Assembly (NCBI GenBank): GCA_038087875.1
Contig: CM075994.1
Span: 5,022,001 to 5,086,000, forward strand
Reading direction: 5' to 3'
DNA length: 64,000 nt
From: Malacoraja senta
Lineage: Eukaryota
Positions within the stretch are counted from its first letter, which is position 1. The number at the start of each line of letters is the position of its first letter. Below, one piece after another: positions 1 through 64,000 of this stretch. Under the pieces are notes generated by a model. The model was not told the DNA's origin, searched no databases, and saw only the letters and a program-made list of their open reading frames with translations. The translations under genes were made by a program, and so were the position numbers.

Positions 1-689
1 AAACAAATATTTTGCGAGGAAACAGTCAAGCATACCAGCTCCATCGGCAATGCACTTCCACATAAATTCAGGATTTATTGATGTTGACTTGTCAACATTT
101 TTACCCGTCTTCCTCAAACTGTGTGTTAGCACGTACATAAAAACTAAGTAAATAAATAAAGGATAGAAACGCGCAGATTTGAGGTTGTGGAAAATGATTA
201 ACGGATAATATTACGACGCCGAAATTAGTCATTTATCGACTATCGATCGGCCTTTATGTAAACATGGGCAAAGTACTCGCAGCAACACTATTGCCTTGCA
301 GTACAAAATGCAGATAATATGCTAAACTGCTCTCCGACGATGGGGAAGGACCTTCTTCTGTGGATAGCTCATACTGTTTTCGAAGCTTCCAAATATCCAG
401 AAGCGAGATCATTTCCACCAGGTGTCAGGCCAGCCAACAGATTCACACAAAATAAATTAACTTCTGCAAATGCTCAGCGGGTTGAGATGAATCCCTGTGG
501 AAATAGTTGCAGTATTGCATATTTTCATTCTTCAACCTGTAAAGTATATATATTTATGCATGAAGTGCGACCACATTGAAATCAATCTCCCTGGCTCCAA
601 TGCGACAATGTCACAAAGCAGAACTACCGATAAAGAAAGGCCTGTATGGAGTGGATATAGGGAGCATGTTTCCACATGGGATAGTTTAT

Positions 690-1015
690 GACTGGAGAAC
701 ATAGGCTCAGAAGTAACGAACATTCCTTTAGGGAGGAGATGGGGAGGGATATATTTAGTCAGAGGTTGTTGATTCTGTCGAATTGTTTGCCACAGATTGG
801 TGTGGAGGCCAAGTCAGGGGATATTGTATATTATATCGATATAAGACAGAGATAAATGGATACATTGGTTCATCATTAGCAGATGTGTCAGAGGTTATGG
901 GGAAAAGGCAGAATGTGGTTAAGAGGGTGAGACAGGTCAGCCATGATTGAACGACAGAGCAGACTTAATGGGCTGTAAGTCCTAATCTCCCTCCTATCGC
1001 TTATGACCTTATGAC
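690..1015 (+). mobile_element. CR1 LINE 3' fragment (degenerate)
   Basis: Resembles the end of CR1 ORF2 and 3' UTR of other copies in the window; ends in (ttatgacc)n-like tail. Confidence 0.7.
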
Positions 1016-1446
1016 AAATGCAAACTCTTGAACGTTTGAAACGGAGTATCACAATTAACTATTACCCAAAATATTATGTTCCGTATTATGCTCGCACCAA
1101 TGAAATGTAATGCATTATTTTACGTTACCAGCAATTTTTCCCATTAGCTCGTCTTCGGTCAGAAGGAAAACGCAATGGTTAGAAAATGGCGAAAATAATA
1201 TATACTTAATCAGATAACCATTAAAAAAAAAATAATAATATTTATGATAGATATATCTGTGTTAAACCATACGTTGTGTGTTCTAGAACCATATCCGCTA
1301 TTAGGGACGGCATTGCTTTATTATAAATTTGTTTATTGGTACATGGAATAAATGCTTAGCTAAAAAAATTGGGATTAGTCTTGCCTGTTCTTCCTGCCGA
1401 TGTAAGGCAGGTAATAGGCCAGCTTAGAAAATGTAGTGACACGACA

Positions 1447-2045
1447 CCAGCGGAAATTGGAGGTCAATGTTCAGGGCACAGGGATGCAGACATTCCTAAG
1501 CGGAATATGAGGTGCTGCTGCTCCAGTTTCCGGTGGAGGTCACTCTGGCAATGGAGGAGGCACAGGACAGAAAGGTCGGATTCGGAATGGGAGGGGGAGT
1601 GGAAGTGCTGAGCCACAGGTGTTCGGCGAAACGATCTCCAAGCCTACGCTGATCTCCCTGTGATTCAGCACTTCAAATCCCCCTCCCATTCCGAATCCGA
1701 CCATTCTGTCCTGGGCCTCCTCCATTGCCATAGTGAGCACCGCTGGAAACTGAAGGTTCAGCACGTCATTTTCCGCTTGGGTAGTCTGCATCCCAGTGGC
1801 CTGAATATTGACTTCTCCTATTTCCGGTAGCCTTTGCTGTCTCCTCCTCTTCTCAGCTCTCCCTTAGCCCTCTGGCTCCTCATCTTCCTTTCTTGCCGCC
1901 CCCACCCTGCATCAGTCTGAAGAAGGGTTACGGCCCGAAACATTTCCTATTTCCTTCGCTCCATAGATGCTGCCGCACCCGCTGAGTTTCTCGAGCAAAT
2001 TTTGCCTACCTTCGATTTTCCAGCATCTGCAGTTCCTTCTTATAC
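1447..2045. mobile_element. Penelope-like 3' remnants in inverted arrangement
   Basis: 1447-1619 is the reverse complement of about 1657-1830; followed by the tail tcagtctgaagaaggg...cccgaaac...gatgctgc shared with the Penelope at 54175-54270. Confidence 0.75.
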
Positions 2046-2589
2046 ATGACTAACGTCAAACCGTCCACAGTGGACAGATACGGGATAAAGCTAATTGCTG
2101 TTAGTGCAAGTTAAATTCGAGTAAAGTCAGATTAAAGATTGTCCGTGATGTTATAATGCAAGTGTATTTTGGAAAATATTGAAAAGTGATATTTAACTTA
2201 TCAGGAATTCGACATCGTTGCTTTGCTTTTCATTGTCTTCTTGGATGTGGCAAATGTTATTAAAAAAAATCGCAAGCTGTGATATACCGACTATTTCCCA
2301 AATCTCAAATATGTTAAAAGATACAATACTCATAAAGTGGAACTTAATCCCAATTTACAGTCCTTCATACGGCTAGATACGCATTACTTAATTTTTGGGT
2401 AAGTTGCACAGGCAAAATATCAAAATGTTGTCTTTCGTTTGTGCAAGCCTTTAAATTTCATATATATTAATTGACGGGTGAACTCATCAGCATCAGTAGA
2501 ATTCAAAGAATAAGTCGGTTCGCCTCTTTTTTCTGTCATTGAACACGTCTGACCTCTTTGTTTGCATAATGTTTGAATTCACTACTGGA

Positions 2590-2705
2590 GGAGTGGGTCA
2601 GCGGTAGAGTTGCTGCCTTACCCGGGTTCGATCAACTACGGAGTTTGTACGGAGTTCTCCCTGTAACCGCGTGGATTTCCTTCGTGATGTTCGGGTTGCT
2701 CCCGT
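2590..2705 (+). mobile_element. tRNA-derived V-SINE remnant (HE1-like)
   Basis: A-box-like cagcggtag, B-box gggttcgatc, V-domain-like ggagtttgtac...ttctccctgtaaccgcgtgg. Confidence 0.6.
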
Positions 2706-3379
2706 TAACAGTTTTAGATTTGTTCCGTTAGTGCTTTAATTATTTAAGTAATTAATTCGTGTGCATTGTATACAGAGCACGTAAGTGACAACAAGCACGG
2801 GTTGAATTGCACTTTGGAGAAGAAGCACCCGGTCACCGGCAGTTGTCCTGCTCAATGTGTCTGGGAAAAGTGGCCTTACTCAATGTTTATATTACATATT
2901 TTATTCTGATGTGGAGGGCAGGAATCTGAATCAAGAAATAAAATGTTGCGTGGTCAGTTACACTCTCACTGAATCGAAACTTCACTGAACTTCTCATGCT
3001 AACATTTTACTATATGTTCTGAATATGGATGTACCGGAACGTGGTTTGCGATTTCCTGAAAGCTCTGTCATAACAATAATTATTGATTAATGGACAGTGG
3101 CAAGATGCTTGACTCGATTATAAAAGAAGTAATAGCAGCGCATTGGAAAGGCAGTGACAGGATCGGTCAAGTTCAGCGTGGATCTATGAAGTGGAAACCA
3201 TAGAATGGTAAGGTAGAGCCAGTGGATGTGGTGTACCTGGAAGTTCAAAAAGCATTTGACAAGGTCCGAAACACGCGATTAGTGTACTGGAGATACGATA
3301 ATGGATACATCCCACAAATGTCAACGCATTTTGTTTTCGTGATGCCCAGTCGGTGGAATTTAGAGATTAAACATTCAGG

Positions 3380-3630
3380 TTGGAAAGAGTCCCTTCGCCT
3401 TACCAAATTCGCGCCGTCCATCGATTACCCTACACTGGAACTATGCTAACCACTTTCGCATACCACACACTACGGACAATTTTGCTAAAGGCTGAAATTT
3501 GGAACAAACTGGAATAACCGGAAAAAACAATCCAAGTCACAGAGACAACGTACACGCTCCATACAAGCAGCACTTGTATCCCGCCCAATGGCGCTGTAAG
3601 ACCGCAGCTCTACAGCTACGCCACTGCTCC
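3380..3630 (-). mobile_element. V-SINE remnant
   Basis: Reverse complement gives gtggcgtagctgtagagctgcggtcttacagcgcc...gtatggagcgtgtacgttgtctctgtgac, similar to 2590-2705. Confidence 0.55.
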
Positions 3631-4287
3631 GCCCCCTATATCCGCCGTTATCCCACAGGTTTAGCAACATGATTAAATAATATAAAGGCTGCAACTTGAC
3701 TTTTTAATGTCGAGTCATTAATCTGAGAAATCTCAGAATTAGGAAGAGCAGCAGTAAAAATCATAACAATGTATTTCTGACCCCTAAAATGAGTTTATCC
3801 CTTGCAAGACTTCACACATCTACACAGCCGGGTGCTGCTCAATATCTTTCTTCATGTATTGACTTTCCAGAATATACATCCAGCGTGCAAGCCTTATTTT
3901 CTGCACGCCTCTGGATTGTATATAGTTATAGCACGAATGTGAGACCCCGAAGAAGGTCAATTGCAAAACATTCGTTTATTTCATGTTGTTTCCAAACCCT
4001 TTAAAGCGTTGTTGGACGGTGATGGTGGTGCGGGAGTAATAATTCGACGAGGCATGGTACTCGCCATGTGCATGGACTCATTATAAAATTTAGAAATTCT
4101 GACATGCATCGTGTACTTTCCATTTACTGTATGTGTTTAACATGCATCCAATTATAACACATCAATTCAAACCATAAATAATGCATTAAATTATGAATGA
4201 CATTTTAATAGATATTGGCAACTGTTGTCAAGTTTCGCGGAATTTCTGTTTGTACAGCGGATCTTTTGCTTCGAATCAGTGTCTCAC

Positions 4288-4323
4288 CAATATCAGCAAA
4301 TGCTTTTTTCAGCCGGTCAGGTT
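4288..4323 (-). CDS. Candidate 36-nt phase-1 micro-exon (EPDRLKKAFADI)
   Basis: long pyrimidine tract ...cttcgttccctggaatag|AACCTGACCGGCTGAAAAAAGCATTTGCTGATATTG|gtgaga; clear paralogue of exon 29258. Confidence 0.75.
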
Positions 4324-6336
4324 CTATTCCAGGGAACGAAGCAGGAGAAGCAGAAATCTAAAAGTTAATCATTTTCAACATCGGATAAAGCTAGTTTTCA
4401 TATTGTTGGATGAGTAAGGGTTTGGAAGAAATGCAACCAATAAACAGTCAGTGACGACAAATATACTGATGAATGCTTCTGGGAAAGAATACAACTATAT
4501 TCGGCGGCAGTTGAGTTATGTAACGTTGAAGGACTGGGAGTTTGCATTCGAATTACTCTACGACCATTGGATTACAAGATCTTATTTTTACCTGCAGTTC
4601 TCGTGACAAAATAGATTATTTCTAAATGCACCAACAAAGAATGTCCTCTTATTGCTTTCAATACCATAATTAAATTCGCTATGGATATGCTGAAGTCAAA
4701 TGGTGGATGATCTAGTGGAAGAATGACTGTCATCTGGACATTTGATCAAAGGAAAATGTGAATTATTTCTTGGAATTGTCATCATGTGACACAAAATAGA
4801 AAAAAGCCGAGATAATTTAGAGAATTTGGAAGCAAATCAGTCTTTTTCTCCAAGCAACGATACGGCACTAACAAACAATTCAAAAGTAGTCGAATAAATC
4901 TTTTGACCCAACGAACATGAAACTAAGTATAGAAGGTACTATTGGCGGGGCACGCTTTGTAATTCAAAATAAATAAAATATGATACACCGTTAGCACAAT
5001 ATTCATTGGACATTTCTTATGACACTAAAGTAGGTGGTAACGTGGACAAAGAAGATAGTTATAAAAAATGTGTTCATCTGGGCAAATGGGCTCAGGATTA
5101 TATAAGAAAATGTAGATATATTGTATATTAATTAATGTCTGATATTGCTATCGCTAAATACTTTTCAGAGGACCAATGTGGATTACGACCTTATTCGACG
5201 TATATTACTGTTTTGGTAAAATATTCAGTGATGAATTGTATGAGCATGGCAACTGCATACGTCGTTATACTTTTTCATGTCACCTACTAAGATCATTTCA
5301 TATCCGCAAACACCACAGACGCACGCACGCACAAATGCAAACACATGCGTATAGGAAAAACACATATTGCAACTTTCTGGGTGGGGCACGAAATCTCAAA
5401 TTAGGTGAGAGATGCCACAAAATGCACGAAATATCCCACTAAATTCAATTTCCTGCGATAATCGCTGCTTAAAAAATGCCACAGCGTGGGTTAAAACATG
5501 TAGGTCTGCTGGCCATCATTTCCCACACAGACAGAATTACAACAATTGCTTTTTAGCGTCAAGATAACACACACTTATATTTTACCTTCAAGAAAAATAA
5601 GGGAAGTAACACGGTAATATCCTAGTGGCTCGTTTTTACTCTTGCTGTTTATGAGGATGTCGTTTTTTTTAATGAAAGCAAAATGAAGAGGAATTAATTG
5701 TGAAACAATTTACGTAACATGTAGTGGACTTGCTTTAGGGCGACAATGTTTCGTTATCTTACTTGAAGTTGACATTGTGGTGAACTTCAGCATCATTCTT
5801 CAAAGGAAAAACCATCTGCATATTTTCCCAAGATATTCACCAGCAAATTATTTATATAATATAGAGAAACCTATGAACGTGAAGAGTGGACATTAGTGAA
5901 ACATCACGGGAATACTGGCGCCCATAAATATATTTTCAGTTCCTACTTTCATGGCGTAGTCATTACTTTATATCAAGTGGTATGGATATTTTCGGTTTCA
6001 ACTTACATTTATAAAAAGGAGCACGATAAATATTAAAGTCAATGCGTCTCTAAAAGCACGAAACTTGTTTTCGCTTTAGGATCTCAAATTAGTCGCCAAA
6101 TGTTGTAAAGGATTTGAAATGATGAATGCTCCTCTTGTTATTTTGCAAAAGAGATTTCTCTTATTTTTAGACTGGTTTGATTTAATGTTGTACCTCGCTG
6201 GTTTTGCGCATGGTATAAAAGCACACCTCAAAAAAAAAAGCATCAATTTAGTCACACAGAATATAAATAATCTGCAGCAAAAGATGTGACATTTTGTTAC
6301 GAAGAACTGCCATCCTTTATATTGTTTAGAACATAC

Positions 6337-6354
6337 CTTTGACTCCACTCTTCC
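6337..6354 (-). CDS. Candidate 18-nt phase-1 micro-exon (GKSGVK)
   Basis: tttctttgatttgtag|GGAAGAGTGGAGTCAAAG|gtatgt; good splice signals but no similarity to the other exons. Confidence 0.5.
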
Positions 6355-7354
6355 CTACAAATCAAAGAAATATATATGTAATATATATTATTGTTTTAAT
6401 TGTTTTGAATAATTTATAGGATGATGGCAGGACTGCAGTTATACGTGACTTCTGACGTTGGTTTCATCGAGAAATTCCATTTAATTCCTTTCAACACATG
6501 ATCACAATTGATTGCTCCCAGTGTAAATGTTCAATTTTTCTTCTCCTTCCCCAAATTCTCTATTACACGCGCAGCAATCTTCTTACGGTAATATAATTGT
6601 ACATGCACTATTTGGTGAATGTAACATTTAAGCGATGTGCGCAGAATCTATTAGCCGAGTTTGATTTGGTCATTTACACAAATTAAGGATGGGATTTGTA
6701 TTCCAAACCATTTTCCTCGCAGGGAAGGGAACGATGTGAATGTTTACATGACACATCTCCTCAAGCCGAATTTACATCGCAAGAGTGGTGTTGGAGTACG
6801 TGAAGGAAAATAGAACCGTGAAAATGCAATATACAATCATGCAAACACCATTACACTGTATGCCGAAATCAGCGGAGATATTAATAGATGGGAGTAATCT
6901 GTAAAGTGCAAACCACATTTCTGGCCAGTTTATTTTTTCTTCCATAATAAGGCATTGTAAAACGTTCGACGGTTAATCTCCGTTTGTTTTTACCGTTCGG
7001 ATTCCGATATAAATACATTAACTCATCGTTGATTATACTTTACCTTATGTATTTCATTCATTATAACAGTAGCTAATAAAGTCAATGTCCACAGTAAGTG
7101 GGGAAGAATGCAAACGTTTGAAACAAAGGACTTGGTTTTGAAAAAAAAACATTTCGTCAAAGGTACACCTATGATGATATTCCTTTACGATATTTTCCGT
7201 TTTATTTCCCCTTGTTGCAGTGTTCTCAAAACTGTAACCAACATATATGTTAATTGTGAAAGTTGTGCGCTTCTATTACTTTCACATAGGTATGTGTAAA
7301 GGGTACGTTTCTCGAAGGTCCTAGAATGAACTGCCGCAATTGATTATGCTTTGC

Positions 7355-7563
7355 ATTTCCGGTAGTCCCTGCTGTCTCCTCCACTTCTCAGCTTTCCCTC
7401 AGCCCTCGAGCTACTCCTCTTCCTGTTTCCTTTCTTCTCCACGCCCCCCCCCCCCCACCCTCCATCAGTCTGAAGAAGGGTTTCGGCCGGAAACGTTGCC
7501 TATTTCCTTCGCTCCATAGATACTGCTGCACCCGCTGAGCTTCTCCAGCATTTTTGTCTACCT
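7355..7563 (+). mobile_element. Penelope-like terminal fragment
   Basis: Very similar to 1820-2012; contains ctgaagaagggtttcggccggaaacg. Confidence 0.75.
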
Positions 7564-7914
7564 TAAATGCTTTACCTTATTTTTCTTTGCACGTTTCCAG
7601 TTAAAATATTAGAGTTCAGAGGCCGACTGCCGAATTGTTATCCGGCAACAATGCACTGAAATGCATTGACTTCCTTCTTCTCGCTTCAACTGAGACCACA
7701 TCATTTATTACTTCTTATCCCAAATATCAGTGCTTTGCGCTATGTTAGCTGCGCAAGGACAACGTTGACGATGATAAAAAGGATGAGTTAAATTTATGCA
7801 ATTAATAATAGGGCACGAAACATATGACCATGTCACTTTTGAACAAAAACAATTCAACTTAGGTTATGAATTTCTTCTTGAACCATGCACTATTGTTCGG
7901 CAGGATTGGTTGTT

Positions 7915-10090
7915 ACATACAAACATAGAAACATAGGAAATAGGTGCAGAAGGAGGCCATTCGGCCCTTCAAGCCAGCACTGCTATCCATTGCGATCATG
8001 GCCGATCGTCCCCAATCAATAAACCGTGCCTGCCTTCTCCCCATATTCACAGCCCCGAGAGCTCTATATTACTCTCTCATAAATCCATCAAGTGGTTTGG
8101 CCCCCACTACACTCAGTATCAGGGATTTCCACAAAATCACAACTCTTTGGGTGAAACATTTTTTTTCACCTCAGTCTTCAATGGCCTCCCATTTATTCTA
8201 TGACTGTGGCCCCTGGTTCTGGACTCGCCCAACATTTGGAACATTTTACCTGAATCTAGCTTGTCCAGTCCTTTTATAATTTTATATGTTTCTATAAGAT
8301 CCCCCCTCATCCTTCTAAACTCCAGGGAATACAAGCCCAGTCTTTTCATTCTTTCCTCATATGACAGTCCCGCCATCCCCGGAATCAATCTCGTGAACCT
8401 ACGCTGCACCGCCTCAATCACAAGGATGTCCTTCCTCAAATTAGGAGACCAAAACTGTACGCAATATTCCAGAAATGGTTTTACGAGAGCCCTATAAAAC
8501 TGCATGAGAACCTCTCTACTTCTATACTGAAATCCTCTTGTTATGAAGCTAATGCCATTAGCTTTCTTCACTGCCTGCGGTACTTGCACGCCAACGTTCT
8601 GCGACCGGTGTACAAGGAAACCCACGTCCCGCTGTACCTCCCACTTACCTAACCTAACCCCATTGATATAATAATCTGCCCCTTGGATAACCTCACATGT
8701 ATCTATATTATATAGCATCCGCCACGCATCTGCCCATTCACTCAACCTGTCAAGGTCACCCTGGAACCTCCTAACATCCTCTTCACCATTCACACTGCCA
8801 CCCAGCTTTCTGTCATCCGCAAACTTGCTAGTGTTGCTCTTAATTCCCTCATCCAAATCAATAATATATATACTAAACAGTTGCGGTCCCAACACGGAGC
8901 CTTGCAGCACTCCACTCGCCACTGCCTGCCACTCTGAAAAGGACCCGTTCACTCCTACTCTTTGCTTCCTGTCTGCCAACCAATTTTCTATCCACGTCAA
9001 AACCCTACCCCCAATACCATGTGATCTAATTTTAGTTACCAGGCTCCCGTGCGGGACCTTATCAAAGGCTATCAAAACGTCTGGATACACTACATCCACT
9101 GGCACCCCTTCATCCATTTTACTTGTTACATCCTAAAAAAATCCAGAAGATTTTTCAAGCATGATTTTCCTTTCGTAAATCCATGCTGACTTGGATAATC
9201 ATTTTACCGCTAGCCAAATGCCCCATTATTTCCTCTTTAATAATTGACTCCAGCATCTTTCCCACTAACGGTCAGGCTAACTGGTCTGTAATTCCCCGTT
9301 TTTTCTCTCGCTCCTTTCTTGAAAAATGGATAACATTAGCTATCCTCCAATTCAGGAACTGATCCTGAATCTATTGAACATTGGAAAATTATCACCAATG
9401 CGTCCACTATTTCTAGAGCCGCGACCCTGAGGACCCTGGTATGCAGTCCATCCAGCCCCGGGGATTTATCATCCTTCAGTTCCATTAGCCTACCCAATAC
9501 TATTTCTCGCCTAATGAAAATGTCTTTCAGTTCCTCGACCCCCTTAGATCCTCTGTCCTCTCGTACGTCTGGGAGATTGTTTGTGTATTCTTTAGCGAAG
9601 ACACATCCGAAGTACCTGTTCAACTCTTCTGCCATTTCCTTGTTCCCATAATAATTGCACCCACGTCTACCTTCAAGAAACATACATTTGACTTTTCTAC
9701 TCTTTTTCCCTAAACATATGTAAATAATATTTTACTGTCCTTATTTATATTCCTGACCAGCTTCCCCACGTACTTCATCTTATCAGCCCGTATTGCCCGT
9801 ATTGTTTCATTCTGTAGTCCTATCAAAGTTTCCCAATCCTCTGGCTTCAGGCTACTCTTTGCTGGTATATACATATTTTATTTTAGTGTTATTCTATCCT
9901 TAACTTCTCTTGTCAGCCACGGTTGCCTCCTACTCCCATTAATATCTTTCTTCCATTTTGGAATGAAATGATCCTGCGTCTTCCGGATTATGCCCATACA
10001 TTCCTGCCATTGTTGTTCCATCGTTATTCCTGCTAGTATCCCTTTCCAGTCTAGATTGGCCAGTTCCTCTCTCATGCCTTCATAACTCTC
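7915..10090 (-). mobile_element. CR1 LINE, 5'-truncated, degenerate
   Basis: ORFs 8137-9117, 9336-9683 and 9878-10102 encode CR1 RT (AFDKVPH, QGSVLGP, FADD); (catagaaa)n tail at 7915-7940. Confidence 0.95.
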
Positions 10091-10497
10091 TCTTAAATCC
10101 ATCCAGTGACTTGGCCTCCAGTGCTCTCTGTGGTGGGGAATTCCACAAATTCACAACTCTCTGGGTAAAATGTTTTTCTCACCTCAGTCTTAAATGGCTT
10201 CCCCGTTATTCTAAGATTGTGGCCCCTGGCTCTGGAATCGCCCAACACTGGGAACATTTCCCTGCATCTAGCTTGTCCAGTCCATTTATAATTGTATATG
10301 TTTCCATAAGATCCCCCCTCATCCTTCTAAACTCCAGTGACTACAAGCCTAGTATTTTCAATCTTTCCTCATATGACAGTACCGCCATCCCTGGGCTGCA
10401 CTGCCTCAATCACAAGGATATCCTTGGTCAAATTAGGAGACCAAAACTGGACACAATACTCCAGAAGTGCTCTCACCAGAGCCCTATACAACTGAAG
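10085..10497 (-). mobile_element. Second CR1 3' fragment abutting the first
   Basis: Repeats the sequence of about 8075-8500. Confidence 0.85.
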
Positions 10498-13400
10498 AAA
10501 AATTGATGTTTATTTGGAAGCGTAGATCTTGTTTATACCAGATAGAAATCTCAAACAACCAAAGTAGATCTAAAGTCAAAATGTGGATAAGTAATTTGCG
10601 ATCTGTAAAGGGGTCCTCGTCCGATACCTCGTTGGTCCATTTCCAGAAATGGGCATTCATAGCCCGCTGAATTAATTCAGCAGTTAGTTTTGTACACACT
10701 GTTCTTGAATAGTAAGATTAAACGAGCTTACCAGTTTGAAGTTTGATCTTTATTTTATAAGGAGTTACGACGAGGGACTACGTGAAGAGACCGTCCAGCC
10801 GCACACACGTCAATCTTCAAAGCAGCGGTGTGAAATAACAGATAATATTTACTGAATTATGACAGTAAGATACGTGAAGACTAGAACTACCAGCTTGATC
10901 TTTATGAGGGGTGGGAGCGGAGGACACGTAGTAAAATAATATAATCCTCATAAAATAAAGATCAAACTTCAAACTGGTAAGATCTCGTTTAATCTTACTA
11001 TTTTACTTTGGAGTCACGTGAGTGACTACGTGCAGATTTCAAAGCTCTGTGATTTCACGCCGTACATCCAAATCCAGGCGTCTCACTGCATTGATTGACT
11101 CTAAATAAGTAAAGCAATCAACAATGCATAACCACAACATAGATGCAATCAGTTAATGGTTTATTTATCACAACAATAGTAACCCCTTTATCACAAGGGG
11201 GACTTAATACTGAATCCAAAACAGCACCACCAAATAACCCATGATCTGTAATCTCCTTATGGTAATAATTGTGAAACATCTGTTCACTTCCCCATCCTGC
11301 GGCCGCGAGGATAATGTCTTTTGGATCGTCCAAATCCTTGGCCGCCGATGTTGATGCCGCCCTGGGGGAATGAGATTTAAATTTGTCAGTATCAATACCT
11401 GCATCAACCAACACCTGCTTCAGCCATCTAAAAATAGTCTGTACCGACACTTTCTTATGCGTTTTTTTTATAGCTGACAAAGAATGCTGATTCTGCACCT
11501 CCTAAGGTTCTGGTAGCTTCAATGTAACAACATAAATGTGCTACTACACATAGACGTGGATCCGTAGGATATGCTGATAAACCAACTTACATCCTGTGAA
11601 TCCATGCCTACTATGTTTAAGCAAATCATAGACATAGAATGTAATGGCATCTGCTGCCATTTTCATCCTGTCTTTTCGTCATTTCTCCAATGTTTGCACT
11701 CTCTGTGCTGAAACTAGAGTGCAAACATGACAGAGCCCATGGCAGAGCTTCAATAGGCGTCCATTGGCGAAGAAGCATAAGCACATCCCTTACATTCCAG
11801 ATTTCAGTATACCTCGTCTAGGAGGCTTGGAATTAAAAAATCCCTTCATAAACCTACAGACACAAGGATGTGATCCTACAAGATTTTGTTCAGATTTTCT
11901 GCATAGATATGCAGTAAGAGCACTCATTGCAGTATTGATCGCACTATAGATTAAATGTAAATCAAAATAAAGAATTGACAGAAACTCTAACACATCTGAA
12001 ATGTCTGCAGTGTGATATGTAATATTCTGTTGTAAACAAAACACCTCACATTTCCTTATATAAGAAATGTACTGCTTCTGGGTACTATTCCTCCAGGCTG
12101 CCGCCATAACATCCACAGTACGATCTGATAATCCTCTTCCGAGATATGGCCTCCTTAGAATCTGCAAATCAATAAAACCAATACGATCATGTAATGGATG
12201 TGAATCACCAGTTACAGGGTGCACAAGCAGGTTTTCCTGTTTAGAAATAATCATAATGGGCCTTGTGATCATTTTTAACACCAGGGCGTACCACGGCTGT
12301 GTAGGCCAGTCTGGTACCACCAAAACCTCTGAAGCTGAGTCCTGTTTGTTTTTCTGTATACAACGATTAATGAGGCAAAATGGAGGAAATGCAACGAGAA
12401 AGCATCCACCGCTACTGCACCAGGATCAGGTTCCCATGACACATACTTAGGCAATTAAGTCTGGATGCAAACAAGTCCATCTCTGGCATCCCGAACCGTG
12501 CAACAATTTTATAATTGTTTTCACGATCCAACATCCACTCTGTATTGTCATTCAATTTACGTCACCTTGTGTCTGAAACTATGTTGAATCTACCTGGTAG
12601 GTAGATTGCAGAAAGCCAAATTTTTCTGGTAATACACAAGGTCCAGATCACGTTTGGCAATCTATCACAAGATTCTGACTTGATACCACCCATATGATTA
12701 ACATATGCTACAGCTGTAGTATTGTCAATCTGTACGTGAACATGCACATTTTCCATATTAGAACAATAAGCTTTAAGCCCGTAAAATGTTCCTAAAAGCT
12801 ATAGGTAATTGATACCTTGTTCTTGGAGCAAAGGTACTTCCTCCACATTCCATCTACCTCCACAGCTGGAAACAGTATTAGTAGCGCCCCAACCTGGAGC
12901 ACTTAGTAATAGTAGTAATAGTAATAGTAACTTTATTGTCAATTCAAATAATGCAACAAGTAGTTACACAGAGCATTGAAATTGCGTTTCCCCATACTCC
13001 AATGCGCAAGTAATATTTATAACACAGACAGACAATATACCAATAAAAATGGACAATGGACATATACATTATATAAAATATTCAGTAATAAAAGGTGCAA
13101 TATAGAAAAGTGCAAATAGCATACTGCAGATATTGGGTTAAAGTTAATTTGACAGTCAGTTGGTCTTTGTTTGTGTAATGTTCATGGAATTTTCTTGAGT
13201 GTGTTGAGTAGTCTGATGGCCTGAGGGAAAAAGCTGTTTTTGAATCTGGTGGTTTTGCTCCGCATGCTGCGGTAGCGCTTGCCGGATGGTAGGAGGGTGA
13301 ACAGTTTTTGTGCTGGGTGGGTGGTGTCTTTGATGATATTGGTTGCTCTCTTGCGACAGCGAGATGGGTATAAGTCCTGGATTGCTGGTTGGGGTGATCT

Positions 13401-15609
13401 AGTGATCTTCTCCGCTGTCCTCACCACTCTCGGTAGGGCCTTCTGGTCAGCAGCAGAGCAACTGCCATACCAGACTGAGAGACCGCTGGTAAGAATGCTC
13501 TCAATGGCACCCCTGTAAAAAGTTGTGAGGGCAGAAGGGGGGAGGTCGGCTGTGCTTTCTTGACTAGGGAGATGGTGTTGGTGGACCATGTCTGATCATC
13601 TGTGATGTGTACTCCCAGGAACTTGGTGCTTTTCACAGACTCCACCGCACTGCCATTTATGGTGAGTGGGTGTGTGCTGTCTGTTTCTTCCTGAAGTCCA
13701 CAGTTATTTATTTTGTTTTATTGACATTGAGTTGAAGGTTATTGATGTCACGCCAGTTGATGAGTTGTTGTACCTCCTCTCTGTAGGCTGATTCGTCATC
13801 GTGGCTGATGAGGCCCACCACTGTTGTGTCATCTGCGAACTTGATGATGTGGTTCGAGTTATGTTTGGCACAACAGTCATGTGTCATCAGCGTGAACAAC
13901 AGAGGGCTCAGCACACTTCCCTGTGGGACCCCGGTGTTCATGATGGTGGTCTCTGATGAGTTTTGCCAACTCTTACTGTCTGTGGTCTGTCGGTGAGGAA
14001 GTCCAGTAACCAGTTGCATAGTGGGGTGCTGATGCCTATTACGCCGTGTTTATTCACCAGGTGTTGGGGGATGACCGTGTTGAAGGCGGAGCTGAAATCG
14101 ATGAACAGCAACCGCACGTAACTGTTATTGTTTTCCAGATGAGCCAGGCTTAGGTGGAGTACTGTTGCTATGGCATCATCAGTGGAACGGTTGGGACGGT
14201 ATGCAAACTGGAATGGGTCAAGTGTAGAGGGGAGACTGGATGTTCTGTGGGCCTTAACCAACATTTCAAAGCACTTCATCATGATGGACGTGAGTGCTAT
14301 GGGCCGGTAGTCGTTCAGTGTTGAGGCTGGTAATTTCTTGGGTAGCGGTATGATGGTGGTGGCTTTGAAGCATGCTTATATGATGGCTTGGCTCAGAGAG
14401 GTATTGTAGATGTCCGTGAGAACATCTGTGAGTTGGTCAGGAAAGTCTCTGAGCACACGCCCCGGTATGTTGTCAGGACCTGCAGCTTTACTGGGGTTCA
14501 CCTTGAGTAGGGACCTCCGCACATCAGCTGGGTCCAGGTGAAGTGTTTCATGGTTTGGGCAGGGAGGGGCTTTTGTTGTTGTGGTCGTGTTGTCTTCCTC
14601 AAACCGGTTGAAGAATGTGTTAAGTGTGTTGAGGAAGTCTATGTTGTCCTCGCATGGTGGAGGTGTTGGCCTGTAGCCGGTGACAGACTGGATGCCTTGC
14701 CACAGGCGCTTAGGGTCCTTAGTGTCTGTGAAGTGTGCTTGAAAATCTGTCCATAGACACGCTTGGCTGTTCTCACGCCCCGGTTCAAGTTGGCCCTAGC
14801 AGTACTAAGGGCGTCTTTGTCCCCGGACTTGAATGCAGCATTCCGTGCTCTCAGGAGCTCACGTACCGCCCTGGTGAACCAGGGTTTGTTGTTGGCCCTC
14901 GTGGTGATGTTTTTGATGACGGTCACATCTTCCATGCATTTGAATATATATCCAGTCACAGATTCAGTGTATTCCGTCAAGTTGACATGAAGGTTGGTAG
15001 TGGCAGCCTCCCTAAAAACGGTCCAATCTGTGCAGTCGAAACAGTCTTTGAGAGCTGAGGTGGCTCCCTCTGGCCATGCTCTGATCTGCTTCATAGACGG
15101 CTTGTTCCTGGTCAATAGAGGTCTGTAAGCTGGAATTAGCATAACAGAGAGGTGGTCTGAGTTCCCCAGGTGGGGATGGGGAGCAGCTCTGAAAGCCTGT
15201 CTGATGTTGGTGTAGACTTGGTCGAGTATGTTATTTCCCCTGGTTGCAAAGTTCACATGTTTGTAATATTGTGGTAGTACTGTCTTCAGTTTGGCCTGAT
15301 TGAAATCGCCTGCGATTATGTAGACAGAGTCCGGGTTAGAGTTTTGCATTGAGCTGATCGACTGATACAATGTAGACAGTGCGTCCTTTGTGTTCGCACT
15401 GTGTGGAATGTATACAGCTGTGATGTTGATGGCTGTGAATTCCCTTGGCATGTAGAATGGTCGGCATTTAATTGTCAGAAATTATATATCCTCAGAACAG
15501 TGGCTTGACACAGTTTTGGCGTTTGTACGCCAGTTGGTATTGATAAAAATGCATACACCACCCCCCTAGATTTACCGCTGAGAGTATGACTCCTGTCCGC
15601 CCGGAATGA

Positions 15610-17620
15610 GAGAGATCTACAATAATTATAGGCAGCATGGAGTGAATGAGGTGCTTGAAGAGTATAAAGAATGTAAAAAGAATATTAAGACAGAAATTAG
15701 AAAAGCTAAAAGAAGATATGAGGTTGCTTTGGCAAGTAAGGTGAAAGTAAATCCAAAGGGTTTCTACAGCTTATTAATAGCAAAAGGATAACAAGGAATA
15801 AAATCGGTCCATTAGAGAGTCAGAGTGGACAGCTATCTGCAGAGCCAAAAGAGATGGGGGAGATATTGAACAATTTCTTTTCTTCGGTATTCACGAAGGA
15901 GAAGGATATGGAATTATGTGAGGTAAGAGAAACGAGCAGAGTAGCAATGGAAACTGTGAGATTCAAAGAAGAGGAGGTGCGGACACTTTTGAAAAATATG
16001 AAAACGGATAAGTCTCCAGGTCCTGACAGGATATTCCCTAGGACATTGAGGGAAGTTAGTGTAGAAATAGCAGGGGCTATGACAGAAATATTTCAAATGT
16101 CATTAGAAACGGGAATAGTGCCGGAGGATTGGCGTACTGCGCATGTTGTTCCGTTGTTTAAAAAGTGTTCGAAGAGTAAACCTAGCAATTATAGACCTGT
16201 TAGTTTGACGTCAGTGGTGGGCAAATTAATGGAAAGGATACTTAAAGATAATATATATAAGCATCTGGATAAGCAGGGTCTGATTAGGAACAGTCAACAT
16301 GGATTTGTGCCTGGAAGGTCATGCTTGACTAATCTTCTTGAATTTTTCGAAGAGGTTACTAGGGAAATTGATGAGGGTAAAGCAGTGGATGTTGTCTATA
16401 TGGACTTCAGTAAGGCCTTTGACAAGGTTCCTCATGGAAGGTTGGTTAAGAAGATTCAATTGTTGGGTATTAATGGTGGAGTAGCAAGATGGATTCAACA
16501 GTGGCTGAATGGGAGATGCCAGAGAGTAATGGTGGATGGCTGTTTGTCAGGTTGGAGGCCGGTGACTAGTGGCGTGCCTCAGGGGTCTGTGTTGGGTCCA
16601 CTGTTGTTTGTCATGTACATCAATGATCTGGATGAAGGTGTGGATAATTGGATTAGTAAGTATGCAGATGATACTAAGATAGGTGGTGTTGTGGATAATG
16701 AAGTAGATTTTCAAAGTCTACAGAGAGATTTAGGCCATTTGGAAGAGTGGGCTGAAAGATGGCAGATGGAGTTTAATGCTGACAAATGTGAGGTGCTACA
16801 TCTCGGCAGGACAAATCAAAATAGGACGTACACGGTAAATGGTAGCGAATTGAGGAATGCAGTTGAACAGAGGGATCTAGGAATAACTGTGCATAGTTCC
16901 CTGAAGGTGGAATCTCATGTAGATAGGGTGGTAAAGAAAGCTTTTGGTGTGCTGGCCTTTATAAATCAGAGCATTGAATATAGAAGTTGGGATGTAATGT
17001 TAAAATTGTACAAGGCATTGGTGAGGCCAATTCTGGTGTATGGATTACAATTTTGGTCGCCTAATTATAGGAAGGATGTCAACAAAATAGAGAGAGTACA
17101 GAGGAGATTTACTAGAATGTTGCCTGGGTTTCAGCAACTAAGCTACAGAGAAAGGTTGAACAAATTAGGTCTTTATTCTTTGGAGCGCAGAAGGTTAAGA
17201 GGGGACTTGATAGAGGTCTTTAAAATTATGAGCGGGTTAGACAGAGTGGACGTGGATAAGCTTTTCCCATTGAGAGTAGGGAAGATTCAAACAAGGGGAC
17301 ATGACTTGAGAATTAAGGGACAGAACTTTAGGGGGAACATTAGGGGGAACTTCTTTACTCAGAGAGTGGTAGCTGTGTGGAATGAGCTTCCAGTGGAAGT
17401 GGTGGAGGCAGGTTCGATGTTATCCTTTAAAAATAGATTGGATGGGTATATGGACGGGAAAGGAATGGAGGGTTATGGTCTGAGTGCAGGTAGATGGGAC
17501 AAGGGGGAAGTATTTTATTTTTAATTAAAAAAAAAAATAAAAAAAAATTATGTTCGGCACGGACTTGAAGGGCCGAGATGGCCTGTTTCCGTGCTGTTAT
17601 GGTTATATGATTATATGGTT
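15610..17620 (+). mobile_element. Young 5'-truncated CR1 LINE inserted in the Rex1 element
   Basis: AATGA target-site duplication (15605-15609 and 17621-17625); (tatatggt)n-like tail. Confidence 0.95.
15854..17524 (+). CDS. CR1 ORF2 reverse transcriptase and C-terminal part (556 aa, uninterrupted)
   Basis: KSPGPD, NYRPVSLTS, DFSKAFDKVPH, PQGSVLGP, YADD motifs. Confidence 0.93.
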   Translation: MGEILNNFFSSVFTKEKDMELCEVRETSRVAMETVRFKEEEVRTLLKNMKTDKSPGPDRIFPRTLREVSVEIAGAMTEIFQMSLETGIVPEDWRTAHVVPLFKKCSKSKPSNYRPVSLTSVVGKLMERILKDNIYKHLDKQGLIRNSQHGFVPGRSCLTNLLEFFEEVTREIDEGKAVDVVYMDFSKAFDKVPHGRLVKKIQLLGINGGVARWIQQWLNGRCQRVMVDGCLSGWRPVTSGVPQGSVLGPLLFVMYINDLDEGVDNWISKYADDTKIGGVVDNEVDFQSLQRDLGHLEEWAERWQMEFNADKCEVLHLGRTNQNRTYTVNGSELRNAVEQRDLGITVHSSLKVESHVDRVVKKAFGVLAFINQSIEYRSWDVMLKLYKALVRPILVYGLQFWSPNYRKDVNKIERVQRRFTRMLPGFQQLSYRERLNKLGLYSLERRRLRGDLIEVFKIMSGLDRVDVDKLFPLRVGKIQTRGHDLRIKGQNFRGNIRGNFFTQRVVAVWNELPVEVVEAGSMLSFKNRLDGYMDGKGMEGYGLSAGRWDKGEVFYF

Positions 17621-20600
17621 AATGATGTTAGTCCATCCAGCTGAATGGCGTTGTCCTAAACGGAGTTGTTGAGCCACGTCTCTGTGAGGATGATGGCGTT
17701 GCAGTCTCTGACCTTTCTTTGTGTAGTTAAATCCAGTCTAAGGTAGTCCATTTTGTTTTCCAGCGAACGAACGTTGGATAGCAGAATAGAAGGAAGTGCA
17801 GGTCTGTAGGGGTTAGCTTTTAGCCTGGCGCTGATACCCGCTCGGCTGCCCCGCTTGCTAGGTCCAGCACACCGCTTGCGCAGCAAGCTAGGTCTCACAC
17901 GGCGCGCGCACCGCCTCCAGTGTCGCCTCCAATGCCGACCTGTGATGGGAGGAGATTCCGCTGCCTTGCAGGCCCCTGGGTCTTGCCGGTGTAGGAAGCC
18001 AATATCGCAGAGTGCCTCGGGTTCCAAAGCCAGTGTAACTCCAGAAAGGTTAAAGTTTCTTAGTCCAAGTAGAGTTGTTCTGTTATATACTACTCTCACA
18101 CAAGACTGTGACAGTACAGACAACATATTGAACATAAAACGCACACCGCTATCGGGAGCTGGAGTAGCCGATGCCGTACAGGGCGCCGCCATCTTTTTTT
18201 TTTTTTTTTTTTTTTGTAGAATAATGGAAGGTGTTTCAACCAGAATTTGTCTGGAAGCATTAGAGACATTGCTAATCCACCATTCTATTTCCGTAATAGC
18301 TGCAATTGGCAATTGCATGGGGCTGTCGAAATGCCCTGAATGTATCCTTAATGCATGTACCTTTGCTCCCTGCAAATGCTGATAATGCAGTGGTCCAAAC
18401 TGTACAGCTGGAAAAGAAGCAATTAATTTGCCCAGCAAGCTTGCTACCTGCCTAATTGAGGGTTGGTGCTGTGTAATGAGCCTAATAAACCTTCAATTAA
18501 CTGCAGCCTTTTATCTTTAGGCAAAGTGATTACCATGTGTTCTGAATTAATGGTAAAATGCAAGTAATCCATTTCTGTGCTTGGTAATATTTTGGATTTA
18601 TCTGGGTGAATAATGAATGCCAGCATCTCGAAAGTGAGCTTAATTCTTGACACTGACGCTTCTGCTGTAGACAAAGTGTCTCCCACAATCAGAATAGCAT
18701 CCAAATAGGCCATTAGCAAATGGCCCTGAGCTCTCAGTAGTGCTAAAATTTGTTTTATTAAATTTGTAAAGAGTCTTGGAGCTGAAGTTAAACCATTAGG
18801 CAATGCTTTAAATTGCCATAATACATCTAAATTGTAAGTATTTCCGATCATTACCATGCACAGCCACAGAGAATTATGCATGTCGAAGATCTATGCTATC
18901 CATATAGCATTTTACACAATATTTCAAGTTCTGCCTGAATCTGCATATTCCCTTCTTTTGAGAAATCACGTGTCCGGCATGAAATATGCTGAGTAGGGGG
19001 ATCCAAATGTGGATAGAATTCACTTCTAAATCCCACAATAATGCACAGTATAAATGCATCATTTGTTATTTGTTGCCATTCTTTTAGTAAGAATTGTAAT
19101 CTTCCTCCAACTTGTGAGTGATAAACATTTAATATATCTCTTACCGGAACAGACCCACCTACCTCGGGATTTGCCGATGGCAAATGTTGTCCCCTGCTCT
19201 TAGTGGGAATACTGTGACCTCCACGCGTCCCAGGAGCAGTGCGCCAATAACGCGTATATGGGAAATACCGACTTGTTCCTTCTCCGGCTCCAGACATCCG
19301 CCTGTAGGGATACTGCCTTCGAGTTGATCTGCCAAGCACCGGTGGTTTCATCATTCCCACGGTTTTTGCTTCGTCATTCAGCTATTTTACGCTTTTGGCT
19401 AGATTCTCTCCAAAAAGCAGGTTAGGCAATTGAATGTTAGATGGTTTATAGAGCCCCGCAAACTTAGGATGAATATTAGGTCGTATGGCCCTCTTACGAA
19501 TACAGTTTATCTCAAAGTGCGTACTACACATGAGTGCTAAGGCATCCTGTTGTGATGCAGACACATGCTCCTCATCCAAACCTCAGGCGAAAGCCGTAAT
19601 GCCTGACTCCAGAAATTTCAACACCCGTTGTAATTTCATTTCTTGTGCGCGTACACCCATGCCCAACTAGCCCCATATTACGTTATTCACCGCTGGGACT
19701 GCTAGAAGTGCACAATTCTGCGGGGTTTCATATTTTTTGACTGTCTCATCCAATTGTTAATTCCCGGAGCTGATGGGAGAGCAAGTAATTTATAGTCATT
19801 GCTAATTCATCTACCAATGGTTCCCCTGTTAGTCTGGGAACAGCAAACTTTTGTGCCAGACCTGCTATTTTAGGCTGTGTTATTGGTCTCTGGTCCTCAT
19901 ATGATTCATCATCTGAATCTCGATGTTCCTCCTCATGATGGGGGAGATGCGGCATCGCTGTTTCAGGTGTTTCTAGCACTGGCTCCTCCATAGGCCAAAG
20001 CATAATAAATTCTTTATCAGGTTCTCCCGGCGCGGGCTCTCCTGTAGGCCCACGCATAGGCAGCCCTATTTCAGGTGCTGGTGGCGCTGGATCACCTGTA
20101 GGCCAACGCTTATACTGTCTTCCTTCAGACATTGTTGGTGCTGACACTCCTGTAGGCCAACGCATATGCTGCCTTTGTTCAGGCATTTCTGGCCGTGGCT
20201 CTCCTGTAGGCCAACGCTGTGCTAGACCCATCCAAGCCACTCCCTGCGATGGCTCTCCCATACGCCACACTGACTGTATTCCTCCTGATGTGTGTCTTGA
20301 TATATCATCTTTCCCATGAGGAATTTTAAACTAACGACCCGAGCAGCCATAACTTCTGACTGACGAGGGTTAACCTTCGGGTCTGACTCCTCAGAGTCTA
20401 CTGGTCGCACGGAATTTTGCCCGGCCATGCGCCCTAATGGCGCTGTAACGGTACTTTGTACCGCATCTGGAGTTGATTGCCTCTCTGCCACCGACTCCTC
20501 AAACGGACGCCAGCTACCCTCAGACCCGCGGTCTTCTTGAGGTTTACCTGCGGTACGTCTCCTTCCTCTACGCCCCCTCTCCATACTAACTTGTGTTGAA

Positions 20601-21611
20601 CTCCAATTACAAGTCCAACGAGAAAGGCGACCTGAAAGCGAAAGTGAAACCACTTACCTTCAGGTTTTTACTTACTCACCGCTTGGAGGAGTTTTGCTCC
20701 TCTACGCACGGTCACTGCGCTATGCGTCTGACGATATGACGCGTGTGCGGCTGGACGGGCTCTTTACGTAGTCACTCACGTGACTCCGAAGTAAAATCGG
20801 TCATTTGTTTAATCGCTTGCCTGCAAATAGTCGTCGGTAATCCCATGTTTCAGTTGGTACTACATATCAAGCTTTTTTTTTTTCAGAAGCAACATTTTCC
20901 ATGTATATTTCGCATGTATATGATAAAGTGCCAGGCATGTGAATATTCGATTTCCCAATGCAAATTATAGAGGAAACGACGGTCATCGTATCATTTACGC
21001 CAATTCTTGTTAATAATGGCATTAACATATCTATAGCATATGGACATGTAGGAATGCAGAGGTATGGATTATGTGAAGAAGGATGAGGGTTGGTCTTGGC
21101 ATCATGTCCCCACAGTTATTGTGATGGCTTATGACAGAAGGATGTCCTGCTCCTGGGCGGTGCTGTCCTATTTCTTATGTCGACTGAAAATGCTGGAATA
21201 ACTCAACGGAACAAGCAGCTGTTGTGAAAGGAAGGAATGGGTGACGTTTCGCGTCGAGAAACCTCTGCGTATACTCGTTGTACAGTGGAGGCAATGCCTT
21301 CAGTCCTGTATGGTCATCACCTCTCCGTCAATTTCCCCGACCCCTCCCAAACAATCATCATCGCTGTGATTATTAGCAATCCTAACTCCTTACGTATCCT
21401 ATGTCGACGTTCTTTAGATATGCTTCACCGGTGACAGAGCGAAAATTAAGTTCATTGAGGTAAGAAGGTAAGCAAACTACAGTAAGTACATTGTACTTAC
21501 TAGAGCACAAAACAACAAAGGAGAAACCCGTCGGCCCACGATGCACGCACAGACAACGACACCAGTCCAATCTAATCATATCTGCATACACTTGGTCAAT
21601 ACCCTCTAAAC

Positions 21612-21811
21612 CAAAGGTACCCAAGCCGAGGTAAATTTACCCCCATGGGGTAAGTTTCGCCCACCCAAGGGGGAAATTTGTTGATTATGGATTTGTACAT
21701 ATTTTTTCCTCATTGTTTGGTTATGGTATATCGGTATCTGTTCATCATCATTTGCTATGTGCTATTAAAGTTACCAAGGGCGAACGGAATGTAAAATATT
21801 CGGATTCCCTG
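21612..21811. mobile_element. hAT (Charlie-like) MITE, 200 bp
   Basis: Perfect 8-bp TSD CTCTAAAC at 21604-21611 and 21812-21819; degenerate CA...TG TIRs (caaaggtacccaa versus cagggaatccgaa). Confidence 0.75.
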
Positions 21812-22173
21812 CTCTAAACCCTTTACATTTAGCTGCCTATAGCAATACCTCTTGATTGTATGGAAAATATTTAGGTTGATATTTAATACAATACTGACGT
21901 TGATTATTAAATTCCGTGGAAACTGTCTATACTTTGGTTCATCCCATAATCGTCCCTATCAATAACTACATGACGAGCACAGAAATTATTAATAAAGTGT
22001 AAGAACTAAAGGTCTTTTCTACATATGACCTAAAGATTTTGACTTTTGTACGAAGCTAATACCAATGCGCCGGCAATGGATAAATTGAAATGAAACGGCT
22101 TCCATTTCAAATAAATAGAGAATGAAACTAACACCACATATAGCAACACACACAAATCGTTATTGTCACCGAC

Positions 22174-22209
22174 CTGGTATTTTCATGTAATTTTTAATTG
22201 CATCAAGTT
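22174..22209 (-). CDS. Candidate 36-nt phase-1 micro-exon (ELDAIKNYMKIP)
   Basis: atatttattctcag|AACTTGATGCAATTAAAAATTACATGAAAATACCAG|gtcggt; acceptor and start resemble exon 37371. Confidence 0.65.
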
Positions 22210-22347
22210 CTGAGAATAAATATTACCAGAACAGTCAATATATTTCAACATTAAATTTCTAGTTTTGATATTCAGATTTTATATGATTTTTGTGGTTGAA
22301 GCGAACGAATGATTTTCAAGTTAATAATGAAAAAATATATACAATTA

Positions 22348-22488
22348 NNNNNNNNNNNNNNNNNNNNNNNNNNNNNNNNNNNNNNNNNNNNNNNNNNNNN
22401 NNNNNNNNNNNNNNNNNNNNNNNNNNNNNNNNNNNNNNNNNNNNNNNNNNNNNNNNNNNNNNNNNNNNNNNNNNNNNNNNNNNNNNNN
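22348..22488. other. Assembly gap
   Basis: Run of N. Confidence 1.
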
Positions 22489-23049
22489 TTTCTGAATGTG
22501 TATAGCCATGTTATGCAGCGCATGGGTAACTCGACTTGCAAACAGGACATGAATTGAGCTCTTCAACGAAATACTGCAAAATGTTGGATTATCCGAAAGA
22601 ACGCCAATACCGTTGCATGCAAACTATGACAACGATAATTTTCGTGAATCAAATGAATGTCAAGCGGGTGCCGTGTTGACTTCCTTTCTCACTTTTCGGC
22701 AGCAGTGTATTTCTATATAAATTGATGCCAAGGGGGGAAAATTAAAAGAAGTAGAATACCATAGATGTTTATACCTTATCTTCCTTCCCCTCCCACTTCC
22801 ACAAACACGCGCACTCGCAATACTCCCAATAATGTATGATAATATAAATATAAGTAATCCTCTGTATTAACATTTCTGCTAGCACATGAAACAACAGTGA
22901 CGGCACGGACAGTATTAATTAAACAACAAATAACTGGCGACAAGTTTCTCGTTTTAAACCAGGAATAATTTTACTTTCTCACCGACATCCAGGCGGTTGC
23001 CGTAAAATATTATACATCACAATAAGCATCAATTAATTAATTAATTAAG

Positions 23050-23110
23050 TTATTCATTCATTTATTTATTCATTCCATCATTCCATCATTCATTCATTCA
23101 TTCATTCATT
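23050..23110. repeat. (TCAT)n microsatellite
   Basis: Direct observation. Confidence 0.9.
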
Positions 23111-23202
23111 TGATGTGTTTTAACACACAATAAGAATGACAAATGCATCGAAGTAGCGCCAGCCTTTACTGTGAGAAATATTGCATCGTAGATATACGTT
23201 AC

Positions 23203-23229
23203 CTTGCTTAGTTTGCTTGAAACTTTCTT
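23203..23229 (-). CDS. Candidate 27-nt phase-1 micro-exon (EESFKQTKQ)
   Basis: caattcaccatag|AAGAAAGTTTCAAGCAAACTAAGCAAG|gtaacg; ends CAAG like exon 36118. Confidence 0.7.
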
Positions 23230-23446
23230 CTATGGTGAATTGTATTTACGTTAGATGAATATTTGCCACCAGTACTAGAAATACCAGAATCCCGCATACA
23301 CACTATTACGTTGGCCATTTAGCTTCGTAAATTGACGTCGTGGACTTGATGTGATACGTTTAACTCTCCGACGATGTTGATAATTATCCAATATAGAATC
23401 GGCGTGCTTCAATGTAAGCAGATACACAAATGTAGTTATGTCGTTA

Positions 23447-26036
23447 TCATATACTTATAAAAACTCTGATCTTGTTAGTGTGTATATGTGTGTATATGTG
23501 GTTGACTTTACATATTCGCGAAACTGCTACGCTATAACGATAACATTTTTACATATTCCGGTTCACATTTTTCCAGTCGAGGCCAGGATGACCTTATCTG
23601 AACATGTCATGCATTTATTTCTCGAGCTATTACAGATTAAAGTTTATAAACATCAAAACACGTTCAAACTAAAACCACCAGCTTCAAATGATGACGTCAT
23701 AATGACTCAGTTACCAGAGACCACCCTGAATGAAGATGTTCATCCCATATTTGATACGTTTTTCGCGATAGTAGCTTTAAAAATGCCAACTTTCAGAAAA
23801 TATTTTTATATTCCGATAGACATTTTTTCCCTCGAGGCCGAGTTCACTTTCACTGAACATTTTCTGCTTTATTTCTCGACTTGTTAGAACAGGTACTTTG
23901 GTTCTGTCTCCACTAAGGAGGACACAAACAATCTTCCTGATATAGTAGTGGTCAGAGGATCTGGGGCGAAGGAGGAACTGAAGGAAATCCACATTAGGCA
24001 TGAAATTGTGTTGTGTAGACTGATGGGACTGAAGGCTTATTCATCCCCAGGGCCTGACAGTATGCATCACAGGATACTTAAGAAAGTGTCTCCAAAGATC
24101 GTGGATGCAATGTTGATAAGTTTCCAATGTTCTATAGAATCAGGATCAGTTCCTGTGGATTGGAGGGTAGCTAATGTTATCCGATTTTTTAAGAAAGGCG
24201 GGAGAGAGAAAACAGGGAATTATAGACCAGTTAGCCTGACATTGGTGGTGGGGAAGATGCTGGAGTCAATAATAAAATATCAAATAGCCGAACATTTGGA
24301 TAGAGTAACAGGATCGGTCCGAGGCAGCATGGGTTTACGAAGGGGAAATCATGCTTGACTAATCTTCTGGATTTTTTGAGGATGTAACTCGGAAAATGGC
24401 CAACGGAGTGCCCGTGGATGTAGTGTACCCGGAATTTCACAAAACATTTCATCAATAGGGCACATGTTATTGGGGGGTAGAGTGCTGACATGGATATAAA
24501 AGTGATTGGCAGACAGGAAACAAAGAGTAGGGATTAACGGGTGCATTTCAGAATGGCAGTCAGTGACTAGTGGGGTACCGCAAGGTTCGGTGCTGGGACC
24601 TCAGCTATTTACAATATACAGTACATCAATGATTTGGATGAAGGGATTCAATGTAACATTAGTAAATTTGCAAATGACTCAAAGCTGGGTGGCAGTGTGA
24701 ACTGTGAGAAGGATCATATGAGAATGCTGGGTGACTTGGACAGGTTGGGGTAGCGGGCAGATGCATGGCAGATGAAGGTTAAGGCGGATAAATGTGAGGT
24801 TATCCACTTTGGTAGCAAAAACAGGAAGGCAGGTTACTATCTAAGTGGCGTCAAGTGGGGAAAAGTGGAAGTACAACGGGATCTGGGGGGTCCTTGTTCA
24901 TCAGTCTATGAAAGTAAGCATGCAGGTACAGCAGGCAGTGAAGAAAGCGAATGCCATGTTTCCCTTTATAACAAGAGGAATCAAATATAGCAGCAAATAT
25001 GTCCTTCTGCCGCTGTACAGAGACCTAGTGAGACCACAACTGGAGTATTGTGTGCAGTTTTGGTACCCTAATTTGAGGAAGGACATTCATGCTATTGAGG
25101 GAGTGCAGCGTAGGTTTACAAGGTTAATTACCGGGATGGCGGGACTCTCATATGTTGAGAGAATGGAGCAGCTGGGCTTGTACACTCTGCATTTTAGAAG
25201 GATGAGAGAGGATCTCATTGAAACATTTGAGATTGTTAAGGGTTTGGACACGCTAGAGGCAGGAAACATATTCCCGATGTTGGGGGAGTCCAGAACCAGG
25301 GCACACAGTTTAAACATAAAGAGTAAGCCATTTAAAACGGAGACGAGGAAACGTTTTCTCACAGCGACTGGTGAGTCTGTGGTATTCTCTGCCTCAGAGG
25401 GCTGTAGGGGCAGGTTCTCTGGAAGCTTCCAAGTGAGAGCTAGATAGGGCTCTTTAAAATAGTGGAGTCAGAGGAGGCAGGAACGGGGTAGTGATTGGGA
25501 ATTATCAGCCATGATCACATTGAATGGAGGTGCTGGTTCGAAGGGCCGAATGGCCTACTCCTGCATCGATTGTCTATTGTCTATTAAATAAATGAAGGTT
25601 TCAATCAAATTATTTACACGTTATTCGCGATGAAAGCTTGACAAATGCCAAATTCCACACGATTTTCACATATTCTGGTTCACATTTTTCCACACGAGGC
25701 TTTCACTTTCAGTGAACCATTCATGTTTTATTTCCGACTTATTACTGATTAATTACCGACCAGCTTCAAATGATGATTGTTTGAATTTCAAACCGACCAG
25801 CTTCAAATGTTGATGTCACAATGGCTCGACTAGAAGGGGAGGGCGAATTGCTATTGCAACACGCAGGGTAACTGTGATTGGATTTTGTTTAAAGACTACT
25901 GCTGAGGAAGGCAAGGGGTGTGCTCGAATGTTACGTTTGGGAACGGCTTGAGTTGGATCACCACACCTCCCATGGATGCTACGGGTAGGGAACGGGTGCG
26001 TGGTTGAGCAGACACAAGGGTCTGCAGTTCGTCTAG
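23447..26036 (+). mobile_element. Non-autonomous Helitron with internal ~256-bp tandem units, interrupted by a CR1
   Basis: A|TC start at 23447; 3' hairpin GCAGAC-N6-GTCTGC (26008-26025) followed by CTAG|T (26033-26037); repeat units begin near 23551, 23807 and 25668. Confidence 0.7.
23890..25585 (+). mobile_element. CR1 LINE, 5'-truncated, degenerate
   Basis: ORFs 23948-24358, 24506-24700 and 24845-25447 are CR1 RT fragments; (tctattg)n tail. Confidence 0.95.
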
Positions 26037-26487
26037 TCTTTATTAAATCTCTGAGGAAAATATGTGAGCATCTTAAGAATTTAATTATTTTCCACCGACA
26101 AATACAATTAAATCGGTAATATAATTTGGTTGTATCAGTCGTTAACTAATATAAATTGTGCTTTTCATTATTGTCGTCAATTCACTTATTTTGTGTTTAC
26201 TCATATCGAATTCGCAGGAAAGTCTATGGTTTACTCATATCGAATTCAAAGGAAAGAACCTCTCAAAAGCCGCATTGTTTTTTAAGTGGGCTGTGAACTT
26301 TCATGTAATTTAACGGCACATTATGTGATCACTTTTAAATGATCGTATTTGGTATCTGATTGTAAAATGATTATATTTTATCTGCGAGATCGATTGTCGA
26401 ACGCGGCAGCAGAACTATCGTGATAACGTCTCATGAAATATGGCAAATGTACGCGATATAACTCCAGAGGAGGAATAATGACCTTAC

Positions 26488-26514
26488 CGACATCAGTCCG
26501 CAATTTCTTTATAT
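26488..26514 (-). CDS. Candidate 27-nt phase-1 micro-exon (DIKKLRTDV)
   Basis: tttctgtggcatcag|ATATAAAGAAATTGCGGACTGATGTCG|gtaagg. Confidence 0.7.
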
Positions 26515-28182
26515 CTGATGCCACAGAAATTTAAAATTGGTTGTGCATTTCATCTATGTTGTAAACGAGATAAGAAAGATGATCTTTATTTATTGAATAC
26601 GTTTACAAATACGTTTGAAAATCAAGCGATAGCTTTGCTATTGATCACAGGCAAAGCTGCCATCATGGTTCTGAAATAGGAGCAAAATTCGCCAGGGCTT
26701 TGCTCAATACTCCAATACTTGATGCAAGACAATGTTCGCATTCTGGCTTTGCCTATGATTTATGCTCGTTATTCACCATTCTGTTTTCATTTATTGCCAC
26801 TTTCTCGGACCCCACACAAGCCAATTAACCTTGCCAATACTTTTCACGCTCAAGATCGTTTCAGCAAATGAGCTTTGCGTTTCTGCAATGCTAAACTCTC
26901 TCTAGATATCAGAGTCGCCATATCTATTAAACTTTTAAATGTTTTACTTACACCTTACTGTTTTGACATCTGTCCGAAATGTTATATTCCCCAGATTTCA
27001 CATAATGTAAAGTTTTTGATACAGCTACTAATAACTTTGTGAGGAGTGTTTTCGCATTGCGTTGTGCCTAATCCCACATTTTATTAGTCCTTGCTACAAA
27101 CCGTGTCTCCACATGCCTGCCCGAATTTTTTTTAAATCTGTAGAATCAATTTAACTAAAACTAGCATGAACCTTACATTATTGCTGCAGTCAGATATCGG
27201 GAATTCTTTCATCCTGTTTCTGGATGCCGGAAAACATTCTACAATCTATGTCAGGGTAGATTATGGAAATATGTATATATCCATGCAGCTAAGGTTTCGA
27301 AACATTCTACCTCGCTGCAGTGCAAAAAATAATCTGAAATGAGTTGGCAGAGACACTTATAAGAACCGGTGCAATTAAGACGTTTCAAAGATATTTGGCC
27401 ATATCTGTGAATGTGTAGAGATTGGAGGGCTGTGGACCATGTGCAGGAACTGGGAACTAGAACGGAATGCCAACTTGCTCGCCATGGACACGGTTGGTCT
27501 GAGGGTTTCTTTCCATGCAACAGAGCCCCATGTCTCTCCGACTGCTCAATCCAACAGAATAAAATGACGAATAGCCACACAAAGGTACTTTCCTCAATAT
27601 ATCTAATCAATGACTGAAATAAGGATCCATTAAGTGAGTGCATTCTATGCACCTTTCATGGCGTTGCTTTGATAGACCATCACACGTCTGATTGGTGAAA
27701 TGGAAACAGGGGAATAATAAAAGTAATTATTGTGAGAGCATGTATTTAAGCAGGAAGATATAATTAGCCTGCAAGTGGTAATGCGGGAATAACTGCCTTC
27801 ATTAGGCCAAATGAAGCTATACTATATAATACATAACATATCAAATATTACCGCGGAGATATTATATGTCTCTCTAACCTATTGTAGACACTTTATTTAT
27901 TTCCACTTTTGTGAATGGGAATGAATCTAAGGAAAAGTCTCCAGGGAATGGGTGTGTCTTCCTGAATACCTACATGGATTGTTTACATACTGCATTCCAA
28001 TTTTACTGCGCAGTGGCAATATTGAACACATTTGCTCGGCTTCTCAAAAGTGAAGGTTGAACATCGGATACAAACTCATGTTCTTTAAAATCAATGTCTT
28101 GGACATATTAAGCAATGCTAATCAGTCACATATAATCTTATCAAGTCGCGTGAAAATTATTTCGGGCAAACCATATTTTTAC

Positions 28183-28200
28183 CTTCTCTTAATTCCTTTG
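28183..28200 (-). CDS. Candidate 18-nt phase-1 micro-exon (TKELRE)
   Basis: aaatttttgcag|CAAAGGAATTAAGAGAAG|gtaaaa; resembles a 9-nt-shortened 27-nt class exon. Confidence 0.6.
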
Positions 28201-28439
28201 CTGCAAAAATTTAAAATAATTATGAGATGAGCCGTCACAATCAAATTAAAATGCATAAATACACTATAAATGTCTCTACTAGAAATCATGAAAGGGTGAT
28301 TCAGGTTGATTTTTAGAAGGTGTCTCCGGATGAATCCGTGTATATCGTGATTTTGTGCATCACTAGTTTCGGACAGGTGCAGGTAGATAACAAATGTACA
28401 CCTGTAGTGTGAATTGTTGATTAGATGCCACTGCGACTG

Positions 28440-28680
28440 ACGTCGAGCATTGATACTTTGTAAAAAATTGTCTGGCTTGTGGCGAAGTTCAGTGGTGAGG
28501 GAGGAATGCGCCAAACGGGATCACCAGACGAAGGAGTCACGGAAGGAATTGAACCTCCAATGTAGATGTCTCTGGTGGCAGGATCTCTATTCCAACCTAA
28601 AGTTTTCCAATAATAGGTACAGGTCCTGTCCAGTATACACAACCCGCCACACCCCACTCACGCACACTTCACCGCCTTTA
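28440..28680 (-). mobile_element. Highly decayed Penelope-like remnant
   Basis: Reverse complement resembles about 53560-53730 (gatcc..ccaccag.., ttccttccgtgactcc.tcgtc). Confidence 0.45.
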
Positions 28681-29257
28681 TACTTTCTGTCCTAACGCTG
28701 AACTTCCCAATTGCACCTGCCTTTCCCACTTCTTCCAACCTCCGTTTCTCATTTTATTCCCACTGCAAATGCTGTTTCCATTCGCCTTCTGCATTCATAT
28801 CTGTTCGACATTCCCCGTCGCTGCGTACCAACCACATCGAAGCCGGTTCTAGATCTCTTGTTTCCTTAATCATTGTTTTCCCACCTTTGTATGCCACCTT
28901 ACATCATTTGCCTCCAAGTATTTCCACTGAACTGTCTCCGACCATACCTCTCATTCTTGGGTGTCGTTACCCGGCAACTACCTGCCGTTAGCTCTCAGCC
29001 TATTTACCCGCTGTTATCCACCACCCTCTCCCAATCCACCATAACCTGTTGTTCTTATCTTCCCACTCGCAGTCTCCTCTATATGCTTGTTATCTACGCT
29101 TTCTATTCTCGGTCCTTCTGCAGGGTTTCATCCGATAGGTATATCATTCTCCACACCCTCCCCCACACACACAGATAACCTACAAACATTATAGCTATAG
29201 AATAATCGTCTTAGAAATAATATATTGAAAACGATGAAAGGGTTTGTAGTTGCTTAC

Positions 29258-29293
29258 TGATATCAGCGAGAGCCTTCTTCAAGGTATGCACTT
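29258..29293 (-). CDS. Candidate 36-nt phase-1 micro-exon (EVHTLKKALADI)
   Basis: aattattttag|AAGTGCATACCTTGAAGAAGGCTCTCGCTGATATCA|gtaagc; shares LKKAxADI with exon at 4288-4323. Confidence 0.8.
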
Positions 29294-29344
29294 CTAAAAT
29301 AATTTATAATAACACTTCAATAGTTGCAGTCCGTTGCTAGGGTA

Positions 29345-29625
29345 GGGGAATCATGGACCAGAGCACATAAGTTTAAGGTGAAGGGAGAAATATATAATAC
29401 GAATCCGAGGGCTATCTCGGCGAACAAACGGTGGTGGGAGTATGGAGCGAGTGAAGGTCGTGGAGGCAGGGACTATTGCTAAGTTGAACATAAAGCAACA
29501 TGGATAGGACAACTTTAGATGGACATGGGCCAAACGCAGGCAGATGGGACTCGTGTAGATGGGACATGTTGGTTGGTATGGGCAACTTGGGACAAATGGC
29601 CTATTTCCAGGCTGAATGACTCCAC
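29345..29625 (+). mobile_element. CR1 3' fragment
   Basis: Similar to 17290-17600. Confidence 0.7.
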
Positions 29626-30014
29626 GATTAAAGTTTATTAGAGCGTTTCACAATTAACTACTTGAATGCGTGCTACATATTGACCCGCTTCAATGCTTTC
29701 GTCATGAACAGCGTTTTTTTTAGAATAATTAGTGTAATATATTTCCCTTGTACGTTAATATAAAATAGTGATGGACAGGAATAGTCCTTCCGCTCACAAT
29801 GCGTTATGCCATCAGGAGCAATTTCGTGTTTGGGGTTATTTAGCTATACTGTATTGAGTTTCCACTAACGGCACGGCATTGTCCAACGTAGGTAGTCTAC
29901 GCTCTCGATTTGGTCTATTGCATTTTTACAAATAATATTTAAGGAATTGTGTCCAGCTAAATCCAATAACAGATATATGAGCTAAGACGGGTTTTTAGAA
30001 TTTAGAATTCTAAA

Positions 30015-30525
30015 ACTCGCTAGAATTTAGAAGATTGAGGGGGGGATTTTATAAAAACTTACAAAATTCTTAAAGGTTTGGACAGGCTAGATACAGGAAG
30101 ATTGTTCCCGATGTTTGGGAAGTCCTGAACAAGGGTTCACAGTTTAAGGATAAGGGGGAAATCTTTTAGGAGCCTGACGGGAAAAACATTTTTCACACAG
30201 AGAGTGGTGAATCTCTGGAATTCTCTGACACAGAAGGTAGTTGAGTCCAGTTCGTTGGCTATATTTAAGTGGGAGTTAGATGTGGCCCTTGTGGCTAAAG
30301 AGATCAGGGGGTATGGAGAGAAGGCTGGTACAGGATACTGAGTTGGATGATCAGCCATGATCATATTGAATGGCAGTGCAGGCTCGAAGGGCCGAATTGC
30401 CTACTCCTGCACCTATTTTCTATGTTTCTATGTTTCTATGTTTCGGCCCGAAACGTTACTTATCTCCTTCGCTCCATAGATGCTGCTGCAACTGCTGAGT
30501 TTCTCCAGCATGTTTGTGTACCTTA
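30015..30525 (+). mobile_element. CR1 3' fragment with (tctatgtt)n tail, fused to Penelope tail
   Basis: Reverse-complement match to 7920-8330; followed by tttcggcccgaaacgtt...gatgctgctgc. Confidence 0.85.
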
Positions 30526-30847
30526 TATGAGCTAAATGCCGTTTAGGTGATAAATAATAAATCACAGGAAAGTTCGAATTGAGATATATATCGTGAGTGT
30601 ATAGGAAGGAACGACATTTGTTGGTTTAAATCGAAGATAGAAACAAAATGCTGTAATAACACAGCGATCCAGGAAGCATCTCCGTCGAGAAGGAAGTGGG
30701 TGACGTTTCTTATCGAAACCTTTCTTGAAACTATCGTCAGGGACCTGTATGTGGGGAGTGATGACTAATATAGTAGCCTGTAGCGGCCTGAACGAGGTCA
30801 GTAAAAGGCCAGACGCCAGACGGGTTCAATTAGCAGACTTTAATGTT

Positions 30848-32929
30848 TTACCACGAGAGCACCCCACACACACACCTCGAGAGCACTAAATCCAGGGTCG
30901 AATGGAAACCCCGTGGCAGACCAGTCCACTGTCCTTCACTCGGCGAGGGGAATGATCCAAGGAGTGGCTTACCCCCCAGGGACCGCCACATGACCCCCCC
31001 CCCAAGTACCCGAGACACGAAACGGACAGGAGGCCCTACACGGCGGCCAGCGCGGGTACACACCATGCCCTGCCCCGGAACAGGCAACTGACCAACAGGT
31101 GCATGGGACCGAGTTACCAGAGGAGGTACCCTAGACAGAGGCCGCCCTCGCTTACGAGGCCGCGCTACCAACACCGGCTGATCGATAACAATATGTGCTG
31201 GCTTCAACCGCGCAACTGAAACAGTCTCATCCCGACCCCCCATGTCCAGGACGAAAGAGGATGAGCCATGTTCCAGTACCCGAAAGGGACCCTCGTACGG
31301 CCGCTGGAGAGGTGTCCGATGAGCATCCCTGCGCAGAAAAACGAACTGGCAGTCCACCAGGGCAGGCGGAACATGGGGACGGAAACACCCATGACGAGAC
31401 GTTGGCACCGGCGCCAACTTGCCCACCGTGTGCCGAAGACGTTGTAGAGCGTCCGAAGGCTGCTCCGCCTGACCACGTGTCGACGGGATGAATTCCCCGG
31501 GCACCGTCAACGGAGACCCATATACCAACTCGGCGGAGGAGGAGGCTAAGTCCTCTTTGGGTGCGGTGCGGATCCCCAGCAAAACCCACGGCAGAGCGTC
31601 CACCCAGTCCGGATCCTTGAGCCGTGCCTTCAGGGCGTCCTTAAGTTGACGGTGAAACCGCTCCACCAAGCCGTTCGCCTGCGGGTGGTACGCCGTCGTG
31701 TGGTGCAGACGAACACCCAGGAGACGTGCCATGGCCGCCCACAGTTCCGACGTGAACTGAGGCCCCCGGTCGGAAGTTATGTCCAGTGGCACTCCGCACC
31801 TGGCGATCCAATGCGCCACCAAGGTTCGAGCGCAAGTAGTCGTTGCCGAATTCGGTAGCGGGATGGCTTCAGGCCACCGCGTAAAGCGGTCCACAAGGGT
31901 GAATAGGTAGGTCATGCCCTGGGACGAAGGCAGCGGCCCCACGATGTCCACGTGAATGTGGTCGAAACGCTGCCTTGGAATGGGGAACTCCTGCAACGAC
32001 GCGCGCACGTGTCGTTGCACCTTGGCGGTCTGGCACGAGATGCAGGTGCGCGCCCAGTGTCCAACCTCCTTCCGCAGTCCGTGCCACATGAAACGGGAGG
32101 CCACCAGGGCCGTTGTCGCCCGGATGGAGGGATGCGCAAGCCCATGGAGCACCTCAAACACCCTGCGCCGCCAGGCGATGGGTACAATGGGTCGCGGAAC
32201 CCCAGAGGAGACATCGCACAGCAGCGTTGCACACCCAGGACCACAGACAACGTCCTCCAAATGCAGGCCCGAAACTGCCGTACCGTAAGCGGACATCTCC
32301 TCGTCGACCAACTGAGCGGCTGCTAGGGCGGAATAATTGATCCCCTCGGCGACTTGGAGAACCGCGTTGAATGCAGGTCTAGATAAGGCATCGGCCACTT
32401 TGTTGAATTTGCCCTCAACGAACCGGATGGAGGTTGTGTATTCGGACACATACGCCAACTGCCTCTGCTGCCGGGCAGACCACGAGTCTGAAACCTTGGC
32501 GAACGCGAAGGTTAACGGCTTGTGGTCCGTAAACACAGTAAACAGCCTCCCCTCCAGGAAATAGCGGAAATGGCGTACAGCGAGATATAGGGCAAGGAGC
32601 TCGCGGTCAAAAGCACTGTAATGGCGTTGAGCACCACTGATATGCCTGCTGAAGAAGGCGAGTGGCCGCCAGTATCCATCGACGAGCTGCTCCAACACTG
32701 CCCCAACCGCAATCTCAGAAGCGCCTACCGTCAAGGCGGTCGGGGCGTTCTCCCGTGGGTGGACGAGCATGGTGGCTTCAGCCAGTGCCTGCTTAGCCCT
32801 ATCAAAAGCCGCTGATGCTTCCGCGGACCACTCAACCACCCTGCGATGACCAGCAATCAGCTGGAACAGCGGACGCATGACTGCGGCCGCTGCCGGCAGG
32901 AAACGGTGATAGAAAGTGACCATCCCCAC
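30848..32929 (-). CDS. Gypsy pol, RNase H and integrase portion (693 aa)
   Basis: [21 protein letters not shown] zinc finger, HVDIVGP, SDRG, ANGLVER, YEGPF. Confidence 0.9.
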
Positions 32930-33638
32930 GAATTCTTGTCGGACGGGGGAACCTGCGGATAGCGTCCACCTTGACCGGCAGAGGCACCACCCCTTGTGGA
33001 GTCACGCGGTGGCCGAGGAAGTCGATAGACGTCACCCCGAAACGGCATTTGGACGCGTTGATGGCCAAACCGAAATCGCAGAGGCGCTGACACAGCTGAC
33101 GGAGGTGGATGCAGTGCTCCTGCCGCGAGTGACTAGCCACGAGTATGTCATCTAAGTACACAAAGACGAAATCCAGGCCGCGGCTCACACAGTCCATAAG
33201 CCGCTGAAAGGCATGCGCAGCGTTTTTTAACCCAAACGGCATCCTTACAAATTCGAATAGACCAAATGGTGTAATAATGGCCGTCTTCGGAATATCATCG
33301 GGGCGAACCGGAATTTGATTATATCCTCGTACGAGGTCCACCTTGGAGAATATGGATGCGCCGGCTAGATGGGCATTGAAGTCCTGAATGTGCCGAACTG
33401 GGTACCTATCCGCGACGGTCGCATCATTCAGGCGAAGGTAATCCCCACACGGGCGCCAGCCCCCGTCTGCCTTGGGGACCATGTGGAGCGGTGACGCCCA
33501 TGGGCTATCGGAGGGACGCACGATTCCCATCTCCTCCATCAGGCGGAACTCCTGCCGAGCAAGCCGAAGCTTGTCTGGCGCCAGACGACGCGCCCGGGCG
33601 TGCACAGGCGGGCAGGTAGTAGGGATGTGGTGCTCCAC
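32832..33638 (-). pseudogene. Gypsy pol RT portion (frameshifted)
   Basis: [24 protein letters not shown]. Confidence 0.9.
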
Positions 33639-36117
33639 CCCGTGCTTGGGGTGGAGGAGCAGAAGTGGGGTTCCAGGATGTCAGGAAAATCTGCCATGAT
33701 GCGCGCGAATGTCGCATCCACGGACGATAGGGGGCCATCAGTGCGTGATACAGGATCACCAATACGGAGGAAGACCGGCTCCAGCGTGATAGAATGCATC
33801 AGGCGCCCCCGCTTGACATCCACGAGCAGTGAATGAGCTCGGAGGAAGTCGGCGCCCAGCAGCGGCTGGGAAACGTCAGCAATTACGAACTTCCATGAAA
33901 AGGAGCTGCGGCCAAAGTTGAGGGGAATGGTGCGAAACCCGTAGGTGCGGATAGCACTCCCGTTCGCCGCGGTGAGGAGGGGCCCTCGTTTACCCGCCCG
34001 GATGTCAGTTATGGAGGGGGGCAGAACGCTCACTTCCGCACCAGTGTCCACGAGGAATCGACCTCCCGTGCGACGATCCCAGGCGAAGACGCGATGAATT
34101 TTGCCGGCCGCCGAAGGAATTACTGACGACCGGCCCTTTCGTTTCCCGGGAATGAACAGGGTGGAACACATCTCCTGGCTGCAGCTCCCCAGCGACGGTG
34201 GTAAGAGCACCAACCTCCTCTGTTGGTGTCTTGTGGAACTGCATACCAATTTGGCTGGTTTGGACGCCAGCGACCTCTGCTGGCGTTAAGTGGAACTGCA
34301 GGCTGGCCATACTGGAAAGACGTGCCTGCAGTGGATTGCGCAATGGCGGCCGGATTTTGCCGCGGGGCCCGACTGGGAGCGGTGGAGACGTGGTCGATAG
34401 CGTTCCCGACCTGCTCTGAGCCTCCAAAAGCCGCAGGAAGACGTTCAGCACCTCCTTATGGCGATTCATCCAAAGTTCGTCGGCTTGCTCACCCAGCTCC
34501 CGCATGTCGGTAAATGGATTCCTGGCGAGCTGCATACGGATGTCGGACGGTAGCTGCTGCAGGTAGGCATATTTAAACAGAAAGCAAGGTTCATGGTCCC
34601 CCATTAGGGTTAGCATGTCCTCCAGGAGGTCGGACGGCCGGCGGTCGCCCAGCCCCTCCATTATGAAAATCCGAGCAGCCCGCTCGGAGTCACCTAGGCC
34701 GAACCTCCTGATAAGGTATGCCTTCAGGCCGTTATATTTGTTTGCTACGGGGGGGGGGGGTCTTGAGGAACGGCTTAATTCTCCTTGCGGTTGCTTGGTC
34801 CAGCGCCCCAATCACATAATAATATTTAGTCTCATCTACCGTAATTCCACTCAAAGCAAACTATGCCTCTGCCTGCTGGAACCAAGTGTCAGCTTCTTCG
34901 GTCCACATAGTAGGGAGCTTCAACGCAACGGCGTTATTCTCCATCACGACGCGTGATGGACGGCGTGTGTCACCAGTGTAGCGGCCTGAACGAGGTCAGT
35001 AAAAGGCCAGACGCCAGACGGGTTCAATTAGCAGACTTTAATGTTTTACCACGAGAGCACCCCACACACACACCTCGAGAGCACTAAATCCAGGGTCGAC
35101 TGGAAACCCCGTGGCAGACCAGTCCACTGTCCTTCACTCGGCGAGGGGAATGATCCAAGGAGTGGCTTACCCCCCCGGGACCGCCACATGCCCCCCCCAC
35201 AAGTACCCGAGACACGAAACGGACAGGAGGCCCTACACGGCGGCCAGCGCGGGTACACACCATGCCCTGCCCCGGAACAGGCAACTGACCAACAGGTGCA
35301 TGGGACCGAGTTACCAGAGGAGGTACCCTAGACAGAGGCCAATGTTAACGTTGGTAACAGTTGGCGTAATGTAAAGTAAAATAATATTATGCCATGCAGA
35401 GCCTTGAAGACAATTACACATGTTAGCCTTGATTAATGGGGAAATGACCGTTATTCTTCAACAATTCAAATGGAGTGAATCAACAATTAGACATAATGAT
35501 CCGTTGTTTTTGTATTTCTTCAGTTTACATATATTTGAGAATGCAAAACGCTCCAAAATCATTAATACGGTTTAAATGTTGATAGCGCGTGCCATCGAAT
35601 TAATTATACCTGCACATTCTACCAAATGTCATTTAAATACAGACGAAGAATTGCTGCATTCATTCTATAAAACAAGGAAATTGCACAAAACCGTCGATTG
35701 TTCCGAAACTGTCTATGGTCTATTTTGAAATAGAAAGCTACGGATATTCACGAAAAACAGTTGTATTAGTCATGGAAGTGCTGATTCCAGAGAGAGCGGA
35801 GAGAATTTCCTTTAGGAAATGGTGTTCGTACATCAAGGGGAAGAAAAAATCAAATTTCGCTAAATATTAATTAAATCATTATTTTTGGAATTTCGAGAAA
35901 TGTCTAGTTAATGTGTTTGTTTTTTTACGGTGGGGCAGTGTCCGTTGGTTCCATATACACGTTTTTATGTTTCCATTTGAAATGAATTGCGGTCAGATCA
36001 ACACAAAATAGCTTAACAATCTCAAAACAAAATCGAATTGCGTATAGATTGGTCAAAAGCCGTGTTTGATTTAAATTATATCCGGAAATCAAATACAAAA
36101 TAGTTCATGTCACTCAC

Positions 36118-36144
36118 CTTGTGCTTTTTCTATCAGTTTTTTCT
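36118..36144 (-). CDS. Candidate 27-nt phase-1 micro-exon (EKKLIEKAQ)
   Basis: tgatttttcttcatag|AGAAAAAACTGATAGAAAAAGCACAAG|gtgagt; consensus donor and acceptor. Confidence 0.8.
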
Positions 36145-37019
36145 CTATGAAGAAAAATCATTTTATGTTGGCACAATTCATTCATTTGGTCAATAATTGG
36201 GCCATCTATTATTAACATACAAACCAAATTCATGAATATATTTTTTAACTTGAGTGTACAGAAACTAAGGTTTTTCACAGTATCTTGGTAATCGTCACAA
36301 TAAAAAGTAATTGAAATTAATGCTCGGCGCTGCCACAAATATTTCCTTTCTTCTCCCAATCTCGCTGTGCAACGTATAGCTTTGCAACATATTTTCGAAT
36401 TTTTCGAATTCATATCAAACTTTACTTGTTTCTATTTATGTATTGCGATACATGCGGAAGCGCCATAAAATGATAAAACATCTTGCATATGTTACATTTG
36501 CACGGAGTGCTAACGGACGTATCGACGACAGGAAATAACAACGTGTCCTCTCTCCACTGATGTCCTATGACGATCTAGGTTTTTCAGCATTTCGGCATTT
36601 TTGATTTTAACTTCATATAATCTTTATCCGTAGTCGTTTTGTTATCATTTTTTTTTTTGCTTTTCAGATAATGTATAGATGCATATGGACATTATATATG
36701 GAAAGTAAAGCAAGACTATTGCGATCGAGATCATTGTGAGTTTTTACTATAGTTGATTATCGTAACCTTGATATTGATTTAAGTTATTGGATTTGATTTG
36801 TCCAAAGATATTACTGGAGAAAAGATAACCTTCAACATTTCTTGCTATGTTTCTTTTGTCCAAAGAAAAATTGCGAACTTCATTTCGAGGGGTTGTGTGG
36901 CGGGGGGCATGATTAAGACGATAAAATATATTTAACAAACAGTTGAATAATCAAATCAAAGAAGGCTGTAGGTCATGTAATAGAATATGGTGGTTTAAAT
37001 TGTGAATGTTGCAATGTCG

Positions 37020-37305
37020 TAGTCATAGAGTCATAGAGTCATAGAGTCATACAGCATGAAAACATGTCCTTGGACCAAACCTGCGCACACAGGACAACAT
37101 ATGCCAAACTGCCTACGTTTGTTCCACATCCCACCAAACCGGCCATATCCATCTACCTCCTCGGGCAACTTGTTCCATGCACCCACCACCTTTTCTGTAA
37201 AAACGTTACTCCTCAGATTCCTATTACATATTTCCCTCCACATTAAACGCATCTCCTCTGGTTCTCGATTCACCTACTCACGGCAACATACTCTGCGCAT
37301 CTATC
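37020..37305 (-). mobile_element. CR1 3' fragment with (catagagt)n tail
   Basis: Tandem catagagt units; FTEKVVGAWNKLPEEV in ORF 37031-37273. Confidence 0.8.
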
Positions 37306-37370
37306 GCCGAAGTATTTGACTATGCTCTATGATGCGACGTGATTTTTATGTCAATAGAAATATGGCTTAC

Positions 37371-37406
37371 CCATTGCTTTGACAGTCTTTTCCAGTTCGT
37401 CAAATT
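37371..37406 (-). CDS. Candidate 36-nt phase-1 micro-exon (EFDELEKTVKAM)
   Basis: catttctatttctcag|AATTTGACGAACTGGAAAAGACTGTCAAAGCAATGG|gtaagc; strong splice signals, heptad pattern. Confidence 0.8.
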
Positions 37407-39011
37407 CTGAGAAATAGAAATGATCGAACATTTACTTGGCCAACAATATTTATAAAGAAAACAAAATCAAAATACACCCTCGGATATCACAAATTGAAAG
37501 AAAGCAAATAGGCTTCAAATATATTCCTTTATACATTAATTTACCAAAGAAATACCTGAAATCAAGTAATGCAACAGAAGGTAGTCACAAAATCCTGGAG
37601 TGACTCACCATGCCAGACAGCATCTCAGGAGAAGAGGAATATGTGACTTTACGGGACGAGACCCTTCATCAGATTGAGAGTCAGGGGAAATGGAAAAGAG
37701 ATATATAGGAGGTGATGTAGAGATATATTGTAGATCAGTGGATCATGTTATGAGTCATGCTTTTGTAGTTACGCCCACTAGCTTATTATCGTCGCGAGCT
37801 ACTGCACTCCTCAGTATGAAGCTCAGTCTCAAGTAAGAGCTTGTAGATGTTTATTCTAACTATACAGTGTATAACCTGCCAAGGTGAGAGGACTATATTA
37901 TTACAAGGACCCAAAACCAACATGGTGTCAAAGTTTACGATCTCACCCTCGGTTTGATTATATTGTTTTTATCTTATTTTGTTTTGTTTTACCACGATTA
38001 TGGCTGCTGCTCTTAGGAAGCCGGAGATATTGGTGTTTGATGCTGATCTTGTAAAACGACGGCGTGTATTCGAGGAAGATTTCTCTATTTACATTGATGC
38101 TGCTTATCCGAACGCAGCACCCGCTCTTCGGTCCTCGATCCTCTTTGACTTAGCAGGCACGGAAGCTGCTCGACTTGCCAGAAGATTTCACTATGCACCG
38201 GCTGGTATGGATGATAATAACGTACAAATTCCAGCAAAGTCCCCGTGACCCCGAGTGCCTCCTACGTAAATTCTGACAACTATGTGAGTTACAAATCAAT
38301 GTGAGCATTGAACGACATAATTTGTTCTCATTGTGTCAAAAACAAGAAAAACCAGTCGAGCTTTATGTCATTGTGATTTTAGAGAAATAGAATCGAGTCT
38401 GATAAGAGACAGATTAATACATGGCATATTGAATGATAAACTACGGGATGAATTGTTGCGTAAAGTGGGCCTGACCTTGGAAGCTGTTGAAAACCGCTGT
38501 CGCATAACTGAGTTAACCAATGCCCACATTAAAGCGCTAACATCTCCTGCTGTTCGTGAAGACAATGCAGCCAGCGTGTCTAATCAAATTACAACTCGAC
38601 GGTTTCAGGGGCCAGTTAACAGCCCAAGATGGATTACTAATTGCTTTAATTGCCGCAGCTTCACACACTGCAATTCGCTACCGGTGTCCGGCATTTAGAA
38701 AAATCTGCAGGCTCTGTAACAAAATAAACCATTTCGCTAAATGCTGCAAATCGGGAAACAACTTATTTCAAATGAGACAGTCTGTCAGCTTGTTAAGCCA
38801 GGATGAATATTCTAGCTCCCTGCTCCCACATACAGATGATGACAGCACAGAGATGAATGTGCATACTATGTCTGGTTCAGCGTCCAAGATCGATCCCAAG
38901 GTCAAAGTGCTCATTAACGGCAGAACTCGTTATATTAAGGTGGATTCTGGGACCGCTGTAATGCTATCTCTTTGGCTGTCTTCCAAAAGCTACAAAACAC
39001 AGAAGGTATAA

Positions 39012-39606
39012 AGGCCGTGTCTTACCTGTTTGCGGTCATCGGCGGTGAAGCGCGGCGTCGCCGGTAGCGAGGACCGCGCGGCAACGGCGAGAGCGTCGAG
39101 CCTATCCACCGGAGCGCCGCACGCATGCTGCGCGGGGGCCGAGTTAATTCAAACACGGCGGGTCCCACGTGCTTGCGGTAAGTAAAAAAAAGGGCGGGCC
39201 GACTGCGATGACGTCGGCCCCCCGCACGTGACTCACCAGCGGCGGCGGCCATCCTGATCGCGGCGCTGTAGTGGTGGCTGTGCCTGCGGCCGCGCAGCAC
39301 ACGTGCCTCACTGGCGGCGGCACGTGCGTCACTGGCGGAGGCTGTGGCAGAGGAGGTTTGACGCACGGCGCTCGAGCCACACTGGCGGCGGCCCGTGCGA
39401 GCGGCCGTGCGCACTCGTGCATCACTGGTGGAGGTTGTGCGGTGAGTATTTGGTTTTCGACATTGTCGATTTTATTTTTGCACCGCGCGGTGTTGGGAAC
39501 ACCGTCGCACGGCCCGGGAATTGTTCTTTCTCACGAGTGCGCGGTCTATGGCGGCAGATTCTTCCCGTTTCGCCGCCAATGACCGCAGATTCGTGAGACA
39601 GACCTT
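39012..39606. mobile_element. GC-rich PIF/Harbinger-type MITE, copy 1
   Basis: TAA TSD (39009-39011, 39607-39609); imperfect ~40-bp TIRs. Confidence 0.85.
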
Positions 39607-39773
39607 TAACTCAGACAATGGTTTCACTTATCTATTTTAATGGTGCAGCACTGCATGCTATCGGCCAAGTACATTACGTTGCCATCTAAAAGCGGGTGAC
39701 CACATTATGGATGTTTACGTGCTGCGCGAGTAGGTACCGTCCATACTGGGTGCGGATGAAGGCCATGACATGG

Positions 39774-42700
39774 AATAGTAAGATTAAACGAGAACTTACC
39801 AGTTAGAAGTTCGTTCTTTATTTTATGAGGAGTAACGTTGAGGGATTATGTGAAGAAGACCCCGTCCAGCCGCTCACGCATCAATCTTCAAAGCAGCGGT
39901 GAAAATCACAGACGATAATTACTGAAGTATGATAGTAAGATGCATAAAGACTTACAACTACCAGCTCGATCATTTTATGAGGGTGGGAGCGGAGGGCACG
40001 TAATCCCTCAACGTTACTCCTCATAAAATAAAGATCAAACTTCAAACTGGTAAGTTCTCGTTTAATCTTACTATTTTACTTCGGAGTCACGTGAGTGACT
40101 ACGTGAAGATTTCAAAGCTCAGTGATTTCACACCGTGGATTAAAATCCAGGTGCTCACTGCACTGATTGACTCTATTGAGTAAGCACAATGAACAATGCA
40201 TAACCACAACATTAAATGTAATCAGTTGATGGTTTTATTTATTTGAACAAAAGCAACAAAATTAGGCCCATTTATTATAATGGGGGATTTAATACTGAAT
40301 CCAGCACGGCATCAACAAACAGCCCGAGATCTTTAATCTCCTTATGGTAATACGTGTGAAACATCTGTTCACTTGCCCATCCTGCGGCCGCGAGGATAAG
40401 GTCTATTGGCACGTCTGAATCCCTGGCCGCCGATGTTGATGCCGCCCTGGAGGAATGAGATTTAAATTTATCAATATCAATACCTGAATAAATCAACACC
40501 TGTTTCAGCCATCTTGAAATTGTCTGTGTTGACACTTTCTTATGAGGCTTTTTATGACTACTAAAAATTGCCAATTCTGTGCCTCTCAAGATTCTTGTTG
40601 TTTCTATGTAACATTTTACATATGTTACTACACATAGCCGTGGATCTGTAGGATATGCTAAAAACTCCAACTTACATCCCATGAACCCAGGTCTACTTTG
40701 CTTCAGCAAATCCTAGGCATAGAATGTAACGGCATTCGCCCCTACTTTCATTCTGTCAATTCTTAGTTTCTGTAATGTTTGAAGTCTCTGAGCTGAAGCT
40801 AATGCCATGAGCATAACCAATTTCATGGTGATTTTGGCTAATGACAGAGTTTCAATAGGATTCCAATCCCTCAGCAGCATCAGTACATTTTTTACATTCC
40901 AGATTTCTGTATAGCTAGTTCTAGGTGGATTGGAGTTAAAAATTCCTTTCATAAACCTACAGACCCAATGATGTGATCCTATTGGGTTTTGTTCTGATTC
41001 ACTGCTTACATATGCAGAGAGTGCACTTCGTGCAGTATTGATTGCACTATAATATAATTTTAATTCGTAGTAAAGAGTTGAAAGAAACTCTAATACATCT
41101 GAAATTTCTGCTGTGTTATATGCAATATTCTTTCCTGAACAAAACACCTCCCATTTCTTTATATAGGAAATGTACTATTCCTCCAGGCTGCTGTCATAAC
41201 ATCCACCGTACGATCAGATAATCCTTTTCCAAGATATGGCCTTCTTAGAATCTGCAAATCAACAAACCAATACGATCATGTAAAGGATGTGGTTCACCAG
41301 TCACAGGGTGTACAAGCAGTTTTATCTGCTTTGGAATAATCATAAGGCACTTTTTGATCATTTTTAACACCAGTCGGTACCATAGCTGTGTAGGCCAATC
41401 TGGTACTACCAAAATCCCTGAGGCTGAGTCTTGTTTAATTTTCTGTATGCATCTATTGATTAAACAAAGTGGTGGAAATGCATACAGAAACATACCACCC
41501 CAATGTAGAGATAAAACATCCACCGCTACTGCACCAGGATCAGGTTCCCATGACACATACTTAGGCAATTGGTGGTTTAGTCTTGATGCAAACAATCACC
41601 CTCTGGCATTCCAAATTGTGTTACAATTTGTGTAAATATTTCCTGATGTAACATCCATTCCGTAATATCATTAAATTTACGTGATCTTTTGTCTGCAATT
41701 ATGTTAAATTTTCCTGGTAAATATATTGCTGACACTCAAATGTTCCTGGCAATAGGCCAGGTCCAAATTTACTTTGCCAATCTATCACATGATTCTGATT
41801 TGATACTACCCATGTGATTTATGTATGCTACAGCTGTAGTATTGTCAACCTGTACCTGAACATGCACATTTCCCATAATAGTGCAATAAGCTTTAAGGCC
41901 ATATAATGCTCCTAACAGCTCTAGGTAATTGATCCCCTGATTTTCCAGCAAAGGTACTTCATTCACATTCCACCTACGTCCACAGCTGGAAATCATGTTA
42001 GTTGCGCCACATCCAAGAGCACTTATATCAGTCTGTAGAATGACGGAAGGTGTTTCTACCAGACCTTTTCTGGAAGCATTAGAGACATTGTTAATCCACC
42101 ATTCTATGTCTGTAATGGATCCAATTGTCAATTTCATGGGCCTGTCAAAATGCCATGTATTCATTTTTAATGCTTGTACCTTAGCCCTCTGCAAACATTG
42201 ATAATGCAATGGTCCAAACCTGACAGTTGGAAACCCAGCAATTAATTTGCCCAGCAAGCTTGCCACTTCTCTAATTGAAGGTGTGTCCTAGTTTATGAGT
42301 TTGTTGCAACCTTCAATTAACTGCAGCCTTTTCTCTTTTGGCAAGGTGATTAACATGTGTTCAGAGTTAATTCTGAACCCTAGGTAATCAATCTTCTTGC
42401 TTGGTAACAATTTAGATTTTTGTAGGTGAATAATGAAACCCATTTTTTCAAAAATGTACTTGACTCGAGATACTGACAATTTTGCAGTAGCCAAAGTGTC
42501 CCCTATAATCAGAATATCGTCTAAATAGGCCATTAGTACATGGCCCTCAGCTCTTAGCAGAGCTAAAATTGGTTTGAGTAATTTTGTGAATAATCTTTGT
42601 GCTGAAGTCAGGCCATTGGGCAATGCTTTAAATTGCCATAACTGACAACCATCTAAATTTCAAATATCTTTGATCATTACCATGCATTGCCACAGAATAT

Positions 42701-44883
42701 TATGCATCTTGCAGATCTATGCTTGCCATATAGGATTTTTTTTTTGTGATCAGCTGAATGGCATTAGTAAATGTTTCCATTTTGAAATGTTTGTATTGTA
42801 TATAAAGGTTAAGATTTGTCAGATCCAAAATGATTCTACACCCAACATCCTTTTTTGCTCTAGGTAAAATATTTGATACAAACTGATGGTGTTGTTCTAC
42901 TGACTTCTCTATTATCCCCTTTTTGCTTAAAGTTTCTAATTCTCCTTTGATCAACTTATTCTCTTCCTTTGAGAAAATCCGTGACCAGCTTGAATTTTGC
43001 TGAATTGGAGGATCCAAGTGTGGATAGAACTCAATTTTGAATCCTACAATGCTACTTATAATAAATGAATCATTTGTTATTAACTGCCATTTTTTTAGGA
43101 AGAATCGTAACCTCCCCCCTATTTGTGAATGTGAAACATTTGTTGTATTTCTTACCAGACCAGGACCCCCTACCTCGGGGTTTGCCACCGGCAAGTGTTG
43201 TCCCATTCTGGTAGGCATATTGGAACCTCCACTTATCCCCAGTGCAGCACGCCAACGTGAATGATCGGATTGTTCCTTCTCCAGCACCTGCATTCCGTCT
43301 GAAGGGATACTGCCTTCGCACCGCTCTGCTCAGCATCGGTGGTTTCATCATCATACCGCTCATGGTCTTTGACTCTTCATTCAAGTCTTTTAGTTTCTTT
43401 GCTAGATTTTCTGCAAACAGCAGATTAGGCATTTGTATGTTGGATGGTTTGCAGAGCCCTGCATACTTTGGATGAAAATTTGGTCTTATTGCATTTTTAC
43501 GAATACAATTTATTTCAAAGTGCGCACTACACATGAGTGCTAAGGATTCTTGTTGTGAATCTGATATGAAATCATCATCCAATCCCCTGGCAAACGCCCT
43601 AATGCCTGACCCCAGCAATTTCAGCACTCGTTGTAATTTCAATTCTTGTTAGCGTAAACCAATGCTCAAATAACCCCATATCAAGTTATTCACTGCTGGA
43701 AATGTTAGCAAGTCACAATTCGCCGGGGACTCATACTGTTTAATAGTCTCATCCATAGTTACTTCCTGGAGCTGATGGGAGAGAAGTTAATTTATAGTCA
43801 TTGCTATTTCCTCTCTGAAAGGTTCCCCTTTTATTCTGGGAACAGCAATCTTTTGTGCTAGTCCTGGAACTTTTAGCTCTGATAATGGGCTCTCATCCTC
43901 ATAGAAATCATCCTCTGAATCTAGATGTTCCTCTTCAGGTTGGGTAACTTCTGGCTGCCCTGTTTCAGGTAAGTCTATGCCAGATTCCCCTTGCGCAAGC
44001 TCTCTTATAGGCCCACGTATATGCAGCCCTGTCCCAGGTGCTGCTGGCGCTGGCTCAACTCTAGGCCAACGCTTCATAATTTTTTTCTTTTGAAATTGTC
44101 GGTGCTGGCACATTTGTACGTTTATACTGTCTTTATTCAGACATTTCTGGTACTGGCTCTCCAGTAGGCCTGTACATATATTGCCTTTTTGCTGGCATTT
44201 CTGGCACTGGCTCTCCTGTAGGCCAACCACTGTAATAGCTTTGCACAGGCATTTCTGATGGCTCTCCTGTAGGCCACCCTTGTGCTTGTCCCATCCAATG
44301 CACACCCTGTGCTATATCCTCCATTGGCCAACACCGACCTAAATCCTCCTGCGGGGGTTCTTTGTAAATCATTTTACCCATCAGGAGCTCTAAGCTAGCG
44401 ACCCTTGCAGCCATAACATTTTCTGCTTCAGGAGGGTATACCTGCGGGTGTGACTCTTCCGAGTCTACAGGTCGGGCCGACTTTTGTCCTGCCTTGCGCC
44501 CCGCCGCCGGCGGTTTAACGGCACATTAAACGGGAGTTAATGGCTTCGATGCCACTGACTCCTCTGACTGACGCCCGCTACCCTTAGAATCTGCGGTTTT
44601 ACCTGCGGTGCGTCCCTGGCCTCTCCTTCACCTACGCCCCTTTCCCATTGTAACTTGTGTGGACCTCTACCAACAAGTCTGAGCGGGAAGAAAAGCGCTC
44701 TGTAAGTGAAAGTGAAACCACTTACCTTCCGACTTTTACTTTAACTTTGCTTTACTCACCGCCTGGAGGAGCTCCTGCTCCTCCACACACGGTCATGAAC
44801 GCTATGCGTCTGATCGATATGACGCGTGTGCGGCTGGACGGGGTCTTCTTCACGTGATCACTCATGTGACTCCGACGTAAAAT
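39774..44883 (-). mobile_element. DIRS1-type retrotransposon, second subfamily, uninterrupted but degenerate
   Basis: ORF1, RT (YLDD), RNase H (INYLELL), methyltransferase-like (FASRLN..YAFPP), YR (HSSRAASTS); ICR at about 39995-40110; AAT at both ends. Confidence 0.96.
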
Positions 44884-47800
44884 TGATTTCCTTCAGTCCT
44901 TCAGTCTGTCCACTGACTGTAGACTATGATTTTACACATCACATTTTAACACAATAAAAGGACTTGTTTAACGACGAGTTGGGCGTGATGCCTGCCAGAT
45001 GCACAATTACAATTGACCCTTGGGCAATCCCAGTTGTTCGTCCAGCTCACAGGATTCCCCATGCTATGCGGGATCGAGTACAACGTGAACTTAACATAAT
45101 GGTGGCTGTTGGTATGATTACTCCCGTAACTGAACCCTCAGACTGGATCTTCTCAATGGTTGCCACTACTAAGAAGAATAAAGACGATATACGGATGTGT
45201 ATCAACCCTAAGGACATAAATACAACAATTAAGATACCACGTTATTCAATGCGTTCAGTGGACGAGATTGCGGCACAGGTGGCCGATGCAACTGTATTAG
45301 CAGTACTAGATGCCAATAATTCATTCTGGCAGATTCCACGGGCACATAAATCCTCCAAGCTGACAACTTTCAGTACACCGTTCGGACGATATACATTTTT
45401 GAGAATGTGCTTTGTTACAAGTCCTGCCATTGAAGTGTTTCAACAATCCATGGAGCAATTGTTTTCCGGATACCCATGCTCCATCGTAGTGGACAATATC
45501 CTCATTGCTGGGAAAACGATCGCGGAACACGACGCCAATGTGACCAAAAGTATTGAACGGGCCGATGCCATCCATCTCAAACTCAATCCTCAAAAAATAC
45601 AAATTCAGAGTGAATGAGATAAAATACCTAGGCCATATATTTACCAAGGACGGCCAGAAAACCTATCCATTGAAAACCAGTGCCATTAATGAACTCCCAG
45701 CACCCATTGACGTGCCCAACTTGCAGAGGTTCCTTGGCATGGCGAACTATTTGAGCAAATCCATTCCTGATTTCAGCGAAACGTCAGCCCCATTACGCCT
45801 TCTCACACACAAAGACACTGCTTGGTCCTGGCATAAACAACAACAGACAGCATTTGACACTTTTAAACGGCAGATGTCAGCCACCCCTACTCTAGCGTAC
45901 TTTGATCATAGACTGCGTGTTACACTTACATGTGACGCCTCACAACATGGCCTGGGCGCTGCATGCATTCTGAATGATGGCCATGGCAATAAGCCTGTCG
46001 CCTATGCCTCACACACCATGTCTGCACAGAACAACGATATGCCCAAATTGAAAATGAATTACTAGCGGTTGTTTTTGCCTGCACAAACTTCAACGATTTC
46101 ATCTTTGGTCGCACAGTTACAGTTGAAACCGACCACCATCCTCTTATCAGCATTTTCAACAAACCTATTCATAACTGTCTAGCGCGCCTACAACGGATGC
46201 TACTATAACTTCAAAAATATGACATTGTCCTCACCTACAAACGTGGAGAGGATATGCGCCTGGCAGACACTCTTTCACGTGCACCTCGGAAGACCTGCGA
46301 GGATCTGCCCTCACAGGATAATTAATTTATCGTGATGTCCGTATCATTCATCTCTTCATCATGTATGGAGGACTTAGGTGGCCACAATGCCACCGACAAG
46401 ACCCTACGGTCCCTGACTTATGTCTTTAAGCGCGGCTGGTCAGACAAGCACTACAACGTTCCTTTGCCAGTCCGACCTTTCTTCCCTGTTCGGGACGAAT
46501 TGGTGCTAGAACACGGGATTGTTTTAGAAGGACACCAAGCCGTGGTACCAGCTTCGTTGCATCACCGGTATTTCGACGCTGTTCATGCAGTACACCCAGG
46601 CGCTGAAGCCACTGTTTCACAGGCGAAAAGCTTGTATACTGACCTTGCATGGCCGAATACATAAACGACAATGTGGCAGAGTTCTGTGTGCAATAGCATG
46701 GCACATCATCAACAAAAGCAACCACTCTGCCACATTCTGTACCTGCACTCCCGTGGTCTACAGTGGCAGCTGATTTATTTGAGTGGCACGGCAAGCAGTA
46801 CCTGGTACTCGTGTTCGTATTCATGGTGGTTCGACTTTGATTTTCTGAGCAGCCCAACTTCCAGCGGCGTGATTATCTCGTCATTTTTTTAAACCATTGA
46901 TCTCCAGGCAAGCTGTTGACTGACAATGGCAGCCAGTTCACCAGCCAACAATTCAAAGAGTTTCCTAGACGATGGAATGTTCACCACATCACCAGCAGCC
47001 CTGAGTATGCAAAATCTAATGTGCTGACTGGACGGGCTGTCCGTATTGCGAAACAACACATGGAACGCTCTCACAGGGCCAAGTCTGACGTATTCCTAGA
47101 TTTGCTCAACTTACGCAACATTTCCCGTTACCCTGATTTGGGTTCCACTGGTCAACGATTATTGTCAAGACAGACCCGTACTACGTTGCCCGTCGCAGAA
47201 CAATCGTTAGTCCCACATGCCTTTCCACCTGAGGATGTTCAAACCAGGTTACGACAGAAGAGTGACATTCAAATAAATGGTTCGACAAGACGATCAGGCC
47301 CCTGCCACCATTGACCAAAGGACAGGTGGTCCGCTTACAGATGGACAAAAGTCATGAGCGTGTTGGAGCGATTTCTGGTCAAGCTTCGGAGCCACGCTCG
47401 TACATTGGTAGAGCCGATGGCGACACATACCGACTAAACATGCAACATCTCCAGCCTGTGAAGGAGCCAATCCCTCCACTCTATTCTCCGGATCGTACAA
47501 GTTCATTTCACTTTGCATCTGGTGGCCCTCACATGCTCTTGCCAACACAACAATCCATGCCTGTGACAGGTCCTCTGTCTGTCCTATCTTCGCCTGTGCC
47601 ACAGTCTCATGCTTCGACCCCAGAGGCGTTGGTCCACTCCCCAACTCTGAAATCACCAATTCTTTCCCCGGGGAAGAGGAATGGAGATTGCCTCATTCGT
47701 ACACGTGCCGTTCGTGTTAGCAGGCAGGTTGTGAAGTATCCGGACAATGTTTGACTTTACATACGTTTTCATCGGTTGTGATTTTTGCTTTGTTTAGTTA

Positions 47801-49419
47801 TGGGTATAGGGCTATTGATTCTTTAAGAGGGGGATGTAGGTCAGTGGCTCGTGCTATGTCATGCTTTTGTAGTTACGACCACCAGCTTATTAGCGTCGCG
47901 AGCTACTGTACTCCTCAGTATGAAGTTAACTCTCAAGTAAATGCTTGCAGTTGTTTATTATAAATAAACAGTGTATAACCTGCCAAGGCGTGAGGTCTTT
48001 ATTATTACAAGGAGTCCAAACCAACAAATATAGAAGAAATGAATGCAATATATGGAAAATAGTAATGATGATAAAGGAAATAGGCCGTTGCTAGCTGTTT
48101 GTTAGGTGAGAACGAGTACATACAATGAGACTCATCAAGGCAACTTTGAAGCTTGTACGACTTGCCTGGGGAAAAATGGAGAGAGAGGGAATACGTGGGG
48201 TTACTTGAAGTTAGATATATCAATATTCATATCACTAGGTTGTAAGCTGCCCAATCGAAATATGACATGTTGCGCCTCCAATTTGCGTTTCGCTTCACAC
48301 GGACAATGGAGGAGGCCGAGCACAGAAAGATCAGTGTTGGAATGGGAACGGGAATTAAACTATTTTGCAACCCGGAGATTAGGTAGGTCCAGACGGACTG
48401 AGCAAAAGTCTTCAACGAAACGATCGCACAATCTACATTTTCTATCTCCGATGTATACGAACTTTTAACAAGATGTTCCTATTCGGTAATCGTTTCGTTT
48501 ATATGCTCCATCCTTTTATATTCAGTTTGTTCGCTTTCTTCAATGATAAAACTGAGCTGAAGCACGAACTGAATGTTACATGATTCATGGTGTTACAGCG
48601 TGCAGGGGTTTCCAAGGTTGTGTGGCTCATATCCTTGAATGCCACCTAAGACATTAATTTATGACCAGTTATACATCTTTTTTGCAGATTAGCCGCGTTT
48701 ATGTGAAAACGCTATTTTGAAAACAAAATATTGACCCTTATCAGGTCGTGTGCTCCAGAATAAGTGTGTTTTATTCAAATAAATAATTTGAACAACAAAC
48801 ATAGCCAGCAAGAAATTTATCTCAGTAAATCAATGCCTGTCCCGCTGAGTTACTCCTGCGTTGTGATTATCTCAGACAAAGAAATGGACACGTTAATCTT
48901 GTATCCTGTAACTAGGGAAAGCGAGGTACTGCGGAGCAGGTAGCGAAGCTCCTGCCCTACAGCTCTAGCGACCAATGTCCAATCCATCTCAACGTTGTCT
49001 GCTTCTCTAAGGTTAAGATTAAACAGAATATGTCAGCAAAAATGTAGTTGTCAATTAAATTAGCAGCATCACGTTTCAAACCCTGTTCAGGAAATAAGTA
49101 GATGTTTTCGAAGACTGCTTAAGCGAACTCCGAGGAACCAGTAAATCATGAGGCCAACTGCGAAGTCACCAAGATAAGCTTTACCTTCCCATAGACATCC
49201 GATGCTAACTCGGCGTCTGATCGGGCACATACCTCACGGCATTATGGTAATAAAGGGAATAGTATGTTTGACACTAAGCCGCGAGTTGTTCTTACAGATA
49301 AATGTTATTAAATAACTGCACGCATCTACCATGAGAGCGCGAGTATCACCTAACAGAGATAGAAAATAGTGTCACCTTCGGGAGTAGAAATGAGCTTCAC
49401 CTTCCGTGAGAGAAATCGT

Positions 49420-49600
49420 NNNNNNNNNNNNNNNNNNNNNNNNNNNNNNNNNNNNNNNNNNNNNNNNNNNNNNNNNNNNNNNNNNNNNNNNNNNNNNNNN
49501 NNNNNNNNNNNNNNNNNNNNNNNNNNNNNNNNNNNNNNNNNNNNNNNNNNNNNNNNNNNNNNNNNNNNNNNNNNNNNNNNNNNNNNNNNNNNNNNNNNNN
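49420..49600. other. Assembly gap
   Basis: Run of N. Confidence 1.
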
Positions 49601-50899
49601 TGGAGTGATCGAGCGAGAGAGACGGGACGACCGACCGCAGACATGTAGATAGTCACGCAAATTCATCCAGTAAGTGGTCAGTGGGTACAAACTGGCTCGG
49701 TGCACAAATACATTTTAATTAAATCATTATTTTGCAATAGAATGACATTTGTTACATTTTCTCCTAACTGGTTCGCCTGCCAACATTTTTATAAAATACC
49801 CACATGAGTTTGTTTTCGTGATTTACGGACAGAATACACATTCGTGATATTTTTAGCAGCATAGATCTCAACATCTGAAACTGGATGTCAATGGAACCAA
49901 ACTATAAAGTTATTTTACTTTTACGTTTATTCTCATCTGCTGCTAGGGATAAGCAGGGTGTGTTGATAAGCCTTAATCCCTCCGCGTTTTATCACTGCAA
50001 TCTCTTTGCTCTAATCTTTGTCAAGTTATCTTGTTAATTTTATAGTATAGTAAGATAAGTGCAGGTGATTATTTATATTGATCTCGGAAAAATAGCAGTA
50101 AGTGGGGTACCATCATATTAATCTTGCAAATGAGTGCTGTTTATTTGCAACTATTCAATTACATTACACACGGAGTCTTCAGTTCTTTTTTCACAATCGA
50201 AATCATGCTTTTTCCCTTTAGCTCTTTACTTCAAAACTCCCTTCTGATTTAGCTTCAGCGGACTGGTGAATTAGTAGAACATGGGAATAACTTAGAAAGT
50301 GTGTACGAAATCCATAGTTGTTCCATACAGATGAACAGACGTCCCTCAAAGAACCTTAATATTATCCTGTCTAAAATCGATTGATTTGAATGGAAACCAG
50401 CACAAAGATAAATGGAAATTTCAGTACCAGCTTACATCCAAGGTGCCGTGCTTCTAACCAATTGTCAAATCGGTTAATTTGAGTTACATGGTGATACATA
50501 TTGGCCTACAAAAGTGAATGTATCACAGAACAATATATCGGAAGTCATCGGCCCATGCAGCATCATATTTAACTCAGGGTCCCAAGCTAAGGAATACAAT
50601 TGATTTGTATGTTTCCTCACGTGGAAATTAATAGAAAGTGAGGCTTCGGGAGAAGGTTCTGGGCTCCCAAACTGACCCCCAATAGAAAAAGACAACGGCT
50701 GAACCTTTTGCAGTAGAAATTCTGCACTCCAATCTATCCACAATTATGTTCATCAAAACATAATCTCTGTTCGCGCTTAAAGTGACTGTTGTTTCGAATA
50801 AAAACAACTGATTTTACAATACACTAGTTATACGTACGATAGGCTTTTCAACACAATACCCGACAAGCACAATGAACTATGGAGTACAACTACTACGTT

Positions 50900-53800
50900 A
50901 GAAAAACCACCAACAATGGAGGTGGCGTGGTAGTCTGACGCGCTGACCTCTACCGTACTGAGACCAGGCGACAACTCTCAGACTCCACTACCTATATATC
51001 CTTGGACATTGACCGCCACAGACGAGCACCAGAACTTAATATCACGTACCATTTCTGATTGTATTACTTCCGGCTCTCTGCCATTTAAAGCTTCCAACCT
51101 TATCGTCTCCAAGCCCCGCACGGCCTGATTTTATGTTCTCCCCAAAATCCACAAACAGAATTGTCCATGCAGACACATTGTTTCTGCGTGTTCTTGTCCC
51201 ACCGATTTATTTCCTCACACGTGGAAGTCTTCCTACCCACCATTGTACAATCCCTCCCTCCCTATGTCCGTCACCTCACACGCTCTACGTTTCTTCAACA
51301 ACTTACATTTTCCAGGCTCCCTCTCCTACATCTTTAGCATGGATGTCCAGTCAATCTACAAGTCCATCCACCACCAGGATGGTCTAACTGCACACTGTTT
51401 CTTCTTTGACGGCAGAACCCGCCCAGTTCCGTCTCCCAATACACTTCTCCGCCCAGCAGAGCTGGTCCTAAACCACAACAACATATCCTTCGACTCCAAT
51501 CACTTCCTCCAAATGCAAGGCGTAGATATGGGCACTCGCGTGGGTCCCAGATATAACTGCCTCTTTGTAAGGTAGGAAAAAAATCACAGTTCCAAAAGTA
51601 CACTGCTCCTATCCCGGAACTCTACTTCCGCTACAATGACGATCGCATCGGCGCTGCCTCCTGCACCCATGCAGAACACGCTAATTTAATCATCCTTCAT
51701 TGTTCTGTATCCCAATGTTCTATCGATTCAGGATCAATTGATGTGTATTTGAGTGTAGCTAATGTTATCCCATCTTTTAAGAAAGGAGAGAGAAAATAGG
51801 AAATTATAAATTAGTTAGCCTGATATCGGTGGTGGGGAAGATGCTGGAGTCAATTGTAAAATATGAAATAGCGGCACATTTGGATAGCAGTAACAGGATC
51901 GGTTCGAGTCAGCAGGGATATACGAAGGGGAAATCATGCTTGACTAAGTTTCTGGAAGTATATGAGGATGTAATTAGGGAAATGGACAAGTCCACTGTGG
52001 ATGTAGTGGACCTGGACTTTCAGAAAACACTTGATAAGTTCCCACATAGGAGATTAGTGGGCAGAATTAGAGTACTTGGTATTGGGGGTAGGGAACTGAC
52101 ATGGATAGAAAATTGGTTGGCAGACAGGAAACAAAGATTAGGGATTAACGGGTCCCTTTCAGAATATCAAGCAGTGACAAGTGGGGTATCGTAAGGATCG
52201 ATGCAGGAAACGCAGCTATTTACAATATACATCAACGATTTAGATGAAGGGATTCAAACTAACATTAGCAAATATGCAGGTGCCACAAAGCTAGGTGGCA
52301 GTTTGAACAACGAGGAGGATGCTATGAGGATGCAGGTTAACGTGGACAGGTTGGTGCGTGGGCCGACGCATGGCAGATGCAGTTTTGTGTGGATATCCAC
52401 ATAGGTCGCAAAACAGGAAGGCAGATTATTAACACAATGGTGTCAAGGTTGGAAAAGGGGGAGTGAACAGAGATCTGGGGGGGCTTTTGTTGATCATTCA
52501 CTGAAAGTAACCATGCAGGTACAGCAGACAGTGAGGAAAGCTCATGGTATGTTGGCCTTCATAACTAGCCGAGTTGAGTATATGAGCAAAGAGGTCCGTC
52601 TGCGGTTGTACAGCGCCCTGCTGAGATCACACCTGGAGTATTGTGTGCAATTCTTGTCTCCAAATATGAGGAAGGACATTCTTACTATTGAGGGAGTGCA
52701 GCGTGGGTTCACGGGGTTAATTCCCGGGATGGCGGGTCTGCTATATATGGATAGAATGGAGCGGCTGGGCTTGTATACTCTGGAATGTAGAAGGATTAGA
52801 GGGTATCTTATTGAAACGTATAAGGTTATTAAGGGGTTAGACACGCTGGAGGCAGCAAACATGTTCCCGGCGTTAGGGGATTCCAGAACCAGGGTGCACA
52901 GCTTAAGAATGGGGGGTTGGCCATTTAGAACGGAGATGAGGAAAGTTGTAAATCTGTAGAACTTGCTGCTTCAGCAAGCAGTGGAGGCCAATTCTCAGGA
53001 TGCTTTCAAGCGAAAACTCGATAGAGCTCTTTAATATAGTTTAGCCAGAGGATGTGGAGAGAAGGCAGGAACGGGTTACATTATGTAGATGATCAGCCAT
53101 GATCACAGTAAATGGCGTTTCTGGCTCGAAGTGCCGAATGGCGTACTCCTGCAGCTATTGTCTATTGTCTATTGTCTATTGTCGAATATTTTTCATCCAG
53201 CACTCAAATTCACTTGGACCATATCGGACATCTCCTTACCATATCCGGATCTCACCGTCTCCGTCGCAGGAGGCAGACTATTAACCGACATCTACTACAA
53301 GCCTGACTTCCATAGCTGTCGTGATTACAAGTCTTCCCACACTGCTTTCTGTAAGTCTCTATCCCCTACTCCCAGTTCCTCCGTCCACGTCGTATCTGTG
53401 CCCAGGATGAGATTTTCCGTACTAAATCATCAGAGATGTGCTCATTCCACAGGAAACGGGCTTCCCCTTTTCCATTATAGATGAGGCACTAAGTAGGTTT
53501 TACTCGATATCACGCAGCTCCGTTCTTGTTTCCCCTCCCCCCATTAGCAACTTGAACAGAGTCCCCATTGTCATCACCTTCCATCCAATCACTTACAGCA
53601 TATAATCCTCCAAAACATTCGCCACCGACAACGGGATCGCACTGCTGGCCACATCTTCACATCTCCACCCATTTCTGCTTTCCGCCAAGACCGTTCCTTC
53701 CGCGTCTCCCTAGTCAACTCGTCCCTTCCCACAAAAAAAACAATACCTACCCAGGCACTGCAGGAAATGCAACACCTGTCCCATTATATCCCCCGCTCGA

Positions 53801-54272
53801 CTCCGTCCAAAGACCCAGACCGTCTTTTCAGTTGCAGCAGAGGTTCACGCACGTCCTGCAACCTCGTCTACTGTATTGTCTGTTCTAGCAGTCAACATAT
53901 GTACATCGTCGAAACTGAATGCAACCTCATCTCCCGGTTGCTCAGCACGTTAAATCCAGCGCCCATTCCCAATCTGTCATTTCTGGCCAGTTGGAGGAAC
54001 ATCACCTCATATTTCTCTTTGGTAGCTTACACCCCAGCGGTATGAACTTTGATTTCTCTAACTTCAAGTAACGCTTGCATTCCATCTCTCTCCATCCCCA
54101 TCGCTCTTCCCAGAACTGCCAGCAGTATTACTGTCTTAGACGACATTCTATCTCTGTGCCGCCCACTCCCCAAATATCAGTCTGAAGAAGGGTCTCGACC
54201 AACATTGTCACTCATCCCTTCTATCCAGAGATGCTGCCTGTCCTCGCTGAGTTACTCCAGCATTTTGTGTTT
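50900..54272 (+). mobile_element. Penelope-like element (RT plus GIY-YIG), degenerate, split by a CR1
   Basis: LPKIHK, MDVQSIY, QGVDMG, YNDD; after the CR1, FHPALKFTW and NLVYCIVC..HMYIVET; tail tcagtctgaagaagggtctcgacc. Confidence 0.85.
51712..53182 (+). mobile_element. CR1 LINE, 5'-truncated, degenerate
   Basis: ORFs 51829-52194 and 52513-52959; (tctattg)n tail at about 53155-53182. Confidence 0.93.
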
Positions 54273-55282
54273 ACTATGTTACAAAATTCTGCACAAGGAT
54301 ATTCTCAAGGATTATATTTCTAAGCAAAAAATTGGAAGATAATTAATCCAGAGTGGATCCTGTTTGAATATGAGATAAATAACGTCGGAATAAGTAGTTT
54401 GCAACAAAATGTTGGGGTTACTTTATGTCGACCCGGTCAAGTGTATGCCAGAACATCGGGGAAAGCAGAGATAAATAATCTGGACACTGGTAGTTCTATT
54501 TATGTCAACGATAATTGCAGATAAGGCGCCGTAAGCCTGGAGGGTGGCTAACGTTTTCGCTCATTTTAAGAATAACTGCACTGGAAAGCTTGACCACAAC
54601 ATAGCGGTGAACTTAACATCAGTGTTTGTTAATTTTCGGAGCGAATTTCGAGAGACAGGTCGAATTTGCGATAGACAGCATTGCATTCCTCGTTTATCAG
54701 GAGGTTCATTACATATATTGAAATAGTGATCAAGAACATTGAAGATGGTAATCTGGTATAAGTTGCTCTTTGGATTTCAGCACGGTCCTTTCCAGAGCTT
54801 GGAATGTTAGGTTTCATTGAATCCAGGGCGAGCTTTTGCAAATGTATATTTCGTAACTGAACTTCTACAATCCCCTTTAAGTTGCTTGCAGTCTTAAACA
54901 ATAATTATGGTAGAAGAGACGTAACGCACATTATTCTTTAGAAATGTTCGAACCCGTATGTATAACGGTTGCATTAACCACGTGACAACACAAGTTAAAA
55001 TCAAGAAATAGTCACATATCTGTTTACTTTTGTTTCTTAGAAAACGTACCAATCCACGAATCTAATTACAGCCTTCGCATGAAAAACTGTTTTCCTCTTT
55101 TATTCGACTTAATCATATCCAAGAGCTATATATTTGGTGCATACAGATGTGTGCAAGCTGCCCTGAAATTGGTCCGGACGTTGCGTTCTGTTACATTTTC
55201 AACGACACAACATGTATTTCACTGAACCACGGGAAATATGAAAACGGTACAAACGGTACAAACGGTTTAGGAAACAACACGT

Positions 55283-57460
55283 TTAGAAACATAGAAACAG
55301 AAAATATGTGCAGGAGGAGGCCATTCGGCAACTCGAGCCAGCACCGCCATTCATTGTGAAATGGCTGATCGTCCCCAATCAATGCCCCGTGCCTGCCTTC
55401 TCCCAAGATACCTTGATTCCACAAGCCCATAGAGCTCGATATAACTCTCTTTTAAATCCATCCAGTGATTTGGCCTCCACTTCCCTCTGTGGCAGGGAAT
55501 TTCACAAATTCACAACTCTCAGTCTTAAATGGCCTCCCCTTTATTCTAAGACTGTGGCCCCTGATTCTGGCCTCGCCCAATATTGGGAAAACATTTCCTG
55601 CATCCAACTTGTCCAGTCCATTTATAATAGTATATGTTTCTATCAGACCCCCCTCATCCTTCTAAACTCCAGTGAATACAAGCCTAGTCTTTTAAATATT
55701 CCTCATATGAGAGTCCCGCCATCAGAGGGATCAATCTCGTGAACCTACGCTGCACTGCCTCAATCACAAAGATGACCTTCCTCAAATTAAGATACCAAAC
55801 TGTACACAATACTCCAGATGCTGTCTTACCAGAGCTCTACACAACTGCAGAAGAATCTCTCTACTCCTATACTGAAATCCTCTTGTAATGACATTCCGTT
55901 AGCTTTCTTCACCGCCTGCTGCACCTGCACGCCAACTTTCAGTGACCGGTGTACAAGGACACCCTGGTCTCGCTCTACCACCCCCTAATCTAACCTAACC
56001 CCATTGAGATAATAATCTCCCCCCTTGTTTTTGCCACTAAAGTGGATAACCTCACATGTATCTATATTATACTGCACATGCCACTCATCTGCCAACACAC
56101 CCAACCTATCTAGGTCACCTTGCTACCTCCTAACATCCTCTTCACAGTTCACACTGCCGCCCAGCTTTGTGTCATCTGCAAATTTGCTGGTAGTGCTCCG
56201 AAATCCCTCTTCCAAACCATTAATATATATGGTAAACAGTTGCGCCCCAACACCGAACCTTGCGGCACTACACACGCAACTACCTGCCATTCTGTAAAGG
56301 ACCCGTTTACTCCTACTATTTACCTCCTGTCTGCCTACCAATTTACTATCCACGTCAACACCCTACCCGCAACATCATGTGCTCTAATGGTAGTCACCCT
56401 TCTCCCATGCGGGACCTTATCATAAAGTCTAGATACACTACATCCACTGGCTCCCCTTCATCCATTTTGCTTGTCACATCCTCAAAAAATTCCAGAAGGT
56501 TAGTCAAGCATGATTTTCCTTTCCTAAATCCACGCTGACTTGGACTAATCATTTTACTGCTATCCAAATGCCCCATTATTACCTCTTTAGTAATTGACTC
56601 CAGCATCTTTCCCACCACCAAAGTCAGGCTAACTTGTCTGTAATTCCCCGTTTTCTCTCTCGCTCCTTTCTTGAAAAGTGGTATAACATTAGATATCCTC
56701 CAATCCACAGGAACTGATACTGAATCTATTGAATATTGGAAAATGATAACCAGTGCGTCCACTATTTCTAGAGCCACCTCCCAGAGGACACCGGTATGCA
56801 GACCATCAGGCCCAGGGGATTTATGATCCTTCAGTCCCATTAGCCTACCCAATACTATTTCTCGCCTAATGATGATTTATATCAGTTCCTCGACCCCCTT
56901 TGATCCTCTGTCCTCCAGCACTTCTGGGAGACTGTTTGTGTCTTCCCCAGTGAAGACAGATCCAAATTATCCGTTCATCTCCTCTGCCATTTCCTTGTTC
57001 CCTAAAATAATTTCACCCATGTCTGCCTTCAAGGGACCCACATTTCATTTTGCCATCGTTTTCCCTTAACTTATCTAAAGAAGCTTTTAATGTCCTTCTT
57101 TATATTCCTGGCCAGCTTCCCCTCGTTCTCTTTTCAGCCCGTATTGCCCGTTCTGTTTTCTTCTGTTGTCCTATGAAGTTTCCCCAATCCTCTGGCTTCC
57201 GACTACTCTTTGATGTGTTATACATCTTTTCTTTTAATTTCATTTTATCCCTAACTTCTCTTGTCAGCCACGGTTGCCTCCTACTCCCATATCAATCTTT
57301 CTTCTTCTCAAATTGCAGATTAAAACTATTCATATTATGATCACTACCACCAAGCGTTTATTTTACCTCGAGTTCTCTTATCAAATATGTTTCATTGGAT
57401 AACACTAAATCCAGAATTGCCTTTTCTTTTGTCGGCCCCATTACAATCTGCTCTCAGAAT
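55283..57460 (-). mobile_element. CR1 LINE, 5'-truncated, degenerate
   Basis: ORFs 56394-56852 and 56123-56353; tagaaacatagaaac tail; same subfamily as 7915-10090. Confidence 0.95.
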
Positions 57461-57711
57461 CCAAGCTTTAACATGCAGATCTGCTCGACAGAACATTGCT
57501 AAAGTTGATCAGTGATTTTTCAGGAATTTACGTCTGCGAGAAATATTTCAGAAATATGTGATATTTGTGTTTAAATAAAGCTGAGCAAGCATTATAAATT
57601 ATCGAAAGTGGCAGCAAACAATCCTATATGTGATGCCCATCCCGAATCTCTGTGTGTGTGCGCGTGCGTCTCTATGTGAATGTATGTGTCCGTGTGTCTT
57701 TTCAGGTGTAA

Positions 57712-58882
57712 AGGCTCTGTCTTAAGGCTCTGTCTTACCTGTTTGCGGTCATCGGCGGTGAAGCGCGGCGTCGCCGGTAGCGAGGACCGCGCGGCAACGG
57801 CGAGAGCGTCGAGCCTATCCACCGGAGCGCCGCACGGATGCTGCGCGGGGGCCGAGTTAATTCAAACACGGCGGGTCCCACGTGCTTGCGGTAAGTAAAT
57901 AAAAGGGCGGGCCGACTGCGATGACGTCGGCCCGCCGCACGTGACTCACCAGCGGCGGCTGTGGCGGCGGCCATCCTGATCGCGGCGCTGTAGCGGTGGC
58001 TGTGCCTGCGGCCGTGCAGCACACGTGCCTCACTGGTGGCGGCACGTGCCTCACTGGCGGAGGCTGTGGCAGTGGAGGATTGACGCACGGCGCTCGAGCC
58101 ACACTGGCGGCGGCCCGTGCGTGCGGCCGTGCCGCACTTGTGCATCACTGGTGGAGGTTGTGCGGTGAGTATTTGGTTTTCGACATTGTCGATTTTATTT
58201 TAGCACCGCGCGGTGTTGGGAACACCGCCGCACGACCCGGGAATTGTACGTTCTGACGAGTGCGCGGTCTATGGCGGCAGATTCTTCCCGTTTCGCCGCC
58301 AATGACCGCAGACTCGTGAGACAGGCCTTTTACCTGTTTGCGGTCATCGGCGGTGAAGCGCGGCGTCGCCGGTAGCGGGGACCGCGCGGCAACGGCGAGA
58401 GCGTCGAGCCTATCCACCGGAGAGCCGCACGGATGCTGCGCGGGGGCCGAGTTAATTCAAACACGGCGGGTCCCACGTACTGCGGTAAGTAAAAAAAAGG
58501 GCGGGCCGACTGCGATGACGGCGGCTGTGGCGGCGGCCATCCTGATCGCGGCGCTGTAGAGGTGGCTGTACCTGCGGCCGTGCAGCACACGTGCCTCACT
58601 AGCGGCGGCACGTGCCTCACTGGCGGAGGCTGTGGCAGTGGAGGTTTGACGCACGGCGCTCGAGCCACACTGGCGGCGGCCCGTGCGGGCGGCCGTGCCG
58701 CACTCGTGCATCACTGGTGGAGGTTGTGCGGTGAGTATATAGTTTTCGACATTGTCGATTTTATTTTAGCACCGTGCGGTGTTGGGAACACCGCCGCACG
58801 GCCCGGGAATTGTACGTTCTCACGAGTGCGCGGTCTATGGCGGCAGATTCTTCCCGTATCGCAGACTCGTGAGACAGGCCTT
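57712..58882. mobile_element. Harbinger-type MITE copy 2 (host: 57712-57724 plus 58333-58882)
   Basis: TAA TSD at 57709-57711 and 58883-58885; sequence matches 39012-39606. Confidence 0.8.
57725..58329. mobile_element. Harbinger-type MITE copy 3, nested in the TIR of copy 2
   Basis: TTA TSD at 57722-57724 and 58330-58332; both termini intact. Confidence 0.8.
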
Positions 58883-58904
58883 TAAGTCTATATATTCTTC
58901 TGTA

Positions 58905-59171
58905 NNNNNNNNNNNNNNNNNNNNNNNNNNNNNNNNNNNNNNNNNNNNNNNNNNNNNNNNNNNNNNNNNNNNNNNNNNNNNNNNNNNNNNNNNNNNNNNN
59001 NNNNNNNNNNNNNNNNNNNNNNNNNNNNNNNNNNNNNNNNNNNNNNNNNNNNNNNNNNNNNNNNNNNNNNNNNNNNNNNNNNNNNNNNNNNNNNNNNNNN
59101 NNNNNNNNNNNNNNNNNNNNNNNNNNNNNNNNNNNNNNNNNNNNNNNNNNNNNNNNNNNNNNNNNNNNNNN
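58905..59171. other. Assembly gap
   Basis: Run of N, flanked by GA-rich low-complexity sequence. Confidence 1.
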
Positions 59172-59285
59172 AGGGAGTGGGAGAGAGAGATAGATAGAGA
59201 GAGAGGGGGTGGAGGGAGGGAGTATAGGAGTGTGAGAGAGAGTTTTTTTTAGGTGACAGAAGAAATATTCGTATCAGTTGTCTAC

Positions 59286-59312
59286 CTGTTTCCTTCTGTC
59301 TCAGTTTCTCTT
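59286..59312 (-). CDS. Candidate 27-nt phase-1 micro-exon (QEKLRQKET)
   Basis: ttgacag|AAGAGAAACTGAGACAGAAGGAAACAG|gtagac; peptide resembles exons at 36118 and 23203. Confidence 0.7.
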
Positions 59313-59513
59313 CTGTCAACGCAAATTTGTTACAAAATGACTTGAGATTTATATGATAAAGTGACATCTGAAGCAAAGTGTGACAAAATTAACTTGACCA
59401 CTTTAGAATAAGGCTGTTGTTTATTTTCGGCTAATCGGTTGTTTTGTAAAGGTGATGCATTCAGAAAAATATAATTATCATTGTTTCATGCAACATGATC
59501 TTTGAAAACTTAC

Positions 59514-59549
59514 GTGTATCTTTGAGATTTTTTGCGCAATCGCCACTTC
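59514..59549 (-). CDS. Candidate 36-nt phase-1 micro-exon of host coiled-coil gene (xSGDCAKNLKDT)
   Basis: Minus strand tttctcttgtacgttgcag|GAAGTGGCGATTGCGCAAAAAATCTCAAAGATACAC|gtaagt: polypyrimidine tract, AG, consensus GTAAGT donor, 36 nt, open in phase 1. Confidence 0.7.
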
Positions 59550-60212
59550 CTGCAACGTACAAGAGAAACTGTTAAAATCCTGTGTGTAACCGCGGATGTC
59601 CATCAAATTCTAATATTGCGGCGATATCAAACTTTCACTATTTTGTGCGAACAGTGTTTTCTGAATTAATTCTCAATTATTCTAAATACAACGCACTGAG
59701 CTAGAAGTCGAAAGCTGATCATGCAAACTTGATTGTCAAAACAAAAACGCACGAATTGCAACACAGGTCTAATTTGAGCATGCCGACAATTTATTTGTGA
59801 TTTCGACCTAGACGTTGGGCACGCCTTAATTTCATCATGTATTTTAAGACGGCAAGAAAGCTCTGGTTGATTGATCGAATATATGTGCGATGAAAAGAGT
59901 GCTGCAAGCAGCTTGACGATGGCAGTAATGGAAACTAAAGACTGTCATTGTTGTCTTTATGCTCCGTGAAATATTGTGGATTTGTTCCTCTGTTTCCAAA
60001 TGTCTCTGATAACCAAATATTAGAAATGCATTTTCGCAAGGAGATAATTCATATTTACTAACAAAGATTGGAACATACACATTAAATATTGTTGAACCAA
60101 ATGTATTTCAAGTAATTGTGTTTGAAATTACATTGCTAATTTAAATAAATTTAAAATCAAGCAATGTGCTGCCGGGTGAATATTTAAACTACTGAATAAA
60201 TGAAAGATTGAA

Positions 60213-62370
60213 GGAATGAATGGATGAATGAATGAATGAGTGAATGAATGAATACATACATTTATTGGCCAAGTATTGAGATACAAGGAATTTGCCTTGC
60301 TGCTTCGCCCGCAAGTGACAGCATGACATACAATGACAGTTAGAAATGACACAGAAAACATAAATCATTAATAATAAAACATTATCGATTAAACATTTGA
60401 ATTAAATAAAATACCAGAGGAAAAGGAGACTATAGATTGTTGGTTATTGAGTAAAACTACTACTCGTGGGGAAAAAAAACTGGTTTTATGTCTGACTGTG
60501 GCAGCTTTGACAGTAAGGAGTCGCCTTTCAGAGGGATGTGATTCAAATAGATTGTGATCTGTGTGAGAGGGGTCAGAGAAGACCTTACCCACTCGCTTCC
60601 TGTCCTTTGCCGTGTACATTTCGTCAATGGAGCGAAGGTTGCAGACAATAACCTTGTCAGCTGACCGGACGCTTCGCTGCAGTCTCCGGATGTCGTGCTT
60701 GTTTGCTGAGCCAAACAAGACCATGATGGAGAAGGTAAAGAAAGACTCTACGATGGCAGTATAGAATTGAACCAAGATTGCCTGAGGAAGTTTGTGTTTC
60801 CTCAGCTGCCGCAGGAAGTACATCCTCTGTTGTGCCTCTTTAACTGTAGAGTCGATGGTGGCCCCCCGTTTAAGGTCCTTGGAAATGATGTTTCCCAGGA
60901 ACTTAAACACACCACAGATGTGACTGTGGTGTTGTTGATGGTAAGTGGGGTGAGGTTAAGGGAAGCTCCACTAAAGGCTACAATCAATTCCAATGTCATA
61001 AGAACTTTGAAGTCCAGTTTGTTGCGATGGGACCAGGACGCCAGTTGTGTAACTTCCTGTCTGGGTAGATTCCTCCCCATCCTGGATCTGTTCAATCCGG
61101 GTTGTGTCATGAGCAAACTTGAGAAGCTTGATAGAGGAGTCAGTGGAGGTGCAGTGATTGGTGTAGAGGTAGTAGAGGAGATGGGGGGTAAGCAGCCTTG
61201 CGGTGCTCCTATGCTGAGGGTCTGGGGATCCGAGATATTCTTTCCCAGCCTCACATGCTGCTTCCTGTCTCTCAGGAAGCCGGTGATCCACGGAAAGGGG
61301 TTCAGGCACAGTCAACTTGAAAAGTTTGGAGTGTAGTAGCTCTGGCACAACAATGTCGAATGCAGAGCTAAAATCAACAAATACAAATCTCGCATAGGTC
61401 CCCTGGCGGTCTAGGTACTGGAGTATGCAGTACAGGCCCAGTTTGACTGCGTCATCCACATATCTATTGACCAGATATGCAAACTGCAGGGGGTACTGCT
61501 GGCGGTCAGTGATATTTTTTTCAGTTTGGCCAGCACGTGCATTTCAAGGGTCTTTATGACTAAAGAGATCAGTGCGACATGCCTGGTCATCGATAACAAT
61601 AAATCTTGCCTTTTGGGGTAAGAGACAATAGTGGAGACGTTGAAGCAGGCAGGGACAATACAGGTGTGCAGGAGCTCTTTGCAAATGTCTGTGTAGTCCG
61701 GTGCCAGTTGCTCGCCACATGAGATTAGAGGGGGAAACATTGTCCGATCCTGGAGATTTCCTGCGTTTCTGTCTTCTGACCTGTCTCTTCACCTCCTCTA
61801 TTTTTATTGTTGACGATGGAGAAGTGATGTTGTGCAGCACGAAGGGGTTGGGTAGTGGACGAGCCCGCAGCATTTTGCAGTCATGATATAATTGGGAGTT
61901 AAGCGGTGATTGGAGAGGGGTAGGTGGGAAAGGGGCCAGTCTTTTCAGACTGGCGTCTTGCTTTATGTAGGGGTGAAGTTGTGATTGGGGAGTTGTGGCT
62001 GTAGAAGGGTCCAGTTTTTGCAGACTACGGCCAGGCTGTAAGTGGGTGTGCTATGTGGGTTGGTGTGGTAAGTGTCCAGAATGTTCAGACTGGAGTCGTG
62101 CCTTAAGTAGCTGTAAATTGGTGATTGGGGATTAGAGGGTGTTGAAGGGTCCAGTCTTTGCAGACTGAGGTCCGGCTGTGTTGGCACCGCAGGGAGGAGC
62201 GGGTATCAGCGTTACTTTCCTGCTTGTCAAATATGCAGTAGCACTCACTCAGGTCGACGGTCAGCTGACGATTGTCCAATGAGCGGGGGGCTTTCCTCTT
62301 GTAGCTGGTGATTTTTTTGCAAGCCCTTCCAAACAGTAGAAAAGTCACTAACTGAGAACTGGCTCCTCAA
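60213..62370 (-). mobile_element. Rex1/Babar-type LINE, RT and 3' end, degenerate
   Basis: DFSSAF, GAPQGC, KFAHD, QQRMYFLRQL motifs; AATAAA followed by (TCAT)n tail at 60213-60265. Confidence 0.88.
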
Positions 62371-62379
62371 CATTTGTGT

Positions 62380-63102
62380 TTAGGACAAAGGACATTTATT
62401 GTCACGTACACCAATTGTTGTAGTGAAATTTGATTTGCCATTTACAGCACACCAATAAAAAATAAAGCTCAACATTAAAGAATGTTACATAAAACATCGC
62501 CCCAAAATGGTTACCACTGTGAGGGAAGGCCACATAGTCCAGTCCTCTTCTTCATGTTCACCCATGGTTGGGCCTATTGAGCCCTCCGCAGAACGCGACG
62601 GCGGCCCGTTGTTTCATGCCCTCTCGCCGGATGATGGAGCTCCGGGGTCGGGAGAACACTCTCAGCGGCTTGGGCTGTCTGGAACGTGCAATTCCTACCG
62701 GAGACCGCGATTCCCAAATTCCACAGGCCGCGCTGGTCGGTGCTCCAACACTGGCGATCTGGGCGAAAGATCCCACGCTCCGCGGTGTTCAAAGTCAGCG
62801 CCGCCCGCAGCTGGACGCTCCGCAACCACAACTCTGCGATGTTGTAGTCGACGGTCTCAGCACTCTGGAGCTTACCACACGGCGACCAGGGTAAGTTATC
62901 GCCCGTTCCACGATGGAGCTTCAGAGCTGTGCTCGGAGGAAAGTCGCATCTCCGACTAGGTACGGACTAAGAAATGCAGTCCCCCCCCCTCCCGCATATA
63001 AAAAGACTAGACCTCCAAAATAAACAATTTCACCACACTAAAATAAAAAAGGGTGAAAGGACAAAAAGCTGCAGGCAGGACAGCCATTCTCGACGGCGCC
63101 CC
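62380..63102 (-). mobile_element. Non-coding GC-rich retroposon-like insertion (possible Rex-dependent SINE)
   Basis: Interrupts the Rex element; minus strand ends gtgacaataaatgtcctttgtcc, like the Rex 3' end near 12935; no recognisable protein motifs. Confidence 0.45.
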
Positions 63103-63299
63103 AACTCCTCGTTGGCGCCCCTACTCTAAAATATTAGTAAGACCTTTATTTCAGAGTACCTTTCCTTGCAGGTCCGATTCCTCTCCTCAGCTTATATTTT
63201 ACCACCCTTTAGAGGTCTGCATCCCCGCTCCTGTAGGCTTCCTCTTTAGACTGTCTGAGCTGTCTGAGTTCTGCAGTGCGCCAGGGCTTGTCGATGTTG

Positions 63300-64000
63300 A
63301 ACAAGGTTCGGGTCCTAGTTGGAATGCAAATTCTGACAAATTATGATACAGCGTCTGTATACTCATCGACGTTTGTGATTGCTTTCCTCAACAGTCAAAG
63401 TAGGGTTGTATGTTTTCAATGGCCTCGCGTGTCCACCGTTCCGTTGTACTGAACTTAGGCTTAACAGACTTTAGTTTCTGCCTATAGATCGGAATAAGGT
63501 GAACTAGACAATGATCAGCAAGACCCAGACCCGCCCTGGGAACATATCGATATGCGTTCTTGATTGACGTGTAACAGTGGTCAAGTGTTCACTCCCCCCC
63601 TGGTGGGGCAGGTAAACTGCAGTCTGTGTTTGGATGGTCACGGTTGATGTTACCTTTGTTAAATGTTCCCAAAACAATGACCATGGAGTCCGGGATGTTA
63701 TTCCCTTTCCTCATTACCTTGTCAGCGAGTTGAATTTGCGCCTCACGTACGCAGGGAAGGGGGGGGGGTGATGTAAACTCCAGCCAGAATGAAGTTTAAA
63801 TTTCCTCGGAGAGTAGAAGTGTTTGCAGTTAATAAAGAAGGATTCCGCGTTGGGAGAGCATAAGGTTGAAATACCGTGATGTCGGTGCGCCAGTCCGGGT
63901 TGGTTTAGAGGCATTTTCTACCGCCTCTTTATTACGCCGCTGCCTCCCCTTCACGGTCCGCTTTGTGAAGTTGCAAATCAACCAGTTGCAGCGCGATATC
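63300..64000 (-). mobile_element. Rex1/Babar LINE endonuclease region, runs off window
   Basis: Minus strand gives TLDHCYT, DHCL and CKHFYSPRKF, similar to 14900-15570. Confidence 0.75.

Follow-up and report, generated by a model that had tools for sequence, protein, structure and literature searches.

The window analysed here, a 64,000-nt stretch of contig CM075994.1 (GCA_038087875.1; positions 5,022,001 to 5,086,000) of the skate Malacoraja senta, probably contains the middle part of one predicted minus-strand protein-coding gene for a modular coiled-coil rod with at least 11 symmetric micro-exons. The exon model comprises 11 exons with 324 nt and 107 residues on the minus strand and spans about 55 kb (4288-59549), close to the roughly 300 coding nt in about 55 kb that were estimated in an initial annotation of this DNA. 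All exon lengths are 18, 27 or 36 nt and thus multiples of 9 (11/11), all exons are symmetric (phase 1-1), and all introns, which range from 0.2 to 22 kb and hold LINE and LTR elements, are in phase 1. The sequence evidence supports the view that these segments behave as coding micro-exons of a single minus-strand transcription unit.

Exon structure of the predicted gene

The ten AG..GT-bounded minus-strand segments listed in the initial annotation all lie where it placed them, with AG before and GT after, and measure, in order, 36, 27, 36, 27, 36, 18, 27, 27, 36, and 36 nt. Its description of these lengths as multiples of 9 in phase 1 holds for each of the ten and extends to one exon added here (6337-6354). 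When the first nine are joined in phase 1 in their genomic order, the result is 270 nt encoding 89 aa with zero stops, as had been claimed; read in the two alternative frames, this spliced DNA contains 7 and 6 stops. The tenth segment (4288), previously left unjoined, can be joined in frame through the added 18-nt exon. The resulting predicted splice path has ten junctions (59549>59312>37406>36144>29293>28200>26514>23229>22209>6354>4323), and the exon types follow the order A36-B27-A36-B27-A36-B18-A27-B27-A36-(18)-A36.

Splice sites and heptads were scored with matrices that are home-made approximations. By these scores, the model exons account for 11 of the top 13 among 443 AG-N(18/27/36)-GT candidates. 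The two non-model segments in this top group both lie inside transposons and were rejected (32284-32319 in an LTR element, 12447-12482 in a repeated element). The first exon seen in the window (59514..59549; A-type, 36 nt, phase 1-1; rank 12/443) encodes (R/G)SGDCAKNLKDT, which includes the only Cys of the product, and is bounded by ttgcag/gtaagt (acceptor 6.7, donor 4.4). After a 201-nt intron follows the purine-rich B-type exon 59286..59312 (27 nt, QEKLRQKET; rank 13/443), whose bounds gacag/gtagac have weak splice scores of -0.9 and 1.0. The A-type exon 37371..37406 (36 nt), encoding EFDELEKTVKAM between tttctcag and gtaagc, ranks first among the 443 candidates and also among 2323 candidates. 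The B-type exon 36118..36144 (27 nt, EKKLIEKAQ; rank 4/443) has the donor gtgagt with a score of 8.4, and the A-type exon 29258..29293 (36 nt; rank 3/443), encoding EVHTLKKALADI, has a weak donor. Next in the path are a shortened B-type exon of 18 nt (28183..28200, TKELRE; bounds ttttgcag/gtaaaa, rank 6/443) and a shortened A-type exon of 27 nt (26488..26514, DIKKLRTDV; rank 2/443). They are followed by the B-type exon 23203..23229 (27 nt, EESFKQTKQ; rank 11/443), with a weak acceptor (-3.1) and the donor gtaacg (3.2), and by the A-type exon 22174..22209 (36 nt; ttattctcag/gtcggt, rank 9/443), which encodes ELDAIKNYMKIP with a Pro that would end the helix.

The newly added exon 10 (6337..6354; 18 nt, phase 1-1) encodes G-K-S-G-V-K, a putative Gly-containing hinge, and keeps the phase between exons 22174 and 4288. 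It is bounded as tttctttgatttgtag/GGAAGAGTGGAGTCAAAG/gtatgt with splice scores of 6.9 and 5.8; this acceptor is the best, and the combined score is second only to that of 36118, among the 11 exons. Finally, the A-type exon 4288..4323 (36 nt; ccctggaatag/gtgaga, rank 5/443) encodes EPDRLKKAFADI, where a second helical segment would begin. An alternative upstream acceptor of this exon (tttag/ATTTC) was dropped because its use results in 70 nt and a stop. The predicted gene appears to run past the start of the window.

Several further exon candidates were rejected. Those at 43357-43410, 42311, and 18491 belong to a transposon, of which another copy is present at 18.2-20 kb. For those at 48124-48165, 1129-1152, and 105-143, length class or composition does not fit and the splice sites are poor. 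Two candidate transmembrane (TM) segments, 62966-63028 and 3502-3573, lack suitable splice sites. In agreement with the initial annotation, which saw neither a start nor globular domains, the window yielded no exon that would start or end the gene or encode a TM or globular domain. More specifically, the minus strand of 59550-64000 (4.4 kb upstream, much of it a reverse-transcriptase element) contains no IgV pattern or convincing TM exon, and neither a B30.2 motif nor an open exon of greater length is present in the 4.3 kb of the window downstream of 4288. The C-type lectin motifs WIGL and WxWxDG are absent from the minus strand, including these 4.3 kb. Among proteins of 49-156 aa, no homologue of the 89-aa spliced peptide was found. 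Exact look-ups of three ORFs at the window edges gave no recorded match.

Assembly, copy number, and exon paralogy

Read depth, checked for five exons (28183, 26488, 23203, 6337, 4288), indicates single-copy DNA, and no second copy of any of the 11 exons with its 250-nt flanks exists within the window. For exon 6337 the single-copy depth was seen in sequencing run X2; run X1 has near-zero depth at 6287-6448, which by itself proves nothing. Both runs cover the locus at an even depth across exons and introns alike, without exon-exon joints, and thus represent DNA; a search for sequencing runs listed none of the RNA-Seq type. The assembly contains three N gaps in this region. One (22348-22488) interrupts the intron that separates exons 23203 and 22174, at a distance of 138 nt from its acceptor. 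The other two (49420-49600 and 58905-59171) fall within the 21.9-kb intron from 59286 to 37371, and 115 nt lie between the second of them and the donor. Because all three gaps lie inside introns, the reading frame does not depend on their lengths. Moreover, the A36/B27 alternation and the heptad register continue unbroken across them, which argues that exon order and orientation are right. A gap may nevertheless hide a further exon.

The flanking introns of the exons have no mutual similarity, and the exon duplications are thus old. Most paralogous exon pairs are saturated and too diverged for a dN/dS signal, the sole exception being 29258 and 4288. In the claimed frame, these two exons differ by 9.2 synonymous and 5.8 non-synonymous changes (pS 1.17, pN 0.23). 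The values for the other frames are 0.58/0.45 and 0.32/0.48, and the mostly synonymous pattern is seen in the claimed frame only.

Heptad repeat and predicted protein

The repeating cassette consists of one A exon (36 nt, 12 aa) and one B exon (27 nt, 9 aa), which together encode 21 residues or exactly three heptads, as first proposed. The observation that the heptad spacing runs on across the exon junctions was likewise borne out: the 'a' positions of nine consecutive heptads, spanning seven junctions, are L, L, F, V, L, V, L, L, and L. Of the six a/d positions in the cassette core, five carry hydrophobic residues, and the remaining one, a 'd', is occupied by Lys, Gln or Thr. The junctions fall mostly in a split Glu or Asp codon (G|AA, G|AG, G|AT). 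Lys and Glu are abundant in the spliced product, 46% of the residues are charged, and N-glycosylation sites (N-x-S/T) are lacking. A collagen-like gene would fit exon lengths that are multiples of 9, but Gly-X-Y runs are missing; such triplets are confined to exon 6337, where they occur only twice (G-K-S-G-V-K), and the other exons consist of heptad sequence.

From these features, the expected fold of the spliced product would be a rod-like coiled coil of parallel alpha helices with one Cys near its start. Two cassettes cut down to 18 residues each (shortening 9+9 nt) would introduce a one-residue register skip, and a Pro/Gly hinge (..KIP-GKSGVK-EP..) would be followed by a second helical segment. 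As every exon is symmetric, whole cassettes could be duplicated, lost or skipped with frame and heptad register intact; this is likely how the architecture arose, and its length may vary in the same manner. Most likely, a larger protein has this rod as its tail or stalk, and the exons for the membrane or globular parts of that protein would lie outside the window. The high share of charged residues and the lack of N-glycosylation sites make us lean toward an intracellular rod, which might be a BG-like cytoplasmic tail or a cytoskeletal protein.

Evaluation of alternative explanations

Open AG..GT segments picked by eye from A-rich DNA could by chance give Lys/Glu-rich peptides, and the bare numbers are in line with this explanation. 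About 440 phase-1-open AG-N(18/27/36)-GT segments exist on either strand, and a count based on composition only finds 17 on the minus strand, 19 on the plus strand, and 18.6 +/- 4.9 in shuffled sequences. Thus, when the plus strand and shuffled sequence are used as the null, as the initial annotation had suggested, composition does not separate the strands, but scores for splice quality and heptad register do. Segments scoring at least 4.5 number 11 on the minus strand, 4 on the plus strand, and 1.1 +/- 1.0 (at most 4) in shuffles, and at a threshold of 6.5 the numbers are 6, 0, and 0.13, respectively. For the best phase-1, register-continuous chain of exons, the minus strand gives a score of 29.0 and the plus strand one of 7.5, compared with 4.2 +/- 2.2 (maximum 9.4, n=60) in block-wise Markov shuffles, which preserve the local dinucleotide composition; this chain test is look-elsewhere-corrected. 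Chance is also contradicted by the hydrophobic power at period 3.5, which is 1.91 versus 0.18 in shuffled residues (p <= 2e-4), by a permutation of exon order, in which the genomic order beats the permuted orders (p = 0.008), and by exon 6337, which fits the phase although it was found without the criteria that had guided the initial annotation. A chance origin within the window is therefore close to refuted, and we regard it as very improbable.

The exons may instead be what is left of a coiled-coil gene with micro-exons that has become silent or is decaying, for example a dead paralogue of a family. Such a relic would be consistent with the heavy transposon invasion of the introns, which includes a young LTR element with 99% identical LTRs, with the weak splice sites noted above (acceptors at 59286 and 23203, donor at 29258), and with the absence of first and last exons from the window. 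However, transposon-filled introns are usual in large skate genes, and decay would soon break at least one of so many short exons, whereas in 11 of 11 the frame is still open, the AG/GT bounds are in place, and the heptad register is kept. This makes a relic unlikely. Another scenario is that 59514..22174 and 6337..4288 onward are two units, either neighbouring paralogous genes or alternative transcripts. Points in its favour are the 15.8-kb transposon-filled interval between exons 22174 and 6337, the helix-ending Pro in 22174, and the close likeness of exon 4288 to 29258, as expected of a paralogue. Yet neither a terminal exon, a stop codon or a polyadenylation-type end after 22174 nor a first exon before 6337 was found, the phase holds through 6337, and strand and cassette type remain unchanged. 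We thus consider two units quite unlikely, and one continuous minus-strand gene remains the preferred interpretation.

Implications

Skates and rays might possess an undescribed family of rod proteins built from 63-nt (36+27) two-exon cassettes, each encoding exactly three heptads, and this family might represent an independent vertebrate invention of a BG-tail-like design with one structural period per exon unit. Taken as a whole, this proposal is tentative and somewhat doubtful. If it is true, exon cassettes would set the length of the rod, its register skips (such as the 18+18-residue pair), and its hinges, and cassette duplication or skipping could tune the rod. The exon structure of the model matches the protein periodicity in that one exon pair equals three heptads, with phase-1 introns and junctions in Glu/Asp codons. 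The locus would thus be a natural example of how a long coiled coil grows through cassette duplication, and it suggests that exon variants can supply both a skip residue and a hinge. Gene finders and standard RNA-seq aligners are nearly blind to 18- to 36-nt exons that lie kilobases of transposon apart, and skate annotations probably lack or truncate genes of this build.

Comparison with known systems

A literature search recovered analogues in BG, CD23, and the schistosome MEGs; for cartilaginous fish, it turned up no paper describing a gene with 36/27-nt cassettes. In human CD23, the stalk consists of 21-residue repeats with one exon for each, and the exons for the C-type lectin domain lie downstream of the stalk. 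The 21-residue period is common to CD23 and the skate locus, but in the latter the unit is split over a 36-nt and a 27-nt exon. In CD23/FCER2 and other type II C-type lectin receptors, the heptad-repeat coiled coil of the stalk oligomerises the receptor (PMC6791321). The highly charged skate peptide without N-x-S/T sites fits an extracellular stalk of this type less well.

The Schistosoma MEGs have, as outlined in one account, exons of 3-81 bp and introns of up to 5 kb (PMC10526429). By that outline they resemble the skate locus, as nearly all exons are very short and symmetric and the introns are long. However, these trematode genes encode small secreted, largely disordered proteins without heptad periodicity, and there is no evolutionary link to the skate locus.

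The long alpha-helical coiled coils in the cytoplasmic tails of chicken BG proteins stem from a series of tiny exons whose junctions split codons; BG genes contain 13 to 36 of these exons, their number differing between paralogues (PMC4046983). Heptad-periodic coiled-coil sequence encoded by tiny exons and codons split at the junctions are thus shared with the skate locus. BG exons, however, are 21 nt (sometimes 24 nt) long and encode one heptad each, whereas the skate exons have 36, 27 or 18 nt and none has 21 or 24 nt. The skate unit, unlike that of BG, is a 36+27-nt exon pair for three heptads with additional shortened forms of 18 and 27 nt, and the BG introns are short in contrast to the 0.2 to 22 kb seen here. 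In the BG/butyrophilin family, an IgV-like exon and a TM exon precede the heptad exons. Mammalian butyrophilins have few heptad exons, and a B30.2/PRY-SPRY domain at the 3' end is found in butyrophilins only. The skate locus can accordingly be likened, by analogy, to a BG/butyrophilin tail or a CD23 stalk, and if its rod proves to belong to a membrane receptor, as tail or stalk, designs of the BG/butyrophilin or CD23 type would date back to cartilaginous fish.

Proposed micro-exon chain and reading frame

The initial annotation proposed ten minus-strand micro-exons of a coiled-coil gene, each bounded by AG and GT, and these bounds are present in all ten; in most of them the acceptor is pyrimidine-rich and the donor is GTAAG or GTGAG. 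In genomic order on the minus strand, and named by their start positions, the segments measure 36 (59514), 27 (59286), 36 (37371), 27 (36118), 36 (29258), 18 (28183), 27 (26488), 27 (23203), 36 (22174), and 36 nt (4288). Joined in phase 1, the first nine form 270 nt that encode 89 residues with no stop, as had been claimed, and the remaining two frames of the joined DNA contain 7 and 6 stops. Written in rows of seven, the nine-exon peptide has L,L,F,V,L,V,L,L,L as its first column, which spans seven exon junctions.

A ranking of all candidates, with length not limited to multiples of 9, yielded an additional minus-strand exon of 18 nt at 6337-6354 (bounds tttctttgatttgtag/GGAAGAGTGGAGTCAAAG/gtatgt; phase 1-1), which encodes G-K-S-G-V-K. 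Its splice sites are strong, with the best acceptor among the eleven exons and a combined score second only to exon 36118. It carries the frame from exon 22174, which ends in Pro, into exon 4288 (..NYMKIP-GKSGVK-EPDRLKKAFADI) and thus attaches the tenth segment, previously left unconnected. The full model has 11 exons, all with lengths that are multiples of 9, and comprises 324 nt and 107 residues. The introns measure, in exon order, 201, 21,879, 1,226, 6,824, 1,057, 1,668, 3,258, 993, 15,819, and 2,013 nt. Because the three N gaps (22348-22488, 49420-49600, and 58905-59171) all lie inside introns, the frame is unaffected by gap length; the gaps may hide further exons.

The exons alternate between A exons (36 nt, or 27 when shortened; E-[FVL]-x-x-L-x-K-x-[VLF]-x-x-[MI]) and B exons (27 nt, or 18 when shortened; E-x-K-L-x-x-K-x-x), in the order A36-B27, A36-B27, A36-B18, A27-B27, A36, an 18-nt hinge, and A36. 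A cassette of A plus B therefore spans 21 residues, in which five core positions are hydrophobic and one 'd' is polar. In the pair of shortened cassettes the total is 18 + 18 = 36 residues (35 + 1), which moves the heptad register by one residue. The product contains 22 K, 14 E, 9 D, 4 R, and one Cys, and has no N-x-S/T site. The predicted fold is a parallel coiled coil that includes a skip and a hinge, and duplication of the cassette may have built the rod.

Tests against chance and coding signature

Counts of Glu/Lys-rich AG..GT segments did not separate strands and shuffles (minus 17, plus 19, shuffles 18.6 ± 4.9), so many such peptides arise from A-rich DNA alone. Later tests were designed to correct for the freedom of choice in the initial annotation. 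Dynamic programming was used to find the best phase-1 exon chain whose heptad register is unbroken, with splice sites and a/d hydrophobicity as the scored features, against 60 block-wise Markov shuffles that kept the local dinucleotide content. The best chain scored 29.0 on the minus strand, whereas the plus strand reached 7.5 and the shuffles 4.2 ± 2.2 (maximum 9.4, n = 60); this ranking was unchanged under stricter per-exon penalties. The null suggested in the initial annotation, a count of AG-N(18/27/36)-GT segments, was applied to those with an open phase-1 frame: a score of at least 4.5 is reached by 11 segments on the minus strand, by 4 on the plus, and by 1.1 ± 1.0 in shuffled sequence. 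Among the 443 such minus-strand segments the model exons occupy ranks 1-6, 8, 9, and 11-13, and the two other segments in the top 13 both sit within transposons. At period 3.5 the hydrophobic power reaches 1.91 versus 0.18 in shuffled residues (p ≤ 2e-4), and the genomic exon order is better than random orders (p = 0.008).

Most comparisons between paralogous exons are saturated. Exons 29258 and 4288 have -LKKA[LF]ADI in common with differing codons, and in the claimed frame 9.2 of the changes between them are synonymous and 5.8 non-synonymous (pS 1.17, pN 0.23); the two other frames have no synonymous excess. This substitution pattern favours coding, and as one pair out of ten it offers modest support.

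Copy number and surrounding repeats

Taken together with 250 nt of flank, none of the exons recurs in the window, and the flanks show no similarity to one another. In two DNA sequencing runs from the same species (X1 and X2), depth over exons 23203, 26488, 28183, 6337, and 4288 is that of the single-copy background; for exon 6337 the value comes from X2 alone, as X1 drops out at 6287-6448. In both runs a 37-nt piece (4301-4337) with ~2x the depth of its neighbours is flanked at each end by a break in the contig graph. This pattern is as expected of branch points near 4300, at the first base of a Phe codon inside exon 4288-4323, and near 4338, in the intron; heterozygous sites or shared words may be the cause.

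A further candidate, the 54-nt segment 43357-43410 with AG/GT bounds and a convincing coiled-coil-like peptide (NLAKKLKDLNEESKTMS), was rejected as part of a transposon, a second copy of which (19297-19477) contains a stop; the segment illustrates well what a false micro-exon can look like. Intron 4 holds a complete-looking Ty3/gypsy-type LTR retrotransposon (30779-35340, minus strand) with protease, RT, RNase H, and integrase domains in its ORFs and LTRs (30779-31143 and 34977-35340) that are 99% identical. It resembles a recent insertion and has the orientation of the host gene. LINE reverse transcriptases lie in introns at 8137-9117 and 15854-17524, and several intronic element pairs are ~80% identical. 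Three transposon copy pairs, 78-86% identical (8137-9953 and 56043-57304; 11197-12818 and 40282-41938; 18215-19975 and 42034-43977), occur in matching order in introns 9 and 2, which suggests either two insertions of a single composite element or that a segment of intron DNA was duplicated long ago. The region 23750-25750 is a repeat of very high copy number: the summed contig word depth reaches 10^5 to 3x10^6 versus ~25 in single-copy flanks, and many internal joints and indels occur between genomic copies; its 200-aa plus-strand ORF (24845-25447) has no Pfam match. A repeat unit of ~540 nt occurs once at 39 kb (39006-39530) and twice in tandem (57719-58252 and 58314-58818), its copies being 67-97% identical. 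The tandem pair directly precedes the assembly gap at 58905 and may explain it.

Interpretation and known analogues

The eleven segments are probably true exons of a coiled-coil gene, presumably spliced together in vivo, and the evidence fits a window that covers the central part of a genuine gene encoding a modular coiled-coil rod. A homology search with the 89-residue spliced peptide among proteins 0.55 to 1.75 times its length gave no match, and no IgV, TM, lectin, or B30.2 exons were found within the window. The initial reading holds in part: the segments behave as coding micro-exons. Membership in the BG/butyrophilin, CD23, or schistosome families is not established, as the model exons differ from the 21-nt type and any defining domain exons would lie outside the window. 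The CD23 stalk (PMC6791321) has one aspect in common with the skate model, as do schistosome micro-exon genes (PMC10526429). The closest documented analogue is the cytoplasmic tail of chicken BG, which is encoded by 13 to 36 exons, each 21 or 24 nt long (PMC4046983).
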